Below are positions 1 to 64,000 of a DNA stretch of 64,000 nucleotides, one piece after another. The number at the start of each line of letters is the position of its first letter. Positions within the stretch are counted from its first letter, which is position 1. Under the pieces are notes generated by a model. It made no database searches and was not told the origin of the DNA. It was given only the letters and a program-made list of their open reading frames with translations. The stretch comes from Candidatus Micrarchaeia archaeon (GTDB lineage: Archaea > Micrarchaeota > Micrarchaeia > Anstonellales > JAHKLY01): positions 1,180 to 65,179 of the forward strand of contig JBAZFO010000003.1 of assembly GCA_041653315.1 (NCBI GenBank), in the 5' to 3' direction. The position numbers and the translations under genes were made by a program.

Positions 1-280
1 CTGATATCTCTGTTTTTAAATCTGAAATCTTAATATTAATCCCTACAGAACGATCTTCTGTTTTTCTTTTATCATTTTGATAACCATTACTTTCAACAGA
101 AACTATTTTTATCCCTCTAGAATTATCAATTGACGAAGAGAAACTATTAGGCTCTTTTATGCCCATAAATGAGGCCTCTTGAAAACTAATTAAAACCCCA
201 GTCAATAATATAAATATAAAAATTGATATGTATATTGATTTAAAACAAAAAAACTTATTTACATCTAGTAAATTTTTCAT
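1..280 (-). CDS. Partial CDS running off the left edge. N-terminus is MKNLLDVNKFFCFKSIYISIFIFILLTGVL..., a signal-peptide or TM-like start; secreted or membrane hypothetical
   Basis: Reverse-strand ATG at 278..280 is followed by a hydrophobic N-terminal segment. The frame is open to position 1. It is absent from the ORF track because it is incomplete. Confidence 0.35.
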   Translation of the reverse strand, partial: MKNLLDVNKFFCFKSIYISIFIFILLTGVLISFQEASFMGIKEPNSFSSSIDNSRGIKIVSVESNGYQNDKRKTEDRSVGINIKISDLKTEIS

Positions 281-412
281 ATTATTCCCCCCCACAAACT
301 AATTTTTATACTATTCTTATAATAATATTACAAAATGCTTTTAAATCTAGTGGGTATTTATGTAATTAGATAAATACCAAAATATGTAAAAACACACAAA
401 ATCGGGATTAGT

Positions 413-991
413 ATGCAAATAAAAAATAATGATGACTATAAAACAGCATTAGAATTAGCATCAAATATAATACTCAATGGAGGTATTATTTTATATCCAA
501 CAGATACAGTTTATGGATTAGGATGTAATGGATTAAATTTAAAAGCTGTTGAAAAAATTAATAAAATAAAACAAATAACTGAATTTAAACCTATATCTGC
601 TTTATTTGGGCATATAGAAATAGCAAAACAATACTGTAATATAAACGAAGAACAGGAAAAAATTTTAAAAAAATATCTACCCGGGCCATATACTTTTATT
701 TTACCTTTAAAAAAAGCAATTCCCCTATCTAATAATAACACTTTGGGAATACGAATACCAAATAATAAATTTTGTATAGATTTAGGAAAATTATTAAAAA
801 TTCCTATAGCTTCAACAAGTGCGAATTTAACAGGTGAAAAACCACCAATAAACATATCAGAGGTTACTATAAAAAAGAAAGTGGATCTAATAATTGACCA
901 AGGAGAATGTAATGAAAAAGAATCTTCAACTATAGTAGATCTAATAAATAACAAAATAATAAGACAGGGAAAAGCAGAGTTTAAATTTTAA
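413..991 (+). CDS. L-threonylcarbamoyladenylate synthase, Sua5/YrdC/TsaC family (t6A biosynthesis)
   Basis: 192 aa with the YrdC-domain hallmarks ILYPTDTVYGLGCN and STSANLTGE. Size fits a stand-alone YrdC domain. Confidence 0.85.
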   Translation: MQIKNNDDYKTALELASNIILNGGIILYPTDTVYGLGCNGLNLKAVEKINKIKQITEFKPISALFGHIEIAKQYCNINEEQEKILKKYLPGPYTFILPLKKAIPLSNNNTLGIRIPNNKFCIDLGKLLKIPIASTSANLTGEKPPINISEVTIKKKVDLIIDQGECNEKESSTIVDLINNKIIRQGKAEFKF

Positions 992-1026
992 GAAAGTAAT
1001 AAAAATAATGCTTTTAAAATAAACTT

Positions 1027-1548
1027 ATGAAAAAGGTAATATTAGTAGATAAAAATAATAATGAAATAGGAGAAGAAGAAAAGCAAAAAGCACATTTAGA
1101 AGGAAAACTTCATAGAGCTTTTTCTATTTTGGTTTTTAACAGTAAAAAAGAACTATTAATCCACAAAAGAGAAAGCAGCAAATATCATTCAGGAGGATTA
1201 TGGACAAATACAGTATGCAGTCATCCAAAACCAAAAGAGAAAATAGAAGATGCAGTTCATAGAAGATTAAAAGAAGAAATGGGATTTGATACAGAACTTA
1301 AAGAGATAGGACAATTTATTTATAAAACAAAAATAAAAGACTTAACAGAACACGAATTAGATTATGTATTTTTAGGTTTTTCGGATAAAAAACCAAATCC
1401 AGATCCAAAAGAAATTGAAGATTATATGTATTTATCACTAGAAGATTTAAAAAAAGATATGAAAATTAATCCAAATAAATACACTTTTTGGTTTAAAATA
1501 ATTATAAAAGATTATGAAAAAGAAATAAATACCTTTATAAACTCATAA
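1027..1548 (+). CDS. idi: Isopentenyl-diphosphate delta-isomerase type 1 (Nudix fold)
   Basis: LHRAFSILVFNSKKELLIHKRESSKYHSGGLWTNTVCSHP matches the type 1 IDI signature (HRAFSVF ... WTNTCCSHP) and a Nudix E-rich box. Confidence 0.7.
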   Translation: MKKVILVDKNNNEIGEEEKQKAHLEGKLHRAFSILVFNSKKELLIHKRESSKYHSGGLWTNTVCSHPKPKEKIEDAVHRRLKEEMGFDTELKEIGQFIYKTKIKDLTEHELDYVFLGFSDKKPNPDPKEIEDYMYLSLEDLKKDMKINPNKYTFWFKIIIKDYEKEINTFINS

Positions 1549-1610
1549 ATGAATAATAAAATAAAGAGAAACAAAAATTAGTGAATAAATAATGCTTATT
1601 TTGTTTTAAA

Positions 1611-2837
1611 ATGGTGAAAAATATGACAATGGAATTATTGAGTAAAAAAACAGTCCATTCATTAAAAGAAATGGGTTATGAAAATTTAACAGAAGTGCAA
1701 AAAAAAGTTATTCCTAGAATTATTGAAGGAAAAGAAGTTATTTGCAGAAGTAAAACAGGCACTGGAAAAACAGCTGCTTTTGGTATTGGGCTAATTGAAA
1801 GAATAGTAGAAAAAAAATCAAAAAAAGGATTAGTTATTACTCCAACAAGAGAACTAGCAGTGCAAGTAGCAAAAGAAGTATATAAAATAGGTAAAGGAAA
1901 TAGAATAAATGTAATCACTATTTATGGTGGCGTAAGTATTGAAAATCAAATAAATGATTTAAAAAGAAGACCTGAAATTGTAGTCGCAACACCAGGTAGA
2001 TTATTAGATTTAATTAATAGGCGAGAAATTGAACCAAAAGAATTTGATGTAGTAATTTTAGATGAAGCAGATATAATGCTTGATATGGGATTTATTGATG
2101 ATATTGATAAAGTTCTGAGTAAAATTAAACCAAAACCATTAATTGAATTATTTTCAGCAACAGTAGATAAAGAAATTCTGAATATTGCAGAAAAATATAT
2201 GAAAGATTATGAATTTATAGAAATGTCAGATATGGGAAAACCAATAGAAATCACTGAAAAAATAATAGATGTTACTCAAAAGGAAAAATTTGGTGCATTA
2301 TTAGATATTATATTCGAGGATAAAAATAGAAAAACTTTGATATTTTTAAATACTAAACGCGGAGTTGAAAGAATTGCAGAAAAAATAGAACAAAAAAGAT
2401 TCAGAGTAGGAACTTTACATGGAAATATGTCTCAAAATAAAAGAGAATTTGTTTTAAGAGAATTTAAACAAAATAAAATAGATATTTTAATAGCAACAGA
2501 TGTAGCAGCAAGAGGAATACATATAGATAATGTAGATCTAGTTATTAATTTTGACTTAGCTAAAACTGCTAAGACTCACTTACATAGAATAGGAAGAACT
2601 GGAAGAATGAATCAAAAAGGTTGTGCAATATCTTTTAATACAACAAATGAAATAAGACGTGAATATATTGGATACCTGCCTCCTGTACAAAGCGAAACGT
2701 ATTCATATGAAAGCAGAGGAGAAAATAAAGAAAACAGAAAAAATAGGCCAGTTTATGATAATAAAGATAATAGAAAAAAAAATAATAAAAAAAGAGAGTT
2801 TACAAGACAATACGGCGATCCAAATTATAGAGATTAA
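1611..2837 (+). CDS. DEAD-box ATP-dependent RNA helicase
   Basis: Motif I SKTGTGKTAAF, Ia PTRELA, Ib TPGRLLD, II DEAD (VILDEADIML), III SAT, V ATDVAARGIHI and VI HRIGRTGR. Basic and acidic C-terminal tail. Confidence 0.9.
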   Translation: MVKNMTMELLSKKTVHSLKEMGYENLTEVQKKVIPRIIEGKEVICRSKTGTGKTAAFGIGLIERIVEKKSKKGLVITPTRELAVQVAKEVYKIGKGNRINVITIYGGVSIENQINDLKRRPEIVVATPGRLLDLINRREIEPKEFDVVILDEADIMLDMGFIDDIDKVLSKIKPKPLIELFSATVDKEILNIAEKYMKDYEFIEMSDMGKPIEITEKIIDVTQKEKFGALLDIIFEDKNRKTLIFLNTKRGVERIAEKIEQKRFRVGTLHGNMSQNKREFVLREFKQNKIDILIATDVAARGIHIDNVDLVINFDLAKTAKTHLHRIGRTGRMNQKGCAISFNTTNEIRREYIGYLPPVQSETYSYESRGENKENRKNRPVYDNKDNRKKNNKKREFTRQYGDPNYRD

Positions 2838-4651
2838 AAATTAAAAAAATCATCTAAATGTTTAATTATATAATCTGAAGGGAAGTATTGAAAATCCTTT
2901 GGGAAATATTGCTTATATTTTTCCCAATTAAATCTTTCATCTAATAATACGATAGCACATTTATCTGTTTCGCTTCTTATTCCCCTGCCTGCAGATTGTA
3001 AAACTTTATTTACTGCAGGAATCATATAAGTATATTCATTTCCTTTTCCTTGACCAAATTTAATATCAAAATAAGATACTAAATTCTTTTTTTCTAAAGA
3101 AGGAGGAGCTAATGGAATTCCTACTATAACAATTCCTTGAAGAGAATTATTTTCAAAATCAATACCTTCTGAAAAAGACCCTTTTTGTACACCTAACAAG
3201 GTTAAATTATTCTTTTTATGCATATTTTCTAAAACTATTTTTTTGTCCTCTTTTTTCCATTCTGAAGATTCTAAAATTAACTCTTTAGTTGAATCTATAT
3301 ATTTAGAAACATTCTCCATTAATTTATATGAAGGAAAAAAAACTGCGGTATTATGAGGTATACATTCAATTACTTCTGCAATTGCATTTCCCATTTTTTT
3401 AAATTCTTCTTCATTTCTCTTATGATATACAGTTGATAAAATATTAGAAGATAAAATAAGCCTATTCTCTTTTGGAAAAGGCGAGATATACTCTTTAAGT
3501 TCTCTATTTTCAATACCTAAAATGTCTGCATAAACTTCTGGGGGATACAAAGTTCCACTCATTAATATTGATGCATGAACAGAAGAAAAAATAGGTTGCG
3601 TAATATCTGAAGGATCAAGTGGAAATAAAGAGATTTCATCTTCTTTTATTATTCTTAATACATGTTCATTATCTTCTTTCCAAGAATAGAAAAAATTCAA
3701 CATGCTTGTTAAAGATAAAAACTCAAATTCATTTTCTTTTTTAGAACTTGCATATACTTCTGTTTGTTCAAGTCTACTTATAAAACTATTAAAATCAAAT
3801 TCAGAAACAAATGAGTTTTTAAATAACTCATTTATTTCATCCAACAACTCTTGTTTTTCTATAATTTTTTCTTGTCTACTCCCCAATAAATTAAAAATAT
3901 TCTTTAAAGAATCAAATGCCCTAGATAAAACAGGATCTGGAGCATATTCTTTTAATTCTTTTTTACAATTTGAGATTAAATTTTTAGATAAAGTAAATGT
4001 CATTAATTCTCTAGCTCTTTCTGGAAGATTATGCGCTTCATCAACAATTAAAATTATATCTTCCAAACCAATATTCATTTTAGACAAAACAATATTTTTT
4101 ATCATTGAATCAAAAATATAATTATAATCACAAACTAATACATCTGCATCTGCAATTAATTTTGATTCTGCTGAATGTGGACATGCAGAAAATTGTTTAC
4201 AAATTTGTTTTGCTTCTTCTACATGATAAATATCTTCCTTTAATGCCATTAAAGCAAAACCTTTTACATATGCATAAGGACATTTTTTAGATTTTATTTG
4301 ATGATAACAAAAAGAATCAAAATCATTTCTTTTCATATCTTTTGATTCTTGCAATAAACACATCTGTTGTTTATTTATTATATCTGCAACAACTAATTCA
4401 ACATTGTGTTTTTCTTTTATTAATTTTAAAGTATTTATTGCTATGGTATGTTGAGAATGTCTTGAAGTTGTAAAAATAACTTTTTTATTAAATTCTTTTG
4501 CATATTCTAAAACTGCACTTAAAACAGCTGCTGTTTTTCCTATACCAGTTGGCGCATATGCCAATAAATTAGTTCCTTTATAACACGCTTCTTTACAGTC
4601 TTCATAAAATTGTTTTTGAACTGGTCTTATCTCATCAAAAGGAAAAAACAT
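2834..4651 (-). CDS. XPD/Rad3-family (DinG-like) 5'-3' DNA helicase with an Fe-S cluster
   Basis: Walker A AYAPTGIGKT, DEAH box VDEAHNL, four Cys in the FeS region (CYHQ..C..C..C) and C-terminal motif GRGIRSETDKCAIVLLDERF. Confidence 0.8.
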   Translation of the reverse strand: MFFPFDEIRPVQKQFYEDCKEACYKGTNLLAYAPTGIGKTAAVLSAVLEYAKEFNKKVIFTTSRHSQHTIAINTLKLIKEKHNVELVVADIINKQQMCLLQESKDMKRNDFDSFCYHQIKSKKCPYAYVKGFALMALKEDIYHVEEAKQICKQFSACPHSAESKLIADADVLVCDYNYIFDSMIKNIVLSKMNIGLEDIILIVDEAHNLPERARELMTFTLSKNLISNCKKELKEYAPDPVLSRAFDSLKNIFNLLGSRQEKIIEKQELLDEINELFKNSFVSEFDFNSFISRLEQTEVYASSKKENEFEFLSLTSMLNFFYSWKEDNEHVLRIIKEDEISLFPLDPSDITQPIFSSVHASILMSGTLYPPEVYADILGIENRELKEYISPFPKENRLILSSNILSTVYHKRNEEEFKKMGNAIAEVIECIPHNTAVFFPSYKLMENVSKYIDSTKELILESSEWKKEDKKIVLENMHKKNNLTLLGVQKGSFSEGIDFENNSLQGIVIVGIPLAPPSLEKKNLVSYFDIKFGQGKGNEYTYMIPAVNKVLQSAGRGIRSETDKCAIVLLDERFNWEKYKQYFPKDFQYFPSDYIIKHLDDFFNF

Positions 4652-4663
4652 ATCTACACCATT

Positions 4664-5557
4664 TTATAATATTTCTAATAATTCATCTATTCTACTTAGA
4701 TTAATAATCGGTTTTTGAAATCTTTCGTAATCTTCTATTAATCTAGGGCATGCTGTATTTATATATGCATCAAAAATATTAAAATTCTGTAAAGCAATTG
4801 AATTAATTTCATTACATATTAGAATTACTGCTTGTTTTCCTTTTTCTTCTAATTTCTTTTTAGCTTCTTCTGCGCCTTGTAAATTAAATTGCCCTATTTT
4901 TGTTGAAACTAAAATACCAAAGGTTTTAGCTTCACTTGATTTTAATAAAGCACCTTGTAATTTTTTATTATATACTTGTATTTCATCATTTACTTTTTTG
5001 AACTCTCCATTTATTGGATTTATAATAAAAACAGGAATTTCATAATTTAAAGTTAAATAATGAAATTTTCCTCCTCCAATATATAAAACACACTCTATTT
5101 TATCTAATATTTCACCTACTGCTCCAGTATCACATCCTAAAATTTGTCCTTTATAAAAACATTTTGGTCCTTTTCCCATAAAAACTTCCTTATGATTTTT
5201 TTTTAATAATTGTTTTATTTCATCTAATTGGTGAATATGCTGAACAGTTGTTATTAAACCTATTTTTTTGAAATTTTTTATTCTACCTAAATGTTTTTTT
5301 ATAATTTCTAAATCTATATCTTGGTGATACTCTTTATATTCAACTTGTATCTTTGTTTTTATACCTACAAAAGGCGCATGGCCATAATGAATTATTTTAT
5401 CTGCTTTTACTTTTTCAGCTTCTTCAATAGCTAAATCACAAGCACCATAACAGCTTGCACTGGATATAAATACTTCATTACCTTGATTTTCTAATATTTT
5501 CTGCTCCTCAAGCGCTTTTGATTTAAGCCCTTCTGGAAACTGTAATAATATGCGCAT
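4664..5557 (-). CDS. dph2: Diphthamide biosynthesis protein Dph2 (2-(3-amino-3-carboxypropyl)histidine synthase)
   Basis: N-terminus MRILLQFPEGL...SCYGACD and conserved Cys pattern typical of archaeal Dph2. Confidence 0.8.
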   Translation of the reverse strand: MRILLQFPEGLKSKALEEQKILENQGNEVFISSASCYGACDLAIEEAEKVKADKIIHYGHAPFVGIKTKIQVEYKEYHQDIDLEIIKKHLGRIKNFKKIGLITTVQHIHQLDEIKQLLKKNHKEVFMGKGPKCFYKGQILGCDTGAVGEILDKIECVLYIGGGKFHYLTLNYEIPVFIINPINGEFKKVNDEIQVYNKKLQGALLKSSEAKTFGILVSTKIGQFNLQGAEEAKKKLEEKGKQAVILICNEINSIALQNFNIFDAYINTACPRLIEDYERFQKPIINLSRIDELLEIL

Positions 5558-5578
5558 GTTAAGAATTTAGAGGGTTTT

Positions 5579-5611
5579 ATTTAAAAAGGCTTTTAGAGAG
5601 TACATTTCCGG
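5579..5611. repeat. 33-bp element ATTTAAAAAGGCTTTTAGAGAGTACATTTCCGG, copy 1 (downstream of the R gene)
   Basis: Perfect direct-repeat copy at 7956..7988. Core AGAGAGTACATTTCCGG also at 8820..8836 and AGAGAGTACATTT at 14262..14274. Confidence 0.8.
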
Positions 5612-6547
5612 TTAAATATCTTTAAATAATCTTTTTAATCCTACGGTGTTTACAAAAAAATTATTTTTATTATTTAAATGGGATTTAATATCCTCTTTTT
5701 GTCTTGAAATTTTATTATTAAATGAATCTTCAATAAAATAATTAAAATAAATTCCATCTATAAAAGAAACATAATGAACACATTTATTTTTTTCAGAATT
5801 TTTAATAAATGAGATTAATTCACTTATTTGTTTATCTTGAGCACCACCACCTTCTTTTATGTGTTTTGCTTCAATTATAAAGAAGTGACTCTTTATTTTA
5901 AGAACCATGTCCGGTTCTTTAGATTGTTTTCCTTTTCCAAATTTATAACATATTTTATATTTTTTACAAAATTCATTAAATAATTTTTTATCTCCTTTAT
6001 CTGGTAAAAAATAACTAATTTTATTTTCTTCAAATTTTTTAATATTTCGTGAATATTCAACTTTCATTTGTTTATTTAAAATTTCTTTAATCTTTTTTAT
6101 ACCTAAAACACTATTTTTACGTGAAGAACCAGAATCATAAAGTGCTTGAATAGTAATATTCGAATAACCTAATGAATCATAAATTTTCCTTCTTTTTTGA
6201 CAATATTCATTAAGAATTTTTTCTAAAATTTCCCTCTTATTAGAAAGTTTTAAAAAAATAGAGTAAGAAATATCTAAAACCTTCCAAAAAGCAACAAATT
6301 CTGTATATTGTACTTTATTCATTGAAAGAATTATTTTATATATCTCATCAGATATTTTAATGGCGGCTTTTTTGTCTTTTTCACACACCACACAATAACT
6401 TATTATTAATTCTCTTAATCTTTCAACTTTAATTAAAAACTCTCTATCCTCAACAATTAATTTATCTTGACAATAAAATTCATCAATAACTGGTTCTGTA
6501 TTTTTTAAAGATAAATTCCAATAAAATAAATTGTTTTTTAAAACCAT
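5612..6547 (-). CDS. Candidate type II restriction endonuclease (PD-(D/E)XK fold), partner of the adjacent methyltransferase
   Basis: PD-x12-EAK motif (EPDMVLKIKSHFFIIEAKH). Overlaps the MTase gene end by 10 nt on the same strand. No other recognisable domain. Confidence 0.45.
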   Translation of the reverse strand: MVLKNNLFYWNLSLKNTEPVIDEFYCQDKLIVEDREFLIKVERLRELIISYCVVCEKDKKAAIKISDEIYKIILSMNKVQYTEFVAFWKVLDISYSIFLKLSNKREILEKILNEYCQKRRKIYDSLGYSNITIQALYDSGSSRKNSVLGIKKIKEILNKQMKVEYSRNIKKFEENKISYFLPDKGDKKLFNEFCKKYKICYKFGKGKQSKEPDMVLKIKSHFFIIEAKHIKEGGGAQDKQISELISFIKNSEKNKCVHYVSFIDGIYFNYFIEDSFNNKISRQKEDIKSHLNNKNNFFVNTVGLKRLFKDI

Positions 6548-7935
6548 TGTTCAAGACCTCTTTTTATTTGTGGCTCTTCGATTGTTGCATATTCTTCTAT
6601 TTGTGTAGAATCTTCTATATATGTAGAAAGATCAGATAATGAAAAAGTTTGCATAAGGTTTTTAACTTGAGAAAGACCTAAATATTTTCTTATATAAGTT
6701 CCATTAGAATATTTATAGGTTGTCATAAATTCACTATCTGTGTTTTCTCTTAATTTATTAAGTAAATTATTAAATTCTTTGATTAGTTTTTTAGAATTGA
6801 CGTCTGTTAAAGTTGGAGTTAAAAACATTTGAATAGGACAAGTTCTATAAGTAGCACCACTTATAAAAATACCATCAACTCCAAATACCTCTTGAATATT
6901 ATAAATTCCTGCTTTTCCATCTATTGAACCTGTATCAACCGTTCTAATAAAAAAAGGATTAGATAAAATCTTTTTATATAAATAATCATTTACAAAAAAC
7001 TCCTTTTTTAAATAACCTCTAGATGTGTATTTCTTTGAATCTAACAAAACAACTTTATTTTTTCCTAAATTTTCATTTATCTCATTTTCAGTAAGATAAA
7101 ATGATATTGAAAAAGAATTGGTTTTTTTTATTTTTTTAGTATATTCATAAAATTCGAATCCTGCTCTAAAATGATTTTTATTTGAAAGTTTATAATGTCT
7201 TTTTTTAGTCTCACAATTAATTTTTATTGCATCAAATTCTAATTTGGTATTAATCTTATCAGTTTTTTCAAAAAAACAAATTATTACATTTGTTCCTGTA
7301 AAATCAAATATTTTTTTTTCAAAAATTACTGCTTCATTTATATTATATCTACTAAGAAAATCATCCCTTATTTTATTTGAAACAACAGCACCAAATAAAA
7401 AATTAGACGGGATAATATAAATCATATTTTTTAAATTATTTCTAAGATCATTAATTAATGCAATTTGATATAAATCTTGATATCCTTTATTTACACCTGT
7501 GAAAAGTTTTTGCTGTTCTTTATTTTTTTCATGTTTAGAAATATAACCTAAATATAAATAAGGCGGATTAGTAATATGAAACACTGGTTTTTTGGAATTA
7601 AGCAAAAATTTTGGATAATTTTTAAGTGTATCTAATTGTAGAATGTTTTTTTCAGCAATTTCTTTAGGTATCCCGTAAGAAACTGCATTTTGGATTGATT
7701 TATCCACCATTTCCGATTGAATATCAAAAAGATATATATTTGCTTTAAAAAATTCAATTCTTTTATCTTTTTCAATTTGTTCAAGAATTGGAAGAATTAA
7801 ATTACCTTCACCTGCAAAAAGATCAACCCAAATATAATCATTTAATTTATTTTTAATTTTAGGAAAAATAAATTTTTTGAAAATATTTACTGAAGTTAAA
7901 TGTACTCCAAGATCCCTTCTCTTTCCTTTATCCAT
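6538..7935 (-). CDS. N6-adenine-specific DNA methyltransferase (gamma-type, type II R-M)
   Basis: AdoMet motif I VDLFAGEGNL and catalytic motif IV ITNPPY. Confidence 0.75.
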   Translation of the reverse strand: MDKGKRRDLGVHLTSVNIFKKFIFPKIKNKLNDYIWVDLFAGEGNLILPILEQIEKDKRIEFFKANIYLFDIQSEMVDKSIQNAVSYGIPKEIAEKNILQLDTLKNYPKFLLNSKKPVFHITNPPYLYLGYISKHEKNKEQQKLFTGVNKGYQDLYQIALINDLRNNLKNMIYIIPSNFLFGAVVSNKIRDDFLSRYNINEAVIFEKKIFDFTGTNVIICFFEKTDKINTKLEFDAIKINCETKKRHYKLSNKNHFRAGFEFYEYTKKIKKTNSFSISFYLTENEINENLGKNKVVLLDSKKYTSRGYLKKEFFVNDYLYKKILSNPFFIRTVDTGSIDGKAGIYNIQEVFGVDGIFISGATYRTCPIQMFLTPTLTDVNSKKLIKEFNNLLNKLRENTDSEFMTTYKYSNGTYIRKYLGLSQVKNLMQTFSLSDLSTYIEDSTQIEEYATIEEPQIKRGLEQWF

Positions 7936-7955
7936 ATATTTATTAAAAAGTTTAA

Positions 7956-7988
7956 ATTTAAAAAGGCTTTTAGAGAGTACATTTCCGG
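7956..7988. repeat. 33-bp element, copy 2 (upstream of the M gene)
   Basis: Identical to 5579..5611. Confidence 0.8.
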
Positions 7989-7993
7989 GTGTT

Positions 7994-8471
7994 TATACTT
8001 GTTTATATTTTGTATTAAAAAAATCTTTAGGATTTAATAATTTATTTTTTAATTTTTGAAAATATTTTTTATTCCAAGTTATAAAATAATCTGCTTCACT
8101 TTTAATAAAAGCATAATATTGCACCGAATCTTCATAATTAAAATTCATATCTTTAAGTGCTAATAATATCTCTTCAGTATTTAAGGAAATAACTTTCCAA
8201 TTTGTATTTTTAAAAATAGTAAGACAAAATTCTCTGGATTTTTTATCTGCTTCTTTTTCAGATAATTCTTGTCCATGTTTATATACCGGTCTTTGTAATT
8301 TAAAAGATAAATAATTAGATAAAGAAAAAATAGTTCCTTCATGTATAATTATTTCAATTTATTTCTTTTTATTAAGTCTACTAATTTAACTGAATCACTT
8401 AATGTTTTTTCATTAAATAAGGTATAATTAACATAATCAAAAAAAATATTTTTATCTATATATAAACTCAT
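7994..8471 (-). pseudogene. VapC-like PIN-domain toxin gene interrupted by a frameshift
   Basis: ATG at 8469..8471 opens a 41-aa frame MSLYIDKNIFFDYVN... (PIN N-terminal DxN motif) that stops. A second frame shifted by one nucleotide continues as ...EILLALKDMNFNYEDSVQYYAFIKSEADYFITWNKKYF, a PIN C-terminal D..T.N motif, up to a stop at 7994..7996. The shift lies in an A-rich run. Confidence 0.5.
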
Positions 8472-8725
8472 ATAAAATCTGCCTCAGAAACTATTTTATT
8501 TTCTATTAATTCTTTATGTGTTTTTGCTCTTTTTTTATCAATATACTCAACATAATCATCTTCCCATTTATCTTCTTTGTTTTCAATTAAAATATTTTGA
8601 TTATTCTTATAATATTCCATTGCCATTACCCGTATTGCTTCTGCTTTTGAATTAACAATTCCTTTTTTTAACATTTTATTAACAACTTTTTCAACCATAC
8701 CTTTAAACGTAGCATTTATCAACAT
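8468..8725 (-). CDS. Ribbon-helix-helix (CopG/Arc-like) antitoxin-type DNA-binding protein
   Basis: 85 aa. N-terminal beta strand MLINATFKG followed by helices (SKAEAIRVMAMEYY). Its stop overlaps the PIN start in an ATGA arrangement. Confidence 0.4.
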   Translation of the reverse strand: MLINATFKGMVEKVVNKMLKKGIVNSKAEAIRVMAMEYYKNNQNILIENKEDKWEDDYVEYIDKKRAKTHKELIENKIVSEADFI

Positions 8726-9200
8726 TTTTACTACCCCCTATGTAGTTTTTATGTAGTAAATATTTATAAATGTACTGTTTTAATTCTATTTTGTAAATAA
8801 AGTTTATAAATAACATTAAAGAGAGTACATTTCCGGACTAATTATTGTAAATCAATTATCTAATGTTTAAAACTTTATTTTAAATTTATAAAATGCAGTT
8901 GATTTATGAAAAAACAAATATAAATATAAAATCAAATAAGATTATTAAAACTATTTCTATTTAACTCTAATAAAAAGTTAAAAAAATAAATATGTTTTTT
9001 ATTTTAAAATAAGTTATTAATTATTTTATTAGAGCTACTATAATATTTACTATTAATAAGAATATAGTAATAATATTAATTACTCTAGTTTCTTTTCTCA
9101 TATCAAATAGTTCTAAAAAAATTCTTTGACCATCTATTGGATTCATTTAATCACCTTTTTTATATTAATGTTTCTCCTTTATTTTAATATGAAATTTTAT

Positions 9201-9515
9201 TTATCTATTTTTAATACGTTTTAGTAGATCTTCTTTCCTTTTGTTAAACTCTGTTATATCTTCATCTTTTATATAAATTTCTAAATTCTCTTGATTTTTT
9301 TCAGCGGCAATGCCAAAAATTCTTTTTTTAGATGACAACATTATTTTAAATAAATATATAAACTGTTTATAAACTTCTGGAGTTTGAATTAAATCTAATT
9401 TACATGTTTTTTCTATTTGTTTACCCTTCTCTTTTGTATCTAAAATTTTAAATGTAATTTTTCCTAAATCTCCACTTAAAAATGAAATTGATTTTATTAT
9501 TATATCTATCACCAA
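9201..9515 (-). CDS. Hypothetical protein (104 aa)
   Basis: ORF only. Downstream partner of 9586..10245 on the same strand. Confidence 0.3.
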   Translation of the reverse strand: MVIDIIIKSISFLSGDLGKITFKILDTKEKGKQIEKTCKLDLIQTPEVYKQFIYLFKIMLSSKKRIFGIAAEKNQENLEIYIKDEDITEFNKRKEDLLKRIKNR

Positions 9516-9585
9516 TACTATTATATATAGAAATATTTAAATGAATTTGTTGATTTTTTATGATGTAATGTTTAATTTTGTGCTT

Positions 9586-10245
9586 TTATTGTAAATCTTG
9601 CCCAAAAATGTTTGGTTTTCCCCTTTCTTCTGGTTCTATTACAGTTTCAAATGTTCCTTTATTATATGTCATAATTCTAACTCTATCTGTATATTTATTC
9701 CCATCTATAATTAAAGAGAGATTTATATTTTTTGATGAAAAAAATGAAAGTTTATCTATTGGAATAATTATAATATACTCAAAATAATTATACTTATATT
9801 TATCTCTATACTGAATGGCTTGTTTAATCTTGTTTTTTAATGCAACCATTGTTGCAGTAGTCTGTATCTCCACCCAATAATCCTTATCTTCATCTGTTAT
9901 AAAAAATAAATCTGGTCTTGGACCTTTTGATCTAAGTCTTGGGCGTTTTTCTATAAATAATTTATTTATATTATGTGTTTTATTGAAATATTTAATAAAC
10001 TCATTTTTAATCTCCCAATGTAAAAAATTTGGGATTGGTGTGTCAAAGGCACAAATATAATTCTCTTCTTGTCCTCTTTTTAATCTATTTAAAATATCTT
10101 GAATTTTTAAGATAGTTGTTTCATGTTTTTGATCTTCTCCTTCTACCTCAAAATCAAAGGTTTTCTTAGAATTATTTTTTAATAAATCATTTAACTCCCA
10201 AAGTGAAGTTATTATCTTCTTTATGCTTTCATCAATTTCTTGCAT
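9586..10245 (-). CDS. Hypothetical protein (219 aa) with a possible PD...E nuclease-like motif
   Basis: RPDLFFITDEDKDYWVEIQT segment. No firm domain call. Confidence 0.3.
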   Translation of the reverse strand: MQEIDESIKKIITSLWELNDLLKNNSKKTFDFEVEGEDQKHETTILKIQDILNRLKRGQEENYICAFDTPIPNFLHWEIKNEFIKYFNKTHNINKLFIEKRPRLRSKGPRPDLFFITDEDKDYWVEIQTTATMVALKNKIKQAIQYRDKYKYNYFEYIIIIPIDKLSFFSSKNINLSLIIDGNKYTDRVRIMTYNKGTFETVIEPEERGKPNIFGQDLQ

Positions 10246-10279
10246 TTAATCCCTTTTGATTATATTCAATACTATTATT

Positions 10280-13200
10280 TTAGGCTTCATCTAGCCAGTC
10301 GTCTTCATCGCGCATTAAATTCATACGCGCATTTTGTAATAAAAGCGCTTTTTCAGCGCTTGCTACAATTCTTCTTGTGCGCTCAATTGCATCTGGATTA
10401 ACAGACATTGATGTAAATCCATATTCAACTAAGCGCCTTGCAAAATCTGGATACACAGAAGGCGCTTGACCACATACTGAACATGTAATTCCTTTTTTAT
10501 TACAAGTTTTACCTATATATTTCAAGGATTTTAACACAGCACTGTTTCTTTCATCAAAATCATGCGCTAATTTAGCATTATCTCTGTCAACACCCAAAGT
10601 TAATTGAGTTAAATCATTTGTACCTACAGATACTCCATCTATTCCTACATCTATAAATTCATTTAATAAAATAACATTGGAAGGAACTTCTACCATCATC
10701 CAAAGTTTAAAATCTTTAGTTCTGTACAACCCTACTTCATGAAGTATTGTTTTAACTTGTTTAAGCTCTCCAACTCTCCTTACAAAAGGAATCATTAACC
10801 AAAGATTTTTAAGATTAAATTCATTACGAACTTTTTTTATTGCTTCTAATTCCATTTTGAAAACATTTGGATCTGAAATATATCTTGAAGCTCCTCTAAA
10901 ACCCATCATTGGATTTTCTTCTTCATGCTCATATTTTTCTCCGCCTTTTAATGATTTATATTCATTTGTTTTGAAATCAGTTGCTCTATAAACAACAGGC
11001 CTTGGATAAAAAGCAGAAGCAAATTTTCTTAATTCATTTGATAATTTATTTATAAATTCTTCTTTTCTATTTTCATCAACAAAAACTCTTGGGTGTTCTC
11101 CAATTTCAGCAATAATAAACTCTGCTCTTAATAATCCGATACCATCTACATCCATATCTGCTATTTCTTCAACTCTTGAAGAACTAGCTAAATTAACATA
11201 AATTTTAGTTCCAGTTATAGGAGAATATTTTTCTGTTTGAGAAATTTGTTTAGTTTCTTTATTTTTCATTTTAATTATTCCTTCATATACCACTCCCCTA
11301 ACTGCATCAACAGTTACATTCATCCCAGTAGATAATTTTTTAGTAGCATCGTTAGTACCAACAATACATGGTATGCCTAATTCTCTAGAAACTATGGCCG
11401 CATGTGAAGTTGAACCCCCATAATCAGTTACAATTGCACCTGCTTTTTTCATTGCTGGAACAAAATCTGGAGAAGTCATAGAGGTAACTAAAATTTCGCC
11501 TTTTTGTATTTTATCAATTTCATTTTTTGTAGGGATAATTCTTACTCTGCCAGAAACAACTCCTGGTGATGCACCTAATCCTTTTAATAAAACTTCTCCT
11601 TGTTCTTCATCAGAAGAATAATATGAAGGAGAATCTTCTTCATAAGATAAAGAATATCTTTCATTAATGTCTTTTTTTTCTGCTAATGAATCAAGTAAAT
11701 TATTAACTTCATCTTTTTCTTCTGTATTCTCTTGATCTAAAGTAGTAATAGGTCTAGATTGTACTATATACATTTTTCCATTTTCATAAGCCCATTCTAT
11801 ATCTTGAGGAACACCATAATGTTTTTCTATTTTTCTGCATATTTTTGCGAGTTCTACTATCTTATCATCAGATAATTTTTGTAGATTTTGAGAACTTAAT
11901 GAAATATCAATATGTTCATTTTTACCTTCAGATAAAATCAATTTCCAAGTCTGTGTAGAAATAAATTTATTTATTATTTGTAAATCATCTTTTTTAACTG
12001 AATATCTATCTGGAGTCAACGCACCAGACACTACAACTTCTCCTAATCCATATGCACCTTCAATTTCTATTCTATTTTTATCTTGGGTAATAGGATCAAC
12101 AGTAAAAGCTACACCTGCTGTTTCTGATTGAACCATTTTTTGGACTACAGCTGAAAGTCCGACTTTTAAATGATCAAATCCATTTTCAGTTCTATAAAAA
12201 ATAGCCCTGGATTCAAATAAAGAAGCCCAACATTCTTTAACAGATTGAACTACGTTTTCAGGTCCTTGAATATTAAGAAATGTTGACTGCTGCCCAGCAA
12301 ATGAAAATGTGTTATGGGTAATTATTCCCCCAGTTCCAGCAACAAAATTTTCAATTCCTGGAACAGTAAAATCATAAACCCACCCTTCATAATCTAATGG
12401 CTTTACTTCTTTTATTTTTTCCCAATTCACATCACCATCAAAAATAGATGAAAGATCTTCTGAATTATACTCTTTCATTAATTCTTTGAATCTTTTTTGT
12501 GTATATTCTCCATTTAATACTCCTTTATTCCAAGGAGTTGATTCTCTTTTAAATTTCCCAAATTCATCATAATAAACATATGCTTCTTCCTTTTCTTTAA
12601 TTACATCTTTATCATAAAAAGACTTTTTACAATTTGGACAATAATATCTTGTTTTTGTTTTATATTTGCTTGATTTATTTATTTTTTCTTTACAAATAGG
12701 ACATTTATTTATTTCAATGATGTCTTTTGATAATTTTGCATCTACTTTGTTTTTTATAATATCTGATAATTTTTTTGAAATTTTTATATTCGCTATATAT
12801 CTTGGAGAATTATTTTTTATTTTTATTAATTTATTTAATCTTTCTTGCTTCTTTGGATGTTCAAATCCTATCTCTTTTTTAAATAAATCAACATCTCCCC
12901 CCCAAATACTAAGCACCCTATATTTTTTCTTTTTATTAAAAGTAATACCAAAACCAAAAAGTTCTAATAATTTTGCTAAACCACTTATAAGTAAGTATGA
13001 AGAAGAGGTACAACTTATTGTATCTTTACTTACATATCCATCTCCATCAAAATAACCTTTTAAAAATTCAGATATAAATTGCTTTTCTAAACTAAAAATA
13101 AAATCTGGTATCCGTTTTATTTCACAGGATTTGCCTTTACCTTTCATATCTAAAGGTTTACCAGTTAATTCATGCAATAATTTAACGAGTGTTTTACAAT

Positions 13201-14251
13201 ATATCCTTAACGAATACTTATTTATTTTTTGATTATTATATAAACCAAGCGAATCAACAAATTTTATTACTCTATTCATGATTTCTTTTGTTGATGAAGT
13301 TATGATAACATTATTATCTTCATATGTTGAACCTTCAGCAACATAAACACCTAAAAAATACATAAAATCCTTTGTTAATGGAATTTTTGAAGGTAAAGAA
13401 TTTTGGATATTCCAATTATTAGAATTATTTTTAATCATAAGGTATCCATTTTCTTCAACAACATTTTTTCCTTTTATATAATCTGTTACCTCTAAATATT
13501 CCATTTTTTTATTTACAAATGGAAGTGTACCAACAGTAGGAACCATTTCTCCTCCTTTTAAATTATCAATTGTTTCTGTTTTCCATTCTAAAGTATCTTC
13601 ATCTAAAACTATTAAAGAATGATTTTTAGATACAGTAATCTCTTTTCCTGAAGCAGTTTTTATTTTATATACTCTTTCATTTGCGGGGTGTCTATATATT
13701 GAACTAGCGCTAGTCCATATTAATTTATTGTTTTTCATAGAAGGAACTTCTAAATTCACATTTTGTCCATCCCCAATTAATTTATATAATTCCCCCATTG
13801 TACAAAATTTGGTATTATTATTTATCTTTACTAAAACATGATCTTCTTCTGATATACTTGGCAAATCTTCTGCTGTGGCTGAAGATCTTACTGCAACATA
13901 GGTTTGATCACCATATTTTTGACATAATTTATTATACGCATCCATTATTTCATTTTTTAAATAATCTGGAATTTTACCTGCTAAAATTGCATTTTTAATA
14001 AATAAAGAAGCTTCATTTAAATTTTTAATATTATGAACATCTAAATCACTGGAATATTCTTTTATTAAAGAAGTAATATTATTTAATCTAATAAAATCAT
14101 AATAAGCTCCACTTGAAACACAAAAACCATCTGGAATTGGAAAATCTGAATTAATCATTTCACCTAGATTAGCCCCTTTTCCCCCAACTTCTGCTAAATT
14201 ATTTTTACTCAATTCTTTAAACCAATAGATATTTTTCATTATAAACACCAA
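10280..14251 (-). CDS. ppsA: Phosphoenolpyruvate synthase (PEP/pyruvate-binding, PEP-utilising and PEP-synthase domains), interrupted by an intein
   Basis: N-terminus GGKGANLGEM. Extein junction VAVRSSATAEDLP / TFSFAGQQSTFLN matches the conserved AEDLP..SFAGQQ block. The conserved PEP-utilising domain and C-terminal Cys block are present. Called start is TTG; the in-frame ATG at Met5 is an alternative. Confidence 0.9.
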   Translation of the reverse strand: MVFIMKNIYWFKELSKNNLAEVGGKGANLGEMINSDFPIPDGFCVSSGAYYDFIRLNNITSLIKEYSSDLDVHNIKNLNEASLFIKNAILAGKIPDYLKNEIMDAYNKLCQKYGDQTYVAVRSSATAEDLPSISEEDHVLVKINNNTKFCTMGELYKLIGDGQNVNLEVPSMKNNKLIWTSASSIYRHPANERVYKIKTASGKEITVSKNHSLIVLDEDTLEWKTETIDNLKGGEMVPTVGTLPFVNKKMEYLEVTDYIKGKNVVEENGYLMIKNNSNNWNIQNSLPSKIPLTKDFMYFLGVYVAEGSTYEDNNVIITSSTKEIMNRVIKFVDSLGLYNNQKINKYSLRIYCKTLVKLLHELTGKPLDMKGKGKSCEIKRIPDFIFSLEKQFISEFLKGYFDGDGYVSKDTISCTSSSYLLISGLAKLLELFGFGITFNKKKKYRVLSIWGGDVDLFKKEIGFEHPKKQERLNKLIKIKNNSPRYIANIKISKKLSDIIKNKVDAKLSKDIIEINKCPICKEKINKSSKYKTKTRYYCPNCKKSFYDKDVIKEKEEAYVYYDEFGKFKRESTPWNKGVLNGEYTQKRFKELMKEYNSEDLSSIFDGDVNWEKIKEVKPLDYEGWVYDFTVPGIENFVAGTGGIITHNTFSFAGQQSTFLNIQGPENVVQSVKECWASLFESRAIFYRTENGFDHLKVGLSAVVQKMVQSETAGVAFTVDPITQDKNRIEIEGAYGLGEVVVSGALTPDRYSVKKDDLQIINKFISTQTWKLILSEGKNEHIDISLSSQNLQKLSDDKIVELAKICRKIEKHYGVPQDIEWAYENGKMYIVQSRPITTLDQENTEEKDEVNNLLDSLAEKKDINERYSLSYEEDSPSYYSSDEEQGEVLLKGLGASPGVVSGRVRIIPTKNEIDKIQKGEILVTSMTSPDFVPAMKKAGAIVTDYGGSTSHAAIVSRELGIPCIVGTNDATKKLSTGMNVTVDAVRGVVYEGIIKMKNKETKQISQTEKYSPITGTKIYVNLASSSRVEEIADMDVDGIGLLRAEFIIAEIGEHPRVFVDENRKEEFINKLSNELRKFASAFYPRPVVYRATDFKTNEYKSLKGGEKYEHEEENPMMGFRGASRYISDPNVFKMELEAIKKVRNEFNLKNLWLMIPFVRRVGELKQVKTILHEVGLYRTKDFKLWMMVEVPSNVILLNEFIDVGIDGVSVGTNDLTQLTLGVDRDNAKLAHDFDERNSAVLKSLKYIGKTCNKKGITCSVCGQAPSVYPDFARRLVEYGFTSMSVNPDAIERTRRIVASAEKALLLQNARMNLMRDEDDWLDEA
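12311..13858 (-). mobile_element. Intein (516 aa) with a LAGLIDADG homing-endonuclease domain inside ppsA
   Basis: Begins SISEEDHVLV (Ser1) straight after DLP and ends ...GGIITHN followed by Thr+1. LAGLIDADG blocks LGVYVAEGS and LKGYFDGDGYVS. Removing it restores an 807-aa PpsA. Confidence 0.8.
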
Positions 14252-14364
14252 ACATTATAACAGAGAGTACATTTAAAATATTAATGCTTAATAAATACTT
14301 ATGAAATTGATAGTTAGGATAACCTTTAAATAAGTAATCCTATCTTAATATTTTATAATTTTTA

Positions 14365-14502
14365 GGGCTCGTAACTCAGCTTGGTAGAGTGGCTGGCTTT
14401 TAACCAGTAAGCCAAGGGTTCAATAACCTTTTTCTTTCTTGCAAGAAAGTAAAAGCTTAACCAAAAAGAAAGAAACTGGAAGAATAAATCCCTTCGGGCC
14501 CG
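14365..14502 (+). tRNA. tRNA-Lys (anticodon UUU) with a roughly 61-nt intron inside the T-loop (between TTCAA and AT, position 58/59)
   Basis: Acceptor GGGCTCG/CGGGCCC, D arm ACTC...GAGT, anticodon stem-loop GCTGG CTTTTAA CCAGT. T stem AAGGG...CCCTT is split by an intron that carries the hairpin TTTCTTTCTTGCAAGAAAG. Poly-T follows. Confidence 0.7.
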
Positions 14503-14550
14503 TTTTTTACTTATAGGAATTGTTATAAAACTCTTTGGAGAGACTAATAT

Positions 14551-15150
14551 ATGGAAATAGAATTCAAAAATAAAGAAATACATCTTAAAAGAGATACCTC
14601 CGAATTAGATAAATTTGTATTTGAAACAGTAAAAATAGTAAAAAAACATACAAAATATGTAATAATTAGTGGATATATTGCAATTCTTTTTGGTCGAGCA
14701 AGAGGAACAGAGGATATAGATATGTTTATTGAAAGAATTGATTTCAAAACTTTTGAAAAGATGTTTGATGATTTACTTGAAAATAATATGTGGTGTATAA
14801 ACGGAAGTAATAAAAGAAAAATGTTTGATTTATTAGAAGATAATCTAGCAATAAGATTTGCAAAAAAAGATACAGTTATCCCGAATTTTGAAATAAAATT
14901 TATAAAAGATATATATTCAAAATACTCTTTGGATAATAAAATAAAAGTAATACTTAATAAAGAAGAATTATATACTTCTTTACTAGAAATGCAAATACCT
15001 TATAAATTAAAATTAGGTTCTGAAAAAGATTTAGAAGATGCAACACATTTATATGTTTTATTTGAAAAATATTTAGATATGCAAAAAATGAAGGAAATAG
15101 CAAAAATGCTAAAAGTGGATTTGGGTGTATTAAATGAGAGATTACAATGA
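14551..15150 (+). CDS. Nucleotidyltransferase-fold protein (Pol beta-like minimal NTase, toxin-type)
   Basis: ISGYIAILFGRARGTEDIDMFIE matches the G[SG]-x9-13-[DE]h[DE]h NTase signature. Confidence 0.5.
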   Translation: MEIEFKNKEIHLKRDTSELDKFVFETVKIVKKHTKYVIISGYIAILFGRARGTEDIDMFIERIDFKTFEKMFDDLLENNMWCINGSNKRKMFDLLEDNLAIRFAKKDTVIPNFEIKFIKDIYSKYSLDNKIKVILNKEELYTSLLEMQIPYKLKLGSEKDLEDATHLYVLFEKYLDMQKMKEIAKMLKVDLGVLNERLQ

Positions 15151-15330
15151 AAAAAAACAAAGAATAGAATTTGTCAAAACTTGGGCAGAATATATTAAAA
15201 ACACCCCAAACTCTATTTGGTCAAAACAATATGTGATGTTTATTAATAGCATAATGAAATCTACTCTTCAAGATAAAGAAATTTATTTTAAAACACATAA
15301 AATAAATACTCAAAATTAATTGGTGTAATT

Positions 15331-15996
15331 ATGAATAAAAAAATAATAAAAATATTCCCAGGAGTATTTGAAATTGAAAGAAGAATTGCTACAAAGAATT
15401 TAATTAAAGGTAATCCTGTTTATGGAGAAATTATAAAAAAAATAGATAATGATGAATATAGGTTTTGGGACCCTCATAGAAGTAAATTATGTGCTGCAAT
15501 TAAAAGAGGAATAAAAGATATTTATATTAAAGAAGGAGATAAAGTATTATATTTAGGGGCAGCAACTGGAACAACATCTTCTCATGTTGCAGATATTATA
15601 GGCCCTAAAGGAGTAGCTTACTGTGTTGAATTTGCACCTATTTCATTTAGGAAACTTATTCATGTATGCGAAAATAGAACAAATATGATCCCAATAATGG
15701 GAGATGCAAGGAAACCAGATATGTATACTGAAGTTGGAGAAGTAGATATTGTTTATGAGGATGTAGCACAACCAGATTTAGCAGAAATACTATTAACAAA
15801 TTGCAGATATTTCTTAAAAAAAGGAGGATATGCAATGCTTGCTGTTAAATCACAAAGTATTGATGTTACTAAAGATCCAAAACAAACATATGAAGAAACT
15901 ATAAAAAAATTAGAAAAAGAACTAAAAATTGTTGAAACAATTATCTTAGATCCATATGAAAAAGACCACCTGTTTATTGTAGCTCAAAAAATTTAA
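15331..15996 (+). CDS. flpA: Fibrillarin-like rRNA/tRNA 2'-O-methyltransferase
   Basis: FWDPHRSKLCAAI, AdoMet motif YLGAATGTTSSHVADI; 221 aa. Confidence 0.9.
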   Translation: MNKKIIKIFPGVFEIERRIATKNLIKGNPVYGEIIKKIDNDEYRFWDPHRSKLCAAIKRGIKDIYIKEGDKVLYLGAATGTTSSHVADIIGPKGVAYCVEFAPISFRKLIHVCENRTNMIPIMGDARKPDMYTEVGEVDIVYEDVAQPDLAEILLTNCRYFLKKGGYAMLAVKSQSIDVTKDPKQTYEETIKKLEKELKIVETIILDPYEKDHLFIVAQKI

Positions 15997-16745
15997 TGAC
16001 CAAAATATAATTTTACTGCATACATAAAACCTATTCCTATTAAAAACATTAAAAATACTAATATAGAACGTTTCGTATCTTTTTGTTTATGTAATTCTGG
16101 AATTAAATCTGAAGATGCGATATAAATAAAACCTCCTGCTGCAAATGGAAGTAAAAAGGAAGTAAAATTTGGAATATAAATATAAGTTAAGGCACCGATT
16201 AATGCACCTAACACTGCGGTTAATCCAGAAGCAAAATTAAATAATAATGCTTTTTTCTTTTTCCATCCCCCATATAATAAAATAGCAAAATCTCCTATTT
16301 CTTGAGGTATTTCATGCGCTATAATCGCTATTGTTGTTGTTATACCAAAAGGAACGCTTACAATAAATCCAGCAACTATTATTAAACCATCAATAAAATT
16401 ATGAACTCCGTCTCCTATTAAACTCATATATGTAAATGAATGAACTTCACATTCATGTTCATGACAATGGTGCCAAAATAAAAATTTCTCAATTAAAAAA
16501 AATAATGAAAAACCAATTAATACACAAAAAAATGGATCACAAGAAGATACTTCTAACGCTTCTGGTAATAAATGTAAAAAAGCTCCGCCCATTAAAGCGC
16601 CTGCTGAAAAAGCAACTAATAAAATAAGAATTTTTTTTAATTTATCTTCATTTAAACTTAAAGTAATTACTCCTATAAAAGAAAGTAAACTTACAATAAA
16701 TGCAGCACTTATTGAATATATTAAAACTTCATTCATTTTTATCAC
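15993..16745 (-). CDS. ZIP-family divalent metal transporter (ZupT-like)
   Basis: Multi-TM, HNFIDGLII and HEIPQEIGDFAIL signatures. His-rich loop HHCHEHECEVH. Confidence 0.8.
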   Translation of the reverse strand: MIKMNEVLIYSISAAFIVSLLSFIGVITLSLNEDKLKKILILLVAFSAGALMGGAFLHLLPEALEVSSCDPFFCVLIGFSLFFLIEKFLFWHHCHEHECEVHSFTYMSLIGDGVHNFIDGLIIVAGFIVSVPFGITTTIAIIAHEIPQEIGDFAILLYGGWKKKKALLFNFASGLTAVLGALIGALTYIYIPNFTSFLLPFAAGGFIYIASSDLIPELHKQKDTKRSILVFLMFLIGIGFMYAVKLYFGH

Positions 16746-16974
16746 ATTAAAATTTAATATAAAATTATCTCAGAATAAATTTATAAAACATAGCTTTATA
16801 AACGAAAAACACGTATAATATTATAGGCAATGAAGTCACCGTCCCAGTATGAGATTAACGATGATTACCGGAGTAGCTACTGAGCCCATTATTATATTTT
16901 TTAATATTTTATACTCCATTACTTTTTTTACCAAAGTTATACTTTTATATAACTTTCGTAATATAATATCTTCT

Positions 16975-17619
16975 ATGGAATTACCAATTGAGAAAAAATT
17001 AAAAAAACAAGTACATTTAGAAACTGCTATTTTACAAGATATAATAATGGAAAAACTCGTTTATTCCTTAGACTTAGTTCTTCATGGAGGAACTTCTATA
17101 TGGCGAGTATATAAAGGAAATCGGTTTTCTGAAGATTTAGATTTTTATATGGAAAAATGGGAACCTGATAAAATAAAAGAAACTTTAAAAGAATTAGAAA
17201 TTTTTGAAATGAAACTCAAAAAATTTAAAAAAACAAAAAATACTGTTTTTTCAGTAATTGAAAAAAACAATGTAATTGTAAAAGTAGAAGCTTCTAAAAA
17301 ACACTGGAAATTTAAAGAAATGTTAGGAGAATATGAAAAAACAAATGGAAGTTATCTTCCTATTAGTACATTATCAGCAGAAGATTTATTCAAAGAAAAA
17401 ACAAAAACATATTTAAATAGAAGATTGATAAGAGATATTTATGATATATATTTCTTATTCCATCAGTGCGATTTTAAAAAAATAGAAAAAACAGGTAAAG
17501 AATTTATAAAAAATATCCCTTTCCCAAAAGATGAAGATGTTTTAAAATCATTAATTTTAACAGGAAAAGTTCCAACATTTAATGAAATAAAACTAAAATT
17601 ATTAAATTGGTTTAAATAG
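16975..17619 (+). CDS. AbiEii-type nucleotidyltransferase (DUF1814-like toxin of a type IV TA/Abi module)
   Basis: GGTSIWRVYKGNRFSEDLDFY matches the AbiEii GGTAL...RFSEDIDF signature. The track ORF begins at 16849, but the first 42 codons are hydrophobic low-complexity, so ATG at 16975 (MELPIEKK) is preferred. Confidence 0.6.
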   Translation: MELPIEKKLKKQVHLETAILQDIIMEKLVYSLDLVLHGGTSIWRVYKGNRFSEDLDFYMEKWEPDKIKETLKELEIFEMKLKKFKKTKNTVFSVIEKNNVIVKVEASKKHWKFKEMLGEYEKTNGSYLPISTLSAEDLFKEKTKTYLNRRLIRDIYDIYFLFHQCDFKKIEKTGKEFIKNIPFPKDEDVLKSLILTGKVPTFNEIKLKLLNWFK

Positions 17620-17627
17620 GTGAAATT

Positions 17628-18137
17628 ATGAAATATTCGTTAGAAATATTCAAATCAAAAAAATATCCTGTTTTTACGTTTAAAGATATTAAACAATTAA
17701 AAATACCTAAAAACTATGCAAAACAACTTATGTATAATAAAATAAAAAGAGGAGAAGTAAAAAGAATTAAAAAAGGGTATTATACTTTTCACGAAGATCC
17801 AATGATTGTAGTATTTGCATATGAACCAGCATATCTAGGATTAGAATCAGCATTAAGTATACATAAGGTTTGGGATCAAAAAACTGTTCCTGTGATTATA
17901 ACACAAAAAAACGTTAGACAGGGAATAAGAAAATTTAATAATACAAATTATGTTGTTAAAAGAATAGCACCCTCTTTATTTACAGATTACACAACCATTA
18001 ATTATTATGGGTTTTGGCTTCCTGTTTCAACTTTAGAAAAAACTTATGAAGATATCAAATATTTTAATGAAAAAATAGATCCAAAAACTATGAGGAAATT
18101 AAAAAAACTAATTAAAAAAAATAAACTTAAAAAATAA
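17628..18137 (+). CDS. AbiEi-like putative antitoxin/transcriptional regulator (wHTH N-terminus)
   Basis: N-terminal YPVFTFKDIKQL...KRGEVKRIKKGYYTF resembles the AbiEi N-terminal domain. Start is 9 nt after the AbiEii stop. Confidence 0.4.
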   Translation: MKYSLEIFKSKKYPVFTFKDIKQLKIPKNYAKQLMYNKIKRGEVKRIKKGYYTFHEDPMIVVFAYEPAYLGLESALSIHKVWDQKTVPVIITQKNVRQGIRKFNNTNYVVKRIAPSLFTDYTTINYYGFWLPVSTLEKTYEDIKYFNEKIDPKTMRKLKKLIKKNKLKK

Positions 18138-18149
18138 GAAAAAAGAAGT

Positions 18150-18686
18150 TCAATCTTGTTGTTTCTTAATACCATCTAACAACGCAACCAACTGGTTCTT
18201 TATTACCAAATCTAATAATTCTCTTTGACTTGCATGTGCCACCACCATAACATGTTCATCAGATCCCGGCATTGGATATAACGAAATTAAAAATTCTAAC
18301 ACTTCTTTTTTATTTCTAGAACTTAGTTTTTTGACTAAATATTTTAATAAATTATTTACATTAATATCTTTTTTTTCAATATATGTTGAGTTTAAATCAC
18401 TTATTTCATTTAAATCTATATGTATATCAAATGGGCGACCTTTGATTTTAATAACAAAATCTGGTGAGTTGTTTTCTAAAAATTTTGAAATTATAAATTC
18501 CACTGCTTTTTTTCTTTTATTATAATCCATGTCTTGAATTGAATCTAGAAATGTACCTAACAACGTTATTTTTGGAGTTTTTTCAGATAAACCTGAAATT
18601 GGAAAGTTTCTTCCTATGCTGTCGCTTCCTCCTTTAGCTTCTGTATTAGAATCTCCTTTAATTATATGTTCTTTAAATTTTAACAT
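18150..18686 (-). CDS. Hypothetical protein (178 aa)
   Basis: ORF only. Confidence 0.3.
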   Translation of the reverse strand: MLKFKEHIIKGDSNTEAKGGSDSIGRNFPISGLSEKTPKITLLGTFLDSIQDMDYNKRKKAVEFIISKFLENNSPDFVIKIKGRPFDIHIDLNEISDLNSTYIEKKDINVNNLLKYLVKKLSSRNKKEVLEFLISLYPMPGSDEHVMVVAHASQRELLDLVIKNQLVALLDGIKKQQD

Positions 18687-18797
18687 TATACCTCTCCTCC
18701 CCTTTATTTTATATATTATTTTATGTGTTTTTTCTTTATAAATGTTTCTATTAATGTATGACTATGTTAATACTACTATATTATTTTAACTGCCTTT

Positions 18798-18884
18798 TTA
18801 AATCTTTAACTGTTTTAGCGCTATTTATTATATCCTTATCCTGCGCCCAGCCTTTTCGCGCTGTTCCTATTCCTAATTCAATAT
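18798..18884. repeat. About 85-bp direct repeat, copy 1 (intergenic, upstream of gdhA). It is a displaced copy of the polX 3' end
   Basis: Identical to 20250..20335. Its reverse complement encodes IELGIGTARKGWAQDKDIINSAKTVKDL, the PolX C-terminus. Confidence 0.85.
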
Positions 18885-19015
18885 AACTACTAAACTTACA
18901 AATAATACATACATTGCTTCTAAAAACATAGGTGTATAAATCTTTTGTGTGTAATAATATCCTTCTTTATTAATTATCCCCTAAAAAATTCTATTAAAAT
19001 CTGAAAGGTGATTAA

Positions 19016-20233
19016 ATGAGTGTTTTTGAAAATAATATAAAAAGATTAGAAAATTTAAAAGATATAATACCAATAACAAAAAAAGAAATGGAAATTTTAA
19101 CTAATCCTAAAAAAGTGCTTAAAGGAAAGATAAAAATAAAGGACAAAGAATACGAAGCGTATAGAATAATATTTAATGATTCATTAGGTCCTGGAAAAGG
19201 TGGAATAAGGTTTCATCCAAAAGTAAATGAAGATGAGGTAAACTCATTGGCTTTTTGGATGGCTTTAAAAAACTCATTAGTTGGATTACCTTATGGCGGA
19301 GCTAAAGGAGGAGTAAATATTGATCCTAAACAATTAACACAAAAAGAATTAGAAGAAGTAAGCAGACAATATATGCAATTATTTTATGAAAACTTTGGAC
19401 AAAATAAAGATATTCCTGCACCAGATGTTAATACTAATTCTCAAATAATGGCTTGGATGCTTGATGAATATGAAAAAATTAAAAATAAACATGAATTCTC
19501 AATGATAACTGGAAAACCTATTGAATTAGGTGGGTGTGAATTAAGAGCAGGAGCAACAGGACAAGGAGGAGCAATTGTTTTAGATAATATAATAAAAAAA
19601 TTGGGAAAAAATCCAGATGAAACTACCGTTGCTATTCAAGGCTTTGGAAATGTTGGATTATATCTAGCTAAATTTTTATTTGAACGAGAGTATAAGATAA
19701 TTGCAATTAGTGATATTTCTGGAATGGTCTATGATAAAGAAGGTTTAAACATAAATAATTTAATCAATGATATGAAAGGAAAAGAATATCTAAAAGACTG
19801 CGGAATGGAAATAAAAGATAAAGAAGAATTATTATATTTAGAATGCGATGTTTTAGCGCCTTCTGCTTTAGAAAATCAAATAACAAAAGAAAACGCAGAT
19901 AAAGTAAAGGCAAAGATAATTTTGGAAATGGCAAATGGCCCAATAACTTCAGAAGCAGATGAAATTTTAAATAAAAATGATATTTTAATTATACCTGATA
20001 TTTTAGCAAATTCAGGAGGGGTTATTGTAAGTTATTTTGAATGGGTTCAAAATAAATTAGGTAATTTCTTTGAAATGGAAGATTTAGAAAGAAAATTAGA
20101 ATGTATATTAAACAAAACAACAGATAAAGTATTTAATCAAGAATTAAAAGACAAATATAATTTAAGAACAGTTGCTTATGCGCTTGCTATAAAAAGAATT
20201 TTAGATGCAGAAAAACTAAGAGGCAACTGCTAA
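19016..20233 (+). CDS. gdhA: NAD(P)-dependent glutamate dehydrogenase
   Basis: Catalytic LPYGGAKGGVNIDP and Rossmann GFGNVGL. AGGTGA Shine-Dalgarno-like motif 7 nt upstream. Confidence 0.9.
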   Translation: MSVFENNIKRLENLKDIIPITKKEMEILTNPKKVLKGKIKIKDKEYEAYRIIFNDSLGPGKGGIRFHPKVNEDEVNSLAFWMALKNSLVGLPYGGAKGGVNIDPKQLTQKELEEVSRQYMQLFYENFGQNKDIPAPDVNTNSQIMAWMLDEYEKIKNKHEFSMITGKPIELGGCELRAGATGQGGAIVLDNIIKKLGKNPDETTVAIQGFGNVGLYLAKFLFEREYKIIAISDISGMVYDKEGLNINNLINDMKGKEYLKDCGMEIKDKEELLYLECDVLAPSALENQITKENADKVKAKIILEMANGPITSEADEILNKNDILIIPDILANSGGVIVSYFEWVQNKLGNFFEMEDLERKLECILNKTTDKVFNQELKDKYNLRTVAYALAIKRILDAEKLRGNC

Positions 20234-21936
20234 TTTTTTATTTTTTTTATTAAATCTTTAACTGTTTTAGCGCTATTTATTATATCCTTATCCTGCGCCC
20301 AGCCTTTTCGCGCTGTTCCTATTCCTAATTCAATAAATCTTAGATGATCAATTGAATGTGAATCTGTTCCTATTGATAATTGTACTCCTTTTTGTATTGC
20401 GCGCCTTATATTATCTGCGCTTAAATCTAATCTATCCATATAACAATCTATTTCTAATGTGGTATTTGTTTGTTTTGCTTTTTCAAATATCTCATCTAAA
20501 TTTAAATTATATCCATCTCTTTTACCTATAACTCTTCCTGTTGGATGTGCTATTATATCAACATTTTCATTTTCCATAGCATTCATTATTCTTTTAGTCA
20601 TGTCTTTTTCAGACATTTTAAAATTGGAGTGAACTGCACCTAAAACAATATCTAATTCTTTTAAAATATTATCAGGAACATCAATTGAACCATCTTTTCT
20701 TATGTTTGCTTCAACTCCTTTTAATACTGTTATTCCATTTACTTCTTTATTTACTTTATCTATTTCTTTTGCTTGTTTTTCAAAATCAATTTCTTTTAAT
20801 CCTTGAGCAATTACTAAATCAGCTAATGAATGGTCTGTTATAAGAATATATTTATGGCCTAATTTTTTAGCTGCTAGAGCCATTTCTTTAATTGAATTTG
20901 AACCATCACTCCAAGTAGAATGCATTTGTAAATCTCCATATACTTTTGAAATTAAATTAGGTATTTTATTTTTTTCAGCTAATTCAATTTCTCCATTATT
21001 TTCTCTTAATTCTGGGGGAACATATTGTAAATTTAATTTTGAATAAACTTCTTTTTCTGTTTTTCCTGCTTCTTGTTTTTTATCTTTAAAAAGTCCGTAT
21101 TCATTTAATTTCAATTTATTTTTCATTGCTATTCTTCTTAAAGCAATATTATGTTCTTTTGAACCCGTAAAATACATCATTGCTGAACCAAATTCATTTT
21201 CATTAAATATTCTAAAATCACAATCAATTCCTATATTCAAAAAAGCAGTGCTTTTTAATTTTCCTTTTGATTTTATTTTTTCAATATATTTTAAAGATGT
21301 AAATTTATCCATTGCTTTTTGTGGATTATCTGAAACAACCAAAATATCTATATCTCCAATAGTTTCTTTCATTCTTCTTAATGAACCTACAAGTTCTATT
21401 TGTTTTATTGATTTTTCTTTTTTTAACTCACTTTTTATTTCATTTGCTATAGGTAAAACATAACCTAATAACTGCCTTCCTTTTATTCTTGAAAGCATTT
21501 GTATCCCATTTAATATTTCTTCTTCTGATTTTTCTCCAAAACCATCTAATTCTTTTATTTTATTATTTTTAACTGCTTTTTCTAATTCATTTAAATTTGT
21601 TATATTTAATTTTTCATATAAAATCTTTATTTTTTTAGGACCTAATGAAGGAATTCTTTTTAAAGAATCAAAATCAACAGGAATTTCTTTTTTTAATCTT
21701 TCATATGTTCCTATTTTTCCTGTTTCTAAATATTCTATTATTTTCTCTTTTGTTGATTTTCCAACTCCTGAAATTGAATCTAATCTTTTTTCTTTATATA
21801 ATATTTCAATATCTTCTTGGAGCATTTCTATTGAAGTTGCAGCATTTCTATATGCTCTTGGGCTCCAATCAACTCCTTTTAATTCTAATAAATCAGCAAT
21901 TTTATAAAATATATTAGCTATTTCTTGATTTTTCAT
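20230..21936 (-). CDS. polX: Family X DNA polymerase with C-terminal PHP phosphoesterase domain (PolX)
   Basis: HhH GVGKSTKEKI, pol beta NTase GSLRRMKETIGDIDILV, PHP motifs LQMHSTWSDGS and HS..DH. Confidence 0.85.
   Translation of the reverse strand: MKNQEIANIFYKIADLLELKGVDWSPRAYRNAATSIEMLQEDIEILYKEKRLDSISGVGKSTKEKIIEYLETGKIGTYERLKKEIPVDFDSLKRIPSLGPKKIKILYEKLNITNLNELEKAVKNNKIKELDGFGEKSEEEILNGIQMLSRIKGRQLLGYVLPIANEIKSELKKEKSIKQIELVGSLRRMKETIGDIDILVVSDNPQKAMDKFTSLKYIEKIKSKGKLKSTAFLNIGIDCDFRIFNENEFGSAMMYFTGSKEHNIALRRIAMKNKLKLNEYGLFKDKKQEAGKTEKEVYSKLNLQYVPPELRENNGEIELAEKNKIPNLISKVYGDLQMHSTWSDGSNSIKEMALAAKKLGHKYILITDHSLADLVIAQGLKEIDFEKQAKEIDKVNKEVNGITVLKGVEANIRKDGSIDVPDNILKELDIVLGAVHSNFKMSEKDMTKRIMNAMENENVDIIAHPTGRVIGKRDGYNLNLDEIFEKAKQTNTTLEIDCYMDRLDLSADNIRRAIQKGVQLSIGTDSHSIDHLRFIELGIGTARKGWAQDKDIINSAKTVKDLIKKIKN
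20250..20335. repeat. About 85-bp direct repeat, copy 2 (native polX 3' end)
   Basis: Identical to 18798..18884. Confidence 0.85.
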
Positions 21937-22026
21937 ATAAAACTAACATACGTAATGTTTAAATTAATTTTATAAATATTTCAAATCTATAGAAAGCTAT
22001 ATAAACATATAGAATAATATAACATT

Positions 22027-22242
22027 ATGACAAATACAACAATTATGATTGATTTAGAAATAAAATCTGCATTGGATTCTCTTAAAATACATCATAGAGA
22101 ATCATATAAAGAAATTATTGAAAAACTTATTAATTTTTATTTAGATGAAAAAAAATTGAAAAATTTTGTAGATGAAGCACAAAAAGAAAAAATAAAGGAG
22201 CTTTGGGATAATGAATGGGATGAAATCTGGAACACAGCTTAA
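22027..22242 (+). CDS. Small antitoxin-like protein (MazE/RHH-like), putative partner of the downstream PemK/MazF-like gene
   Basis: 71 aa, acidic C-terminus, overlaps the next gene by 32 nt. Assignment is by context. Confidence 0.35.
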   Translation: MTNTTIMIDLEIKSALDSLKIHHRESYKEIIEKLINFYLDEKKLKNFVDEAQKEKIKELWDNEWDEIWNTA

Positions 22243-22537
22243 ATTTGGAGATATAATATTAGCTGAAATACCTTTTGTTGAAATTAATGAAGTTAAAAAA
22301 AGACCTGCTTTGGTCCTATTCGAAGAACATAATAATGTAATTTTAATGGGCATAACAAGCAATCCACTAATGAAAGGAATTCAAATAACTAAAAAAGAGG
22401 GTGCTTTAACAAACAGCATTATTAAATTAAATTATATATTTACAATTGATAAAAATAAAATTATTAAAAAACTCTTTTCTTTATCTAAAAATAAAAAAGA
22501 TTTAATTTCTAGAGAATTTATTAAAAAAATAAAATAA
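22211..22537 (+). CDS. MazF/PemK-family toxin-like endoribonuclease
   Basis: GDIILAEIPF...KKRPALVL...VILMGITSN matches the PemK/MazF core pattern (GDIV..fP...K.RPalVl....v.v..iTs). Confidence 0.5.
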   Translation: MNGMKSGTQLKFGDIILAEIPFVEINEVKKRPALVLFEEHNNVILMGITSNPLMKGIQITKKEGALTNSIIKLNYIFTIDKNKIIKKLFSLSKNKKDLISREFIKKIK

Positions 22538-22546
22538 AAGAGGATG

Positions 22547-24661
22547 TTATTCCTCTTGTGTTTCATTTTGTGTTTCTTCTTCTATTGTTTCATTTTCTGC
22601 TTCTGTTTCATTTGTGTTTTCTCCTATTGCGTCTTCTAGTATTTCTTCTGCAGTTATTTCAATGAGTTTTAATTTTGCCTGCCTATCTGTAATTACACAA
22701 GTGTATAATGCATCATCAGAAGTTTCACCATTTATTTCTAAGATTTTGATTGTATATTGTCCTATTGTAAATGTTTCTCCTTCTTCTACTGCTCTTGTTG
22801 TTTCACTGCCGCCTTCCTCAAAAAATAATTCTGCTTCTTTGTCTGAAATTTCACATTTGTCATTTGCTTCTTGTGTTTTGAAGGTTATTGTGTTTAAACC
22901 TAATTTTAAATCACCAAAATCTTCATCTTCTCCTTCTTCAAATGTAAATTCTTCAGATATAGGTTCCATTATTTTTAATTCTGCTTTTTTATTTGATATA
23001 TCACATCCATCTTCATCGTCATTTAATTCAACATCTGCTATAATATCTTCTAATTCTATTTCTATATTATCAACTTTTATTGAATCTCCTAACAAAACAT
23101 CAGATTTAGATTTGCCATATTTTAAAGTTGCATCTTCTTTAATTAAGAAACAAGCTGCTTCAACTTCAACATCTAATGAAACTTTTTCACTATTGATTAC
23201 ACATTTTTCTTGATCTTCATCATATTCAACATCAATATCAAATTCTTTTACTAAGATAATGATATTATCTTTTCTTCCTGTTGTTTCACTATCTTCATCA
23301 CCTAAAGTTAATTTATAATCGTCCTCTCCATCCTCGATTTCTAAAACTACTTTCATATTTGAGGCAGTACAATCACTTGAAGGTAAAGTTAATTTTAAAG
23401 TCACTTCTTCATTATCTATTTCACACGTTCCATTAACTGAATCTTCCATATCTTCAGTTATTTCCATAACTTTTACTCTTTCTCCAGTTATGAAAACTTT
23501 TTCATCACCATAACCTAAAGTAAATGTTTCTGTTGTTAAATCTGGGAATAATAATTGTAAATCAACTTCTCTGTTTGTTATTGTACATTCTTCATCATAA
23601 GTAGTTATTCTTAAAGTTACATTTTCATTTGTAATTTCACATTCTTCTTCAATACATTCAATTTCTTGGCTTATGTCTGTTACTTGAACTCTTACTCTAT
23701 TACTTACAAAACTTGAAGCTCCTTCATTTAATTCAAATGTATCTGTTCCAGAACCTTCTGGACTAACTTTTAATATCACAGATTCTGAAATAATTTCACA
23801 ATCTTCAGTGCAATTTTCAGTTTCAGTATCTATTCTATATATTTCTATTTCAGTATCTTCATCTAAAGTTATATCTTCTCCTTCTTCAAATGTTTGAGTT
23901 TCAACATCAGTATCTGGAGCACCAATTTCTTGAGTAACATCTGTTATTCTAATTGTATAATCTCCGGTTAATGAAGCTTGTTCCCCTTCATCTTTCGTTA
24001 TTGTTACATCTGCCATATCTCCGATAGATACATCTTCTGTTATTGATTTTACTTTTATTTTAATATCATTTTCTAATTCCTTAGTTTCTTGTTCATCATA
24101 AATATCTGAATTAGAAAATGCTTCAACAAATTCTGTTGTTGCTCCTATTGTTTCAACTTCAACATCTGTTCCTGTTGATAAAGTAGTTGAATCAGTAACT
24201 GGAACTACTACTTTCTTTGATGAAACATCTGAAGATTGAACATTAAGTTTTATTTCCTTATTTTTTACTTCACATCCTTTTTTCTCAACACTAAAAATTT
24301 GATTTATATCTTCAATAAATAAAGCTAAATTATCAGATAGAACTTCTTGTCCTTGTTCTATTAAAGTAAATGTTTTGGATTCATTATCTTTAACTGCTTC
24401 TATTTTTATTTTTTCATCTGATATAATACATGTTCCATTATCATATTCTGCATCTTCAGATATGCTTTTTACTAATAAATTCCACCCTTCTAAAGTTGTA
24501 TTTTCTCCTTCTTTTAAACTTGTTGAAGTATCAATTGGAACACAAGTACAATCTTCTTGTTGAATAAATCCTTCTGGACATTCACTTGGACAACCTTCCG
24601 GTCCTAAACATCCAAAAAACAGCATTGATATTAATAATAATCCTAGAATATATTGTTTCAT
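22547..24661 (-). CDS. Secreted or surface-anchored, extremely acidic protein. N-terminal signal and lipobox-like Cys cluster, then about 11 repeats of a C-x-I-[ST]-[DN]-x-x-[AV]-x-L-K motif
   Basis: MKQYILGLLLISMLFFGCLGPEGCPSECPEGF. Repeat examples: GTCIISDEKIKIEAV, CEITNENVTLRIT, GTCEIDNEEVTLKLT, DKCEISDKEAELFF. C-terminal D/E/T-rich tail. Confidence 0.5.
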   Translation of the reverse strand: MKQYILGLLLISMLFFGCLGPEGCPSECPEGFIQQEDCTCVPIDTSTSLKEGENTTLEGWNLLVKSISEDAEYDNGTCIISDEKIKIEAVKDNESKTFTLIEQGQEVLSDNLALFIEDINQIFSVEKKGCEVKNKEIKLNVQSSDVSSKKVVVPVTDSTTLSTGTDVEVETIGATTEFVEAFSNSDIYDEQETKELENDIKIKVKSITEDVSIGDMADVTITKDEGEQASLTGDYTIRITDVTQEIGAPDTDVETQTFEEGEDITLDEDTEIEIYRIDTETENCTEDCEIISESVILKVSPEGSGTDTFELNEGASSFVSNRVRVQVTDISQEIECIEEECEITNENVTLRITTYDEECTITNREVDLQLLFPDLTTETFTLGYGDEKVFITGERVKVMEITEDMEDSVNGTCEIDNEEVTLKLTLPSSDCTASNMKVVLEIEDGEDDYKLTLGDEDSETTGRKDNIIILVKEFDIDVEYDEDQEKCVINSEKVSLDVEVEAACFLIKEDATLKYGKSKSDVLLGDSIKVDNIEIELEDIIADVELNDDEDGCDISNKKAELKIMEPISEEFTFEEGEDEDFGDLKLGLNTITFKTQEANDKCEISDKEAELFFEEGGSETTRAVEEGETFTIGQYTIKILEINGETSDDALYTCVITDRQAKLKLIEITAEEILEDAIGENTNETEAENETIEEETQNETQEE

Positions 24662-24709
24662 ATAAAATCACCAATTTAAATATTATACTAAAATATTTAA
24701 ATATAGTGT

Positions 24710-25588
24710 TTACTCTTTTTTAATGAAACATAATACAAAAATCATTATTCCAGTATATATAATTAATATATAATTCTTGTATGTCTCAGGTAAATAAATT
24801 AATAAAAGAAGGAATAATAATAAGAAAATTAAACCATAAAAATATTTTTTAGGAACTAATTTAAAAAGAATTTCAACTTTATCTAAATAAGAATTTTTAT
24901 GTGCTTCTTCAAAATTTAAAGAGATATTAGTTAAACCTTGAAAATTCTCTGCAAATATAGTTTTTTCTAATTTATCAAAATATTCAAATATTTCCTCTTT
25001 ATTATCCATAGTTATTGCTTTTAACTGCAATATCTCTTCTAATGAAAAAATAACAGATTTTATTTCGGCCATTAAAGATGGATTTAAATCAGGCATATTT
25101 GCATCATTTAAAGTATTTTTTATTTTAATAAATTCTAATTTTAATTCTTTAACTGATTTTTTAACTTCATCAAGATAAACTCCCCTATTTAAAGGATCAT
25201 CTAACTTCTTTTTTGTTTTGATTATTAAATATTTTAAATAATCACTATATGAAAATCCATAATTCTTTTTAAAATAAGAAAGAAATAGTTTTAATGAAGG
25301 TCTTCCTATTTGGATATTTAAAAAGGCTAAAAATTTTTCTAAAATAAAACAAAATAAAAGTATTGAAAAAGTAAATAAAAATAATAAAAATACTGCACTC
25401 ACTAAAGAAGTTAACACTATTAATATAACATTTTCTTCTAAAGTAAAATTAACTAAATAATAAAGAATAAATACAAAACTTATTAAATATACAATACCAT
25501 GCCACCATCTTCTAAAAGAAACTGCTGCTGAAATATCATCAAAAACTATATCTCCATTATTTTTTGTTTTCATATTTAAACGCCCCAA
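24710..25588 (-). CDS. Integral membrane protein, hypothetical
   Basis: Several hydrophobic segments at both ends and a charged central region. Confidence 0.4.
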   Translation of the reverse strand: MGRLNMKTKNNGDIVFDDISAAVSFRRWWHGIVYLISFVFILYYLVNFTLEENVILIVLTSLVSAVFLLFLFTFSILLFCFILEKFLAFLNIQIGRPSLKLFLSYFKKNYGFSYSDYLKYLIIKTKKKLDDPLNRGVYLDEVKKSVKELKLEFIKIKNTLNDANMPDLNPSLMAEIKSVIFSLEEILQLKAITMDNKEEIFEYFDKLEKTIFAENFQGLTNISLNFEEAHKNSYLDKVEILFKLVPKKYFYGLIFLLLFLLLLIYLPETYKNYILIIYTGIMIFVLCFIKKE

Positions 25589-25652
25589 ACCTTATTTGAT
25601 ATTTTTATTTTATATCTTCTTCTTTATAAATGTTTTGCTTTGTGTAAAAAAA

Positions 25653-25678
25653 AGTAAATAGCCTGCCTCAGACTCTGT
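25653..25678. repeat. 26-bp direct repeat AGTAAATAGCCTGCCTCAGACTCTGT, copy 1
   Basis: Identical copy at 27321..27346 spanning the AbiEii stop codon. Confidence 0.8.
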
Positions 25679-25836
25679 TTGAATTATGTGTGAATAGACT
25701 AACCTACATTGTTTATTTAACTTAATTTTGTAATAATATCTTTTCCTTCATAAAATTAGTTCAAAAAGTGTCATTTAATGACACTTTTTAAAAAGAAATA
25801 GAAAGGTTTTTATATTAGTAAGTAATAAACATATCT

Positions 25837-26433
25837 ATGAAAAATATAATTAAAATTTATGAAGCACTGATTAATCGAAAATCAAAAATATGTCATAGAA
25901 AAGAAATTATTGATATAATCAAAGAATATAATAAAAAATTTGGGAAAGTAAACATTAAAAACACGCTAAAATATCTTTCAAGACATAAATATACTATACG
26001 AGTATTCAAAAAGTTCTATTATATAAATTCATTAGATGAAAAGGAGCGTAAATTTTGTTTATTTGAAGATAGAGAATTATTATTTTCTGTATTAAACAAA
26101 CTCGATATTAAATGGTATGTTGGACTTAACTCTGCTTTATACATTTCTGGAGAAATTTGGCAAATACCAAACATATTGACAATAGTAAACAACAAAATAA
26201 GTGGAAAAAAATCAATACTTGGAATTACTGTTAGATTCTTCAAAATAAAAGAATCTTTAATTTTCGGCCTTAAGACAAAAAAAACTAAAAATAAAATTAA
26301 ATTTTATTACTCTAATCCCTCAAAAACTTATTTAGATTTAGTATATTTCAAACAATCTAAAAAAATTATTTTAAAGGAAAAAACTAAAAATTATCTTAAG
26401 AGGTATCCAAAATGGCTCAAAAAATTAATATAA
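25837..26433 (+). CDS. AbiEi-like antitoxin/regulator
   Basis: N-terminal wHTH-like LKYLSRHKYTIRVFKKFYYI. Overlaps the downstream AbiEii gene by 22 nt. Confidence 0.5.
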   Translation: MKNIIKIYEALINRKSKICHRKEIIDIIKEYNKKFGKVNIKNTLKYLSRHKYTIRVFKKFYYINSLDEKERKFCLFEDRELLFSVLNKLDIKWYVGLNSALYISGEIWQIPNILTIVNNKISGKKSILGITVRFFKIKESLIFGLKTKKTKNKIKFYYSNPSKTYLDLVYFKQSKKIILKEKTKNYLKRYPKWLKKLI

Positions 26434-27329
26434 ATAAATACATTGCAGAGGTCAAAAGGAATCTTGGAATAAAAGTTTCAGATGAAATAATTGAAAAAGA
26501 CCTGCTTCTGACTATTATTTTAGGGGAGTTTGAAAAGCTCGGGCTTGGAAAAGAACTTATTTTTAAAGGAGGAACTCTTTTATCGAGAAATTATTTGAAT
26601 TACCATCGATTTTCTGAAGATTTGGATTTTGTTCATCATAAATCCAATAAATTAAGAAAAATGAAAAGAAGAACAAGAGAAAAGGAAATTAAAAAATTCA
26701 TAGATTCATTTGTTCCAAAAATATATACATTAGCTGAAAACCTTGAACTTATATTTAGTAAAAATAGAAGTGATACAAAATTCTGTACTATTCTTCATGG
26801 AAGGACAGTATATATTTTCAGAATGTATTATTCTAACTCTAGATTTATAAAAATTGAGATTAATTTTATAGAAAAAATTATTCACAAACCAGTAAAAATT
26901 TCAATAAAAACAATAACTGATCTTTTTGATTCAAAAGAACTTGTGTTCAGTCTTGGGCTTGATATTCAAAACTTTAATATAAAAAGCTATTCTATAAATG
27001 AAATACTCATTGAAAAATACAGGGCAATTTTAACAAGAAAAGACTTAAAAGAAAGGGATTTGTTTGATTTATTTTTTATTCCAAATTCTCTTTCAATAAA
27101 AAAATCTGAAATAATACAAAAAATAAGTGCTTCATCATTAATAAAACGGGATCTTAATAAACTAATAGAAAAAAAACTTACTTTACTTGAAAAAAACAAT
27201 TTTTTTGAGAGTGATGAAAATATGGAATACCTAGCAATCGCTAATTATGATAAAAAGAAATTTGAAAAATTTAAGGAAAAAATAAAACCAAAACTAATAG
27301 AAATTTGCAAGACATTTTTAAGTAAATAG
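26412..27329 (+). CDS. AbiEii-type nucleotidyltransferase toxin (DUF1814-like)
   Basis: KGGTLLSRNYLNYHRFSEDLDFVH signature. Confidence 0.7.
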   Translation: MAQKININKYIAEVKRNLGIKVSDEIIEKDLLLTIILGEFEKLGLGKELIFKGGTLLSRNYLNYHRFSEDLDFVHHKSNKLRKMKRRTREKEIKKFIDSFVPKIYTLAENLELIFSKNRSDTKFCTILHGRTVYIFRMYYSNSRFIKIEINFIEKIIHKPVKISIKTITDLFDSKELVFSLGLDIQNFNIKSYSINEILIEKYRAILTRKDLKERDLFDLFFIPNSLSIKKSEIIQKISASSLIKRDLNKLIEKKLTLLEKNNFFESDENMEYLAIANYDKKKFEKFKEKIKPKLIEICKTFLSK

Positions 27330-27346
27330 CCTGCCTCAGACTCTGT
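27321..27346. repeat. 26-bp direct repeat, copy 2
   Basis: Identical to 25653..25678. Confidence 0.8.
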
Positions 27347-27476
27347 CAGCCTTCTCATCGCATTTCTGCTAAACGGTTGTTCATGTCATCATCGGCTTTG
27401 TCTATAATATACGAACATTTCTGCGCATAATATCATAGACAATTATATTTATGCTTTTTCCCTTTATAAATATTAC

Positions 27477-28379
27477 CTATTGATTTAATTTTATTTCTCT
27501 TAAAACTTCTTTTGTTTTTTCTATTAAATTCTGTGCTTTTTCTTCTCCTTTTACTGTAAAAACTCCTACACGCTTATGGCCTCCTCCACCATATTGTTCT
27601 GCATAAGCGCCCGCATTAAAATCAGTATCAACATCTTTTCTAAACATATTATAAGAAACATTTATTTTTATTAAATTTGGATTTTTTTGACTTTGATAAA
27701 TTATAATCCCAAAAGGAATTTTAGAATGTAACGCATGAACTAAAAATTTTCCAATTTTTGGAGCTTGTCTCCCTCCTCTCATATCTAAAACAAAAAATTT
27801 ATTATCTTCAACTTCAGACCAAGCTTCTATTATATCTTTATAAAATTCAATATCCTTTAATATTATTTCAGCATTATCTTTAACTTCAGGAATTTCTAAA
27901 ATTTCTTCTGGTTTTTTAAAAGAAAGCCAATTAACCATTTTTAATAAATACTTATCAGTTTCCCAAGGTTTATCATAAACAATACTTGAAAATGCAATTA
28001 ATATATACCCTTTTGGTTCTAACACATCTTCAATTTCATATTCTGCACTATCAATTTTATTTGTAATCTCTATTAATTCTCTATATTTATCTAAATAAGG
28101 ATTTTCATAATAATTATAAATCACTTGGGCACAGCTTTTTTCTAGAGCAAAAGATCCTTCAAATTTTAAACTTATTCTATTTGTTGTATGGTGATCAAAC
28201 CACATCCCACATTTTTTATGATAAGGCAAATCAGAAATCACATCATATTTAGTAACGAACACTTTATTTCTAATTACTGAATTTGGAGTAGTAAAAACTA
28301 TTTTATCAATATCTTCAACATCTTTCAATAAAACAGCACATACAACCCCATCAAAATCTCTATGTGTTAATAATCTCAT
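27477..28379 (-). CDS. DHH/DHHA1-family phosphoesterase (NrnA-like nanoRNase/pAp phosphatase)
   Basis: Motif I HRDFDGVVCAV, motif III FDHHT, DHHA1 GGGGH near the C-terminus; 300 aa. Confidence 0.8.
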   Translation of the reverse strand: MRLLTHRDFDGVVCAVLLKDVEDIDKIVFTTPNSVIRNKVFVTKYDVISDLPYHKKCGMWFDHHTTNRISLKFEGSFALEKSCAQVIYNYYENPYLDKYRELIEITNKIDSAEYEIEDVLEPKGYILIAFSSIVYDKPWETDKYLLKMVNWLSFKKPEEILEIPEVKDNAEIILKDIEFYKDIIEAWSEVEDNKFFVLDMRGGRQAPKIGKFLVHALHSKIPFGIIIYQSQKNPNLIKINVSYNMFRKDVDTDFNAGAYAEQYGGGGHKRVGVFTVKGEEKAQNLIEKTKEVLREIKLNQ

Positions 28380-28567
28380 ACTTATTATTAAATAGTAGAA
28401 ATAAATAAAAAATAGCGTATTACTTTTTTGGATTAATATCTTTAAAATAAGATCTTCTTCCTAATTTTTCCTTTTTTGTATCTTGTTTTTTTTCTCCTTC
28501 AGAATCTGTTCCATCCCAAAAAATCATATTATCACCAATTAATTTATTTAACATAAAAATATAAAAA

Positions 28568-28810
28568 TGCTCCGGCCGGGATTTTCTCCCAGTTGGCTTT
28601 TTTGCGCCAGCCAAGGTTTTGAATTCTCGAGCCTACAGGGTTCTTTTCTTTCCCTGGGGTTTCTTTTCTTACAAGAAAAGAAAGGCCACCCGGGTCGCCA
28701 GGGATCTCCAAATTTTCTTTTTCTTTCCCAAGGGTTTCTTTTTCTTTTCAAAAAAGAAAAAGAAAGGCTTTGAGAGCCTGGTATCCTTGACCGGACTAGA
28801 CGACCGGAGC
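28568..28810 (-). tRNA. tRNA-Glu (anticodon CUC) interrupted by three predicted introns: in the anticodon loop, at the T-stem/T-loop junction (about 53/54) and within the T-loop (58/59)
   Basis: Exons read GCTCCGGTCGTCTAGTCCGGTCAAGGATACCAGGCTCTCA / CCCTGGCGACCCGGG / TTCAA / ATCCCGGCCGGAGCA. Joined, they give a canonical archaeal tRNA-Glu (GACCCGGGTTCAAATCCCGGCCGGAGCA). Poly-T follows. Confidence 0.6.
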
Positions 28811-28814
28811 TTTA

Positions 28815-28928
28815 CGAATGTAATGAGTAAAGCGAGGTCTTTTTGCAACAGCAAAACAGACCGGAGCAAACGAACGTTAGTGAGTTTGTGAGGTCTTTTT
28901 GACAAAGTCAAAACAGACCGGAGCAAAA
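28815..28928. repeat. Two tandem units of about 57 bp upstream of tRNA-Glu. Each ends in a copy of the tRNA 5' end (GCTCCGGTCTG) embedded in a GGTC...GACC hairpin
   Basis: CGAATGTAATGAGTAAAGCGAGGTCTTTTTGCAACAGCAAAACAGACCGGAGCAAA versus CGAACGTTAGTGAGTTTGTGAGGTCTTTTTGACAAAGTCAAAACAGACCGGAGCAAAA. Confidence 0.7.
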
Positions 28929-29077
28929 AATACAATTTTATTTAATTATATAAAGGATAATTTAAAAAAATACCTAAAAACAAAAAAAGCAAAAGTTAGA
29001 ATATTTTTATAAATGTTGTGGTTGTTTATTAAAGTATAAAATCAAATCATGAACTAATAAAAAGAGGTGAAAAACAC

Positions 29078-29758
29078 ATGACAGATTTTGTAAACGCAAT
29101 AACTAAACCCTTTTCAGATATGAAAAGTTTAGGTATAGGAATAGTATTAGGGGCAATACCTATTGTAAATATGTTAACAATAAACGGATTTGGATTAAAC
29201 TGTGCAAAACACGCAGAGAAAAAAACATTACCAAAATGGGAAAATATTGTAGATCATATAACAAAAAGTATTATGGGAGCAATAGCTAGTTTTGTATACT
29301 TACTTCCAGCAATAATAGTTGGTGCTATATTTATGGCAACAATTTTAATGAGTGTATTAACTTCAGCAACAAGTGGAGTAACTGATCCTATGGCTTTAAT
29401 AAATTCAGTTCTTACTGGCGGGATTATTGGTGTAATATTATTTGTTATCCTAGCCTTATTAGCTGTATTTTTAATTCCCTTAGCATTAACAAGATATGTA
29501 TTAAAAGATAAATTCGGTGAAGCATTTGCATTCGGAAAAATAATAAAAAGAGCTTTAACTGGAGAATATATTATTACTTGGATAGTATATATAATCTATG
29601 CAATAGTATTATCAGTAATATTATCTATAATTTCAGGAATATTAATGATGGTACCAGCAATAGGATTTATATTAGGAATGTTAATATCTGGATTAGGTAC
29701 ATATCTAATAGCAGTAAGTGGATATACAATGTTTGGACAAATAAAATGGAAAGATTAA
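29078..29758 (+). CDS. Integral membrane protein, hypothetical (archaeal DUF-type)
   Basis: Several TM helices across the 226 aa. Confidence 0.4.
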   Translation: MTDFVNAITKPFSDMKSLGIGIVLGAIPIVNMLTINGFGLNCAKHAEKKTLPKWENIVDHITKSIMGAIASFVYLLPAIIVGAIFMATILMSVLTSATSGVTDPMALINSVLTGGIIGVILFVILALLAVFLIPLALTRYVLKDKFGEAFAFGKIIKRALTGEYIITWIVYIIYAIVLSVILSIISGILMMVPAIGFILGMLISGLGTYLIAVSGYTMFGQIKWKD

Positions 29759-29774
29759 GTTCTTTCTCCTTTTT

Positions 29775-30491
29775 TTATTTTTTAAATTTAAAATAAACTC
29801 TTCTATTATTTTTTCCTTTATTTTTTAATTCAATAATCTCTATTTTTGGAATTTCCTTTAAATTTTTAACATGGCAGCCACCATCTGCTTGTGTATCAAT
29901 CTCTCCTATTTTAACGATTCGTAATTCATTGACTTCTGGAGGCAAAACACTTGTTAATTTTACCATGCCTGGTATTTTAAGCGCTTCTTCACGAAGCATA
30001 TAAAAAATACTTACTGGAATATCTGAACCAAAATAAGAATTTACTTTTTCAACTTGATTCTCTAAAATAGACCTATCAAAATTTTCCAAATCAAAATCAA
30101 AACGAGTTTTATCTAATTCAATTTGATTTCCTGTAATTAAAGCACCAGTATCTGTATTTAACGTTCCTGCCAATACATGTGCAGCAGTATGATAACTCAT
30201 TAAGAGATACCTTCTATCCCAATCTAAAATACAATTTATAGAATCTTCTTTTTTCAAACCTTCCCTATCAACATAATGAATAACTTTCCCTTCTTCTTTC
30301 ATAACTTTAATAACAATAAACTCCTCATTTCCCCTTATAATTTTTCCAATATCACAAGGAACTCCTCCTCCTTGCGGATAAAAAATAGTCTGATTTAAAA
30401 TAATTTTACAATTATCAACTTCTTCAACAATAGCTTCACATTGTTTAAGATAAGAATCATCCATATATAATAATTTAGTCATAAAAATCAC
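29775..30491 (-). CDS. alaX: AlaX-M type trans-editing protein (alanyl-tRNA synthetase editing-domain homologue)
   Basis: Zinc-binding motifs HTAAHVL (HxxxH) and DGGCHV (CxxxH). Size of 238 aa fits AlaX-M. Confidence 0.7.
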   Translation of the reverse strand: MIFMTKLLYMDDSYLKQCEAIVEEVDNCKIILNQTIFYPQGGGVPCDIGKIIRGNEEFIVIKVMKEEGKVIHYVDREGLKKEDSINCILDWDRRYLLMSYHTAAHVLAGTLNTDTGALITGNQIELDKTRFDFDLENFDRSILENQVEKVNSYFGSDIPVSIFYMLREEALKIPGMVKLTSVLPPEVNELRIVKIGEIDTQADGGCHVKNLKEIPKIEIIELKNKGKNNRRVYFKFKK

Positions 30492-30553
30492 CTAATAACA
30501 ATTTATTCAAATATACTTAAAAATGTTCTAGCATAAATACTTTTGGTGATTTA

Positions 30554-31864
30554 TTGAAAGACTTTAATTTCCCTATGGGCGTATTAGTAAAACAACAAAT
30601 AGCTAGTGCAATAGGGGGAGAAATGATAAAAGTAAAAAATAACATACAAATAAATCATCGAATAAGAGAAAACGAAAGTGTTGGGGATTTTTTACATAAA
30701 ACACAAGACGAAGCATCTAAAATAAGAATAAAAAAAGAAAAAGAATTAATTTTTGATCAAAAACAAATACAACCTGCTTCATTAGACTTAACTTTGGGAG
30801 ATACAATCTATCATATACCTTTCACTTTTTTAGATTATAGAAGAAAAGTACAAGATATTATCGAAAAATATTCAGATATTAAATTTGATATATCAAATAA
30901 TAATAAAGCACTTTTACACAAAAATCAAACTTATATTGTTCCTTTAAATGAAGAACTAGATCTAAATCATGATATATATGCGAGATGCAATCCAAAAAGT
31001 TCAACTGGAAGAATAGATTTATTTGTAAGAACTATTACTGATAAAGGTTTAGAATTTGACACGATTCCTGCTGGATATAAAGGAAAATTGTATTTAATAA
31101 TAATTCCTCAATCATTTGATGTTATGGTTACTGAAGGAATTTCATTAAATCAAATCCGTTTTTGCAAAGAAAAATTAGATGAAAATATTGTACAAGATAG
31201 AATGATAGAACAAATAAGTAGAAAAATGGGGATAGCATATGAGGGTGAGGAATTAGCAGTTGGTGAAAAACATTTTAGTAAAAAGGATGGTTCAATTAGA
31301 TTAGGTATTAATCTAAAAGGTATAAATGGATTAAAAACAATTGGATTTAAAACAAAAAAAGATATTATTGATTCAATGGATTTAACAAAAATAAATAATT
31401 ATGACCCAGAAGATTTTTTTGACCCGATATTTGAAGAGCAAATTAAAGAAAAACCTTTAGTATTGAATCAGGGAGAATTTTATTTACTTGCTTCAGATCT
31501 AAAAATAGGTATACCTCCGCAATATTGCGCTGAATTAGAAAGTTATAATGAAGGATATGGAGAACACAGAAGTCATTATGCGGGCTTTTTTGATCCTGGT
31601 TTTGGTTGGGCAATAGATGAAAATGGAAATAGAAGTATAAAAGGAAGTTATGTAGTATATGAAGTAAGAATTAATGGCCCAAGTGTTGCAGTTTTTCATG
31701 ATAAAAATGGAAATAGTCAAAGTAAATTTGTTAAACTTCATTTTTACAAAAATTCTCAAATTCCAGAAATATTATATGGATCTAATATGAATTCTAATTA
31801 TCAAAATCAAGGTTTAAAATTATCTAAATATTTCAAAAAGAATTGGGAAGAAAAATATAAATAA
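30554..31864 (+). CDS. dCTP deaminase/dUTPase-superfamily protein, unusually long (436 aa)
   Basis: Dcd-like motifs ASLDLTLGD, KSSTGRIDLFV and a distant AGFFDPGFGW, separated by a roughly 190-aa insertion. Confidence 0.5.
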   Translation: MKDFNFPMGVLVKQQIASAIGGEMIKVKNNIQINHRIRENESVGDFLHKTQDEASKIRIKKEKELIFDQKQIQPASLDLTLGDTIYHIPFTFLDYRRKVQDIIEKYSDIKFDISNNNKALLHKNQTYIVPLNEELDLNHDIYARCNPKSSTGRIDLFVRTITDKGLEFDTIPAGYKGKLYLIIIPQSFDVMVTEGISLNQIRFCKEKLDENIVQDRMIEQISRKMGIAYEGEELAVGEKHFSKKDGSIRLGINLKGINGLKTIGFKTKKDIIDSMDLTKINNYDPEDFFDPIFEEQIKEKPLVLNQGEFYLLASDLKIGIPPQYCAELESYNEGYGEHRSHYAGFFDPGFGWAIDENGNRSIKGSYVVYEVRINGPSVAVFHDKNGNSQSKFVKLHFYKNSQIPEILYGSNMNSNYQNQGLKLSKYFKKNWEEKYK

Positions 31865-31865
31865 A

Positions 31866-31977
31866 TGGGCCTGGTGAGATTGTCAGACTTTCTGGCAATA
31901 TTTTGCGCCAGTAAAATCAATTGAACTCACGATCTTTGTCGTGTGAGGACAACATCATACCACTAGACCACAGGCCC
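31866..31977 (-). tRNA. tRNA-Val (anticodon CAC) with a roughly 40-nt intron in the T-loop (58/59)
   Basis: GGGCCTG TG GTCTAGTGGTATGAT G TTGTC CTCACAC GACAA AGATC GTGAG TTCAA[intron]AT CTCAC CAGGCCC A. Intron contains the CTGGCGCAAAATATTGCCAG hairpin. Confidence 0.7.
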
Positions 31978-32081
31978 ATAGACTGTGGGCTTTTGAACAA
32001 AGTTCAAAACAAACCACAGGCTCTTAAGAATTTTTTAATCTTCTCAATATTATAAATATATAAAAACATTCGCTTATTAAA

Positions 32082-34751
32082 ATGTATATGGTTCCTACAA
32101 AAAATGAACTTAGATTACAATTTACAAAAGATTGGAAAACACATTATGACTTAAAAATCTTTAAAAAATATGGATTCGAAAGACAGCAATGTAAAAAATG
32201 CGGAAAAAACTTTTGGTCTAAATTAAAACAAGATTTTTGTGGTGATCCCTCATGTGTAGGTTATCAATTCATTGGAAATCCCTCAGGAAAAAAACATTCG
32301 TATATCGAAGCTTGGAAAACAATTGAAAAATATTTCACAAAAAATAAACATAAATCTATTTATACCTACCCCTCAGTAGCAAGATGGAGAGACGATTTAT
32401 ATTTTACAATAGCATCTATATCTGATTTCCAGCCATATGTTGTCACTGGAGAAGTTAAACCCCCTGGAAACCCCTTAGTAATACCTCAAGCTTGTATTAG
32501 ATTTGGGGATTTATCAAATGTAGGAGTGACTGGGAGACATATGACTTCATTTACTATGGTTGGACAACACGCATTTAACACTAAAAAAACAGGATTATTT
32601 TACTGGAAAGATCAAGCAATAGAACATGATATTAATTTATTAAAATCATTTGGAATTAAAGAAGAAGAAATTTCTTTTATTGAAGATGTATGGATGGGAG
32701 GAGGAAACTTTGGCCCATGTATAGAATATTTTGTAAAAGGAATGGAAATAGGAAATTGTGTTTTTATGCAGTATCAATTTCTCCCAAATGGACAAATAAA
32801 AGAATTAGATACAAAAGTAATAGATATGGGTGCTGGATTAGAAAGATTCGCTTGGATCACACAAGGTACTGCAACTATATATGAACCAACATATTCTTTT
32901 GTTCTTGATGAAATAATAAAAGATACAAATATAAAAGTGGATAATAAATTAAAATTAGAATTTTGGTCAAAGGCAGGAGGATTAGATATTGAAGAAGGAA
33001 AAGTATCAGAAGAAAAATCAAGAATAGCAAAAGAATTAGGAATGACTGAAAAAGAATTATTTAACAAAATCAAACCTTTGCAAGCTTCTTTTGCTTGCGC
33101 AGATCATTTGAAAACAATTTTATTTACCTCAACAGATGGGATGCTTCCTAGCAACACGGGTGGAGGATATAATTTACGAATGATATTAAGAAGAACATTT
33201 GGATTTAATGAAGAATTTAATTTAAATTTAAATTATGATAAAATATTTGAAAACCATGCTAAATTATTAAAACCATTATACCCTCATTACTCAGAAGGAA
33301 TTGAAACAGCACAAGAAGTCGTAAAAGAAGAATTAATAAAATATAAAATCACAAAGGAAAAGGCGTTAGGAAAATTAACTAATGTAGTTGATAAAGCTAA
33401 AAAACAGGGTGGAATTCAATTAAATGAATTAATCCAATTATATGAAAGTGATGGGATACCTATTGAATTAATACAAGAAATATCAAAAAAGAATGGAATT
33501 GAATTAAATATCCCAGATAATTTTTATGATTATATTAAAAAGAAAGATGAAGAAGTTGAAGAAAAACAAAAATATTGTGTGGATGAATTTTGTAAAACAA
33601 AAAGTGAATATTATGAAAAAACAGAATGTAAAGCTAAAATAATTGGAATCTTAGATCATTTTATAATAACAAATAAGTCTTGTTTTTATCCAGAAAGCGG
33701 GGGACAAATTGGAGATATTGGTACAATTAATAATGAAAAAGTTTTAGAAACAATAAAACAAAAAGGAGTTATAATGCATAAAGTTGAAAATATAAAAAAC
33801 TTTAAAAAAGGACAAACTGTTATTTTAAAAATAAATATGGATAGAAGAAGACAGATTTCAATGCATCATACTGGTGCTCACTTACTTAATGCAGCAGCAA
33901 GAAAAATTTTAGGAAGACATGTTTGGCAGGCAGGTTCCTACAAAGATGAATATAAAGGCCAGTTAGATTTAACACATTATAAAAAAATAACTCAAGAAGA
34001 ATTAAATCAAATAGAAAAACAAGTAAATAAATATATAAGAGAAAATTTGGATATTAAAACAGTTGAATTAGATAGAGATAAAGCAGAAGAAAAATATGGA
34101 ATGAGAATATATCAAGGAGGAGCAGTACCAGGAAATAAATTAAGAATTGTTTCGATTGGAGATATAGATCATGAAGCATGCGGTGGAACACATACTACAT
34201 TTAAAAAAACAGGGGAACTTGGGATATTCAAAATAATAAAAAGAGAAGGAATAAAAGATGGAATTGAAAGAATTTCATTTAAATGCGGTGATTCAGCAAT
34301 AGAATATATTCAAAACAAAGAAGAAATAATAAGAAAAACTGCAAATATAATTTCAATACCAGAAGAAAAATTATATGAAGGAGTTGAAAAAATATTTGAA
34401 GATTGGAAACAAAGAGGTAAAATATTAATTTCTTTAAGACAAGAATTTGCTAAAAGAGAGATAGATAGATTAGAAAAAATATATGAAAAAAATAAAAAAA
34501 TTATCATAAGACCAATAAATGCTAATATTGAAACTTTAAAACAAATAGGAGATGAAATAACAAAAAGAGAAAGCGCTATGGCAGTTATTTTAGTAAACTC
34601 ATCTAACAATATAGTATGCGCAGTTGGAAAAAAATCTGAACAAAATGCTAAGGAAATTTTAGAAAAAACATGTAAAAAATACGGCGGTTCAGGTGGCGGA
34701 AGTATAAAAATTGCATTTGGAAAAACATTAAAAATTGTCAAAAAGGATTAA
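32082..34751 (+). CDS. alaS: Alanyl-tRNA synthetase, archaeal type
   Basis: 889 aa. Archaeal N-terminal catalytic region, editing-domain motifs HTGAHLLNAA (HxxxH) and ACGGTHT (CxxxH). C-terminal DHHA1-like G-rich GGSGGGS. Confidence 0.95.
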   Translation: MYMVPTKNELRLQFTKDWKTHYDLKIFKKYGFERQQCKKCGKNFWSKLKQDFCGDPSCVGYQFIGNPSGKKHSYIEAWKTIEKYFTKNKHKSIYTYPSVARWRDDLYFTIASISDFQPYVVTGEVKPPGNPLVIPQACIRFGDLSNVGVTGRHMTSFTMVGQHAFNTKKTGLFYWKDQAIEHDINLLKSFGIKEEEISFIEDVWMGGGNFGPCIEYFVKGMEIGNCVFMQYQFLPNGQIKELDTKVIDMGAGLERFAWITQGTATIYEPTYSFVLDEIIKDTNIKVDNKLKLEFWSKAGGLDIEEGKVSEEKSRIAKELGMTEKELFNKIKPLQASFACADHLKTILFTSTDGMLPSNTGGGYNLRMILRRTFGFNEEFNLNLNYDKIFENHAKLLKPLYPHYSEGIETAQEVVKEELIKYKITKEKALGKLTNVVDKAKKQGGIQLNELIQLYESDGIPIELIQEISKKNGIELNIPDNFYDYIKKKDEEVEEKQKYCVDEFCKTKSEYYEKTECKAKIIGILDHFIITNKSCFYPESGGQIGDIGTINNEKVLETIKQKGVIMHKVENIKNFKKGQTVILKINMDRRRQISMHHTGAHLLNAAARKILGRHVWQAGSYKDEYKGQLDLTHYKKITQEELNQIEKQVNKYIRENLDIKTVELDRDKAEEKYGMRIYQGGAVPGNKLRIVSIGDIDHEACGGTHTTFKKTGELGIFKIIKREGIKDGIERISFKCGDSAIEYIQNKEEIIRKTANIISIPEEKLYEGVEKIFEDWKQRGKILISLRQEFAKREIDRLEKIYEKNKKIIIRPINANIETLKQIGDEITKRESAMAVILVNSSNNIVCAVGKKSEQNAKEILEKTCKKYGGSGGGSIKIAFGKTLKIVKKD

Positions 34752-34752
34752 A

Positions 34753-35520
34753 TTACTCAAAAACCCAAATAGATTTATATTTTTTTAAATTTTCTTCTGA
34801 TAAATCATAAGTCATATCCACTAAATCAAACTGACAACCAGTATCTCTTTGCAGCGCATATACTTTTGGCTCTTTATTTTTATCTCTTAAAAAAAATCTT
34901 TTGGGGCCTTTATATCTATCTAAAACTTCTGGATTTGGTAATCCAGTTCTAATATCAATATGGCATTCACCATATTCTTCTTCAGGAACTGGATGACATA
35001 TAATATCATTAACTTTATCCAAAGTTAAAACAAAAACATTATCTTTTTTTTCAAAATTAAAACAACAAGCATTTATTATTAAAGCCATATTAGGTAAATC
35101 TCTTTTTCCTTTAGGAACTTCTATGACAACATGAGAATCAAAATGAGGAATAAAAACTTCAAAATATTCACCTATTGTTTTTCCTATTGGAGGTATGGCA
35201 AATAGTTTAGGAATTAATATATATTTTGGGTTTGGAAAAAAATTATAATATTCTTGATTTCTAATTCTATTATCCCTACATAACTTAGGAATAAATTCTT
35301 TATCAAATACTAATGCAGTTTCTAAATCTTTTATTGGCAACGGTTTTCCTTTAAAAATTTTTGATTTTCCAATAATAGCAAATTCATTTGGAAAATTTCT
35401 ACATAACTCATGCAATTCAAAAAAATCCATTTTAGTTTCTAAGGTTCTAACTAATTTTGCATTTGGTGTTCCAGAAAATAAAACTCTTTCTTTTGAAAAT
35501 ACTAATTCTTTATGTATCAT
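34753..35520 (-). CDS. Conserved hypothetical protein with several Cys/His residues (possible metal site)
   Basis: 255 aa, no confident family assignment. Confidence 0.35.
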   Translation of the reverse strand: MIHKELVFSKERVLFSGTPNAKLVRTLETKMDFFELHELCRNFPNEFAIIGKSKIFKGKPLPIKDLETALVFDKEFIPKLCRDNRIRNQEYYNFFPNPKYILIPKLFAIPPIGKTIGEYFEVFIPHFDSHVVIEVPKGKRDLPNMALIINACCFNFEKKDNVFVLTLDKVNDIICHPVPEEEYGECHIDIRTGLPNPEVLDRYKGPKRFFLRDKNKEPKVYALQRDTGCQFDLVDMTYDLSEENLKKYKSIWVFE

Positions 35521-35561
35521 AAGATAACCTCATTAAAAGATACTATTGATATTAAATGTAT

Positions 35562-36089
35562 TTAAAAAACCATATGAAAAGCATAATTTCCTAAATAAGC
35601 AAAAAGTATAAATCTTAATATTTTACCACACATTGAAGCTAATAAAAATTTCCACATTTTCATATGCATTGCTCCTGCTGTTATTCCTGCAATATCAAAA
35701 AAGGGGTTTGGTATAAATGCAAATACAAAAATTGCAAAAGCACCATATTTATCAACTTCGTCCGTATATTTTTTAATATGTTTTTCTTTATTTAAAATTT
35801 TTGTTCCTCCTTTTCCTAAATAATATCCTGTTAATTCTCCTATTGCGCTTCCTGTACCTGCAAGTACGCCCAATAAAATTGGATCTAAGGTTTTAGCCAT
35901 CAAAAAAACTATTGCCCAAGAGGGAATAGGAACAATAATAGTAGCACTTCCAATTAATGATATTAAAAAAGCACCTATATACCCTAAAGATTCAAAATAA
36001 GTAAGATAATCCAGCATTAAAAAAGCAATACAAATTATAAGTAAAGTAATAATTACAGTTAAAATTGAACTTATTTTATTATTCAACAA
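35562..36089 (-). CDS. DedA/VTT-family (SNARE-associated-like) membrane protein
   Basis: LGYIGAFLISLIGSATIIVPIPSW...GVLAGTGSAIGELTGYYLG pattern. Confidence 0.55.
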   Translation of the reverse strand: MLNNKISSILTVIITLLIICIAFLMLDYLTYFESLGYIGAFLISLIGSATIIVPIPSWAIVFLMAKTLDPILLGVLAGTGSAIGELTGYYLGKGGTKILNKEKHIKKYTDEVDKYGAFAIFVFAFIPNPFFDIAGITAGAMHMKMWKFLLASMCGKILRFILFAYLGNYAFHMVF

Positions 36090-36098
36090 ATCACTTTT

Positions 36099-36683
36099 TT
36101 ATTTTTTAAATTCACATCCACATTCGGCGCATTTTTTAGCGCTTGCTGGATTTGTTGCACCACATTCAGGACACTTTAAATATTTATTATTATCTTCCAA
36201 TGCACGCTCTTTTCCAAATTCTTTTGGTTTTATTTTTCCATCAATCAAACCAAAGGATTTTCCTTCTAAATCATACACTAATAATTTTTCCTTTTTTAAT
36301 TTTTCTATTATTAAAGATAAAATAATCATAAATTCTTCTAAATCAACTTCATATTGAATTGAAATTTTATAAGATTTTCCCAATAATGCAATTAAATTTC
36401 TTAAAAATGCTGCATCTAATTCAACAGATTCTTCTTCTTTTTTAGATGCTTGTTTTAATTTTTCGCTTAATATTAAATTAGTTAATGATATCTCTTTATG
36501 AATTTTCCTTAATTCTTTCGATTCATCTTTAATTTTCATTTGAAATTCCATAGCTAAATTAGCTATAGTACCCCAAGATAATTCAGATAAATTCTCTTTA
36601 AAACCAGGGGGTAATTTTTCTTTGTACCTATGAAGTAATTCTTGAGTTTCAATATTTTCAACTTTATCAAAGGTTTGTTTCAT
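36099..36683 (-). CDS. Hypothetical protein with C-terminal zinc ribbon
   Basis: CPECG...CAECG at the C-terminus. Confidence 0.4.
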   Translation of the reverse strand: MKQTFDKVENIETQELLHRYKEKLPPGFKENLSELSWGTIANLAMEFQMKIKDESKELRKIHKEISLTNLILSEKLKQASKKEEESVELDAAFLRNLIALLGKSYKISIQYEVDLEEFMIILSLIIEKLKKEKLLVYDLEGKSFGLIDGKIKPKEFGKERALEDNNKYLKCPECGATNPASAKKCAECGCEFKK

Positions 36684-36716
36684 ACTTTCATATTCAACAG
36701 AGATATTTATATATGT

Positions 36717-38033
36717 TTACTTTTTTGAAATTGCTCTCTGTAATTTTTCTGCATTAAAGTCTTTTTTAACAAAAATATAAGAAATCAAAAATCCAAGTAA
36801 TACTATCAATAACCCAAAGAAAATGACTTCAATTTCTATTTGTGCTATAAGTAATAAACAAGATAATGCACCAAAAAAAGCTAAAACAGGAAACTTACCA
36901 ATATTTAAAGGGATTTTAAAATTTCTTTTTATATTAGGCATTTTATATCTCAAAACAATTGCAGAAACATTAACAATAAAAAACGGAATTAAAATTGTGA
37001 TATTAGTCATATTTGCTACAAGATTTATATTTCCTAATAATACAAATAATGAAGATAAAATAAATAATAAAATTATGGCAACCCATGGAGTTTGTCTTTT
37101 TTTATGTAATCTTCCTAGTATTTCAGGTAAAACTTTTCCTCTTGCCATTCCATAAATCATTCTTGATGCTGCTAATAAAATTAATAAAATAGTATTCGCA
37201 GTTGCAAATAATGCTATAATCCCCATTATAAAAAATGCATCATTTCCTAAAAATGAATGAGATACTACATCTGCTAAAGGAGCAGTAGATTCTCCTAAAA
37301 CCTCCCAATTCATTACACTTATTGCAGAAATAGCAACAAGAATATATAATATAGTTGAAATAACAATTGCAAATAAAGTTGCCTTTGGAACTATTTTTGT
37401 AGGATCTTTAACTTCTTCTGCCATATTTACTATTTCATCAAAACCAATATAAGCAAAAAATATTAATGCAGCAGCAGAAAATACTCCAGCCATACCAAAT
37501 TCTGCTGGAAATTCAAAATAATCAACTGAACCTAAGTAGGGAATTGCTAAAAATACAACTGCAATTAAACCTAAAATCTCTACTATAGAACATATAATAG
37601 CAAACCATGCAGATTCTTTTATCCCATAAAATAAAATAATTGATAGTACTGCTAAACTCCCAACTGCAGTTAAAATTATGGGTGTATTAAAAAATGCATT
37701 AAAATAACCAGCAAAACCTAAAGAAACTGCTGCTACTGATATAATTGGAGAAATAAGTAATAACCACCCGATAACAAATGCTAATCTTTTATTAAATGCT
37801 TTTTCAGTAAAAACAAATTCTGCACCTGCTTTAGGAAATAAAGATGCTAATTCTGCATAACTTAACCCGCTTAATGCTGCTACTCCTGCGGCAATTAAAA
37901 AAGATAACCAAACTGTATTTCCTGCTACTCCTGCTGCTTCTCCAATTAAAACATATATCCCTGCACCCAAAATAATTCCTATTCCAGTCAATGTTAATTC
38001 CCAAAATCCTAAAGCTCTCTTTAATTCAACCAT
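36717..38033 (-). CDS. APC-superfamily amino acid permease (paralog 1)
   Basis: 12-TM profile, conserved LGFWELTLTGIGIILGAGIYVLIG start. About 75% identical to the neighbouring gene. Confidence 0.8.
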   Translation of the reverse strand: MVELKRALGFWELTLTGIGIILGAGIYVLIGEAAGVAGNTVWLSFLIAAGVAALSGLSYAELASLFPKAGAEFVFTEKAFNKRLAFVIGWLLLISPIISVAAVSLGFAGYFNAFFNTPIILTAVGSLAVLSIILFYGIKESAWFAIICSIVEILGLIAVVFLAIPYLGSVDYFEFPAEFGMAGVFSAAALIFFAYIGFDEIVNMAEEVKDPTKIVPKATLFAIVISTILYILVAISAISVMNWEVLGESTAPLADVVSHSFLGNDAFFIMGIIALFATANTILLILLAASRMIYGMARGKVLPEILGRLHKKRQTPWVAIILLFILSSLFVLLGNINLVANMTNITILIPFFIVNVSAIVLRYKMPNIKRNFKIPLNIGKFPVLAFFGALSCLLLIAQIEIEVIFFGLLIVLLGFLISYIFVKKDFNAEKLQRAISKK

Positions 38034-38060
38034 AACTTCATTAAAACATAAACCTTTAAA

Positions 38061-39395
38061 TTATTTTCTTGTATTGTGAAAATGTCTTTTTTCAATTTTC
38101 TTTTGACTCTTTTTTGGCAAAATCTTATCTTTAACAAATATATAGGAAACTAAAAATCCTAAAATAATAATTGAAGAACCAAATAGGATTACTTCAAATT
38201 TCATTTGTAAAATTAATAAAACACAAGTTAAAGCACCAAAAAAAGGAATTAATGGAAATTTCCCAATATTAAACGGGGTTTTAAAACTTCTTTTTATATC
38301 TGACATTTTATATCTTAAAACAATAGCAGAAACATTAACAATAAAAAATGAAGTTAAAATTGCAATATTAGTCATATTTGCGATTATTCCTATTTTACCA
38401 ATTAAAACAAATATTGAAGATAATATACATAATAAAATTATGGCAACCCAAGGGGATCTATATTTTTCATGAATTTTTGCTAAAATAGAGGGTAATCCCT
38501 TACCTTCAGCCATACCAAAAGTCAATCTTGATGCTGCTAATAAAATCAACAAAATTGTACTTGCAGTTGCAAATAATGCTATTGCTCCTAAAATTAAATA
38601 AGCATTATTTCCTAATGAAACAGAAGCAACATCTGCTAATGGTGCTTTTGAATTTGCAAGGTCCTGCCAATTTATAACACTCACAGAAGAAATAGCTACT
38701 AAAACATATAAAATTGTTGAAACTAATAATGCAACAAGAGTTGCTTCAGGAACAACAACCTTTGGATTTTTTGTTTCTTCACCCATATTAATAATTGTAT
38801 CAAAACCTATATATGCAAAAAATACCAAAGCTGCAGCAGATAAAACTCCAGATAACCCATACTCTGGAACCATTTCAAAATAATCAATTGAATCAAAATT
38901 TGGTATACCTAAAAATATAATCATAAGTAAACCTAAAATAGTAATTATAGCACATATGATCGCAAATCTTGCTGATGCTTTTATACCAAAAAATAAGATA
39001 ATTGAAAAAACTATTAAACTTCCAATTGCAGTTAAAATTATAGGTGTATTAAAAAAAATAGCAAAATATCCAGCAAAACCTAATGCAACTGCGGCAGCAG
39101 AAATAATACAAGCAATTATTAATAACCATCCAATAACAAATGCTAATCTTTTATTAAATGCTTTTTCAGTAAAAACAAATTCTGCACCTGCTTTAGGAAA
39201 TAAAGATGCTAATTCTGCATAACTTAAACCAGTCAATGCTGCAACTATTCCTGCTATAACAAAAGATAACCAAACCATATTTCCAGATAATCCTGCAGCC
39301 TGGCCTATTAAAACATAGATACCTGCACCTAGAATAATTCCTATTCCAGTCAATGTTAATTCCCAAAATCCTAAAGCTCTTTTTAATCTTTTCAT
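38061..39395 (-). CDS. APC-superfamily amino acid permease (paralog 2)
   Basis: Tandem duplicate of 36717..38033. Confidence 0.8.
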   Translation of the reverse strand: MKRLKRALGFWELTLTGIGIILGAGIYVLIGQAAGLSGNMVWLSFVIAGIVAALTGLSYAELASLFPKAGAEFVFTEKAFNKRLAFVIGWLLIIACIISAAAVALGFAGYFAIFFNTPIILTAIGSLIVFSIILFFGIKASARFAIICAIITILGLLMIIFLGIPNFDSIDYFEMVPEYGLSGVLSAAALVFFAYIGFDTIINMGEETKNPKVVVPEATLVALLVSTILYVLVAISSVSVINWQDLANSKAPLADVASVSLGNNAYLILGAIALFATASTILLILLAASRLTFGMAEGKGLPSILAKIHEKYRSPWVAIILLCILSSIFVLIGKIGIIANMTNIAILTSFFIVNVSAIVLRYKMSDIKRSFKTPFNIGKFPLIPFFGALTCVLLILQMKFEVILFGSSIIILGFLVSYIFVKDKILPKKSQKKIEKRHFHNTRK

Positions 39396-39428
39396 ATTTT
39401 CAATGTTATAAAAGATAAGTTTTTAAAA

Positions 39429-40154
39429 ATGCGCTTTAAAATTAAACATATGGAGGTGTATTTAATGAAAAAAATACCAATAGTATTTGTTTTAGTAATT
39501 GGATTGCTATTACTTATGGGGTGCACTCAAACAGAAACTGAAACAAATGGAAATTTAAAAGAAGATAATAAAGAAGAAATTGAAATACCAACAGCTGAAG
39601 AAAAAACAGTAGATAATTCATTTCAAGGATTTATGAATTGGAAAGAAGGAATGTGGGCAGATATAAGATCTATTGAAGGAGAAAGTACTGTCATGTCAAT
39701 TGTAGAAATCAAAAATAACATTATCAAATTTCAAACAGAAAGTATAATAGAAAACCAAGAATCTATTTCTCAAATTTGGTATGATGAAAGTTCTATGAAA
39801 GTAATCAAATTTATATCTAAAACTGACGATATGGTTATTTGTTTTGATATGATTGAAGAAGAACAAGTAGAACTTCCAAAAGAAGACGAAGCATATCTTG
39901 GAAAAACTCCAGAAATGGGATATGGATTATATACCACTCCAACAAATAAAAAAGTAAATTCAGCTAAATTTAAAGCAGAAAATGGAGAATATTGGGTTTC
40001 AAATGAAGTTCCTTTTGGCATAGTAAAAATTACAGACAGCCAAACAGATTTAATATCATTATATGATTTTGGAACTTCTGGAGCAATAAATAAAATTAGT
40101 GAAACAGATATAGCTAATTGCCAAGATTTAAGTTCATTAATATCTACCAACTAA
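39429..40154 (+). CDS. Secreted lipoprotein-like hypothetical protein
   Basis: Signal peptide with lipobox LLLMGC. Confidence 0.4.
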   Translation: MRFKIKHMEVYLMKKIPIVFVLVIGLLLLMGCTQTETETNGNLKEDNKEEIEIPTAEEKTVDNSFQGFMNWKEGMWADIRSIEGESTVMSIVEIKNNIIKFQTESIIENQESISQIWYDESSMKVIKFISKTDDMVICFDMIEEEQVELPKEDEAYLGKTPEMGYGLYTTPTNKKVNSAKFKAENGEYWVSNEVPFGIVKITDSQTDLISLYDFGTSGAINKISETDIANCQDLSSLISTN

Positions 40155-40185
40155 TTTCTTTCTTTTTTTTATTTTAATTAGAATA

Positions 40186-40293
40186 TGGGCCCAGTGAGAT
40201 TTGAACTCACGGCCTCTCGATTATCAGTCGAGCGCTCCAACCATTTTAGGCTTATTTAAATCTTACTAAATAAACTGACTAAGCTATGGGCCC
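40186..40293 (-). tRNA. tRNA-Ile (anticodon GAU) with a roughly 31-nt intron in the D-loop
   Basis: GGGCCCA TA GCTT AGTCAG[TTTATTTAGTAAGATTTAAATAAGCCTAAAA]TGGTTGGAGC G CTCGA CTGATAA TCGAG AG GCC GTGAG TTCAAAT CTCAC TGGGCCC A. T-loop is intact. Confidence 0.65.
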
Positions 40294-40353
40294 ATTAAAA
40301 TCAGAGAAATATGGTATAAAAGAATATAAAAAAGTTTTGTTTAATTTAAAAAC

Positions 40354-41286
40354 TCAAATCTGGCTCATTAATTTAGTTAAATCTTCATTTTTTAATTTTT
40401 GCATTTCAATTTTAGGTGTATAATACTCACTTTGCCCTTGAACCAATCTTTCTCTTATTTCTAAACATATTAAATACTCTTCCTGTAATTTATCAAATCT
40501 ATGTTCTTCTTCCGGATCAAATGATTTAACTTGTCTTTTTGCAGTCATTGCTTGAATACTTCTTGTAACATCATTTAATTTGTCTTCATTTTCATCAAAT
40601 TTTTCAAGTAATAAATTTGAAACCCAAATATTTTTGTTATTAATCTTCCTTAATGTTTCTGGATTCCAATTAATAATTTTTTCTCCTTTTTGATTTCCAC
40701 TAATTAATCTACTATTTTTAATACAGCAAGAAAATCCAATTCTATTAAGAAGTTGAATTAATTTTTTTTGTTTTTCAATTTTTATTGAAGAAATATCAAC
40801 TGACCAATCATTTGAAACTGAAAATGATTCTATTGCATCTTTTATTTCATCTGCATCAGATTGTGGCATAGAATTAAGAAGTAAGGTTAATTCTGCTAAT
40901 TCCTCTCTTTTTTCGTAATTTTCTTTTGTTAATCTTCCTCTTTGTTTCATGTTTTCATATAATTTTCCTTGTTTTGATTTTGCTGCGTACATCATTTCTC
41001 CAATAGTATGGGAATTAATTTCATCTGATAATTCATCAACAATTGATCTATGAAGAATTACTGTTAAAATACCTGCAGATTTTATCTTCATTTCTAAAGG
41101 AACAAGATTTACTTTTGTTTCATCTATAAAATTATTTAATGCAGAAATATGAATATCTTTTTGTTCTGCCCCATTTTGAAGTAAATAATCTCTTTTAAAA
41201 GTAAGCTCTCCTAATCTCCTTGACAAGGAGCTATAATCAACCAAATCCGCATGTGTAATTGTCATTTCTACCAACTTAATCACCAT
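40354..41286 (-). CDS. Hypothetical protein (about 311 aa)
   Basis: The track ORF extends to 41457 through a GC-rich structured region encoding an implausible basic N-terminus (MLYTLARRPKRRFNLHFYF...). An internal start at MVIKLVEMTITHADL is preferred. Confidence 0.4.
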   Translation of the reverse strand: MVIKLVEMTITHADLVDYSSLSRRLGELTFKRDYLLQNGAEQKDIHISALNNFIDETKVNLVPLEMKIKSAGILTVILHRSIVDELSDEINSHTIGEMMYAAKSKQGKLYENMKQRGRLTKENYEKREELAELTLLLNSMPQSDADEIKDAIESFSVSNDWSVDISSIKIEKQKKLIQLLNRIGFSCCIKNSRLISGNQKGEKIINWNPETLRKINNKNIWVSNLLLEKFDENEDKLNDVTRSIQAMTAKRQVKSFDPEEEHRFDKLQEEYLICLEIRERLVQGQSEYYTPKIEMQKLKNEDLTKLMSQI

Positions 41287-41289
41287 TAT

Positions 41290-41460
41290 TCTTTTATTTG
41301 GAGAAAAAAAGGCAGAAACACAAAAAGAGAATAGTGTTTTTGGTGTGTTGTGGGAGGTGAAAACTGCCTTTTTCCCCTTTGCTCTTTTTGCCGCACGGCA
41401 AAAATAAAAATGGAGATTAAATCTCCGTTTGGGTCGCCTTGCCAGCGTGTATAGCAAGTA
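41290..41460 (-). ncRNA. GC-enriched structured leader or candidate small RNA upstream of 40354..41286
   Basis: Hairpins GGAGATTTAATCTCC, GCCGTGCGGC and a GGCAG...CTGCC-closed element containing TCACCTCC. Base composition is anomalous for this genome. Confidence 0.3.
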
Positions 41461-41483
41461 TGATTTTTGATTTTATATGAAAT

Positions 41484-41909
41484 TTATTTCAATTTGAAAT
41501 AAACTGTTCTGCCTACTTGTTGTTTAACAAGTAAACCTGTTGAACAAAGCTTGTTTAATCTTGCACTTGCTGCATTTACTCCTTTATATTTAAAGTAAAC
41601 TTTTACATCATTAGCACATACTGCATTTTTTTGCCTAATAAAATCAACAATTTTTTGATCTACCATAGGCAATAATTGCTGGTTCTCTTCTTCATCTATT
41701 ATTAATCCATTTTCTATTCTATCAAGCTTTTCTACGATTGTTTTTAACATTCTATTTGAATTTTCTCTCTCTTCAACTAACAACTGTAATAATCCAGCCA
41801 AAACAACCGGATCTTTGAATTTTGGCATTTCCTTTTCAATTTGTTCAATGATATTCTGCATAGCCGAACTTTCGGCGATAGGTTTATAAATTTCCTCTTT
41901 CTTTATCAT
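41484..41909 (-). CDS. Winged-helix transcriptional regulator
   Basis: C-terminal wHTH pattern ANDVKVYFKYKGVNAASARLNKLCSTGLLVKQQVGRTVYFKL. Confidence 0.55.
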   Translation of the reverse strand: MIKKEEIYKPIAESSAMQNIIEQIEKEMPKFKDPVVLAGLLQLLVEERENSNRMLKTIVEKLDRIENGLIIDEEENQQLLPMVDQKIVDFIRQKNAVCANDVKVYFKYKGVNAASARLNKLCSTGLLVKQQVGRTVYFKLK

Positions 41910-41925
41910 ATCAAAACCTATTTTA

Positions 41926-41992
41926 TTCCGGTAAATCCCGGAAAAGTGATATCATAATAATATCACATAACTATCATGATATAATCATGATA
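41926..41992. promoter_or_regulatory. Cluster of operator-like repeats in the divergent intergenic region
   Basis: TTCCGG-TAAATC-CCGGAA at 41926..41943, GTGATAT-CATAATA-ATATCAC at 41947..41967, and direct repeat ATCATGAT-ATA-ATCATGAT at 41973..41991. Confidence 0.4.
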
Positions 41993-42115
41993 CATTTTTA
42001 AACCTTATAGTTTCTCTCTCGTATGATTTATCAAAAATATCAACTCAAAAATATTTTTTCAAACACAAAATAGAAAAAAGGAAACTATATATATTTTGCG
42101 TTATTATTTTATTAT

Positions 42116-42664
42116 ATGTATAAAAAATTTATTTTGGATAAAACAAAACAAATAAAAAATGCATTAATACAAAGAAAAATTTCTTCTCTTAAAAAAGTAC
42201 AATATGAATGTATTGAACATATGGCTGTTGAATTTAATCAAAATATATTTAATTTAGCAATTATTTGTTATATGCTTTCAAAAATGATTGCAAAACCTAG
42301 ATATTGGAAAACAAAAGGATTAAACGTATATTCAAAAAAAATAGAAAAATCTTTGGATACAATATTAAATTTAAACTATGAAGAGGGAAACATCTCTAAA
42401 ATATTACAAGAAATAATTGAAACAGTTCATTCATTAGATATTCAAGATAAAAAATATATTCATGAATTAATCGAAGGTGGAAAAATAAAAATAGGATCTT
42501 CATTATATTCAAAAGGAATTACTTTGGGTGTCGCATCTGATTTATCTGGTGCTGAAAGAATAGATATAATGGAATATATCGGGAAAACAACAATACATGA
42601 AAATAATAGAGAACCAGTAGAAATTAATGACAGGATTAAAAAAGTAAGGGAGATATTTGGGTGA
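42116..42664 (+). CDS. Hypothetical protein (182 aa)
   Basis: First gene of the plus-strand operon. Confidence 0.35.
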   Translation: MYKKFILDKTKQIKNALIQRKISSLKKVQYECIEHMAVEFNQNIFNLAIICYMLSKMIAKPRYWKTKGLNVYSKKIEKSLDTILNLNYEEGNISKILQEIIETVHSLDIQDKKYIHELIEGGKIKIGSSLYSKGITLGVASDLSGAERIDIMEYIGKTTIHENNREPVEINDRIKKVREIFG

Positions 42665-43355
42665 TTTTATGGATAAAAAAGCGATATTATGTGATGCAAG
42701 TTCATTGATTGCATTAACGGATACTGGGTTTTTATGGGTTTTATATTCTCTTAAAAAAAGATATAATATATTTTTAATGATGCCTCAAAAAGTTAAATAT
42801 GAATGCATAACAAGACCTCTTGGAATTAAAAAATATGCGATAAATGGGATAAGATTAATGGATGCAATTAATGATGGTATTATTGATTTAGTAGATATTG
42901 ATGTTGAAAAAGAAAGTATAGAAATAATGGAAATCGCTAATAATATGTTTTTTGCAAGAGGAAATCCAATTCATTTAGTTGATGCAGGAGAAGCAGAAAT
43001 GATCGCTTTAACTAAAAAATTAGGAATTTATAATGTTTTAATAGATGAAAGAAATACAAGAATGCTTATAGAAAATTCAAACGACTTGAAAAAACATCAA
43101 GAAAGAGAACTAAGAATTAATATCACCCCAAATCAAAAAAATATTCAAATATTTAAAGATATGACAAAAAATATTTTTCCTTTTAGAAGCAGTGAGATAT
43201 TAGCTATTGCTTATGAAAAAGGACTATTTAATAAATTTCAAGGATTAGAACAGCAAGCATTAGAATCTGGATTAAATAGTTTAAAATTTAATGGATGTTC
43301 AATTAGTTTTGAAGAAATAGGAAGATTGATAAGTATAGTTCAAAAACCTAAATAG
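42657..43355 (+). CDS. PIN-like domain protein (putative nuclease)
   Basis: Acidic residues arranged as in PIN folds: ILCDASSLIAL, VDAGEAEMIAL, LIDERNTRM. Confidence 0.4.
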   Translation: MGDFMDKKAILCDASSLIALTDTGFLWVLYSLKKRYNIFLMMPQKVKYECITRPLGIKKYAINGIRLMDAINDGIIDLVDIDVEKESIEIMEIANNMFFARGNPIHLVDAGEAEMIALTKKLGIYNVLIDERNTRMLIENSNDLKKHQERELRINITPNQKNIQIFKDMTKNIFPFRSSEILAIAYEKGLFNKFQGLEQQALESGLNSLKFNGCSISFEEIGRLISIVQKPK

Positions 43356-43363
43356 GTGAGTTC

Positions 43364-43999
43364 TTGCCAATAAAAATTTTTATGGACATAAGAGAAGACG
43401 AATTTATAAAAGATTTACTTATAAATAAGGAATTAGAAATTGAAATTCAAACTTTAAGTATTGGAGATTTTATTTGCTCAGAAAAAACAGTTATTGAAAG
43501 AAAAACAAAACAGGATTTAGAAGCATCTATAATTGATGGAAGATTATTTGAACAATTAAAAAGATTAAAAGAAACTTTTGAATGTGTTATTTTATTGGTT
43601 GAAGGATACGGTAATGCTGAAAGAATTAATAATAATGCTTTGAAAGGCGCGCAAGTATCAATAATGACTGACTATGGTGCTTCATTATTATTTACACATG
43701 ATAAAAATGAAACTGCTGAAATGATTTATGCAATTGCTAAACATGAACAAATTGCCAGAAAACAAAAAAATCGTATTAAAGCACATAAAAAAGCGCATAC
43801 ATTAGGAGAAAAACAAAGAGCTGTTATTGAGGCACTTCCTTTAGTTGGTCCTCAATTAGCAATTGATTTATTAGAAACTTTTGGAACAATTGAAAATATT
43901 ATTAGTGCAGATGAAGATGAATTAGCAGAAGTTAATAATTTAGGTAAGAAAAAAGCACAGCTTTTAAAAAATATTTTTGAATCTGTTTATGTTGAATAA
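43364..43999 (+). CDS. xpf: XPF/ERCC4-family structure-specific endonuclease, short archaeal form (nuclease plus HhH2)
   Basis: ERCC4 motif GDFICSEKTVIERKTKQDLEASIIDGRLFEQ and HhH2 LPLVGPQLAIDLLETFGTIENI. Track start is TTG; the ATG 18 nt downstream is an alternative. Confidence 0.8.
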   Translation: MPIKIFMDIREDEFIKDLLINKELEIEIQTLSIGDFICSEKTVIERKTKQDLEASIIDGRLFEQLKRLKETFECVILLVEGYGNAERINNNALKGAQVSIMTDYGASLLFTHDKNETAEMIYAIAKHEQIARKQKNRIKAHKKAHTLGEKQRAVIEALPLVGPQLAIDLLETFGTIENIISADEDELAEVNNLGKKKAQLLKNIFESVYVE

Positions 44000-44012
44000 A
44001 TTTATTATTTAA

Positions 44013-44633
44013 TTATCTAGATAAGATATTTAGAATTTCTTTTTTCCATTTTTTAAATTCTGTAAAATCCATTCCTGTATATGTATGATCATCAAAAGTT
44101 TTAATTAATTTAATCAAATGATCAAAATATTCATTTAATTTATATTCTTTTAATAATTGCTTGTATTTCTTAAAGTCTATTCCTCCATATCTTAATAAAG
44201 TTATAATATCTATTGAATCTTTCTTTCCTTTAATTGAATCTTTTCTATCTAAATATGCGCACTGTTTTAATATTAATAAAATTTCTGGTTGAACAATTTT
44301 TATTCCTTGTATTCTAGGATTTTTCATTTTAAGAATATCCTCTACGGGTATAGGAAGTTCTGAAAAATAAGGAACATAAATATCAATATCAAATCCTTTA
44401 TCTTCTATCTCATATTTTTTAAGATTAACATTCTTTTTTAAGTCATAATTATTTTTAATTGTATATAAAGTATCCATATCAATTAAAATGTCTATATCTT
44501 TCGACTTATTAATTTTTGTATATAAAAATAAACTCCATCCCCCTATTAAAACAAAATCAAATTCTTTTGTTAATCCTTGTAGTCTTTCCCAGCTTTGTTT
44601 TGTTATATTATCAGACCAAAATTCTCTCACCAT
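44013..44633 (-). CDS. Nucleotidyltransferase-fold protein (minimal NTase, toxin-type)
   Basis: LIGGWSLFLYTKINKSKDIDILID matches the GG-x10-DIDhh NTase signature. Confidence 0.5.
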   Translation of the reverse strand: MVREFWSDNITKQSWERLQGLTKEFDFVLIGGWSLFLYTKINKSKDIDILIDMDTLYTIKNNYDLKKNVNLKKYEIEDKGFDIDIYVPYFSELPIPVEDILKMKNPRIQGIKIVQPEILLILKQCAYLDRKDSIKGKKDSIDIITLLRYGGIDFKKYKQLLKEYKLNEYFDHLIKLIKTFDDHTYTGMDFTEFKKWKKEILNILSR

Positions 44634-44700
44634 TTAAATTTCACCTCTGTTCTTCTCCTGGAAATTTAAATAATTGAAAACTTATATTTTTCAATACCAT

Positions 44701-45282
44701 TTAAATCACCTTTTTCTTTATATCATTTAGAAAATCCTTTGCATACCATTCAGGAAGATTCCATAAGTCAACAAATATTAATGGAAGGGGAACAACATTA
44801 TTTTTTGAGAATTTGTTTAATAAATTTTCTTCTTTTAAAACAATAATATTTTTTGGGCCTTCTCTTAAAGGAAATCTTTCTTTTATTTCTTTAATATTAT
44901 TTGAGTATAAATAAATTTCTCCATAATCAGCAGGAGCATTTTTCTCAATTAATTTATACCCAGAATATGCAGTGAAATATACTTCATTTGGCATCAATGC
45001 TTCAATATTTTCAGGTTTATCTGGATAAAAAGTTGAATATACAATATCTTTTTGTATATCTCTTAAAGTAGCCCAATATACAAGAATTTTTTCAAAATCC
45101 CTTAAAATAAATTCTCTTGATTTAATTTCAATTGCATGCATTTTTTCCAAAGGTTTTAATGCATTGTTTACTGTACTTAAAGAAATTCCTAAGAAGTCTG
45201 ATATTTCCTTCTGTGTAAACTTAGTTCTATTCTTGAAATAAGAGTCTAAGATGAATAAATACACAAATTCCTTCTTTAACAT
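44701..45282 (-). CDS. HTH transcriptional regulator or antitoxin partner of the downstream NTase
   Basis: TQKEISDFLGISLSTVNNALKPL helix-turn-helix. Co-directional and adjacent to 44013..44633. Confidence 0.5.
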   Translation of the reverse strand: MLKKEFVYLFILDSYFKNRTKFTQKEISDFLGISLSTVNNALKPLEKMHAIEIKSREFILRDFEKILVYWATLRDIQKDIVYSTFYPDKPENIEALMPNEVYFTAYSGYKLIEKNAPADYGEIYLYSNNIKEIKERFPLREGPKNIIVLKEENLLNKFSKNNVVPLPLIFVDLWNLPEWYAKDFLNDIKKKVI

Positions 45283-45443
45283 GTTTCTATTTAGCGCATT
45301 CTTTATTTATAAATCTTTCGATGTTTATCGAAACACATAAATTTACTTGACTTTAAATAATTTTTTAAATAAATAATTATTTTTATACTGTCTATTTTAG
45401 CTTACTTAAAAAATTGCCAAAAAAATTATCAAAAAAACAGAGT

Positions 45444-46448
45444 TCAAAATCGTATGAACATTGCATCTCCAAATGAATAAAATCTATAATGCTGTTCTAT
45501 AGCTTCATTATAAAGCTCATGCCATTTATCTCCTATTAAACTTGCTATTAATAAAAGTAAACTAGTGCGTGGAAGATGGAAATTAGTTATTAAACCATCA
45601 AATTTTAAATTAAATTTATAACCTGGATAAATAAATAAATTAGTTTCTTTAGCGCAAGCCTTAACTTTTCCATTTTTTAATGTAGCACTTTCTAAAGTTC
45701 TTAAAGAAGTTGTACCAACAACATACAAAGCGCCTTTTCTTTTATTAATTACTTCTGCTGCCTTTTTATCAATTTCAAACCATTCAAAATGCATTTTATG
45801 TTTTTTATAATCTTCTTCTCTAATCTCAGCAAAGGTCCCTAATCCTACATGAAGACAAATTTTAACTATCTCAATCCCTTTAGCTTCTAAACGTTCAATT
45901 AATTTACTACTAAAATGCAATCCTGCAGTGGGTGCTGCAACAGAGCCTTCTTTTAATGCAAAAACAGTTTGATATTTTTTTCTATCATAATTTTCATTAT
46001 GTATATATCCAGGTAAAGTAAAATCTCCTTTTTGTTTAATTATTTTTTCAATAGGTTGATTAAATTTTAATAAAAAATGAAAATCAATTTGAGATGCAAT
46101 CTCAGCAATTACTCCATCTTGAAATAATAATTTATTCCCAATTTGTGGATTTTTACATTTAACAAATGCTTCATATTCTTTATTATTTTTCTTTTTTATA
46201 AGGGTTATTGAAGCCTGCCCCCCAGTTTCTTTTTGTCCAATCAATTTTGTATTTACAACTTTGGTTTCATTAACAACTAAAATGTCTCCTTTTTTTAGAT
46301 AATCAACAAGTTCAAAAAAATGTCTGTGTTCTATTGAATCTTCTTTTTTATTATAAATTAACAAACGCGATTCATGTCTTTTATCTAATGGTTTTTGCGC
46401 AATTAATTCTGTAGGTAAATTATAATAATAATTATTTATTGATTCCAT
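45444..46448 (-). CDS. queA: S-adenosylmethionine:tRNA ribosyltransferase-isomerase (bacterial-type queuosine pathway)
   Basis: YNLPTELIAQKP...SRLL, VAAPTAGLHF, LHVGLGTF, VGTTSLRTLESA, IYPGY, ITNFHLPRTSLLLLIASL and YRFYSFGDAMFI all match the QueA conserved blocks. Confidence 0.85.
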   Translation of the reverse strand: MESINNYYYNLPTELIAQKPLDKRHESRLLIYNKKEDSIEHRHFFELVDYLKKGDILVVNETKVVNTKLIGQKETGGQASITLIKKKNNKEYEAFVKCKNPQIGNKLLFQDGVIAEIASQIDFHFLLKFNQPIEKIIKQKGDFTLPGYIHNENYDRKKYQTVFALKEGSVAAPTAGLHFSSKLIERLEAKGIEIVKICLHVGLGTFAEIREEDYKKHKMHFEWFEIDKKAAEVINKRKGALYVVGTTSLRTLESATLKNGKVKACAKETNLFIYPGYKFNLKFDGLITNFHLPRTSLLLLIASLIGDKWHELYNEAIEQHYRFYSFGDAMFIRF

Positions 46449-46491
46449 AAACTCACTTTAAAAACGTATATATAAATTGGGCTCTTGGGGT

Positions 46492-47139
46492 TTAAAAAGG
46501 TATATCTAATTTATTTATTTCTTTTATTACTTTATCTGCCACTATTAATTTTTCTTTAGGGTTAGTGGTTTCTACTGCAATACAATAAGCACCAGAAGCT
46601 TTAGCAGCTTTAATTCCATTTATTGAATCTTCAATAATAACTGTTTCATTAGGTTTAACATTTAATTTATTCATTGTTTTTAGATAAATCTCAGGATCTG
46701 GTTTTCCGTTTTTAACATCTTCAGCAGAATATAAAATATCAAAATATTCTCTGATTTCAAATTTATCAACAACTAAATCCATTAATGATTTAAAAGAAGA
46801 AGTTGCTATTGCCAATTTATATCCTTTATTTTTTAATTCAATAATTTTTTCTTTTGCTCCTTTAAACAGTTCTAATCTTTTTTCCGCTTTTTTCATAAAC
46901 AATTCTCTTCTTTCTTTTATTGCTTTTTTATTTATTTCTTCTAACTCTTTTCCTGAAAAACCTTTTTCTTCAAAAAAAGGGCCAAAAACTTCTTCTTCAA
47001 CTCTACCTATAACTTTTTCATAAATTTTATCATTCATAAAAATTTCATATTTTTTATAAATCTCAAAATTTACAATTTTCCAAAGAGGTTCAGAATTAAC
47101 AATAACTCCATCCATATCAAAAATAATTGCTTTTATCAT
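46492..47139 (-). CDS. HAD-superfamily hydrolase (beta-phosphoglucomutase/phosphatase-like)
   Basis: Motif I FDMDGVIV, motif II IATSS, motif IV EDSINGIKAA. Confidence 0.85.
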   Translation of the reverse strand: MIKAIIFDMDGVIVNSEPLWKIVNFEIYKKYEIFMNDKIYEKVIGRVEEEVFGPFFEEKGFSGKELEEINKKAIKERRELFMKKAEKRLELFKGAKEKIIELKNKGYKLAIATSSFKSLMDLVVDKFEIREYFDILYSAEDVKNGKPDPEIYLKTMNKLNVKPNETVIIEDSINGIKAAKASGAYCIAVETTNPKEKLIVADKVIKEINKLDIPF

Positions 47140-47143
47140 TCAT

Positions 47144-47671
47144 TCACCAAGGTACATTTTTTAATTTAAGAATATAAGCTAATACATTAGCTATTTTATG
47201 AAGCACAAAAGTAATTATAATTAAAATAAGTATATCTATAAAATTAATTTTAAATATTAAATCATAAAAAATTAAACTTCCAAATAAAAGTGCTATTAAA
47301 AGGAAAACAATTTCATCAATAAAAAACAAAGATTCCCCTCTTTTTTTATTAAACCTTCTTTTAAGAAAACTTCCGCAAAGATCCCCAAAAATAGCTCCAA
47401 AACCTAATAAAATACCAGAATAAACATAACTCATTTGAAAATTAAATATATTATAAGGTGTATTAAATACTAGCAAACCAAGAACACTTCCAATAAAAAA
47501 TCCTCCAACAACAGCTGCAATAAATCCGCGTATTGTTTTACCAGGACCAAATATTCTTTTACCGTCAAAAAAATTCTTTCCAAAATCAATAGGTGAACCA
47601 TGCCCTAGTATAACAGGTAAAGAATTAGCTACGTACGCAGGCAAAATAAATATAAATAATTGAATAAGCAT
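47144..47671 (-). CDS. carS: CDP-archaeol synthase (CDP-2,3-di-O-geranylgeranylglycerol synthase)
   Basis: LPAYVANSLPVILGHGSPIDFGKNFFDGKRIFGPGKTIRGF matches the CarS/DUF46 signature; 175-aa membrane protein. Confidence 0.7.
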   Translation of the reverse strand: MLIQLFIFILPAYVANSLPVILGHGSPIDFGKNFFDGKRIFGPGKTIRGFIAAVVGGFFIGSVLGLLVFNTPYNIFNFQMSYVYSGILLGFGAIFGDLCGSFLKRRFNKKRGESLFFIDEIVFLLIALLFGSLIFYDLIFKINFIDILILIIITFVLHKIANVLAYILKLKNVPW

Positions 47672-48061
47672 AATATTATAATAATAAAAAGTATTAAATT
47701 AGTTATGAAAACAATAAAATCAATGAATTTATATGAAATACTGTTTATTTTAGTAATATCCGTTTCTATTCTTTTTGTAATATTTATAGGAATTCAAAAA
47801 ACAGAAACAATAAAACAAAATAAAGAAATAGACAATCTTACTATTAATAATATTGAATGTTTTGAGAATGAAACTAAAGACTGTATAACTATAAATAATT
47901 GTGATGGGGTTATATATTGTAGAAATGGAAAATGGACAAATTGTTATAAAAATAAAGTAATTTGTGTTCCTAATTCTTCAACTACTTGTGCTTTAACTCC
48001 TTGCAGTGCCGGAATTAAAATATGTAATGAATGCGGTACAGAATGGGGAGAATGTGAATAA
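47660..48061 (+). CDS. Small Cys-rich secreted or membrane-anchored protein
   Basis: N-terminal TM helix and 12 Cys in the C-terminal 70 aa. Confidence 0.35.
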   Translation: MNKHNIIIIKSIKLVMKTIKSMNLYEILFILVISVSILFVIFIGIQKTETIKQNKEIDNLTINNIECFENETKDCITINNCDGVIYCRNGKWTNCYKNKVICVPNSSTTCALTPCSAGIKICNECGTEWGECE

Positions 48062-48062
48062 A

Positions 48063-48521
48063 TTAAACAGCTTTTCCTGAAAGCATCCCTGTTTCAACAT
48101 GAACTGCAGTCCCCTCAGAAACAACATAATAAATTTTTAAAGGTATATTTTTGAATGAATCCCCTTCATTTAAAGAATAATTAATATCTCCTTTTATAAC
48201 CACTTGTTCACCTGGAGAGATAGAATATGGATATGCAATATTACCTAAATTTTCATTATTAAATTGAATATTTTGAATTTGTAAAGTTAAATCTGCAGTA
48301 TTTGACAAAACTAAAATTAATTCTTGATCCTCACCTAAAACTTCAAATTTATCTACCTCAATTATACTAAATCCTGTTGCTGTGTTCTCAGAATTTAAAA
48401 TAAAATTCAACATCCCTGAAAAAAATAAAACTGAAATAATAATCAAAACTAGTAAGATTGTCCAACCATAAACCATTATATATTCTATTGCACTTTGCGC
48501 TTTTTTTGTATCAGATTCCAT
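48063..48521 (-). CDS. Archaeal type IV pilin-like protein (class III signal peptide)
   Basis: KKAQSAIEYIMVYGWTILLVLIII, the canonical KxxQ-SAIEY prepilin-like N-terminus. Confidence 0.6.
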   Translation of the reverse strand: MESDTKKAQSAIEYIMVYGWTILLVLIIISVLFFSGMLNFILNSENTATGFSIIEVDKFEVLGEDQELILVLSNTADLTLQIQNIQFNNENLGNIAYPYSISPGEQVVIKGDINYSLNEGDSFKNIPLKIYYVVSEGTAVHVETGMLSGKAV

Positions 48522-48525
48522 TTTA

Positions 48526-49488
48526 TCACTCTATCTTTTGGATGTCTCCTTCTTTTGAAATATTATAATTAACCTCTTTAACTTTTAATCTTAATGGTAA
48601 ATTTATGGTGTAATCATAAGATTCAAATTCTATTTTATTTTCTAGATCAAAATCTATTTCACATTCTAAATTAGGATTATTCGGAGCATGGCTTCTTATT
48701 TCATACACTCTATAATTATCTCTATCCCAAGCAGTTCCTCCTAATTGAATATAAATCCAACAGGGCGATGATTTAATTCTTAATGAACTTGTTTTTGTTA
48801 AATCATAAGCCCCATCATTACAGACCGGACCTGGACAAGAATAAACTTGCCCTATCCCATCAGTTATATACAATTCAAATTCCATACAATTGGTTTGCCC
48901 AGAACATGAATTTCTTAAATGATCTGGGGCCCATTTATAATCATTTTTATTTTGTGGAATTGGGGCATAATCAAAAACATTATTTGTAGTAATATTTAGA
49001 ATATATTTTGTTATCTTTGAACAATTTTGAGTTGGACAAGAAAGAATAAGAACTCTTTTACCCCAGTCTTCATACTCATATTTAATATTCCAAGGTTCAA
49101 CAGTTATCCAAGGATCTAAATCTCCAAAAGAAAATTCATCTCCTTGTGTATTTAAAAATAAAATTTCTATATCTGAAGTATTATAATTCTCCTCAATAAA
49201 TTCTGCAGATTCTTCTAAATTTCCTAATATATCAAATTCAGCAGGCAATTTATCTTTAATAGTTAAGTTTGTTTCATTTTGTATAATTTCCAAATCAAAA
49301 CTTTCTAATGTAATCTCTTCTGATATATCTTCAAAAACATATAAAACTTTTTTTCCTGCAACCATATTATTTAAAACTGAAATATCATTTAAAGACTCCT
49401 TTTGAATATAAGAAGAAAAACTAATTAAAATTAAAAAAAGAAGACTTATAGACAATGAAAATAAAAATCCTTTTTTCATTTTTTCCAA
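48526..49488 (-). CDS. Secreted hypothetical protein in the pilus locus
   Basis: Signal peptide and Cys-rich C-terminal half. Confidence 0.4.
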   Translation of the reverse strand: MEKMKKGFLFSLSISLLFLILISFSSYIQKESLNDISVLNNMVAGKKVLYVFEDISEEITLESFDLEIIQNETNLTIKDKLPAEFDILGNLEESAEFIEENYNTSDIEILFLNTQGDEFSFGDLDPWITVEPWNIKYEYEDWGKRVLILSCPTQNCSKITKYILNITTNNVFDYAPIPQNKNDYKWAPDHLRNSCSGQTNCMEFELYITDGIGQVYSCPGPVCNDGAYDLTKTSSLRIKSSPCWIYIQLGGTAWDRDNYRVYEIRSHAPNNPNLECEIDFDLENKIEFESYDYTINLPLRLKVKEVNYNISKEGDIQKIE

Positions 49489-49901
49489 ACCTCAACCTCA
49501 AGATATCCTCTTTTTATTACATTATAGTCATTTGTATCAAAAAAAACTCTTCTTGAAGAGACAACAATCTCACCAGGTACATTATAATCAGTAGAATACG
49601 CAGTTGTATCAATAATTATATTGGCATTATACTCATATTCTTCCCCAAAAAGAGAATTTAATTCAGATTCAATAAAAATTTTTCCTTGCTGTGTATTTAA
49701 CCATAAAATTTCATCTAACCTATCATTATTATCTAACATCGTTAAAGCACTATCAACGTATCTTTTCATTAATAAAATTTCAGTATTATTTTGCTCTTCT
49801 TTTAATAACTGAGGAAGTGCACCAATTATAATTATTAATATTAACAAAGAAATTAATGCATCAGTTGCAAAACTTATTCCTTTTTTGCATTTTAATTCCA
49901 T
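49476..49901 (-). CDS. Pilin-like protein (class III signal peptide)
   Basis: KKGISFATDALISLLILIIIIG N-terminus. Confidence 0.5.
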   Translation of the reverse strand: MELKCKKGISFATDALISLLILIIIIGALPQLLKEEQNNTEILLMKRYVDSALTMLDNNDRLDEILWLNTQQGKIFIESELNSLFGEEYEYNANIIIDTTAYSTDYNVPGEIVVSSRRVFFDTNDYNVIKRGYLEVEVWKK

Positions 49902-50416
49902 AATCCAACCTCAATAGTTACTTCCTCATTTTCATATGTTGCATATTCTTTAATAATACTTATTTGAGAAACATTAGAAGTATTCAAAGGTAAAAAAGTT
50001 CCTATTCTTGTTTCATTACCAGAAATATTAAGTAAAGTATCATTAAGATATCTAATATCTATAAAAACATTGAACTCTCCTGCATTAATTGAATTATATA
50101 ATTGTTCGTCACTAAGTTTAACAAATTCTTTAAGTTTTTGGCTATTTATCTCTCCCCGAATCTCACATAAACCCAATCTACTAACATTTTCACATCCCCA
50201 ATTTTTTGGATATCCTGGACTTTCAATTAAAGTATCTAAAATTGCTATTGTTTTGACCATAATATCATTATCTAGTTTTTCATTTTTCAAATCTTCATAT
50301 AAATTAAAAAAAATAAATAAAACTATAAAAAATAATGGAATAACTATAAATAATTCAAATGAAAATGTTTGTCCTTTATATTTCTTCAATATATACAACT
50401 CCTTCTTTGTTTTCAA
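49892..50416 (-). CDS. Pilin-like protein
   Basis: YKGQTFSFELFIVIPLFFIVL N-terminus. Confidence 0.5.
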   Translation of the reverse strand: MKTKKELYILKKYKGQTFSFELFIVIPLFFIVLFIFFNLYEDLKNEKLDNDIMVKTIAILDTLIESPGYPKNWGCENVSRLGLCEIRGEINSQKLKEFVKLSDEQLYNSINAGEFNVFIDIRYLNDTLLNISGNETRIGTFLPLNTSNVSQISIIKEYATYENEEVTIEVGLWN

Positions 50417-50828
50417 TTTTATACTCTCCTAAATTTAAATTAAATGGGGGCTCTATAATATTCTCCCCTTCTTTTTTAAATAAATATATATTATTAAACC
50501 CAGAAAAATATTTGTTTGAACCAATTGATGCAATAATATAATTTTTTTCTACATATATAGAATAATTTTTTTCTATAATATAAGAAGTATCAAAAAATAA
50601 TGGCATCTCAACTGAATATCCGTCAGAGTATGAAGCAAGATCTAATTGTTTTGAAAAAGAATCTAATACTTTTTTAACTTCAACTTGTTCTTTATATATT
50701 TTAGTTTCATATTCAAAATCATATATTTTAACCCATACAATTAAAAAAATTAAAATTAAAAAAATAAAAACAAATAAAAATTCTGTTGATATTGTTCCTT
50801 TTTTAATATTGAGATTAATTGGCTTCAC
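50376..50828 (-). CDS. Pilin-like protein
   Basis: KKGTISTEFLFVFIFLILIFLIV N-terminus. Confidence 0.5.
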   Translation of the reverse strand: MKPINLNIKKGTISTEFLFVFIFLILIFLIVWVKIYDFEYETKIYKEQVEVKKVLDSFSKQLDLASYSDGYSVEMPLFFDTSYIIEKNYSIYVEKNYIIASIGSNKYFSGFNNIYLFKKEGENIIEPPFNLNLGEYKIENKEGVVYIEEI

Positions 50829-51225
50829 TTATCAACACCTCGCCCCCAACATATTCTAAGGAAATAATATTTGAACCACCAGAAGTGGGAAGATATCCAG
50901 TAAGATTTCTTTTTGCAATTGAAAAAACATCTGTTCCATTAGTATAAGTTAATATCCTATAATTTATCTCTTTACCCTCTAAAAAAGAATTATTTACATC
51001 AATATTATAAGGTAATTCAATAGTTATTTTTGTTTTTGAACCTTCCCCATTCGCAGTTAAATAATCTGCAGCACTAGTTATTCTATCACAAGCAATCTCA
51101 GCTTTTGAAACAGCTAAGGTAACTTGCACCTGCATCATTGCAATATAAAAAACAGGTAAAATTATTATCAAGGAAATCATAACAATAAAAACATATTCAA
51201 TACTCACTTGTCCTTTAAATTTCAT
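50815..51225 (-). CDS. Pilin-like protein
   Basis: MKFKGQVSIEYVFIVMISLIIIL N-terminus. Confidence 0.55.
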   Translation of the reverse strand: MKFKGQVSIEYVFIVMISLIIILPVFYIAMMQVQVTLAVSKAEIACDRITSAADYLTANGEGSKTKITIELPYNIDVNNSFLEGKEINYRILTYTNGTDVFSIAKRNLTGYLPTSGGSNIISLEYVGGEVLISEAN

Positions 51226-51335
51226 AGCAATATTAAAAATGAAAATATTATAAATTATTCTTTCCTCAAAAAATATGACGAAACTATTAAAAACTAATTT
51301 GCAGAAGGATTTGTATTATATCAAAAGGTAATTAT

Positions 51336-51845
51336 ATGGAAAATGAAGACACATGTAAAATTGAAACAAAAATTGATGAAATATTAAAATGGATAGAAAA
51401 TGAGGATATAACAGTTAAAGATATAAAAAATAGATATGGATTCACAGATTCAGAGATACACAAACTTCTTGATATCCTAAAAGAAAGCGGGCTTATTGAA
51501 GTTTCTTATTCATTATTATTTTTTAACAGAACAAAACTAATCAACCCACAAAAAAAGATAAATAAAAAAGAAAAAAAAGAGGAGGATCTTCAACTTGCGT
51601 TACGTTCTGAAAGATCAATAATAAATTTAAAAGAAAGAATAAAATGCATAAAAAAAGATACAAACGCAATTTTAATTAAAAATAAAAAAAGATTAGAAAA
51701 AGCAAAAAAAGAAAAAAAACTTAATAATAAAGAGATATCAAAAATTAAACAAAATTTAGATGAGATAAATTATCAGATTAAAGAAATAGATAAAAATTTA
51801 AAAACATTTGAAAATTTTATTATTAATTTAAAAAAGGGGAAATAA
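51336..51845 (+). CDS. Coiled-coil protein with possible N-terminal wHTH; pilus-locus accessory
   Basis: K/E-rich heptad-like sequence. First gene of the plus-strand pilus operon. Confidence 0.35.
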   Translation: MENEDTCKIETKIDEILKWIENEDITVKDIKNRYGFTDSEIHKLLDILKESGLIEVSYSLLFFNRTKLINPQKKINKKEKKEEDLQLALRSERSIINLKERIKCIKKDTNAILIKNKKRLEKAKKEKKLNNKEISKIKQNLDEINYQIKEIDKNLKTFENFIINLKKGK

Positions 51846-51846
51846 A

Positions 51847-53397
51847 ATGAAAAAAAAGACTAAAACTGTTATTAAAAAAATAAAAAAAGAAGAAAAAAAG
51901 ATATCTCAAAAAGAAGAGGGAGAATTTTATTCATTAGATTACTGCGGTATTAATATACCAATTCATATAAAGAAAGACAAAGATGAAAAAATAAAAATTT
52001 ATGAAATACAAAAAAAAGAAACTGGAAAAGCAACAGAAGCAGTATTAGAATACATTAAAAAAGAAATGATTAGGGAAGTTGAAAGAAAAATTGGTGGAAA
52101 AAAAGATATCAGTGAAGAAGAAATAGAAAACGAAATTATGGATAAAATAAAAAACTTATTAAAAACAAAGATAATTGGAGTAAATGAAAAAGAAGTTGAA
52201 ATTTTGTCAGCAAAAATAAGACATGATTTATTTGGATTAGGGGAAATAGACTTATTACTAGCAGATCCAAATTTAGAAGAAATCGTAATTAATTCAAGTA
52301 AAGAATCAATTCAAGTTTTTCATAAAAAATATGGATGGTTAAAAACTAATTTAAAAATATCAAACGAACAACAAATTAAGAATTACGCAGATATTATTGC
52401 AAGGAAAGTTAATAGACAAATAACAACGTTAACTCCGATTTTAGACGCAAATTTACCAAGTGGTGAAAGAGCAAATGCAGTATTAAATCCAGTGGCTTCA
52501 AAAGGTAATTCAATAACTTTAAGAAAATTTGAAAAAAATCCTTGGTCCTTACCAAGAATGATCACAGAAGAATCTAAAACTATGAGTATTGAAGTAGCTG
52601 CATTATTATGGATGTGCATAGAATATGAAATGAATATTATTGTTGCTGGAGGAACAGCCTCAGGTAAAACTTCAGTAATAAACGCACTTCTTAACTTTAT
52701 TCCCCCAAATCAAAGAATAATCTCTATTGAAGACACAAGAGAATTATATTTACCTGATTATTTACATTGGGTTCCAATGGTTACAAGAAAACCGAATTTA
52801 GAAGGAAAAGGAGAAATCACTATGCTTGATTTGCTGGTCAATTCCCTAAGAATGAGACCAGATAGAATAATTGTTGGAGAAGTAAGAAGACAAAGAGAAG
52901 CAGAAGTTATGTTTGAAGCAATGCATACTGGACATTCTGTTTATGGAACAATTCATGCAGATAATGCAGATTTAACAAGAAAAAGATTAATTAACCCTCC
53001 AATAAGTCTACCAGAAAGTACAATAACCAGTATCCATTTAATATTAGTTCAATACAGACACAGAAAAAAAGGGATAAGAAGAACATTTGAAGTTGCAGAA
53101 ATACTTCCAATAGGAGAAGGAGAAAAATCCAAAGTCAATGTAATATATCGCTGGAATTCAAGAACTGATAAATTAGAAAAGATTGGAAAATCAGAAAGAG
53201 TAATAGATGAATTAATGCTATATAGTGGATTAGATAAAAAAGGAATTGAAAACGAATTAAAAGAAAAAGAAATGATTTTAGAATACATGATTAAAAACAA
53301 AATTTTTGATATTGATGAAATAGAAAAAATAGTCGCAAATTATTATGATAATCAAGAAGCAACTGTTAAAGAAATAAAAGAAAAAATGAAGAGGTAA
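51847..53397 (+). CDS. Type IV pilus/archaellum-family secretion ATPase (TadA/CpaF/FlaI-like)
   Basis: Walker A IIVAGGTASGKTS, DTRE box, Walker B/His box region GEVRRQREAEVMFEAMHTGH. Confidence 0.85.
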   Translation: MKKKTKTVIKKIKKEEKKISQKEEGEFYSLDYCGINIPIHIKKDKDEKIKIYEIQKKETGKATEAVLEYIKKEMIREVERKIGGKKDISEEEIENEIMDKIKNLLKTKIIGVNEKEVEILSAKIRHDLFGLGEIDLLLADPNLEEIVINSSKESIQVFHKKYGWLKTNLKISNEQQIKNYADIIARKVNRQITTLTPILDANLPSGERANAVLNPVASKGNSITLRKFEKNPWSLPRMITEESKTMSIEVAALLWMCIEYEMNIIVAGGTASGKTSVINALLNFIPPNQRIISIEDTRELYLPDYLHWVPMVTRKPNLEGKGEITMLDLLVNSLRMRPDRIIVGEVRRQREAEVMFEAMHTGHSVYGTIHADNADLTRKRLINPPISLPESTITSIHLILVQYRHRKKGIRRTFEVAEILPIGEGEKSKVNVIYRWNSRTDKLEKIGKSERVIDELMLYSGLDKKGIENELKEKEMILEYMIKNKIFDIDEIEKIVANYYDNQEATVKEIKEKMKR

Positions 53398-53401
53398 TAT
53401 A

Positions 53402-54274
53402 TTGGCAATTCCATTTAATGTTTTACCAGAAAAAACAATTTGTTCGTTAGCATCTAAACTGCCCTCCTTGGGATATTGGACTATTCAAAAATTACCATTT
53501 ATACGAAAAGATTTAGATTCAGCCAATATAGAAAATTTTACTGCAGAAGAATATGGTGCAATAATATTTATTGTATCATTTATTAATAGTTTATTAATAG
53601 GATTAATTCTTACTTTATTAAATATAGCACTTAAATTAAATATTATTTTTTTAGTTATACTCATTTCAATAACAATTTTTATTTTCAGTTTCATTTCCTT
53701 AGTACTTTATCCAAAAATAAATGCAAAAAAAAGAATTAGAGATATTGATTCAAATTTAATACCTGCATTAAGACATTTATTAATAGAAATGAAATCTGGA
53801 GTGACATTATTTCAAAGTATGAGGAGCGTTTCAAGAGAATATGGGGAAGTTTCTAAAGAATTTTTAAAAATAGTAGATTCAATTGAAACTGGTATGGATG
53901 AATCAAAAGCACTAAAAGAAGCAGGAAGGAAAGTTCCTTCTCAAAAATTTAGAAAAATATTATGGCAAATAGGTAATACTTTAGTAACTGGTGCAGATAT
54001 TGTAAAAGAATTAGATGATTTAGTTCAAGAATTACGAAGAGGCCATGTTGAAGACATCAAAAAATATACACAAGAATTAAACCCATTAACTATGTTATAT
54101 ATGGTAATTGGTATTGTTTTACCTGCACTTGGAATTAGTTTAATTAATTTATTTCTTTCATTTTTAAGTATCAATATTCCTATGATATTCATCTGGTTAG
54201 TCCCTGTGTTCCTTGCAATATTTAATATATTTTTTATTTATTCAATTAGAAGCAGAATCCCTATGATATATTAA
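53402..54274 (+). CDS. TadC/FlaJ-like pilus platform membrane protein (T2SS-F domain), part 1
   Basis: TM helices plus the cytoplasmic domain LRHLLIEMKSGVTLFQSMRSV...ETGMDESKALKEA. Confidence 0.65.
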   Translation: MAIPFNVLPEKTICSLASKLPSLGYWTIQKLPFIRKDLDSANIENFTAEEYGAIIFIVSFINSLLIGLILTLLNIALKLNIIFLVILISITIFIFSFISLVLYPKINAKKRIRDIDSNLIPALRHLLIEMKSGVTLFQSMRSVSREYGEVSKEFLKIVDSIETGMDESKALKEAGRKVPSQKFRKILWQIGNTLVTGADIVKELDDLVQELRRGHVEDIKKYTQELNPLTMLYMVIGIVLPALGISLINLFLSFLSINIPMIFIWLVPVFLAIFNIFFIYSIRSRIPMIY

Positions 54275-54283
54275 TGTGATAAT

Positions 54284-55429
54284 ATGAAAAAAAAGAAATT
54301 AAGAAACAAAAAACAAATTACAAAAGTAAAACCTAAAGAAAAAAATACAATAATTGAAAAAAAAGAAATTAAAAAAGATACTGGAATACATGTATTACAA
54401 AGAACAATATCAAAAATATTTCCATCTAGTTTTATTAAATACATAGATAAATTAATAATAGAAAGTGATGAAGATACGGATACGCGAGAGTACCTTGGAA
54501 TTCGCATTTTAAAGTCACTTGCAATAGGAATTCTTGTATTTATTATTTCCCAAGTATTTACTCAAACATTAATCTCTATCTCTTTTGGATTTATTATTTT
54601 TATATTATTTTTTATTTGGGCAATTGTACGATTAATGTTAAAAGCAAATCAAAGAGCAACAGACATAGAAAAAGATTTACCAGAGATATTGCAAATGATA
54701 TCTGCTAATATGAGAGCAGGAATGACTGTTGAAAGAGCGGTTACAGAAACAGTTTGGCCTGAATTTGGTATTTTAGGTAAAGAGATAAATAAAATCAAAA
54801 TTAGATTACATACTGGAAAATCATTTTCAGAAGCTTTTGATGAAATGAGCAGAACTATAAGATCTGAGAATTTAAAAAGATCAGTTAAACTTTTAATTGA
54901 AGGTAATAAACTTGGTGGGGAAATGGCCCAACTTCTTTATGATGTTTCCAAGAATCTAAAAGAAACAAGAGAATTAAAAGAGCAAATTAAAAGTGCAACA
55001 ACAGCATATGCAATCTTTATTTTGCTCGGTGCTGTTATAATTACTCCTGTTTTATTCTCAATAAGTGCAGAATACAGCACATTTACAGAAAAAATATCAA
55101 TGACTGAAATGGGATCTGGAGTTCAAACACAAAATGAATTTAATACTGGAGGTTCAATGGGTATTTCTGGTTTAATATCTTTAATGGGAAATAAAGAAGG
55201 AGATACAAAAAGCTCATTTAATTCAGAAACAATAGAACTTTTCTCTTTAATATGTATAGCTGTAATCTCTATTTCAAGCTCTTTTATATTAGCAACAATA
55301 AGAGCAGAAAAAACTATTTCTGGTATTAAATATATTCCTTTTGCTTTAGGAATAAGTTATTTAATTTATTTTGTAAGTAGATTTGCTTTAAGCTTTGTAA
55401 TGGGATCTTTAGTGACAGGATTTTTTTAA
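54284..55429 (+). CDS. TadC/FlaJ-like pilus platform membrane protein (T2SS-F domain), part 2
   Basis: LPEILQMISANMRAGMTVERAV...HTGKSFSEAFDEM T2SS-F-like domain plus TM helices. Confidence 0.65.
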   Translation: MKKKKLRNKKQITKVKPKEKNTIIEKKEIKKDTGIHVLQRTISKIFPSSFIKYIDKLIIESDEDTDTREYLGIRILKSLAIGILVFIISQVFTQTLISISFGFIIFILFFIWAIVRLMLKANQRATDIEKDLPEILQMISANMRAGMTVERAVTETVWPEFGILGKEINKIKIRLHTGKSFSEAFDEMSRTIRSENLKRSVKLLIEGNKLGGEMAQLLYDVSKNLKETRELKEQIKSATTAYAIFILLGAVIITPVLFSISAEYSTFTEKISMTEMGSGVQTQNEFNTGGSMGISGLISLMGNKEGDTKSSFNSETIELFSLICIAVISISSSFILATIRAEKTISGIKYIPFALGISYLIYFVSRFALSFVMGSLVTGFF

Positions 55430-55496
55430 ACAATAATATTAAAAAGAAAGCATTTCATAATATTATTTTATAATATTAAATTACACTTCTAAAACA

Positions 55497-58319
55497 TTGA
55501 AAGGTGAAAATATGAAAAAAATAAATGAAGCAGAATGGGAAATTCCAAAAGAAGGCAATATGAATGTACCAATAAAAATTATTGGAACTGAAAAATTAAT
55601 TGAACAAATGAAAAGAGACAGAACATTTAATCAAATAAAAAATGTATCAACATTACCAGGGATTATTAAACATGCATTAGTGATGCCTGACGGCCATGAA
55701 GGATATGGTTTTCCTATTGGGGGGGTTGCTGCATTTGATTTAGAAACAGGAGTTATACCTCCAGGAGGGGTCGGATATGATATTAATTGTTTAACTGGAG
55801 ATACAAAAATTCCAACACCATATGGATGGTATCTAAAAATAAAAGATTATAATTTTCTATCTGATATTTCATTAGTAACAAATGGAAATACATATCTATT
55901 CAATACTCTTCAAAATTATTTTGTTTCTTCAAAACAAGGCCAATCAAAAGTTAAAAATTTTATGTATAAAGAATATAAAGGTGAAATATATAAAATAAAA
56001 ACAACTGCTGGAATACTAAAATGTACGGAAGAACACCCTATATTTACTATAAATGGAAAAAAATCAATAGATATTTTAACAATAAAAGATATGATTTTAT
56101 GCAACCCACATTTAGGGGTAGAATATAAAAAATACAAAGGAATTGAAGAAGATAAAAAATTATCTATATTTAGTAAAATTTTTGGATATCTTCTTGGAGA
56201 CGGAACAATTTATAAAACTAAAAACAAATTTTATGCAGTAGCTTATGGAACAGAAGAAGACCTTAAAAAAATGTCAATTGATTTAAAATCAATTGGTTAT
56301 TCTTCAAAAACATATCACAGATTAAGAGACCACTGTATAAAAGGAAAAAGTTTCAAAGCAGATAATTGGGAATTACATATTTATTCAAAGGAATTTATTG
56401 AAAAACTAATTAAACTTGGAATGCCTTTAGGAAATAAAACTAAAACAAAATTTGAAATACCTAATTGGATAATAAAAGGACCTAAATGGATAAAAAAACA
56501 ATTTTTAGCCGGGTATTTTGGAGCAGAAATGTCTAAACCTAAAAGTATGAGTAAAACATGCTTATATTTACCAGATGTAACAATGACAAAAGAAACAAAA
56601 TTAATAGACAATCTCAGATTTTTTATGCTACAGATAAGCAAAATATTAGAAGAATTTGATATAGAAGTATCAAAAATCTCAATTATTGAAAATGAAAAAG
56701 ATAAAAGTAGAATACGACTACTTATTAATGGTAAACCTAAAAATTTAATAAAACTTTATTCAAAAATTGGATTTGAATATAATAATAAAAGAGACTTTTT
56801 AGCAAAATGTGCAATATTATATTTAAGAAAAAAAATTAAAAATAAAAAAGAGAGGAGTGAATTAGCAAAATGGATTAAAAATAAAAAAGAACAAGGATTT
56901 AAAGCTAAAGAAATCAAAAAAATATTAAATGAAAAAATCAACGATAGGTTCATTGAGAGAGCATTTTATGAAAATTGCACTACAAGATTAACTCTTGATT
57001 TTCCATCTTTCAAAAACTTTGTCAAAGAACAAAAAGAATATTTTGAAGTTTATGGTACATTAATAGCTGAAATCATATCTATAGAAAAAAGAAAATTTGA
57101 AGGAAGAGTTTATGATTTCACTATAGAAAAAGATCACAATTTTGTTGCTAATGGAATTATAGTTTCAAATTGCGGGGTGAGATTAGTAACAACTGGTTTA
57201 ACTGTGGATCAAGTTAAACCAAAAATTGATGTTTTGATTAAAAAATTATTTGATAATGTCCCATCTGGTGTAGGTTCAAAAAGTAAATTACGTTTAGATG
57301 AAAATCAATTAAAAGATGCTTTAATAAACGGAGTAGAATGGGCAGTTAAAAATGGATATGGAAGACAAGAAGATATTGAAAATTGTGAAGAATATGGAAA
57401 AATGGAAGGTGCAGATCCATCCGCTATATCACAACAAGCACTAAAAAGAGGAAAACCTCAATTTGGAACATTAGGTGCAGGAAATCATTTCTTAGAAGTT
57501 CAGAAAGTAGATGAAATTCTATCTCCAGAAATAGCTGAAAAATTTGGTTTGAAGAAAGACCAAGTTGTTGTAATGATTCATTGCGGTTCAAGAGGATTAG
57601 GACATCAAATATGTGGAGATTATATTGATATAATGCTTAGAGCATCTGAAAAATATGGAATAAAATTAGCTGATAAAGAATTATGTTGCGCCCCAATAAA
57701 ATCTGAAGAAGCACAAAATTATATGAAAGCAATGAAATGTGCTGTTAATTATGCTTTTACAAATAGACAAGTAATAATGCATTGGGTAAGAGAAACTTTT
57801 GATGAAGTTTTTGGAAAAGGAACAAGTAATGATATGCATCTAGTATATGATGTTGCACATAATATAGCAAAAATTGAAGAACATGAAGTAGATGGGAAAA
57901 CAATGAAAGTATGTGTACATAGAAAAGGAGCAACAAGAGCATTTGCAAAAGGAAGGAAAGAATTACCTAAAAAATATATTGATATCGGACAGCCAGTTCT
58001 AATACCTGGTAGTATGGGAACTGCATCTTATGTTTTAGTTGGAAAACAAAAAGGAATGGAAGTTTCTTTTGGTTCAACATGTCATGGGGCAGGACGTGTA
58101 ATGTCAAGATCAGAAGCAATAAGGTCTTTTACTTTTAATCAAATCAAAGAAGAAATGAATGCAAAAGGAATAAAATTATTAGCTGCAGATAGACAAGTAG
58201 CACAAGAAGAAGCTTCAGGAGCATATAAAGATGTCGACGAAGTAGTTAAAAGCGTTGCGTTAGCAGATATTAGTGAAATAGTTGTAAAATTAAAACCAAT
58301 AGGTGTTGTAAAAGGATGA
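55497..58319 (+). CDS. rtcB: RtcB-family RNA 3'-phosphate ligase (tRNA-splicing ligase) interrupted by an intein
   Basis: Exteins: ...PDGHEGYGFPIGGVAAFD...GVGYDIN / CGVRLVTTG..., with HxxGxRG-type catalytic His motifs in the C-extein (GAGNHFLE, HCGSRGLGHQ, CHGAGR). Joined extein is 479 aa. Confidence 0.9.
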   Translation: MKGENMKKINEAEWEIPKEGNMNVPIKIIGTEKLIEQMKRDRTFNQIKNVSTLPGIIKHALVMPDGHEGYGFPIGGVAAFDLETGVIPPGGVGYDINCLTGDTKIPTPYGWYLKIKDYNFLSDISLVTNGNTYLFNTLQNYFVSSKQGQSKVKNFMYKEYKGEIYKIKTTAGILKCTEEHPIFTINGKKSIDILTIKDMILCNPHLGVEYKKYKGIEEDKKLSIFSKIFGYLLGDGTIYKTKNKFYAVAYGTEEDLKKMSIDLKSIGYSSKTYHRLRDHCIKGKSFKADNWELHIYSKEFIEKLIKLGMPLGNKTKTKFEIPNWIIKGPKWIKKQFLAGYFGAEMSKPKSMSKTCLYLPDVTMTKETKLIDNLRFFMLQISKILEEFDIEVSKISIIENEKDKSRIRLLINGKPKNLIKLYSKIGFEYNNKRDFLAKCAILYLRKKIKNKKERSELAKWIKNKKEQGFKAKEIKKILNEKINDRFIERAFYENCTTRLTLDFPSFKNFVKEQKEYFEVYGTLIAEIISIEKRKFEGRVYDFTIEKDHNFVANGIIVSNCGVRLVTTGLTVDQVKPKIDVLIKKLFDNVPSGVGSKSKLRLDENQLKDALINGVEWAVKNGYGRQEDIENCEEYGKMEGADPSAISQQALKRGKPQFGTLGAGNHFLEVQKVDEILSPEIAEKFGLKKDQVVVMIHCGSRGLGHQICGDYIDIMLRASEKYGIKLADKELCCAPIKSEEAQNYMKAMKCAVNYAFTNRQVIMHWVRETFDEVFGKGTSNDMHLVYDVAHNIAKIEEHEVDGKTMKVCVHRKGATRAFAKGRKELPKKYIDIGQPVLIPGSMGTASYVLVGKQKGMEVSFGSTCHGAGRVMSRSEAIRSFTFNQIKEEMNAKGIKLLAADRQVAQEEASGAYKDVDEVVKSVALADISEIVVKLKPIGVVKG
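55788..57170 (+). mobile_element. Intein (461 aa) with LAGLIDADG homing endonuclease inserted at the GYDIN/CGVR site of RtcB
   Basis: Starts CLTGDTKI (Cys1) and ends ...GIIVSN followed by Cys+1. LAGLIDADG blocks IFGYLLGDGTIY and FLAGYFGAEMSKP. Confidence 0.8.
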
Positions 58320-58328
58320 GGTGAAAAT

Positions 58329-59096
58329 ATGGAAATATCTATTACAAAATTAGTTGATGAAGGATGGAAATTATATTTAAAAAATTATACTAAATTATTT
58401 GTCCCATTTTTATTAATATTAGTATCAACAATAGTATTACTTCTTTCAATGTTTGGGATTGGTTATTTTTCAGTTTTATCATTAACTGACTTTCAAACTA
58501 ATATTCAATCAATATTTGCTATAGGTATAATAATATTTATATTCATATTAGCAATATCAATAATCACTCAAATGCTTGAATTTTCAGTATATAAACCAAT
58601 ACAAGAGATCATAAACAAGAAAAAACCAACAGATTGGAAAAAGAATTTTAAAAATCAATTTAAAAATACAATAAAAACCATAATTGCAAGTCTAATTATC
58701 TTCATTCCTTTATTAATTGCAATTATTTCTTTCGCACTTTCCATTTTTTATTATTCTACAAGTACCCTAATTTTTGCAATAGGTATATTAATCACAATTA
58801 TCTTAGGATTAATAGGAATTGCCTTATTATTTAGTTCAATGTTTATAGAATACAATATTGTACTAAAAAATATGGGAATTATTGAATCTATTAAAAAAAG
58901 TATCAAAACAGTAAGACACAATATTGGAATCTGTTTAGTATACTTGTTTTTTTGGGGTATTCTTAGTTTTATATTATCATTCGTAGGAATGATACCAATT
59001 ATAGGTATGTTCGTTAATTTGATAATTCAGATATTTATTATAGCTCCTGTATCTATTTTTACGTATATTTTATTAGCAAACAAGCTAATAAAATAA
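58329..59096 (+). CDS. Polytopic membrane protein, hypothetical
   Basis: About 6 TM segments. Confidence 0.4.
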   Translation: MEISITKLVDEGWKLYLKNYTKLFVPFLLILVSTIVLLLSMFGIGYFSVLSLTDFQTNIQSIFAIGIIIFIFILAISIITQMLEFSVYKPIQEIINKKKPTDWKKNFKNQFKNTIKTIIASLIIFIPLLIAIISFALSIFYYSTSTLIFAIGILITIILGLIGIALLFSSMFIEYNIVLKNMGIIESIKKSIKTVRHNIGICLVYLFFWGILSFILSFVGMIPIIGMFVNLIIQIFIIAPVSIFTYILLANKLIK

Positions 59097-59144
59097 ACAT
59101 CTCCTTTTTAAATTTTTTTATTGTAATAATCTCGGCGAGATTGA

Positions 59145-59906
59145 ATGTTTAGTTGGAATAAAGAAATTGAAGAGATATTAGAAAAATATACTTCGTATAG
59201 TATAAATAATGGAAATCTTACAGAATTAGAGATTGAAAAGCTAAAATTGAACTTACTTTTAAAAACAATTGAAAATTCAAAAACTTTAATTGAAACAGAA
59301 GAAAGAAGCAAACAAATACAACAAAAAATACATGATTTAAGCTATGCATTTGCATTTGCTTCTTTAAAAGATAGAAAAAAGAGAATAAAAACTAGAATAG
59401 AAAAAACAGAAGAATTTATAGAGCGAATAAATAATACCTCAACAAAAGGGGAATTTTATGAAGAATTAGTCAAACAAGCAAAGGAAAGGATTGAACAGTA
59501 TAAAAAAATTGAGGGTATCCCAACTATTGAAAGAAATATTGTTGAATCTGTTTTAAAAAAACAAATTGAAAATAAAGTATCCCAAACTAAAAAACAAATA
59601 ATAAAAAATGCGATTACTGCTCCTTTAAGACCAGGTAAAGAAGTAAGAGTTTTATTAGATAAAAAAACATTAACTATAATAAATGAAAAAACAAAAATAC
59701 AATATGAAACTGAAAACGCAAATAAAGAAATTGAAGAAATATTTAAGATTAGAAATTTATTTGGTGTTTCATTAAACGAATTATATTCTCCTTTGGTTAT
59801 AGATATCAAAAAACAAGAGGATAATATAAAAATGGACATAACAGAAAAAATATTTGAAGGAAATAAAATAAAAACTAAAAATCATTCAGTTTTATTTGAA
59901 GCATAA
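59145..59906 (+). CDS. Coiled-coil hypothetical protein
   Basis: K/E-rich, helical. A 7-bp perfect inverted repeat AATCTCG-G-CGAGATT sits immediately upstream. Confidence 0.35.
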   Translation: MFSWNKEIEEILEKYTSYSINNGNLTELEIEKLKLNLLLKTIENSKTLIETEERSKQIQQKIHDLSYAFAFASLKDRKKRIKTRIEKTEEFIERINNTSTKGEFYEELVKQAKERIEQYKKIEGIPTIERNIVESVLKKQIENKVSQTKKQIIKNAITAPLRPGKEVRVLLDKKTLTIINEKTKIQYETENANKEIEEIFKIRNLFGVSLNELYSPLVIDIKKQEDNIKMDITEKIFEGNKIKTKNHSVLFEA

Positions 59907-59980
59907 GTTTAAAAACACCTATTTATTTAATAATAATATCGAGATGTGAGCTTTAAGCTTGAATCGACTAATTCATAGAG

Positions 59981-60517
59981 GTGAGTTCCATGGGATTATA
60001 TACCTGGATAAAGAAAAGTTTTCAAAATGAGTATAAAACAGGAAGTTTAGAATATAAACAAAGACTTCAAGATTGGAGAAAAGAAGGAGTAATTACTTAT
60101 GTTGGAAAACCAACAAATATTGCAAGAGCAAGATCCTTAGGATATAAAGCAAAAGAAGGTTTTTTTGTAGTTAGAGTAAAAACTAAAAAAGGTAGAAGAG
60201 CAAGAAGTGCACCTGTTGGGGGTAGAAAACCAAGTAAAAATTTTAAATACATTTCCCCAGGAAAATCATATCAAGCTCAGGCAGAAGAAAAAGCTGCAAG
60301 AAAATATTCAACTAGGGAAGTACTTAATTCCTATTGGGTAGGAGAAGATGGGCAACAAAAATATTTCGAAGTAATAATGTATGATTCTACTTTAAATACA
60401 ATACCAAAAGAATTAAGAAATAAAAAAGGTAGAGCATTTAGAGGATTAACAAGTATTGGCAAAAAACACAGAAGTATGAGACATAGAGGAAAAGGCATGA
60501 ATAGGCCAGTAAGATAA
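59981..60517 (+). CDS. rpl15e: Ribosomal protein L15e
   Basis: YKQRLQDWRKEGVITYVGKPTNIARARSLGYKAKEGFFVVRVKTKKGRRAR matches L15e. Confidence 0.85.
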   Translation: MSSMGLYTWIKKSFQNEYKTGSLEYKQRLQDWRKEGVITYVGKPTNIARARSLGYKAKEGFFVVRVKTKKGRRARSAPVGGRKPSKNFKYISPGKSYQAQAEEKAARKYSTREVLNSYWVGEDGQQKYFEVIMYDSTLNTIPKELRNKKGRAFRGLTSIGKKHRSMRHRGKGMNRPVR

Positions 60518-60524
60518 GATTACT

Positions 60525-60977
60525 ATGTACAATATTGTTTTAAATAAAATAAAGGAAAATTTTGATTTTGAGGAACTTTTCCTTTATACCTCTTTTTCTA
60601 TTTTTAAAACAGATAAAATAAGAATCGCATGTTCCCAATGTAAAAAAAATAAAATTATATACTTAGAAACATACGAGCCTTCAATGGAAATAATTCAAAA
60701 ACTTAAAGAAAAAAAAAGTATTTTACTTATAAATTTATTAGATATAATAAATAAAGAAGGCCCAAATAGAAGTATTTTAATAAATAGAATAAAATTATTA
60801 TTAAAATTATGTATAAAATATAAAATAGAATTTATATTTTCTTTTTTAGCTTTAAATGAAATGGAAATGAGAACTTTTAAAGAAGGTATTGCGCTTGGGG
60901 TTTTATTAGGTTTAAAACCAATTCAAGCTAAAAATGCATTTATTAATATTAAAAAATTAACTGAAAAAGAGGAATAA
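60525..60977 (+). CDS. Possible reduced RNase P protein subunit (Rpp30-like position), hypothetical
   Basis: Assigned only by its position between rpl15e and the Pop5 gene (the conserved archaeal L15e-Rpp30-Pop5 order). At 150 aa it is shorter than typical Rpp30; no motif confirmed. Confidence 0.3.
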   Translation: MYNIVLNKIKENFDFEELFLYTSFSIFKTDKIRIACSQCKKNKIIYLETYEPSMEIIQKLKEKKSILLINLLDIINKEGPNRSILINRIKLLLKLCIKYKIEFIFSFLALNEMEMRTFKEGIALGVLLGLKPIQAKNAFINIKKLTEKEE

Positions 60978-60981
60978 AAAA

Positions 60982-61308
60982 ATGGGAATAAAGCCTACTG
61001 CAAGAATGAAAAAGAGATATATTGCATTTCAAGTTATTGGAAAAGATGCAGATAAAATTAGTGATATTGAAATTAAAAATACATTTTATTCTATTCTTAA
61101 TCAGCTTTATGGAGAAATTGGTTTTTCAAATTTAGGTTTTAATTTAATTGAATATAAAGAAAAAAAAGGAATAGTTCGTTTTAGAAGACAAGAATTAGAA
61201 AAAGCAATATCTAGTTTTGCATTTATAAAAAATATAAACAACAAAGAAGCTCGTTTATCTCCTTTAAGTACTAGTGGAAGTTTAAAAAAATTAAGAGAAA
61301 AGTTATAA
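60982..61308 (+). CDS. RNase P protein component Pop5 (Rpp14 homologue)
   Basis: KRYIAFQVIG near the N-terminus and SGSLKKL near the C-terminus fit the Pop5 RYI.FE ... SGT pattern; 108 aa. Confidence 0.65.
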   Translation: MGIKPTARMKKRYIAFQVIGKDADKISDIEIKNTFYSILNQLYGEIGFSNLGFNLIEYKEKKGIVRFRRQELEKAISSFAFIKNINNKEARLSPLSTSGSLKKLREKL

Positions 61309-61893
61309 TTCTTGTTCTAATTCATTTAATACTCTTTTAAGATTATATAATTTACCTAAAACAAATGGGTCTTCTGTTTTTTCATATATTACTTGATAAT
61401 ATTCCTTTCTATTAGAAAAAGCTAAAAATAAATCTCTTTTTAAATTTAAAAAATCAATATAATTTTTATCAGAATCTAATTTATTTTGCATAAAGGGTTT
61501 TAACTCTTCAGTAATATATCTTAATTTAAATAGACAATCTAAATTCTTTCCAAGTTTCGTTAATTCTAATGCTTTTTTAGAAGCCAACAATAAATTTTTA
61601 GATGCAAATAACATTCTTTCAATATACAAGTCTTCTGAAATATCTGTATCCAAAGATAATAATTTTGAAGATTTTAAAGCAAATTTTGCTGCTTTCGCAA
61701 ACTGATTATTCTCTGCAAAATATTCTGCTAACTCCCATAGATGATTGGATAACTTATTTTTTGAAGAAATTGAATTACCACCAAATATTTTTGCACTCAA
61801 AATTTTAGTATTTAAAAAAATTTGAATTGCCCTATCTTGTAAAGGTACTGGAAAAAAATCTCTTTGTATTTTTGTATTAATTTCTGATAACAT
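61303..61893 (-). CDS. Alpha-helical hypothetical protein (paralogous to the next gene)
   Basis: HLWELAEYFAENNQFAKAAKFALKSSKLL resembles LSELAFSNHRFEVAKRKKSLLKY in 61915..62325. Confidence 0.3.
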   Translation of the reverse strand: MLSEINTKIQRDFFPVPLQDRAIQIFLNTKILSAKIFGGNSISSKNKLSNHLWELAEYFAENNQFAKAAKFALKSSKLLSLDTDISEDLYIERMLFASKNLLLASKKALELTKLGKNLDCLFKLRYITEELKPFMQNKLDSDKNYIDFLNLKRDLFLAFSNRKEYYQVIYEKTEDPFVLGKLYNLKRVLNELEQEL

Positions 61894-61914
61894 ATTTACA
61901 CTTCCATTATTAAC

Positions 61915-62325
61915 TTATATTCCATATATTCTTTTAAAACTAGTATTTCTTCCTTCTTTTATTTCCTCCTCAGTTAATTCAACATCTTCAACATAACTTA
62001 AGAATTTTTCTATTTGTTCTAATTTCTTTTCGCTATTTAAGTTTTCAAAACAATCTTTTGCACACAAAAGCATCATTTTAGCCAATTTTCTTTCTTGCTC
62101 TCCTCCTTTATTTAATAAAACCTTTGCTCTTCTTAAACAGATATCTCCTGCTGAATTATATTTTAATAAGGATTTTTTTCTTTTTGCTACTTCAAATCTA
62201 TGATTTGAAAAAGCTAATTCACTTAACATTTTTGCTTGTATCCAAACATACATTCTTTCTCTTAAAGTTAATTCAGATATAATAAACTCTTTAGGTTCTG
62301 TAAATCTACTTACCAAATTAAACAC
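61915..62325 (-). CDS. Alpha-helical hypothetical protein
   Basis: ORF only; paralog of 61303..61893. Confidence 0.3.
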   Translation of the reverse strand: MFNLVSRFTEPKEFIISELTLRERMYVWIQAKMLSELAFSNHRFEVAKRKKSLLKYNSAGDICLRRAKVLLNKGGEQERKLAKMMLLCAKDCFENLNSEKKLEQIEKFLSYVEDVELTEEEIKEGRNTSFKRIYGI

Positions 62326-62459
62326 CTCTCTAATTAATATTAGTTTTGTGTTAAAATATATATTTAGTTGTATTTAAAAAGGTTTTTATATGGGGATTTA
62401 TAAAAAAACGCTGGAGCAAATAAAATTTGCTTGGTGCATTTTTTCTACAGAAAAAATAG

Positions 62460-62676
62460 CGCCGAGGGAGGGATTTATTCAATTTCTTTCTTTTTGGTTA
62501 AGCTTTTTCTTTCTTTTTAAAGAAAGAAAAAGGTTATTGAACCCCCAAGTCCGTGAAGACACACGATTTCTTATTTTTATTTTGTTTTCTTTTCTTTGCT
62601 TAAGCTTTCTTTTCTTTTCCAAAAGAAAAGAAAGGTTATTCCAGTCGTGCGCACTACCAGATTATGCGACCTCGGC
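62460..62676 (-). tRNA. tRNA-Ser (anticodon GGA, long variable arm) with two introns: canonical 37/38 in the anticodon loop and a second in the T-loop (58/59)
   Basis: Exons GCCGAGGTCGCATAATCTGGTAGTGCGCACGACTGGAA / ATCGTGTGTCTTCACGGACTTGGGGGTTCAA / ATCCCTCCCTCGGCG. Variable-arm hairpin GTCTTCACGGAC. Poly-T follows. Confidence 0.6.
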
Positions 62677-62782
62677 ATTACTATGACGAGGGTTGTAAGC
62701 TTTGCTTACTTTACCTCGGCATGAATATAATATATGACGGAGGATTTTCATGAAATGAAAACTGACCTCGGCATAATTATTA
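62667..62782. repeat. About 2.5 tandem units of about 50 bp upstream of tRNA-Ser. Each begins with a copy of the tRNA 5' end (ATGCCGAGGT) and forms an inverted repeat with ATGACG(A/G)AGG
   Basis: ACCTCGGCAT at about 62669, 62713 and 62765, paired with TATGACGAGGG and TATGACGGAGG. Confidence 0.65.
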
Positions 62783-62896
62783 ATAAACAATAATTAACTA
62801 CAGAAATTATAATAATAAGACTTTAAAAATTAACCGGATGAAAAAATCAAGATATTTAAAAAGTAGTTAATTAAGATATCCTCTTTATTATTTTAA

Positions 62897-63772
62897 TTAT
62901 CTAAACTCTATTGATTCTGGAGTATGTACTCTGTAATATCTTCCGAGTTTACATATCAATCCATTAATCTCCATAGACATTTGATCAGATCTATCTTTAG
63001 AATATGCATAACGCGTTTTACAGAAAGAGGGAACATCAGAAAAAAAATTAGTATCTACAATCCGAGTATGTTTCAAAAATTTTGGTTGAATAAAACCATG
63101 AGAATCATAAGTTGTAATAAATTTAGATTCAATAAACATATTCAAAACTACCTCTAACCCATAACCTATTCTTTTAACTACCTCTGGTTTTTCATTTTTA
63201 TCTATTACAATTCCAGTAATTAAATAAAACCAAGGTATGATTGATTTTTTTCGTCTAAAAATTTGTTTAAATAGTTGAAACCAAGAGATTTTCTTTTTAT
63301 CATCTAAAATAGGTTCTAATGCCTTAATTCTTAAAGCTCTTTGGCCACTTAAATAAGTGATGCTCTCCTTTGTTGTTCCAATTGTCATATTTATGTTTTC
63401 ATTATTTAATATTGGATTAATAAGCATATCAATTTGTTCTTCTGAAACCTTTAGTAAATCAGCATCCAACATTAAAATTATATCTGCGCCCATTTGATAA
63501 GATGCTTTTGCTGCGCAATAAAATGCAAATGCTTTTCCCATATTTTCAGGTAAAACAATATTAATAAAACCGGGATTTTCTAAATAAGCTTCTAATTTTC
63601 TCTGTGAACTATCTTTACTTCCATCATTAATTGCTATTATGCCATCTATTTTCCCTTCATTCAACATATCATTTAAAGGATTAAGTGTTTTATGTAAATT
63701 TTTAGCTTCATTATAAACTGGCACAATTGCCATTATTTTATGTGGCTTTTTGGCTGTTTTTTGAGATTTCAT
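62897..63772 (-). CDS. Family 2 glycosyltransferase (dolichol-phosphate sugar synthase-like)
   Basis: MAIVPVYNEAKNL, INDGSKDSS, DxD in LMLDADL. Confidence 0.8.
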   Translation of the reverse strand: MKSQKTAKKPHKIMAIVPVYNEAKNLHKTLNPLNDMLNEGKIDGIIAINDGSKDSSQRKLEAYLENPGFINIVLPENMGKAFAFYCAAKASYQMGADIILMLDADLLKVSEEQIDMLINPILNNENINMTIGTTKESITYLSGQRALRIKALEPILDDKKKISWFQLFKQIFRRKKSIIPWFYLITGIVIDKNEKPEVVKRIGYGLEVVLNMFIESKFITTYDSHGFIQPKFLKHTRIVDTNFFSDVPSFCKTRYAYSKDRSDQMSMEINGLICKLGRYYRVHTPESIEFR

Positions 63773-63865
63773 ATTAAAAGATGTGTTTTTGGGTGTTTAT
63801 AAATGTAATGTTTTATATAAAAAAAGTATAATTATTTAAATAAAATAATAAAAATTAAATAGAAA

Positions 63866-63910
63866 AATAAAAAAATAGAAAAATAAAAAATAAGAAAAAT
63901 AAAAAAAGAT
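63866..63910. repeat. Low-complexity tandem repeat, three to four units of (A/T)AGAAAAATAAAAAA
   Basis: ATAGAAAAATAAAAAAATAGAAAAATAAAAAATAAGAAAAATAAAAAAAG. Confidence 0.5.
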
Positions 63911-64000
63911 TTGGCCTAGATTATTGAAAATCTTTCTTTTTTATGTTCTGTTGGTGCACCGGGACCACCTATTTTTTCTACTTTTTCTGTTTTTCTTGCT

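Follow-up and report, generated by a model that had tools for sequence, protein, structure and literature searches.

Restriction-modification (RM) genes that insert with a long target duplication have been described by Kobayashi's group in bacteria, Helicobacter pylori among them (Furuta et al. 2010, PMC2853133). The cases in that paper consist of complete R and M genes, are smaller than 20 kb, carry no mobility gene, have direct repeats of more than 30 bp on their flanks and have a counterpart in a related unoccupied site with a single copy of the repeat; the cases given there are bacterial, and the duplications are long and variable. A second related phenomenon is the propagation of putative mobile promoters, surveyed as units of 50–100 nt with ≥80% identity (Matus-Garcia, Nijveen and van Passel 2012, PMC3488235); such near-identical promoters are found before genes without homology to each other, in one genome as well as in distant taxa.

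We analysed a stretch of 64,000 nt (the window) from a Micrarchaeia archaeon, a member of the DPANN group, in which an M and an R gene are bracketed by perfect 33-bp direct repeats. The pair was probably inserted with a 33-bp duplication of its target, and the target appears to be the promoter module of the neighboring gene dph2; both the promoter activity and the mechanism of insertion are deduced from the arrangement of the locus. DPANN archaea have tiny genomes and few regulators. We know of no genetic systems for them, and to our knowledge little has been learned about the acquisition and expression of foreign defence genes in this group. The locus shares the traits of the RM insertions that are described in the earlier work: the insert is below 20 kb and consists of M and R only, without a mobility gene, the repeats exceed 30 bp, and a related locus has a single copy. 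In contrast to the cases given there, however, the host is an archaeon, the duplicated target would be a complete promoter module, so that cargo and resident gene both keep a promoter, and at least two further, unrelated insertions at this site have the 33-nt unit on both sides too. The picture that emerges is a testable one, an insertion hotspot between two housekeeping genes whose insertions are each bounded by copies of one putative promoter module, so that cargo and resident gene would both be expressed.

The 33-mer ATTTAAAAAGGCTTTTAGAGAGTACATTTCCGG is present in two exact copies on the plus strand, at 5579–5611 (copy A) and 7956–7988 (copy B), which confirms the exact repeat pair that an earlier note on this DNA had reported around the RM genes. 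The copies are identical at 33 of 33 positions, similarity stops directly at both edges of the 33 nt, and the repeat period is 2,377 bp; all genes flanking the repeats are on the minus strand. No further copy with up to three mismatches was found in the window, and 100 shuffles gave none either. The shorter sequence AGAGAGTACATTT occurs four times (at 5595, 7972, 8820 and 14262), against 0.2 occurrences expected. Outside the repeat pair, the full 17-nt core of the 33-mer is thus found again at 8820–8836, and a 13-nt part of it at 14262–14274, both recurrences being correctly placed in the earlier note. The 17-nt box has three copies in 64 kb, all within the island between ppsA and dph2 and none at about 60 other genes. 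A weight-matrix (PWM) scan detects no degenerate copies of the element in the window, and the PWM scores are distributed bimodally, with no graded weaker sites in 237 kb. A generic promoter motif, which the earlier note had named as the result that would speak against its proposal, was rejected on the basis of this confinement to the island.

The segment between the repeats (5612–7955, minus strand) has a length of 2,344 bp and is composed of a 20-nt leader, M and R. M (6538–7935, minus strand) encodes a predicted N6-adenine DNA methyltransferase of 465 aa, which matches PF02384 N6_Mtase (E = 1.7e-7) and carries NPPY at residues 123–126 as part of an ITNPPY stretch (residues 121–126) that is conserved with its homologues. 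Alignments with homologues support the M start codon at 7935, at a distance of 20 nt from copy B. R (5612–6547, minus strand) overlaps M by 10 nt and encodes a predicted PD-(D/E)XK endonuclease with 311 aa that belongs, as a divergent member, to the Tsp45I family. R itself is below the Pfam threshold, and 15 of the 16 aligned family members match PF06300 Tsp45I (best E = 2.4e-6); the residues P212-D213...E226-A227-K228 are invariant in the R family. With a methyltransferase and an endonuclease gene side by side, the M-R pair is, as judged from its sequence, a type II RM system of Tsp45I-like type. Tsp45I itself recognizes GTSAC.

M has 1,163 homologues, several of which are named N-6 DNA methylase at the source, and its family shows a broad horizontal distribution, partnered with Tsp45I-family endonucleases. 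Homologues of M and R with 53–70% identity are found across archaea and bacteria, the collinear M-R order with its 10-nt overlap is conserved in homologous modules elsewhere, and the closest M homologues are situated next to transposases, without the element. This spread, the conserved collinearity, the transposase neighbors and the membership of the Tsp45I family mark the M-R cassette as a predicted mobile module. The element does not seem to travel with this M family: it is absent from the eight loci of the closest M homologues (L101–L108) and from a collinear M-R module (L114/L115) that was reached via an R homologue. A plasmid search gave no match, and a phage search gave chance-level matches only (E about 0.4). 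A viral or plasmid origin has no support; the 33 matches of the 15-mer to viral contigs represent one conserved phage coding segment or chance.

Read on the minus strand, copy A comprises the box CCGGAAATGTACTCTCT (5611–5595), the BRE-like sequence AAAAGCC (5594–5588) and the TATA box TTTTTAAAT (5587–5579). The earlier note had placed this copy immediately 3' of R, and it does abut the R stop codon (5612–5614), but this is only half of its position: copy A also ends 21 nt before the ATG (5557) of dph2, a conserved housekeeping gene for diphthamide synthase (4664–5557, minus strand), and most likely represents the dph2 promoter module. Copy B (minus strand when read with the genes) starts 4 nt after the stop codon of a PIN pseudogene and ends 20 nt before the M ATG, which suggests that it is the promoter of the M-R operon. 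Copy C (8803–8836, minus strand) consists of the exact 17-nt box (8836–8820), an unrelated spacer of 9 nt and a TTTATAAA box (8810–8803); the RHH-PIN operon begins 94 nt downstream of it. Nearer the ATG than copy C are another TATA-like box and a partial copy in inverted orientation, which reads GTACATTT on the gene strand. Copy C has a positional counterpart, L111_L, in the related locus L111.

Orthologous copies precede dph2 in L028/L039, L067/L109, L111 and L113, and the geometry of the window copies, with AAAAGCC and TTTTTAAAT 20–21 nt before the ATG, is conserved in these orthologues. A TATA-to-ATG spacing of about 21–22 nt is found at several other window genes too, and the box-BRE-TATA placement would correspond to the usual leaderless-mRNA geometry of this genome. 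It is from geometry and conservation that we infer promoter activity and leaderless starts for copies A and B. The suspicion of a regulatory element, which the earlier note had based on a 'TTTAAA-like box', is thereby borne out in the form of a putative promoter module with its TATA box at leaderless distance. The element has the 17-nt consensus YYGGAAAT(G/C)T(A/G)(C/T)TCT(C/T)T, situated 6–9 nt upstream of the TATA box, and no description of it was found in the searchable literature on the motif or on DPANN promoter elements. Both copies in L111 share a G-to-C change at position 9, which is present in L113 as well. The TATA variant TTTTTAAAT had been considered as a window-specific proof of duplication within the lineage, a reading that we withdrew because L111 and L113 share the variant.

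The terminator that the earlier note had offered as a further option finds no structural support. No hairpin forms at the element, the folding of all three copies being no better than that of shuffled sequence (z-scores of 0.2–0.9), no local inverted repeats are present at copies A and B, and no stem-loop is found at the R 3' end. The T5 run inside the TATA box occurs in the window, L111 and L113 and is replaced by TTTATAAAT in L039 and L109; since the run is replaceable and a stem-loop is missing, a role of the element as a terminator is at most secondary. For the same lack of secondary structure, a terminator hairpin, an attC site and an IS end were all rejected as identities of the element.

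Upstream activating sites in Archaea, such as those of Ptr2 in Methanocaldococcus and TFB-RF1 in Pyrococcus, adjoin the BRE. The 17-nt box resembles these sites in being a conserved block just upstream of BRE and TATA, at about −54 to −38 from the start, but differs from them in that it is unrelated in sequence, is non-palindromic, has no known factor and has mostly mobile or defence genes downstream. There is also a likeness to the C-box operators of type II RM systems, which are conserved sequences upstream of the RM operon, and the locus L004 has a small RHH-like gene before its M gene. Unlike those systems, the window M-R pair has no C gene, and the box is situated upstream of the core promoter and does not overlap it; the same box precedes dph2, PIN and TnpB genes too, and the C-protein operator was rejected on these grounds.

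Genes ppsA and dph2 remain neighbors in all relatives (74–87% Dph2 identity), and the gap between them forms an island whose length varies between 71 nt and 4.67 kb. One element copy is present in L113, where the gap is 71 nt, and in L039/L028, where it is occupied by a 58-aa ORF; two copies are found in L111 (about 1.1 kb) and in L109/L067 (about 2 kb), and three in the window (4.67 kb). The comparison with relatives that the earlier note had called for reveals that M-R is absent from the gap in all five related loci. In L111, the order is an orthologous RHH-PIN cassette (77% nucleotide identity), orf47, a single element (32 of 33 positions identical) and dph2. The left flank of this element aligns with the left flank of copy B and its right flank with the right flank of copy A, so that L111 has a single element where the window has element, M-R and element. 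L111 thus comes near to the unoccupied state of the site, before the entry of the 2,344-bp M-R insert, but it is a different species-level lineage (84% Dph2 identity) and its element is separated from PIN by an additional 47-aa ORF. Single copies precede dph2 in L113 and L039 as well. The suggestion that the pair is a cassette at a repeated site holds on both counts, its absence from five relatives and the empty-site-like state of L111. Altogether, three different insertions have, on either side, a copy whose first letters are exactly CCGG and whose end is the TATA box, namely M-R (window), RHH-PIN (window and L111) and an NYN/DUF5678 island (L109/L067).

In the course of events that we favor, the 33-bp module would be the native dph2 promoter of this Micrarchaeia lineage, and the 2.34-kb M-R cassette would have entered the accessory-gene island at this promoter, leaving one 33-mer on each side. 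The upstream copy would then drive M-R, and the downstream copy would maintain the expression of dph2; with both copies functional, the insertion would be costless to the host and the cargo would be transcribed immediately. Termination of the M-R transcript may be aided by the T5 run of the downstream copy, at a distance of 27 nt from the stop codon of R. The duplication may have arisen as a long or staggered duplication of the target, or by recombination between two element copies; target-site duplication, Campbell-type recombination of an incoming with a chromosomal element, and later gene conversion are not distinguishable here. Three different insertions have one and the same 33-nt unit, with identical ends, on both sides, which 'long and variable' target duplications would not predict, and this hints at a more site-specific process. 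If the recurrent, same-ended duplication is indeed site-specific, the mobility of RM systems by long target duplication would extend from bacteria to archaea and would acquire a functional side there.

Unrelated DPANN contigs have the exact 17-mer in front of RM, PIN and TnpB genes as well. It is situated before an operon of RHH, C5-methylase and R genes in L004, before PIN genes in L040 and L062 and before other small genes elsewhere. In L021, a contig of 48% GC labelled Iainarchaeum, it precedes a TnpB gene, the only locus at which TnpB follows the element, and 29 of 33 positions are identical to the window 33-mer. Spacers and TATA boxes at these other loci are otherwise unrelated. The box is found 6–9 nt upstream of a TATA-like box, with a distance of 7 nt each at L004, L021, L028 and the second L067 copy, four copies that were found without requiring a TATA, and it is always oriented towards an ORF. 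The CCGG prefix is present in 6 of 38 metagenome matches, though it was not required by the search. It should be noted that the conservation appears higher than it is because the searches demanded exact 13- or 17-mers. A scan of 185,579 genomes with the 17-mer gave 27 single matches, a number that is meaningless by itself because uniform composition predicts about 70; promoter architecture is seen in only three of the 27, all DPANN, and the match in L008, for example, is within GC-rich coding sequence. Compared with the published mobile promoters, with which it shares its occurrence before non-homologous genes, the unit is shorter (17–33 nt), of the archaeal BRE/TATA type and physically tied to insertion boundaries. 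The 17-nt element could serve as a probe for islands of accessory genes in DPANN metagenomes, as a bait for its binding factor and as a candidate portable promoter in later genetic work on DPANN archaea.

This distribution could also mean that box and TATA travel with accessory cassettes (toxin–antitoxin, RM and TnpB) as a portable promoter that serves as an att-like integration site, circular cassettes integrating beside dph2 with an element on both sides and the newest nearest dph2. We regard this as possible but rather unlikely, and much the same low probability attaches to the related reading in which the portable promoter doubles as a recombination target, with Micrarchaeia and allied DPANN archaea stacking cassettes at element-bearing promoters like that of dph2, each integration restoring the element on both sides and the cassettes arriving transcription-ready, as an analogue of an integron that is based on a promoter and distant from its integrase. 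Integron cassette arrays are built with attI and attC sites and IntI, their cassettes are usually promoterless, and they are reported in Archaea too. As in integrons, accessory cassettes are stacked here beside a fixed site with a short conserved boundary sequence and the newest closest: the position next to dph2 is taken by the insert with perfect repeats and intact genes, and PIN has decayed in the older insert. The bracketing of three different insertions from CCGG to TATA, the exact 17-mer before the L004, L021, L040 and L062 genes with their unrelated surroundings, the unrequired CCGG prefix and the bimodal scores without degenerate copies all fit an integration site, as does the size of a separately assembled contig (L116, see below), exactly that which a circular M-R unit with a single element would have in a k=31 graph. 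On the other hand, Pfam scans reveal no integrase, transposase or prophage within about 10 kb on either side, with the island genes orf219 and orf104 left unassigned, and no circular junction was observed. There is no attC-like imperfect palindrome, inverted repeat or hairpin, as would be expected for attC or IS200/IS605 ends, the window island contains neither TnpA nor TnpB, and the element, unlike attC, is at the 5' end of the cassette and would itself be a promoter. Promoter function suffices to explain the fixed TATA spacing and the ORF-ward orientation, the opposite strand carries some of the island genes (NYN and DUF5678 in L109), and the exact-match searches flatter the conservation on which this reading draws.

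Promoter function without any part in insertion is the essence of another explanation, in which the 17-nt box is the binding site of a conserved DPANN transcription factor, acting as an activator site next to the BRE, its copies go back to the selective recruitment of these genes into one regulon, independently of the arrival of M-R, and the 33-bp identity is incidental or stems from gene conversion. The spacing of the box from the TATA-like box, seen also at the four copies found without a TATA requirement, and its constant orientation towards an ORF agree with this, as do the core of copy C, which is conserved at 17 of 17 positions while its spacer and TATA are unrelated to copies A and B, and the shared G-to-C change at position 9, a possible sign that the box has co-evolved with its factor. 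We nevertheless consider it very improbable: the downstream genes (dph2, RM, toxin–antitoxin and TnpB) are functionally incoherent, the 33 of 33 identity covers the non-core BRE spacer and has abrupt ends, pointing to duplication and not convergence, copies bracket indels in three lineages, and graded weaker sites are missing from 237 kb. It fails only as an account of the repeat and would agree with a role of the element as a factor site. Finally, M-R might have been joined to the chromosome through the shared 33-bp repeat by an assembly artefact or a population mixture, M-R being really elsewhere or circular and the chromosome reading PIN, element, dph2. Indeed, the M-R unit and the dph2 side are separate contigs in k=31 assemblies, which break inside the repeat (L001, L116), and junction B (PIN, 33-mer, M) is documented only by the window's own assembly. 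However, a k=31 assembler must break at a 33-bp repeat, and these breaks are thus uninformative; the 2,404-nt contig L116, which was assembled independently at k=31, corresponds precisely to the M-R unit and reaches 30 nt into the repeat at either end, in keeping with a real repeat of 33 bp. Junction A (R, 33-mer, dph2) is spanned by a JGI assembly from another sample (L002), the MAG contig runs through both junctions and is free of ambiguity symbols in the stretch that was read, and M-R would still need a 33-mer on both sides somewhere. We consider an artefact hardly credible. An exact-sequence look-up of M returned no record.

The earlier note had also seen the motif upstream of ppsA (PEP synthase; 10280–14239, minus strand), the conserved left border of the island. 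A 13-nt match, AAATGTACTCTCT (14262–14274, minus strand), is indeed present 22 nt upstream of the ppsA ATG, but it is probably coincidental and not the same element. It has no CCGG prefix, it is downstream of a TATA-like box, and the orthologous sites in relatives drift by 1–4 mismatches in 13; a fourth element copy was rejected for these reasons.

Among the other island genes, the antitoxin-like gene of the ribbon-helix-helix (RHH) type (8468–8725, minus strand) encodes 85 aa with a weak match to RHH_1, and its product is 53% identical to an 84-aa protein of L111. The PIN-domain toxin pseudogene (7993–8471, minus strand; PIN_3, weak) has a frameshift near 8350, and its ATG overlaps the RHH stop codon (ATGA); the intact orthologue in L111 has 157 aa and is 67% identical. 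Genes orf219 (9586–10245, minus strand), which has no family match, and orf104 (9201–9515, minus strand) together span 9201–10245, a segment that has no counterpart in relatives and is unaligned. A PD...E-x-Q stretch in orf219 can be read as putatively nuclease-like. The window ppsA contains an intein with a LAGLIDADG endonuclease, which sets it apart from ppsA of the relatives.

The 33-nt repeat occurs in two exact copies, at 5579–5611 (copy A) and 7956–7988 (copy B), with none expected by chance, and the likeness between the two breaks off sharply at either edge. The repeat as reported in the earlier note is borne out: its 13-nt core occurs four times in the window (0.2 expected), and its 17-nt core is also present at 8820–8836 (copy C). 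Read on the gene strand, the element is CCGGAAATGTACTCTCT-AAAAGCC-TTTTTAAAT, a 17-nt box followed by a BRE-like heptamer and a TATA box. It ends 20 nt before the ATG of the methyltransferase gene (M) and 21 nt before that of dph2. Other genes in the window (e.g., 44701–45282, 36099–36683, 62897–63772 and 25837–26433) have a TATA-like box ∼ 21–22 nt before their ATG and lack a Shine–Dalgarno sequence. The 33-mer thus holds what is predicted to be an ordinary leaderless-type BRE/TATA core promoter, to which a 17-nt box is added immediately before the BRE. Placing copy A 3' of the endonuclease gene (R) was thus correct but incomplete, since copy A is the predicted promoter of dph2. No hairpin formed in the element in folding and inverted-repeat checks. 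The match upstream of ppsA, previously counted as a further copy of the core, is set aside: it lacks CCGG, lies downstream of a TATA-like box, and has orthologous sites with 1–4 mismatches. We treat this 13-nt match as a probable chance resemblance inside the conserved ppsA promoter.

All neighbouring genes are on the minus strand. In gene-strand order, ppsA with its intein (10280–14239) is followed by orf219, orf104, copy C, an RHH antitoxin-like gene (8468–8725), a frameshifted PIN gene (7993–8471), copy B, M (6538–7935), R (5612–6547, overlapping M by 10 nt), copy A, dph2 (4664–5557) and an XPD-type helicase gene. Dph2 marks the host as archaeal, and the contig belongs to a Candidatus Micrarchaeia MAG; its GC content is 26%.

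We retrieved five related lineages (74–87% Dph2 identity) by looking up exact proteins and by scanning for patterns. In all five, ppsA and dph2 are neighbours and the gap between them is variable. It measures 71 nt with one element copy in contig L113 and holds a 58-aa ORF with one copy in L039/L028. Two copies, on both sides of the island, accompany RHH, PIN and a 47-aa ORF in L111/L112, and likewise a 60-aa ORF, NYN, DUF5678 and small ORFs in L109/L110/L067. The window has a gap of 4.67 kb and three copies. The cassette suggested in the earlier note is upheld by this comparison, as M–R is absent from the ppsA–dph2 gaps of all five lineages and L111 has a single element before dph2.

The most informative comparator is L111, a locus resembling an empty site, from a different species-level lineage and with an extra small ORF. 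Its order is RHH–PIN, orf47, the single element (32/33 identical to the window 33-mer) and dph2. The left flank of copy B aligns with the left flank of this element and the right flank of copy A with its right flank, which is, at the level of sequence, the signature of a putative insertion with a duplicated target on both sides. RHH–PIN of L111 is orthologous to that of the window (77% nucleotide identity); its PIN protein (67% amino acid identity) is intact at 157 aa, which confirms the frameshift near 8350 in the window, where RHH–PIN is a decaying toxin–antitoxin pair. The join of PIN, 33-mer and M is documented in the window's own assembly only; two assemblies made with k = 31 (L001 and L116) end inside the repeat, as expected since the repeat is longer than k.

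In relatives, the dph2 element is closely preceded by small ORFs (L109 9781–9927, equivalent to L067 1856–2002 and L110 4376–4522; L039 4285–4461) that, judged by sequence, resemble remnants of cassettes. In L067/L109, a 48-aa ORF is similar to the window RHH protein in its C-terminal half (...YIDKK..TH.EL....V.S..DFI), and ...VYLASESALK..WDNPK..EVWSKY is common to the 58-aa ORF of L039 and a 47-aa ORF of L067. This suggests that genes were gained, and in part deleted again, more than once at this site. In L109, a public MAG scaffold, an N run follows right after ppsA (∼ 7930–8030) and the ppsA 3' end is present twice, once to either side of the gap; this assembly is evidently unstable at the island edge.

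The exact 17-mer has 27 single matches in 185,579 genomes, approximately the chance expectation. Three of these, in DPANN archaea, share the box–TATA–gene architecture: one precedes an RHH-like gene, a C5-methylase and a putative R (L004, with a vsr-like gene, as read from sequence, convergent just downstream), one a TnpB gene (L021, labelled Iainarchaeum, 48% GC; module 29/33 identical by manual count) and one a dph2 orthologue (L028). A metagenome scan demanding only the 13-mer and a TATA-like box gave 38 matches, six with the undemanded CCGG and five more with CTGG, TCGG or TTGG; the remainder lack the prefix and have the appearance of chance. True-type copies precede, among others, genes for PIN toxins (L040 and L062) and for small proteins, as well as an operon encoding a 462-aa protein (L060) that we read as carrying a DUF262-like motif. 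At other loci, too, the element heads accessory genes.

The consensus of 16 copies is YYGGAAAT(G/C)T(A/G)(C/T)TCT(C/T)T, with a spacer of 6–9 nt to the TATA box in the copies inspected. The box lies either 36–38 nt (leaderless geometry) or 49–62 nt (three with a GGTGAT Shine–Dalgarno sequence) before the ATG. Scores of a PWM scan over 237 kb are bimodal, with true copies at 25 bits or above and none between 14 and 25 bits, indicating a rare and sharply defined element and ruling out a degenerate generic motif. Since the collection scans demanded exact 13- or 17-mers, cross-phylum conservation is overstated; copies found by synteny have 1–2 mismatches. The true form was absent from viral contigs, plasmid records and phage records, and the searchable literature yielded no description of it.

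At copy C, an imperfect palindrome of 30 nt (8768–8832, 73% complementary) contains an inverted partial motif copy (AAATGTAC / GTACATTT) flanking the first TATA-like box; a second such box lies ∼ 35 nt before the RHH ATG. The palindrome could be the antitoxin's own operator. Two unrelated metagenome contigs, L052 (5880–5912, equivalent to L054) and L065, carry an inverted repeat of the half-motif (AGAGAGTAC, 7–8 nt, GTACTCTCT) without the CCGGAAAT left half.

The feature is real and well explained. The repeat is a duplicated, predicted dph2 promoter module, M–R is an insert specific to this lineage within an island of varying content, and other inserts at the ppsA–dph2 site are likewise bounded by element copies. 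We consider a duplicated promoter module around an inserted M–R the likely structural and evolutionary reading. Both copies would fire, giving leaderless M–R and dph2 mRNAs, and the 33-bp duplication presumably arose together with the insertion. A staggered or long target duplication could have formed the repeat, and fits because the 33-bp identity is perfect and mobility genes are lacking. Alternatively, an element on incoming DNA may have recombined with the chromosomal one; this would better explain why three unrelated insertions are all bordered by one unit with identical ends and why the box is found on cassettes of unrelated genomes. An integron-like or portable-promoter mechanism seems rather improbable to us. 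That the copies are purely a transcription-factor regulon is very unlikely. Judged by its sequence, the element is a predicted promoter module with a previously undescribed 17-nt upstream box, and in DPANN archaea it recurs at the borders of accessory cassettes.

M is an N6-adenine methyltransferase (PF02384; NPPY motif). R itself has no direct Pfam match; 15 of 16 members of its family (54–61% identical) match PF06300 (Tsp45I), and the PD...EAK motif is invariant in the family. Each protein has hundreds of homologues (53–70% identity) in archaea and bacteria, under source-given names such as Thermoplasma, Hippea, Thermotoga and Methanococci. Collinear M–R with the 10-nt overlap is also found in contig L114, and DDE transposases adjoin the closest M homologues. 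M–R is a type II module of the usual, horizontally mobile kind.

The ppsA intein (∼ 12309–13865; Intein_splicing, LAGLIDADG_3 and Hom_end, with a LAGLIDADG homing endonuclease) brings the product to 1,319 aa; orthologues in L039, L109, L111 and L113 have 801–826 aa and lack it, a presence/absence polymorphism adjoining the island. On the plus strand, a tRNA-like gene (region 14363–14500) starts at ∼ 14363 with GGGCTCGTAACTCAGC... and has the anticodon loop CTTTTAA (would-be Lys-UUU) and an insert of ∼ 65–70 nt around the T-arm, before ...ATCCCTTCGGGCCC. ARAGORN detects no tRNA in the whole window, and Rfam gives only partial tRNA matches, at 14372–14431 and 40194–40252 (minus strand), both ending at model position 63. 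The insert region 14443–14507 is 78% complementary to 62451–62515. Non-canonical introns may interrupt these tRNAs, or the tRNAs may be split.

The glutamate dehydrogenase gene (19016–20233) is likewise bracketed by a long direct repeat, ∼ 85 nt identical at ∼ 18800–18886 and 20251–20337. On the right, the repeat forms the 3' end of a convergent 568-aa gene (20230–21936). When L039 was compared with window positions 1–20000, the only match to the repeat region was the end of a 567-aa gene. The genome may thus have undergone a further rearrangement by long duplication here. An AbiEii/AbiEi type IV toxin–antitoxin pair (16849–18137, plus strand) lies between a ZIP transporter gene and the glutamate dehydrogenase region; in L109, a pair of this type directly adjoins the glutamate dehydrogenase gene.

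Follow-up and report, generated by a model that had tools for sequence, protein, structure and literature searches.

Introns in the T-loop of archaeal tRNA genes are an arrangement already known in the Micrarchaeota. In ARMAN-2 (Candidatus Micrarchaeum acidiphilum), the pre-tRNA-Cys carries an intron at position 59/60, and the pre-tRNA-Pro(GGG) carries introns at both 53/54 and 59/60 (Fujishima et al. 2011, PMC3239211). The endonuclease of ARMAN-2 is of the epsilon2 type, and T-loop introns are unusual among its 43 tRNA genes. Several introns per gene, with a content that varies between related genomes, have also been described for the hyperthermophilic Crenarchaeota (2010; summarised in PMC4033280 and PMC4090602). 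Disrupted tRNA genes of DPANN archaea have been linked to variants of the splicing endonuclease EndA with an L3 loop (Kaneta et al. 2018, PMC5829648); those data are given as per-genome counts, without a T-loop bias or intron families.

The window analysed here is a 64-kb stretch with 25% G+C from a metagenome-assembled genome (MAG) of Candidatus Micrarchaeia, an ultrasmall archaeon of the DPANN group. Its gene content is archaeal and its nearest relatives are Micrarchaeota: the alanyl-tRNA synthetase (AlaRS) is 83% identical to that of a Candidatus Micrarchaeota MAG, and the fibrillarin has a counterpart with 100% identity in a protein named Candidatus Micrarchaeia archaeon. Each of the five tRNA genes in the window (Lys-UUU, Glu-CUC, Val-CAC, Ile-GAU, and Ser-GGA) is interrupted, with a total of eight short introns that lie mostly in the T-loop (Table 1). 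To judge from the sequence, these are very probably bulge-helix-bulge (BHB) introns removed by protein enzymes. The BHB-compatible junctions agree with the initial annotation, which had read them as noncanonical introns of the BHB type, and the protein matches place the host in the DPANN group.

Standard predictors fail on these genes, as they do on the complete tRNA sets of the DPANN genomes with marked tRNA disruption. ARAGORN found none of the five in the raw window, and the Rfam hits were confined to fragments without an acceptor for Lys, Ile, and Val, with no complete tRNA. After splicing in silico, all five sequences were called by ARAGORN as canonical cloverleafs, namely Lys(ttt), Glu(ctc), Val(cac), Ile(gat), and Ser(gga). 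The genes for Lys, Glu, Val, and Ser share one layout: a T-run follows immediately after the 3′ strands of the T-stem and acceptor stem, and between these strands and their partners further upstream a segment of 36 to 65 nt interrupts the T-loop. This is the layout that the initial annotation had described for these four, and all five genes are located where it had placed them. The fifth gene, which it took to be intron-free, has a D-loop intron: removal of this segment from tRNA-Ile restores the textbook D-arm GCTT/AGTCTGGTTG/GAGC, which also serves as a check on the cut rule. The introns at 53/54 of Glu and at the canonical 37/38 site of Glu and Ser had likewise been overlooked.

Table 1. 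Features of the interrupted tRNA genes and associated elements (window coordinates; H, central 4-bp helix; h, outer or exon-side helix; h′, intron helix)
Feature	Coordinates	Strand	Details
tRNA-Lys(UUU), whole gene	14365-14502	+	
Exon 1, positions 1-58	14365..14423	+	
T-loop intron, 64 nt, family 1	14424..14487	+	best 58/59: H GTTC/GAAT 4/4, exon-side helix 2 bp only
Exon 2, 59-73	14488..14502	+	includes discriminator G, then T6
tRNA-Glu(CUC), whole gene	28810-28568	-	
Two 57-nt leader units	28811..28924	-	5′ of tRNA-Glu; each begins GCTCCGGTC (tRNA 5′ end)
Exon 1, 1-37	28771..28810	-	
Anticodon-loop intron, 67 nt, family 1	28704..28770	-	37/38: H CTCT/GGAG 4/4, h 5, h′ 2
Exon 2, 38-53	28689..28703	-	
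53/54 intron, 65 nt, family 1	28624..28688	-	H 3/4, h′ 5
Exon 3, 54-59	28618..28623	-	TTCAAA
T-loop intron, 36 nt, family 2	28582..28617	-	59/60: H 3/4, h = T-stem 5 bp, h′ 3
Exon 4, 60-73	28568..28581	-	then T-run
tRNA-Val(CAC), whole gene	31977-31866	-	
One leader unit	31978..32023	-	5′ of tRNA-Val; begins GAGCCTGTGGT, copy of tRNA 5′ end with 1 mismatch
Exon 1, 1-59 if cut at 59/60	31920..31977	-	
T-loop intron, 40 nt, family 2	31880..31919	-	best 59/60: H TTCA/TGAC 3/4, h 5, h′ 6
Exon 2	31866..31879	-	
tRNA-Ile(GAU), whole gene	40293-40186	-	
Exon 1	40277..40293	-	
D-loop intron, 33 nt	40244..40276	-	H TTAG/CTAA 4/4, read by hand
Exon 2	40186..40243	-	
RtcB tRNA-splicing ligase gene, intein-interrupted	55497..58319	+	PF01139 E 2.6e-171; PF14890; PF14528
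tRNA-Ser(GGA), whole gene	62676-62460	-	
Two leader units (52 + 44 nt)	62677..62772	-	5′ of tRNA-Ser; each begins (AT)GCCGAGGT
Exon 1, 1-37	62639..62676	-	
Anticodon-loop intron, 71 nt, family 1	62568..62638	-	37/38: H 3/4, h 8, h′ 0
Exon 2, 38-58	62537..62567	-	long variable arm included
T-loop intron, 62 nt, family 1	62475..62536	-	58/59: H GTTC/GAAT 4/4, h 4, h′ 2
Exon 3	62460..62474	-	then T6

The potential BHB helices were scored across every loop register, and each intron showed one clear register. The T-loop introns fall into two classes. In Lys and Ser the predicted site is 58/59, where exon G53UUC56 pairs with intronic GAAU; in Val and Glu it is 59/60, where UUCA pairs with UGAC (Val) or AGAA (Glu) and the outer helix is the full 5-bp T-stem. 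When introns of relatives are included, seven T-loop introns reach 4/4 at 58/59, with GTTC paired to GAAT or GAAC, and seven reach 3/4 or 4/4 at 59/60, again with the T-stem as outer helix, although the sevenfold agreement does not amount to seven independent tests, since family members share descent. The 58/59 introns have no proper exon-side helix (0 to 4 slipped base pairs). G53 is pulled from the T-stem, and so their motif is relaxed rather than strict. The anticodon intron of Ser has one central-helix mismatch and no h′ helix, which counts against the BHB reading.

The initial annotation had placed all four T-loop introns at exactly one site, TTCAA^AT, between A58 and A59, which would make the 59/60 assignments of Val and Glu an artefact of helix counting. 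All four genes can indeed be read as TTCAA...AT plus stem, and the mature Glu loop is TTCAAAT under both registers; as the two Glu readings give an identical mature sequence, that assignment comes from helix counts alone. For Val, however, the 58/59 register forms only 1/4 central pairs with h′ 0, as against 3/4 at 59/60, where the T-stem contributes 5 bp and the intron helix 6 bp. The Glu introns of the window and of relatives L001 and L135, together with those of L139 Lys, L121 Ser, and L105 Thr, fit 59/60 with UGAN tails, those of L105 and L121 being among the introns with 4/4 pairs, and 59/60 is also the published ARMAN-2 site (PMC3239211). A uniform cut therefore seems unlikely to us, and we retain 58/59 for Lys and Ser only.

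The resemblance to ARMAN-2 extends beyond the phylum-level group to the 59/60 site itself, the T-stem as outer helix, the double interruption at 53/54 and 59/60 (here in tRNA-Glu), and the presence of both strict and relaxed BHB forms. What is unusual here is the density: T-loop introns occur in four of the five window genes and in 14 of 15 tRNA genes collected from the clade. In addition, half use the 58/59 register that recruits G53, and the introns fall into recognisable sequence families. T-loop introns in themselves are not new, those at 59/60 and the 53/54 and 59/60 pair having been published for ARMAN-2 in 2011 (PMC3239211). Compared with the crenarchaeal introns, those of the window belong to another sequence family, have a strong T-loop bias, and reside in a mesophile-like, 25% G+C DPANN host of another superphylum.

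Fourteen family-1 introns of the window and its relatives, from the D-loop, 37/38, 53/54, 58/59, and 59/60, align with one another. They share a layout of pyrimidine tract, purine tract, and mirror purine tract, the last being a curious feature in itself. The T-loop introns of Lys and Ser are 85% identical, and that of Lys is 88 to 89% identical to tRNA-Leu T-loop introns of two metagenome contigs. Orthologous genes differ in which introns they carry. The exons of tRNA-Glu are identical between the window and L001 save for position 38, where the window has C and L001 has T, and two of the three introns have diverged. The third, at 53/54, is 95% identical, with its BHB kept or improved through the changes (CGAG to CGGG; H is 4/4 in L001), and is absent from the L135 and L136 orthologues. 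The tRNA-Ile orthologues show a compensatory change of A7-U66 to G7-C66 that spans the introns, and L001 has a 63-nt family-1 T-loop intron precisely missing from the window gene, whose T-loop is uninterrupted. A Lys D-loop intron occurs in L134 and L139 only. Since orthologous exons are identical or compensatory while the introns diverge, the interrupted genes are not a product of chance. Near-identical introns in unrelated tRNAs, one family at five different positions, and the gain, loss, or swap of introns between orthologues with identical exons give good support to the intron mobility that had been suggested for this locus, and the families appear, by these comparisons, to be still spreading between tRNA genes.

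Repeated elements of about 60 nt with internal inverted repeats, polymorphic among relatives, could also be MITE-like DNA insertions that killed the genes, leaving pseudogenes here and working copies elsewhere. We consider this very improbable: within the 64 kb, inserts sit in every one of the five tRNA genes, as they do in 14 of the 15 examined in the clade, and related contigs totalling about 60 kb yielded no intact tRNA. The exons are perfectly conserved or co-varying, although the proteins of those genomes are 77 to 83% identical. Each insert lies at a BHB-capable spot with a 3′ tail complementary to the flanking exon, terminal inverted repeats are at most 3 to 4 nt, the duplication at the clean Ile insertion is at most 2 nt, and within the window family-1 elements were found inside tRNA genes only.

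In T-loop motifs of other RNAs, nucleotides 59-60 bulge out and the position after 58 tolerates insertions. The T-loop inserts might accordingly escape removal and leave the mature tRNA expanded after A58, and T54-A58 does stay contiguous in Lys, Ser, and Val. We give this even less credence, since family 1 also occurs at 37/38 of Ser and Glu, where removal is required for decoding, and at 53/54, where it separates T-stem from T-loop. The Ile orthologue works with or without its insert, the junctions have BHB-type bulges and helices, and RtcB is encoded in the window.

Splicing thus remains the preferred reading. Each gene would give one precursor transcript ending at the T-run past the discriminator base, EndA would cleave each 3-nt bulge behind its second nucleotide, and the exons would be joined by RtcB, the ligase needed for this step. 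No EndA gene lies within the 64-kb window; a crude tblastn with an EndA query gave no match, which is weak evidence. With no regular helix on the exon side, introns of the 58/59 class would need a broad-specificity enzyme, and the relaxed-specificity endonuclease that the initial annotation had proposed would be in line with the literature (PMC5829648).

Several features would explain why introns favour the T-loop. The T-arm, with a 5-bp stem and a 7-nt loop, has the geometry of the anticodon arm, making 59/60 the structural twin of canonical 37/38: in both, the stem has 5 bp, four nucleotides of the loop pair with the intron, and the two bulges measure 3 nt each, and they differ in location, as do the D-loop introns. 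The exon strand of the central helix is the universally conserved T-loop sequence, U54-U55-C56-R57 at 59/60 and G53-U54-U55-C56 at 58/59, so that an intron carrying UGAN or GAAY six nucleotides before its 3′ end should be excisable from any tRNA; an anticodon-loop intron, by contrast, would have to fit each anticodon. Such portability, which we infer, would explain how in this lineage two intron families came to occupy unrelated tRNAs and D-, anticodon-, and T-loops alike.

Separately from the introns, the tRNA 5′ end is copied in tandem leader hairpins upstream of some of the genes. The tRNA-Glu units each fold as a 12-13 bp hairpin, and a TATA-like TTTATATAA, seen by eye, precedes the first unit by about 31 nt; homologues are present in one copy in L001 and at least five in L136. 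The tRNA-Val unit forms a two-tier hairpin (z -4.2). The tRNA-Ser units combine an inner hairpin with an acceptor-like stem (z -3.0 and -4.6), and a similar unit precedes tRNA-Ser in L011.

Five tRNA genes in the window are interrupted by eight introns. ARAGORN calls no tRNA gene in the raw window, and Rfam returns only fragments lacking the acceptor stem, those of tRNA-Lys and tRNA-Ile at the gathering threshold and that of tRNA-Val below it, with nothing for tRNA-Glu or tRNA-Ser under gathering or E-value thresholds. The genes were located by a scan for gap-split T- and acceptor stems, together with direct reading (see the table). An independent second search, looking for acceptor-stem pairs with a T-run behind them, added none to these five in the window. 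Once spliced in silico, each of the five is called by ARAGORN as a canonical cloverleaf bearing its expected anticodon, and re-extraction verified the coordinates of all parts. The reconstruction and these calls confirm that, as the initial annotation had it, the T-loop is interrupted in four of the five genes, and the scan and direct reading place the 3' strands of those four directly before a T-run. The fifth gene, tRNA-Ile, had been taken as intact and proved to carry a 33-nt D-loop intron, which had been overlooked when the sequence was read alone, as had the 37/38 and 53/54 introns of tRNA-Glu and the 37/38 intron of tRNA-Ser.

Features of the window and of related loci (H, h and h' give the scores of the central, exon-side and intron helices; intron sites are the flanking tRNA positions)
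Feature	Location	Strand	Intron site	Remarks
tRNA-Lys(UUU)	window 14365-14502	+		
Lys T-loop intron, family 1	window 14424-14487		58/59	64 nt; H 4, h 2, h' 0; relaxed form
tRNA-Glu(CUC)	window 28810-28568	-		
Glu anticodon-loop intron, family 1	window 28704-28770		37/38	H 4, h 5, h' 2
Glu intron, family 1	window 28624-28688		53/54	H 3, h 2, h' 5
Glu T-loop intron			59/60	H 3, h 5, h' 3
tRNA-Val(CAC)	window 31977-31866	-		
Val T-loop intron			59/60	H 3, h 5, h' 6
tRNA-Ile(GAU)	window 40293-40186	-		
tRNA-Ser(GGA)	window 62676-62460	-		
Ser anticodon-loop intron, family 1	window 62568-62638		37/38	H 3, h 8, h' 0; relaxed form
Ser T-loop intron, family 1	window 62475-62536		58/59	H 4, h 4 (slipped), h' 2; relaxed form
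Lys T-loop intron	L134		58/59	33 nt
Lys T-loop intron	L135		58/59	53 nt
Lys T-loop intron	L139		59/60	49 nt, unrelated sequence
tRNA gene, possibly Pro	L121 ~10998-11300	+		
Leader units, Glu	window 28811-28924	-		
Leader units, Ser	window 62677-62772	-		
Leader unit, Val	window 31978-32023	-		
Leader unit, Glu	L001 ~6012-6069	-		one copy
Leader array, Glu	L136 ~11100-11400	-		at least five units, three types
Leader unit, Ser	L011 13864-13917	+		more distant Micrarchaeota MAG
N6 methylase	window 6538-7935			
PEP synthase	window 10280-14251	-		
Fibrillarin	window 15331-15996			
AbiEii/AbiEi pair	window 16849-18137			
110-nt direct repeat, two copies	window 18779-18888, 20231-20340			
AbiEii-type toxin gene	window 26412-27329			
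Likely C/D box sRNA	window 27334-27396	-		
Structured intergenic stretch	window 41300-41480	-		
RtcB	window 55497-58319	+		
RNase P subunit p30, weak match	window 60525-60977	+		

The geometry of bulge-helix-bulge (BHB) motifs comprises a helix on the exon side (h), a central helix of 4 bp (H), two bulges of 3 nt and a helix in the intron (h'), with each bulge cut after its second nucleotide. For each interrupted 7-nt loop, all possible splits were scored against this geometry. The cut rule was checked on the tRNA-Ile D-loop intron, where by hand H pairs TTAG with CTAA at 4 of 4 positions and the cuts restore the D-arm as GCTT/AGTCTGGTTG/GAGC, with a weak exon-side helix. Near-strict hBHBh' motifs were scored for all three introns of tRNA-Glu, which lie at 37/38, 53/54 and, in the T-loop, 58/59 or 59/60 (scored as 59/60), and for the tRNA-Val intron at 59/60. 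Since the register scoring yields two T-loop classes, the single T-loop position first proposed for four of the genes is not supported; 58/59 and 59/60 account for two of the window's introns each, and 53/54 for one.

Window and relatives together provide seven introns of each class. In the 58/59 class, an intronic GAAU or GAAC is the partner of G53-U54-U55-C56 and precedes AA|A or AG|A; G53 is pulled out of the T-stem, leaving a weak exon-side helix and thus a relaxed motif. In the 59/60 class, the partner of U54-U55-C56-R57 is UGAC, UGAA, UGAU or AGAA, which precedes AA|U, AU|U or UA|U; h is the entire 5-bp T-stem. The T-arm here acts like an anticodon arm, with 59/60 equivalent to 37/38.

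At least one T-loop intron is present in 14 of the 15 parsed tRNA genes of the clade. All four tRNA-Lys orthologues have one, with differing sequences and lengths, and only two of them (L134 and L139) also have a D-loop intron. In L001, the locus of the Candidatus Micrarchaeota MAG JAHKLY01, the exons of tRNA-Glu differ from those of the window at position 38 alone, with T in place of C, and the three intron sites are unchanged. The 53/54 introns of these two genes are 95% identical, with differences that keep or improve the BHB motif (CGAG to CGGG), and divergence is strong in the introns at 37/38 and 59/60. At the syntenic loci L135/L136, whose fibrillarin is 77% identical, tRNA-Glu has introns at 37/38 and 59/60, the latter of a third sequence (H 4/4), and lacks the one at 53/54. 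The D-loop intron of tRNA-Ile is retained at the same site in L001, along with a compensatory change of A7-U66 to G7-C66, and the L001 gene has in addition a 63-nt T-loop intron that is precisely missing from the window's tRNA-Ile. L001 has no synteny to the window at tRNA-Val. Rfam missed every disrupted tRNA gene of four related loci, where it found no tRNA. In more distant Micrarchaeota and Iainarchaeia loci the tRNAs are mostly uninterrupted, with some interrupted.

Five of the eight window introns, those at 37/38 and 53/54 in tRNA-Glu, at 37/38 and in the T-loop in tRNA-Ser, and in the T-loop of tRNA-Lys, share a layout that we call family 1: RRCC, a pyrimidine tract, a short loop, a complementary purine tract, a short palindromic or hairpin linker, a second purine tract and a site-specific tail. 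The Lys and Ser T-loop introns are 85% identical, and the former is 88 to 89% identical to those in the T-loops of two metagenomic tRNA-Leu genes (contigs NPIE01002073 and NPIE01001064), one of which carries family-1 members simultaneously in its D-, anticodon- and T-loops. The family-1 alignment comprises 14 members at five positions, and in the window the family is confined to tRNA genes. A second, looser family with a common CTGGCGCAAAA joins the Val and Glu 59/60 introns. The possible tRNA-Pro gene of L121, outside the 15-gene count, begins its intron with a family-1 head; about 270 nt follow, which include an A-rich unit in two long copies in tandem, so the intron is an expanded one.

The Ile T-loop, Glu 53/54 and Lys D-loop introns have each been gained or lost between orthologues of related genomes. 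These differences, and the occurrence of related introns in non-orthologous tRNAs, argue for the mobility that the initial annotation had raised as a possibility. The hallmarks of a MITE-like DNA transposon, terminal inverted repeats and a target-site duplication, were looked for and not found: across the family-1 alignment and the clean L001 Ile insertion, inverted repeats reach no more than 3 to 4 nt and the target duplication is at most a 2-nt "AA" ambiguity. In a pattern scan of metagenomes, 117 of the 120 matches listed had no tRNA context, and the real ones were at L105, L121 and L127. The metagenome matches numbered L014 to L133 are mostly one recurrent GTTCAATAACC-poly(T) repeat with no relation to tRNAs, which we guess to come from insect (termite) host DNA and which is a warning for pattern searches using T-rich motifs.

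In family 1 the second purine tract mirrors the first and so complements the pyrimidine tract in parallel orientation. For 14 of 15 introns this parallel match exceeds the antiparallel Watson-Crick match in length, by a margin of only 1 to 3 nt in tracts that are near-symmetric. The three tracts co-vary among family members, and the short member in L134 has no second purine tract. In the minimum-free-energy fold of the Lys precursor, the pyrimidine tract pairs with the second purine tract, closing the intron. A mirror layout is what a purine-motif triplex would require, and as a speculative reading the introns might form an intramolecular triplex or, at the gene level, H-DNA; either could promote recombination, gene conversion or insertion.

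A splicing endonuclease would cut the precursors at BHB motifs or relaxed versions of them, and the ligase RtcB would join the exons. The window encodes RtcB as an intein-containing gene (PF01139, E 2.6e-171). Pfam finds no endonuclease (EndA) among the approximately 60 ORFs of the window, and tblastn gave no match with a Methanocaldococcus EndA query whose sequence was unverified, which makes this a weak test. By analogy with ARMAN-2 and other DPANN archaea, a broad-specificity enzyme would be expected (PMC3239211, PMC5829648). We infer that the T-loop bias would arise from portability, with the exon strand of H being the GTTCRA of all tRNAs; because that sequence is invariant, an intron with a GAAY or UGAN tail should be spliceable from any tRNA gene. 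An anticodon-loop intron, by contrast, would have to fit positions 32-35 of each tRNA, and the GGAG tail of the Glu 37/38 intron matches CUCU.

The tRNA-Glu, tRNA-Ser and tRNA-Val genes are each preceded by one or two leader units of 44 to 57 nt that start with a copy of the first 9 to 10 nt of the tRNA and fold into stable two-tier hairpins (z -2.6 to -4.6). Beyond the first 9 nt the resemblance to the tRNA is weak. The Glu units are kept in L001 with compensatory stem changes, and copy number differs among close relatives; the array in L135 contains an assembly gap. Tandem Repeats Finder did not pick up the leader arrays, and our literature search found nothing relevant on repeats that copy the tRNA 5' end. 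If the upstream copy were the true exon 1, the units would be introns, a possibility we rejected since no BHB forms; their only 4/4 helices are chance matches between identical repeat copies (e.g., CCGG, GGTC, TGTG) with no flanking helices. By eye, a TATA-like box can be made out some 30 nt upstream of the first unit rather than of the tRNA itself, which makes transcription of the units as a 5' leader probable. Our best guess is that these units are partial, minisatellite-like duplicates of the 5' end of the tRNA, forming a structured leader that RNase P would remove.

These elements could be combined into one reading, which we consider quite unlikely as a whole, with family 1 as a selfish, now-mobile intron specialized for the T-loop. 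Its tail, GAAY or UGAA, which complements the universal G53-U-U-C-R57, may serve as its own splice-site helper, and its tracts could promote movement. Near-universal T-loop occupancy might be kept by selection, for example because tRNA genes would lose their integrase attachment sites, as reportedly put forward by Randau and Soll in 2008. The tandem leader units could have arisen as by-products of the recombination that would move family 1.

The window has a G+C content of 25% along its whole length and encodes CDP-archaeol synthase, fibrillarin, ribosomal protein L15e, diphthamide synthase and a class III signal peptide protein (Pfam on ORFs). Its alanyl-tRNA synthetase (AlaRS) is 83% identical to that of JAHKLY01 and about 50% identical to those of Iainarchaeum and Anstonellaceae MAGs, and its fibrillarin is 100% identical to an NCBI protein named Candidatus Micrarchaeia archaeon. 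This archaeal gene content and these matches identify the source, by sequence, as a DPANN archaeon of the Micrarchaeia.

The host group is thus shared with ARMAN-2, a Micrarchaeon in which pre-tRNA-Cys was reported in 2011 to have a 59/60 intron and pre-tRNA-Pro introns at both 53/54 and 59/60 (PMC3239211). The same double interruption of one T-arm recurs exactly in tRNA-Glu of the window and L001, and the 59/60 site with the T-stem as exon helix is matched by Val and Glu, whereas Lys and Ser differ in fitting the neighboring 58/59 variant. In Thermoproteales, multiple-intron tRNAs and intron families are known, and transposition of introns has been proposed (PMC4033280, PMC4090602). The similar introns across non-orthologous tRNAs and positions seen here (85 to 89% among the Lys, Ser and Leu T-loops) are alike, but the host belongs to the Micrarchaeia, so this is the same phenomenon in another lineage and not membership. 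DPANN archaea have been described as having heavily disrupted tRNAs and incomplete sets of predicted tRNAs (PMC5829648). Given these precedents, the window's tRNA introns are a very dense instance of a kind already known. What goes beyond the literature compared is the near-universal T-loop occupancy in this sub-lineage, the G53-recruiting 58/59 register and the particular intron family, with its fast turnover among close relatives.

Reviews describe the gain and movement of archaeal tRNA introns as still unknown, and this lineage offers a tractable case, with young families (copies 85 to 95% identical), clean presence or absence in orthologues and a testable rule for the T-loop landing site. 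In DPANN MAGs of this kind, tRNA counts, completeness estimates and codon-usage inferences will be wrong without BHB-aware searches, because standard finders miss every tRNA gene here.

The window has several other features. The structured, G+C-rich intergenic stretch has two hairpins (GGAGATTTAATCTCC and TTTTTGCCGTGCGGCAAAAA), lies upstream of an unannotated ORF, matches no Rfam family and is not a tRNA. The RNase P subunit p30 match falls below the cutoff, and RNase P RNA was not detected within the window; in four Iainarchaeia/Diapherotrites relatives (L003, L004, L006 and L007) that RNA lies beside AlaRS. The likely C/D box sRNA (GCCGATGATGA ... CTGAGG) has internal C'/D'-like boxes and subthreshold Rfam matches to sR14/sR1. 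RtcB and PEP synthase contain one LAGLIDADG-domain intein each; that of PEP synthase is apparently missing from the close relatives L134 and L135, since their orthologues have only 798 to 805 aa compared to 1323 aa in the window. The N6 methylase resembles those of restriction-modification systems, and the AbiEii/AbiEi genes form a toxin-antitoxin pair. The copies of the direct repeat, 91% identical, lie on either side of the glutamate dehydrogenase (GDH) gene, the second being the 3' end of a PolX-like gene, and the order of genes near the GDH and AbiE genes is unlike that of L134 and L135.

Follow-up and report, generated by a model that had tools for sequence, protein, structure and literature searches.

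All five tRNA genes in the stretch of DNA analysed here are interrupted, with eight predicted bulge-helix-bulge (BHB) introns in total. The stretch (the window, 64 kb) comes from a Candidatus Micrarchaeia MAG, a DPANN archaeon with 26% GC, and its own proteins are recorded under that name. We propose that these are protein-spliced BHB tRNA introns, five of which are built on one module that acts as a proliferating unit. We give this explanation as a whole a probability of about 0.6. The analysis establishes the anatomy of the module, the fit of the introns to the BHB rule, a likeness between paralogs that exceeds that between orthologs, the presence and absence of introns among relatives, and a wide distribution.

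ARAGORN found no intact tRNA in the window because all of its tRNA genes are interrupted. Rfam gave only partial tRNA matches there, and none for the element described below. Virtual removal of the introns at BHB-compatible cuts restores, by inspection, a canonical cloverleaf for all five genes. The spliced Val product equals the intron-less allele of a relative (L138), and the Glu exons equal the allele of another (L128) that is without two of the introns. All splice sites were inferred from sequence and placed by the BHB rule (Table 1). The window also encodes fibrillarin, the RtcB ligase and a C/D box sRNA; the splicing endonuclease EndA was not found among the 30 window ORFs scanned. The introns are 33–71 nt long, and there is no Rfam match to a group I or group II ribozyme core in the window or in contigs L002–L007.

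Table 1. Interrupted tRNA genes, their predicted introns and the RtcB gene in the window
Feature	Position	Strand	Length (nt)	Support or predicted BHB	Layout
tRNA-Lys(UUU) gene, one intron	14365..14502	+		Rfam partial tRNA match 14372-14431; ARAGORN Lys(ttt) after splicing	
Lys T-loop intron 58/59	14424..14487	+	64	central helix GUUC/GAAU 4/4, bulges AAU + AAA	TAACC; Y 14429-14440; R1 14443-14454; spacer GCTTAACC 14455-14462; R2 14463-14475; tail CTGGAAGAATAA
tRNA-Glu(CUC) gene, three introns	28568..28810	-		sequence and orthologs in relatives	
Glu intron 37/38	28704..28770	-	67	strict BHB (blind scan): CUCU/GGAG, bulges CAA + AUC, outer 5 bp, inner 2 bp	AAGCC; Y T3CT5CT6 (28750-28765); R1; spacer CCCTTGGG; R2 A3GA5GA4
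Glu intron 53/54	28624..28688	-	65	central helix 3/4, inner helix 5 bp	TGGCC; Y T3CT4CT2; R1; spacer CCCCAGGG; R2 A3GA4GA2; tail CCCTGTAGGCTCGAGAA
Glu T-loop intron, best placed 59/60	28582..28617	-	36	central UUCA/AGAA 3/4, inner 3 bp	contains CTGGCGCAAAA
tRNA-Val(CAC) gene, one intron	31866..31977	-		weak Rfam tRNA match and sequence; L138 ortholog T-loop unbroken, UUCAAUU	
Val T-loop intron 59/60	31880..31919	-	40	read by hand	hairpin CUGGC-GCAAAAUAUU-GCCAG
tRNA-Ile(GAU) gene, one D-loop intron	40186..40293	-		Rfam tRNA match 40194-40252	
Ile D-loop intron	40244..40276	-	33	best BHB candidate UUAG/CUAA 4/4, inner 10 bp	without Y-R1-R2 module
RtcB tRNA-splicing ligase gene, intein-interrupted	55497..58319	+		Pfam RtcB E = 2.6e-171; Intein_splicing + LAGLIDADG_3	
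tRNA-Ser(GGA) gene, two introns	62460..62676	-		orthologs L133-L136 with same exons	
Ser anticodon-loop intron 37/38	62568..62638	-	71	relaxed BHB: central 3/4, outer 8 bp, no inner helix	TAACC; Y T3CT4CT4 (62621-62633); R1; spacer GCTTAAGC; R2 A3GA4GA4
Ser T-loop intron 58/59	62475..62536	-	62	strict BHB (blind scan): GUUC/GAAU, bulges AAU + AAA, outer 4 bp, inner 2 bp	TAACC; Y T5CT3CT3; R1; spacer GCTTAACC; R2 A5GA3GA3; tail TTGAATAA

The hand-read BHB of the Val intron has a central helix UUCA/UGAC (3/4), the T stem as outer helix and GAUUUU/AAAGUC as inner helix, and the intron fold has z = −4.0. Placement of this intron at 58/59 was dropped, as the central helix is then only 1/4 and the 59/60 placement reproduces the intron-less T-loop of L138. 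For the Glu T-loop intron, 58/59 was also dropped, since the flanking helices are weaker than at 59/60. Once the 53/54 intron is removed, the outer helix of Glu 59/60 would be the T stem, as we read it from the sequence. The Ile D-loop intron has a fold z of −4.6, and L137 has an intron at the same place. In the Lys ortholog of L128, GAAC replaces GAAU opposite GUUC and the pairing is retained.

The module is present in five of the eight introns (Ser 37/38, Glu 37/38, Glu 53/54 and the Lys and Ser T-loop introns). The preliminary description of this DNA had reported a hairpin with a third purine run in the first three, which we confirm, and the same arrangement is found in the two T-loop introns. 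It opens with a short flank whose last bases are CC; then come a pyrimidine arm (Y), a loop of 2–4 nt, a purine arm (R1), an 8-nt spacer and a second purine arm (R2). R1 is the reverse complement of Y and pairs with it, and the spacer is either GCTTAACC or a C-run plus a G-run. The 3′ tail after R2 is site-specific and supplies the intron side of the pairing with the local exon in the predicted BHB. Runs of T5–T6 within the introns could be archaeal transcription terminators, which speaks against the preferred explanation, as does the absence of EndA from the scanned ORFs.

The third arm follows a different rule: R2 is the same-direction complement of Y. This relation is perfect in 31 of 41 distinct modules, and a perfect antiparallel complement of Y is found in only seven. 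These seven appear, in our reading, to be mirror-symmetric over the compared stretch. In a best-offset comparison, the same-direction match between Y and R2 is never weaker than the antiparallel one. Matches of at least 7 number 38, versus 4.9 with the partners shuffled. Y, R1 and R2 change in concert across orthologs and paralogs. An 8-mer test of mirror versus direct repeats is uninformative on account of the periodic cores, and a whole-tract comparison was used instead. We considered R2 as the Watson–Crick closing partner of Y and rejected it; the register is right for Lys and Glu 37/38 alone, and asymmetric arms such as T5CT3CT3 or T5CTCT do not fit. RNAfold gives Y:R1 and Y:R2 as near iso-energetic alternatives, and in the minimum-energy fold of the Lys T-loop intron Y pairs with R2. 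We infer one of two roles for R2: it would alternate with R1 in a two-state switch, or it would lie along the Y:R1 helix as a third strand.

In single-strand purine-motif triplexes (R.R-Y) the arms follow one another as they do here (Y, R1, R2, the last mirroring R1), and R1-spacer-R2 is a classical H-DNA mirror repeat. The modules have the mirror symmetry and the homopurine composition that define a candidate intramolecular triple helix at the sequence level. Purine-motif triplexes of RNA are considered unstable. Unlike in H-DNA or such triplexes, the relation between Y and R2 extends here to a few non-purine positions. In addition, R1 is the arm that tolerates mutations, which is awkward for a triplex with R1 as the central strand. 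The strict rule that the third arm complements the first in the same direction has no templated origin; if it is structural, we know of no natural RNA precedent.

There are many copies of the element beyond the tRNAs of the window. The search pattern was TAACC-hairpin-GCTTAACC with 22 fixed positions, so the invariance of the TAACC and GCTTAACC flanks follows from the pattern itself. The search gave 6 genome, at least 120 metagenome and 6 viral-contig matches, with the taxonomic breadth based on six record titles. Around 93 of the 126 distinct matches (about three quarters) lie outside tRNA and rRNA. Many copies adjoin start or stop codons exactly, and others are located in rRNA. One copy splits a DUF772 transposase gene, in which deletion of 44 nt yields a continuous Pfam match. 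Another lies in frame inside a signal peptide and has a 9-nt direct repeat on its flanks. Tandem arrays also exist, and one viral contig carries three copies. The preliminary description included neither this abundance outside tRNAs nor the same-direction complementarity of the third arm.

The large share of matches outside tRNA and rRNA, the copies at gene boundaries, the disrupted DUF772 gene with its domain restored on removal, the signal-peptide copy, the tandem arrays and the viral contig all favour a MITE-like or REP-like DNA element. Such an element would insert anywhere, the tRNA copies would be the spliceable survivors, and RNA-level intron transposition would play no part. Like MITEs and REP sequences, the element is small and non-coding, has a hairpin core, is dispersed at gene boundaries and is occasionally found in genes or in tandem. 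Unlike them, it is without regular target duplications, terminal inverted repeats or a linked transposase. A 9-nt repeat surrounds the L005 copy and none is present at L007, so that terminal inverted repeats with a fixed-length target-site duplication are not consistent. No duplicated exon bases were seen at the tRNA copies in the Lys and Ser genes examined, and no transposase linked to the element was found. Within tRNAs the element is orientation-specific as part of a predicted spliced intron (19 sense versus 1 antisense among the resolved cases). This bias fits an RNA-level route, though selection for spliceability could also yield it. All copies in the window lie inside tRNA introns, with none elsewhere on either strand. 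In 186 kb scanned (the window, syntenic relatives and three metagenome contigs) there is one non-tRNA module, in the spacer after the S10 gene in L133/L134. We regard a purely MITE-like or REP-like origin as possible though somewhat unlikely, and a DNA transposon would be only a candidate mechanism for the element.

Three further readings of the element were rejected. Copies near start codons were not taken as promoters, as the distance from GGTTAAGC to the ATG varies (about 28, 34 and 46 nt in three copies, by hand count). An intrinsic terminator was also rejected, as an A-run follows the hairpin on both strands. The two TAACC motifs are not a direct repeat or target duplication; the variants GCACC/GCTGC, CGACC/GCTCG and ACACC/GCTGT show that the first two bases pair with the base of the hairpin and that an invariant ACC comes next. 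A full-text literature search, mostly outside subscription journals, gave no prior description of the module or of mobile BHB elements. It is conceivable, though we consider it doubtful, that the Y-R1-spacer-R2 unit is the core of an undescribed, widespread small archaeal element (UAACC-UUUU-hairpin-AAAA-GCUUAACC-AAAA) that gives rise to or reshapes BHB introns in tRNA and rRNA and also occupies gene boundaries. In that proposal, the third arm would reflect a feature needed for spread or splicing: a two-state switch, or a non-Watson–Crick structure in the form of H-DNA or a purine-motif triple helix.

The clearest case of copying concerns the T-loop introns of Lys and Ser. Their strings had been given earlier from the sequence: the 62-nt Ser string lies exactly at 62475–62536 on the minus strand, and the 61-nt Lys string is present on the plus strand but at 14424–14484, not at 14426–14486 as first stated. 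The two introns match in 56 of 66 aligned columns (85%) and the exons are 57% identical, which bears out the claim that the introns are alike despite unrelated exons. The paralogs (identity 0.85) are closer to each other than either is to its syntenic orthologs (0.48–0.64 for Lys, 0.69–0.73 for Ser). This pattern is the signature of a recent within-genome transfer. The Lys intron of L128 equals that of the window minus an internal 31 nt. A T-loop intron is already present at this site in tRNA-Lys and tRNA-Ser of all relatives examined. Therefore, the recent event replaced or filled an existing intron and was no new insertion. The earlier suggestion of intron proliferation thus holds here for a recent transfer and fails for a new insertion, as the introns predate the similarity. 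The exon flanks GGGTTCAA and ATCCCT are identical between the Lys and Ser genes, and we favour gene conversion through these flanks as the probable route of copying.

The same evidence can be taken further, to a scheme in which nothing has moved. All introns would be old and vertically inherited, and the Lys/Ser identity would be concerted evolution by gene conversion through identical T-arm flanks. The shared site in every relative and the identical flanks agree with this, as do the Ser 37/38, Glu 37/38 and Glu 53/54 introns, which are nearest to their own orthologs. Ser 37/38 is 85% identical to its ortholog in L134, Glu 37/38 is 94% identical to that in L138 and Glu 53/54 is 95% identical to that in L137, and the three are only 66–68% identical to each other. 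The module common to them therefore reflects no recent spread, contrary to the preliminary description. It is instead a conserved architecture that is vertically inherited while its sequence changes.

The relatives, which include the assemblies GCA_015657915.1, GCA_020854825.1 and GCA_964635315.1 and whose neighbouring proteins are 82–87% identical, argue against complete immobility, since the intron content of their Glu, Val, Lys, Ser and Ile alleles varies. Glu 37/38 is missing from L128, Glu 53/54 from L128 and L138, and the Val T-loop intron from L138, and so intron-bearing and intron-less alleles do exist for these three, a point that the preliminary description had proposed to check. Other introns are absent from the window and present in relatives (Lys and Ser of L128/L133, Val of L138, Ile of L137). 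Altogether seven intron types are present in some relatives and absent from others, and besides the three Glu and Val types they include Val anticodon-loop, Ile T-loop, Lys D-loop and Ser D-arm introns. No single tree fits the tRNA-Glu intron pattern among the relatives, and strain recombination might mimic intron gain and loss. In metagenome contig L108, a different tRNA carries the 53-nt core in its D-loop, with one mismatch to the Ser copy and another tail, and flank homology cannot drive conversion there. The copies in rRNA, at gene boundaries and in the transposase gene also speak against immobility. We consider an absence of any movement improbable.

Independent origin by convergence is far less probable still. 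Here the introns would be AT-rich and of low complexity, and the T-loop introns would be alike as they all pair with the same UUCAAAU exon bases. The ends of T-loop introns are indeed constrained, with AACC and a GAAU-AA end recurring in Lys, Ser and relatives; the genome has only 26% GC, and the word-based test is blind to mirror versus direct repeats in periodic cores. However, the Lys/Ser alignment score is 44, and 300 composition-preserving shuffles averaged −4.9 and reached at most 8 (z = 10.9). TAACCTTTTTCTTTCTT at up to two mismatches occurs four times versus 0.2 expected. Low complexity is therefore no explanation, which removes the alternative that the preliminary description had itself raised. 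Orthologs under equal exon constraints are far less alike than the two paralogs, the likeness spans the unconstrained loop, R1, spacer and R2, and the L108 core sits in a D-loop, where the exon constraints differ. The shuffle test and the ortholog comparison have already largely refuted convergence.

That the loci are pseudogenes inactivated by repeat insertion, with intact copies elsewhere in the genome, is hardly credible: ARAGORN gave no tRNA in the window and intron T-runs could terminate transcription, but all five genes regain cloverleaves, the exons are conserved, the introns keep their sites with compensating changes in relatives, and the related ARMAN-2 has 56% disrupted tRNA genes, with 53/54 and 59/60 introns that its endonuclease cuts in vitro (PMC3239211).

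For a module that proliferates among protein-spliced introns, which is the explanation we prefer, the following steps can be proposed. The splicing endonuclease would excise the introns, and the window's own RtcB would ligate the exons. The module would be copied into or between introns, and probably also inserted at new sites. Copies in tRNA and rRNA would persist because they are cut out by the endonuclease. Elsewhere among archaea, the element sits at gene boundaries and at times inside protein genes. At sites with unrelated flanks we would favour insertion, either directly into DNA or through reverse splicing.

The origin of archaeal tRNA introns at odd positions is still argued. To our knowledge, intron spread is well documented in the Thermoproteales alone. 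The window and its syntenic relatives would provide a second, independent lineage, in which it is possible, gene by gene, to tell apart filled sites, empty sites, overwritten introns and introns inherited vertically. They also tie tRNA introns to a small structured element that extends beyond tRNAs, so that the hypothesis of introns derived from a tolerated mobile hairpin becomes directly testable.

Spread of introns between tRNAs is known in the Thermoproteales (Fujishima 2010, Mol Biol Evol 27:2233; summarised in PMC4033280). That case also has similar BHB introns in different tRNAs, non-canonical positions, several introns per gene and apparently rapid gain in one lineage. The likeness there is of whole introns, whereas the unit here is a three-arm module. 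The host here is a mesophile-like DPANN micrarchaeon with 26% GC and not a hyperthermophilic crenarchaeote, the Lys/Ser event overwrote an existing intron, and the element is abundant outside tRNAs. Closer in phylogeny is Candidatus Micrarchaeum ARMAN-2, with disrupted tRNA genes and a broad-specificity epsilon-2 splicing endonuclease (Fujishima et al. 2011, PMC3239211; Hirata 2012, PMC3488258). It belongs to the same phylum and shares 53/54 and 59/60 T-loop introns, two introns in one T-arm, strict and relaxed BHBs and many disrupted genes. The 58/59 introns set the present genes apart, and the passages of PMC3239211 that were searched make no mention of sequence families common to several introns.

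A more limited likeness links the T-loop introns of Val and Glu, for which a common 11-nt core inside a CTGGC/GCCAG hairpin had been described. The core CTGGCGCAAAA is present in both, and the CUGGC/GCCAG stem is present in Val only; in Glu, it is UGGC/GCCA inside CUUGG/CUGGG. The core occurs exactly twice in the window (28600–28610 and 31901–31911, both on the minus strand and both in these introns), a count that is weak alone, since two or more matches occur in 10 of 100 shuffles. The two introns have an identity of 0.60–0.64, and both copies of the core lie in introns at one tRNA position, 59/60.

ARAGORN found no intact tRNA in the window, and the two Rfam tRNA matches are both partial, because every tRNA gene in it is interrupted. 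Reading the GC-rich islands (GC content is 20-30% per 2-kb window, ~26% overall) and then folding them gave five tRNA genes with eight introns. Splice sites were predicted by the bulge-helix-bulge (BHB) rule: a 4-bp helix flanked by two 3-nt bulges, cut 3' of the second bulge base. Cutting tRNA-Val at 59/60 leaves the T-loop UUCAAUU, identical to the intron-less allele of L138 (L-numbers denote loci from other genomes, metagenomes or viral contigs; L128, L129 and L133-L138 are syntenic Micrarchaeia relatives). The window carries an archaeal gene set (fibrillarin, RtcB tRNA ligase, pyruvate phosphate dikinase, AlaRS), and its host is a DPANN archaeon of the same phylum as ARMAN-2. According to PMC3239211, 56% of the tRNA genes in ARMAN-2 are disrupted and its splicing endonuclease has broad specificity.

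Features of the window. Intron locations are tRNA positions; Y and R2 are the pyrimidine and second purine arms of the intron module.
Feature	Location	Strand	Length (nt)	Details
tRNA-Lys(UUU)	14365-14502	+		1 intron
Lys T-loop intron	58/59		64	BHB GUUC/GAAU, 4/4; Y T5CT3CT2, R2 A5GA3GA3
tRNA-Glu(CUC)	28568-28810	-		3 introns
Glu anticodon-loop intron	37/38		67	strict BHB from blind scan; Y T3CT5CT6, R2 A3GA5GA4
Glu T-arm intron	53/54		65	BHB 3/4, 5-bp inner helix; Y T3CT4CT2, R2 A3GA4GA2
Glu T-loop intron	59/60		36	BHB 3/4
tRNA-Val(CAC)	31866-31977	-		1 intron
Val T-loop intron	59/60		40	BHB 3/4, read by hand
tRNA-Ile(GAU)	40186-40293	-		1 intron
Ile D-loop intron	about 17/18		33	BHB 4/4, 10-bp inner helix
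tRNA-Ser(GGA)	62460-62676	-		2 introns
Ser T-loop intron	58/59		62	strict BHB from blind scan; Y T5CT3CT3, R2 A5GA3GA3
Ser anticodon-loop intron	37/38		71	relaxed BHB, 3/4; Y T3CT4CT4, R2 A3GA4GA4
Ser leader hairpins	62734-62774, 62683-62722	-		upstream of tRNA-Ser
Glu leader hairpin	28832-28867	-		upstream of tRNA-Glu
Val leader hairpin	31981-32023	-		upstream of tRNA-Val
Pyruvate phosphate dikinase with intein	10280-14251	-		LAGLIDADG homing-endonuclease domain in intein
RtcB tRNA ligase with intein	55497-58319	+		LAGLIDADG homing-endonuclease domain in intein
Probable C/D box sRNA	27329-27396	-		boxes AUGAUGA and CUGA by eye; sub-threshold Rfam sR14/sR1 matches

One layout is common to five introns: Lys T, Ser T, Ser 37/38, Glu 37/38 and Glu 53/54. 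It opens with a flank whose last two bases are CC (TAACC, AAGCC or TGGCC) and continues with the pyrimidine arm Y, a loop of 2-4 nt and the purine arm R1, which is the reverse complement of Y. After a spacer of 8 nt (GCTTAACC, GCTTAAGC, CCCTTGGG or CCCCAGGG) come the second purine arm R2 and a 3' tail pairing with the local exon. R2 is not a copy of R1; it is the same-direction complement of Y, the mirror image of R1. Nothing similar was found on either strand of the window outside these five introns.

The preliminary description had proposed recent spread of introns between tRNAs; its observation is real and its interpretation is right in part. The strings it quoted are present (Ser, 62475-62536; Lys, 14424-14484, starting two bases earlier than described). 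Recent spread holds for the Lys and Ser T-loop introns, which are identical in 56 of 66 aligned columns (alignment score 44, z = 10.9; none of 300 shuffles scored above 8) between exons of 57% identity. They are mutual nearest neighbours in the identity matrix (0.85), and identity to their own orthologs is well below this (0.48-0.73). The intron sites predate the similarity; therefore, an existing intron was overwritten or filled. In the D-loop of a further tRNA, probably Pro, metagenome contig L108 has a 53-nt core in common with these introns, with a single mismatch to the Ser copy. The tail of this intron suits a D-loop BHB (central helix GUCU/GGAC, inner helix AACC/GGTT).

Recent spread does not hold for the Ser 37/38, Glu 37/38 and Glu 53/54 introns: identity is highest to their orthologs (0.85-0.95), and among the three it is only 0.66-0.68. 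From these identities, the common Ser/Glu module is read as an architecture kept while the sequence changes, not a recent copy. A looser family (0.60-0.64) is made up of the window's Val and Glu 59/60 introns and the Glu T-loop intron of L137. In the window, CTGGCGCAAAA occurs only in the first two of these, at the same tRNA position, and its window-wide count by itself is not significant.

Relatives were reached through neighbouring proteins; the syntenic contigs come from at least three related genomes (orthologous proteins 82-87% identical). Intron-bearing and intron-less alleles, which the preliminary description proposed to look for, are both seen, and gain or loss of introns is real for Glu, Val, Ile, Lys and Ser. 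tRNA-Glu lacks the 37/38 and 53/54 introns in L128; L138 keeps the window's 37/38 intron (94%) and is empty at 53/54; L137 keeps the 53/54 intron (95%) and has a different one at 37/38. Each of the four genomes has a different Glu T-loop intron. tRNA-Val of L138 has an anticodon-loop intron and no T-loop intron, and tRNA-Ile of L137 has an additional T-loop intron with the module T6CTCT4 / A5GAGA4. The Lys T-loop intron is at the same site in every relative, starting WAACCTTT with divergent interiors; in L128 it is TAACCTTTTTCTTTAAAGAAATTGGTGGAACAG, the window's intron less an internal 31 nt, and L128 also has a Lys D-loop intron that the window lacks. Both Ser introns occur in all relatives, each with the module but with differing arms (T-loop, ACACC-T2CT3CT3 and GCAC-T6CT6; 37/38, T4CT3CT3 and T6CT3CT2), and R2 always follows Y. 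A third Ser intron, in the D-arm, is present in L133.

A module with flanks TTAAC / ATTAAC also follows the ribosomal protein S10 gene in two relatives (L133, 3845-3905; L134, 3866-3925), a non-tRNA copy inside the same clade. The homologous spacer of the window (63772-64000) has no such module, only T-rich sequence.

Beyond the clade, a strict pattern with AATAACCTTT and AAAGCTTAASCAAA fixed gave six loci among species-representative genomes, in records titled Methanosarcinales, Woesearchaeota and Halobacteriota. A slightly looser pattern gave at least 120 matches in metagenomes and six stretches in viral contigs. All matches have a hairpin of variable sequence between fixed flanks; flank conservation is by construction, which does not apply to the hairpin, the contexts or the Y/R2 relation. 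tRNA sequence flanks about 28 of the 126 distinct instances listed, and 3 are at a site in 23S rRNA. On virtual splicing, 19 of the 126 give single-intron tRNAs, with the element always in sense orientation (one doubtful case is antisense) and the junction in the D-loop, anticodon loop, T-loop or near the 3' end. ARAGORN calls Glu, Pro, Arg, Met, Gln, Ala, Cys, Trp and Lys among others, a call that shifts with the trial splice site. In pentamer variants, the first two bases pair with the bases after GCT (TAACC/GCTTA, GCACC/GCTGC, CGACC/GCTCG, ACACC/GCTGT) around a conserved C.C mismatch, followed by the fixed ACC.

At L018, L027, L050 and L106, the element follows GGTCCGACTGTTTAACAAA, which we take to resemble conserved 23S rRNA around E. 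coli position 1780. Its 3'-end GGTT can pair with the initial AACC, as in tRNA D-loop introns, and the element here is probably a small rRNA intron. At the remaining sites, the upstream gene often has the TAA of TAACC as its stop codon, or a start codon on the opposite strand lies 1-5 nt from the element; tandem arrays occur. In L007 (847-1211; Halobacteriota MAG, JAXHTJ010000097.1), a TAACC..GCTTAACC element in opposite orientation splits the frame of a DUF772 (IS5-like) transposase, and deletion of 44 nt regains a continuous Pfam match (positions 1-69 of 74). An almost identical copy in the same MAG (L005, about 1410-1475; JAXHTJ010000090.1) lies in frame in the signal peptide of a predicted secreted protein, with the 9-nt direct repeat TCGCAATAA on both sides. 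Three of the viral stretches (L141, L142, L144) are on one predicted viral contig of 35.5 kb (IMGVR_UViG_3300045825_000703), with GC-rich hairpins inside TAACC-TTTT / AAAA-GCTTAACC flanks. The viral contig is a possible vehicle of spread between hosts.

R2 tracks Y across this collection. Among the pattern matches listed, the leading same-direction Y/R2 match averages 5.8, against 4.1 with partners shuffled, and matches of at least 7 number 38 (4.9 expected). Of 41 distinct modules whose tracts are 7 nt or longer, 31 have an R2 that complements Y perfectly in the same direction. Perfect antiparallel complements number only 7, and we read all 7 as mirror-symmetric across the compared stretch. 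With the offset left free, the same-direction match is ahead in 29, level in 12 and behind in none. To our knowledge, a complement without reversal is the product of no templated DNA process, and because of this we take the relation as selected. RNAfold gives Y:R1 and shifted Y:R2 helices as nearly equal alternatives for Lys and Glu 37/38, but in asymmetric arms Watson-Crick pairing is limited to the core. The layout matches a single-strand purine-motif triplex or an H-DNA mirror repeat, which the third arm may form; alternatively, it may act as a two-state switch. At hairpin mismatches, the deviating arm is R1 and the match between Y and R2 is kept (window Lys, L108, L138 Glu, L134 Ser, L026); this tolerance of R1 to mutation argues against a simple triplex.

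Thermoproteales are a group in which intron spread between tRNAs was described (Fujishima 2010, summarised in PMC4033280). The phenomenon is the same; here it occurs in a second lineage, with a defined unit. As a further case of a known process, in a new form, the finding adds the three-arm rule and the wide occurrence of the element outside tRNAs. No prior description of either was found in the full-text literature searched, which excludes most subscription-journal papers.

The leader hairpins start with the first 9-10 nt of their own tRNA and end with a near-complement (e.g. ATGCCGAGGT...CCCTCGTCAT); the sequence of the inner stem varies, and its pairing is kept. They are kept in all syntenic relatives (Ser, 2-4 copies; Glu, 1 to at least 5) and look like tandem mini-helices mimicking the acceptor stem. 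The dikinase has 1323 aa in the window, against 806 aa in L128 and 805 aa in L129. No intein domains were found in these two, and the intein is therefore polymorphic within the clade. The terminal AGCCTGCCTCAGACTCTG of the putative C/D sRNA is found again in the spacer 25588-25837 (near 25668-25685, + strand).
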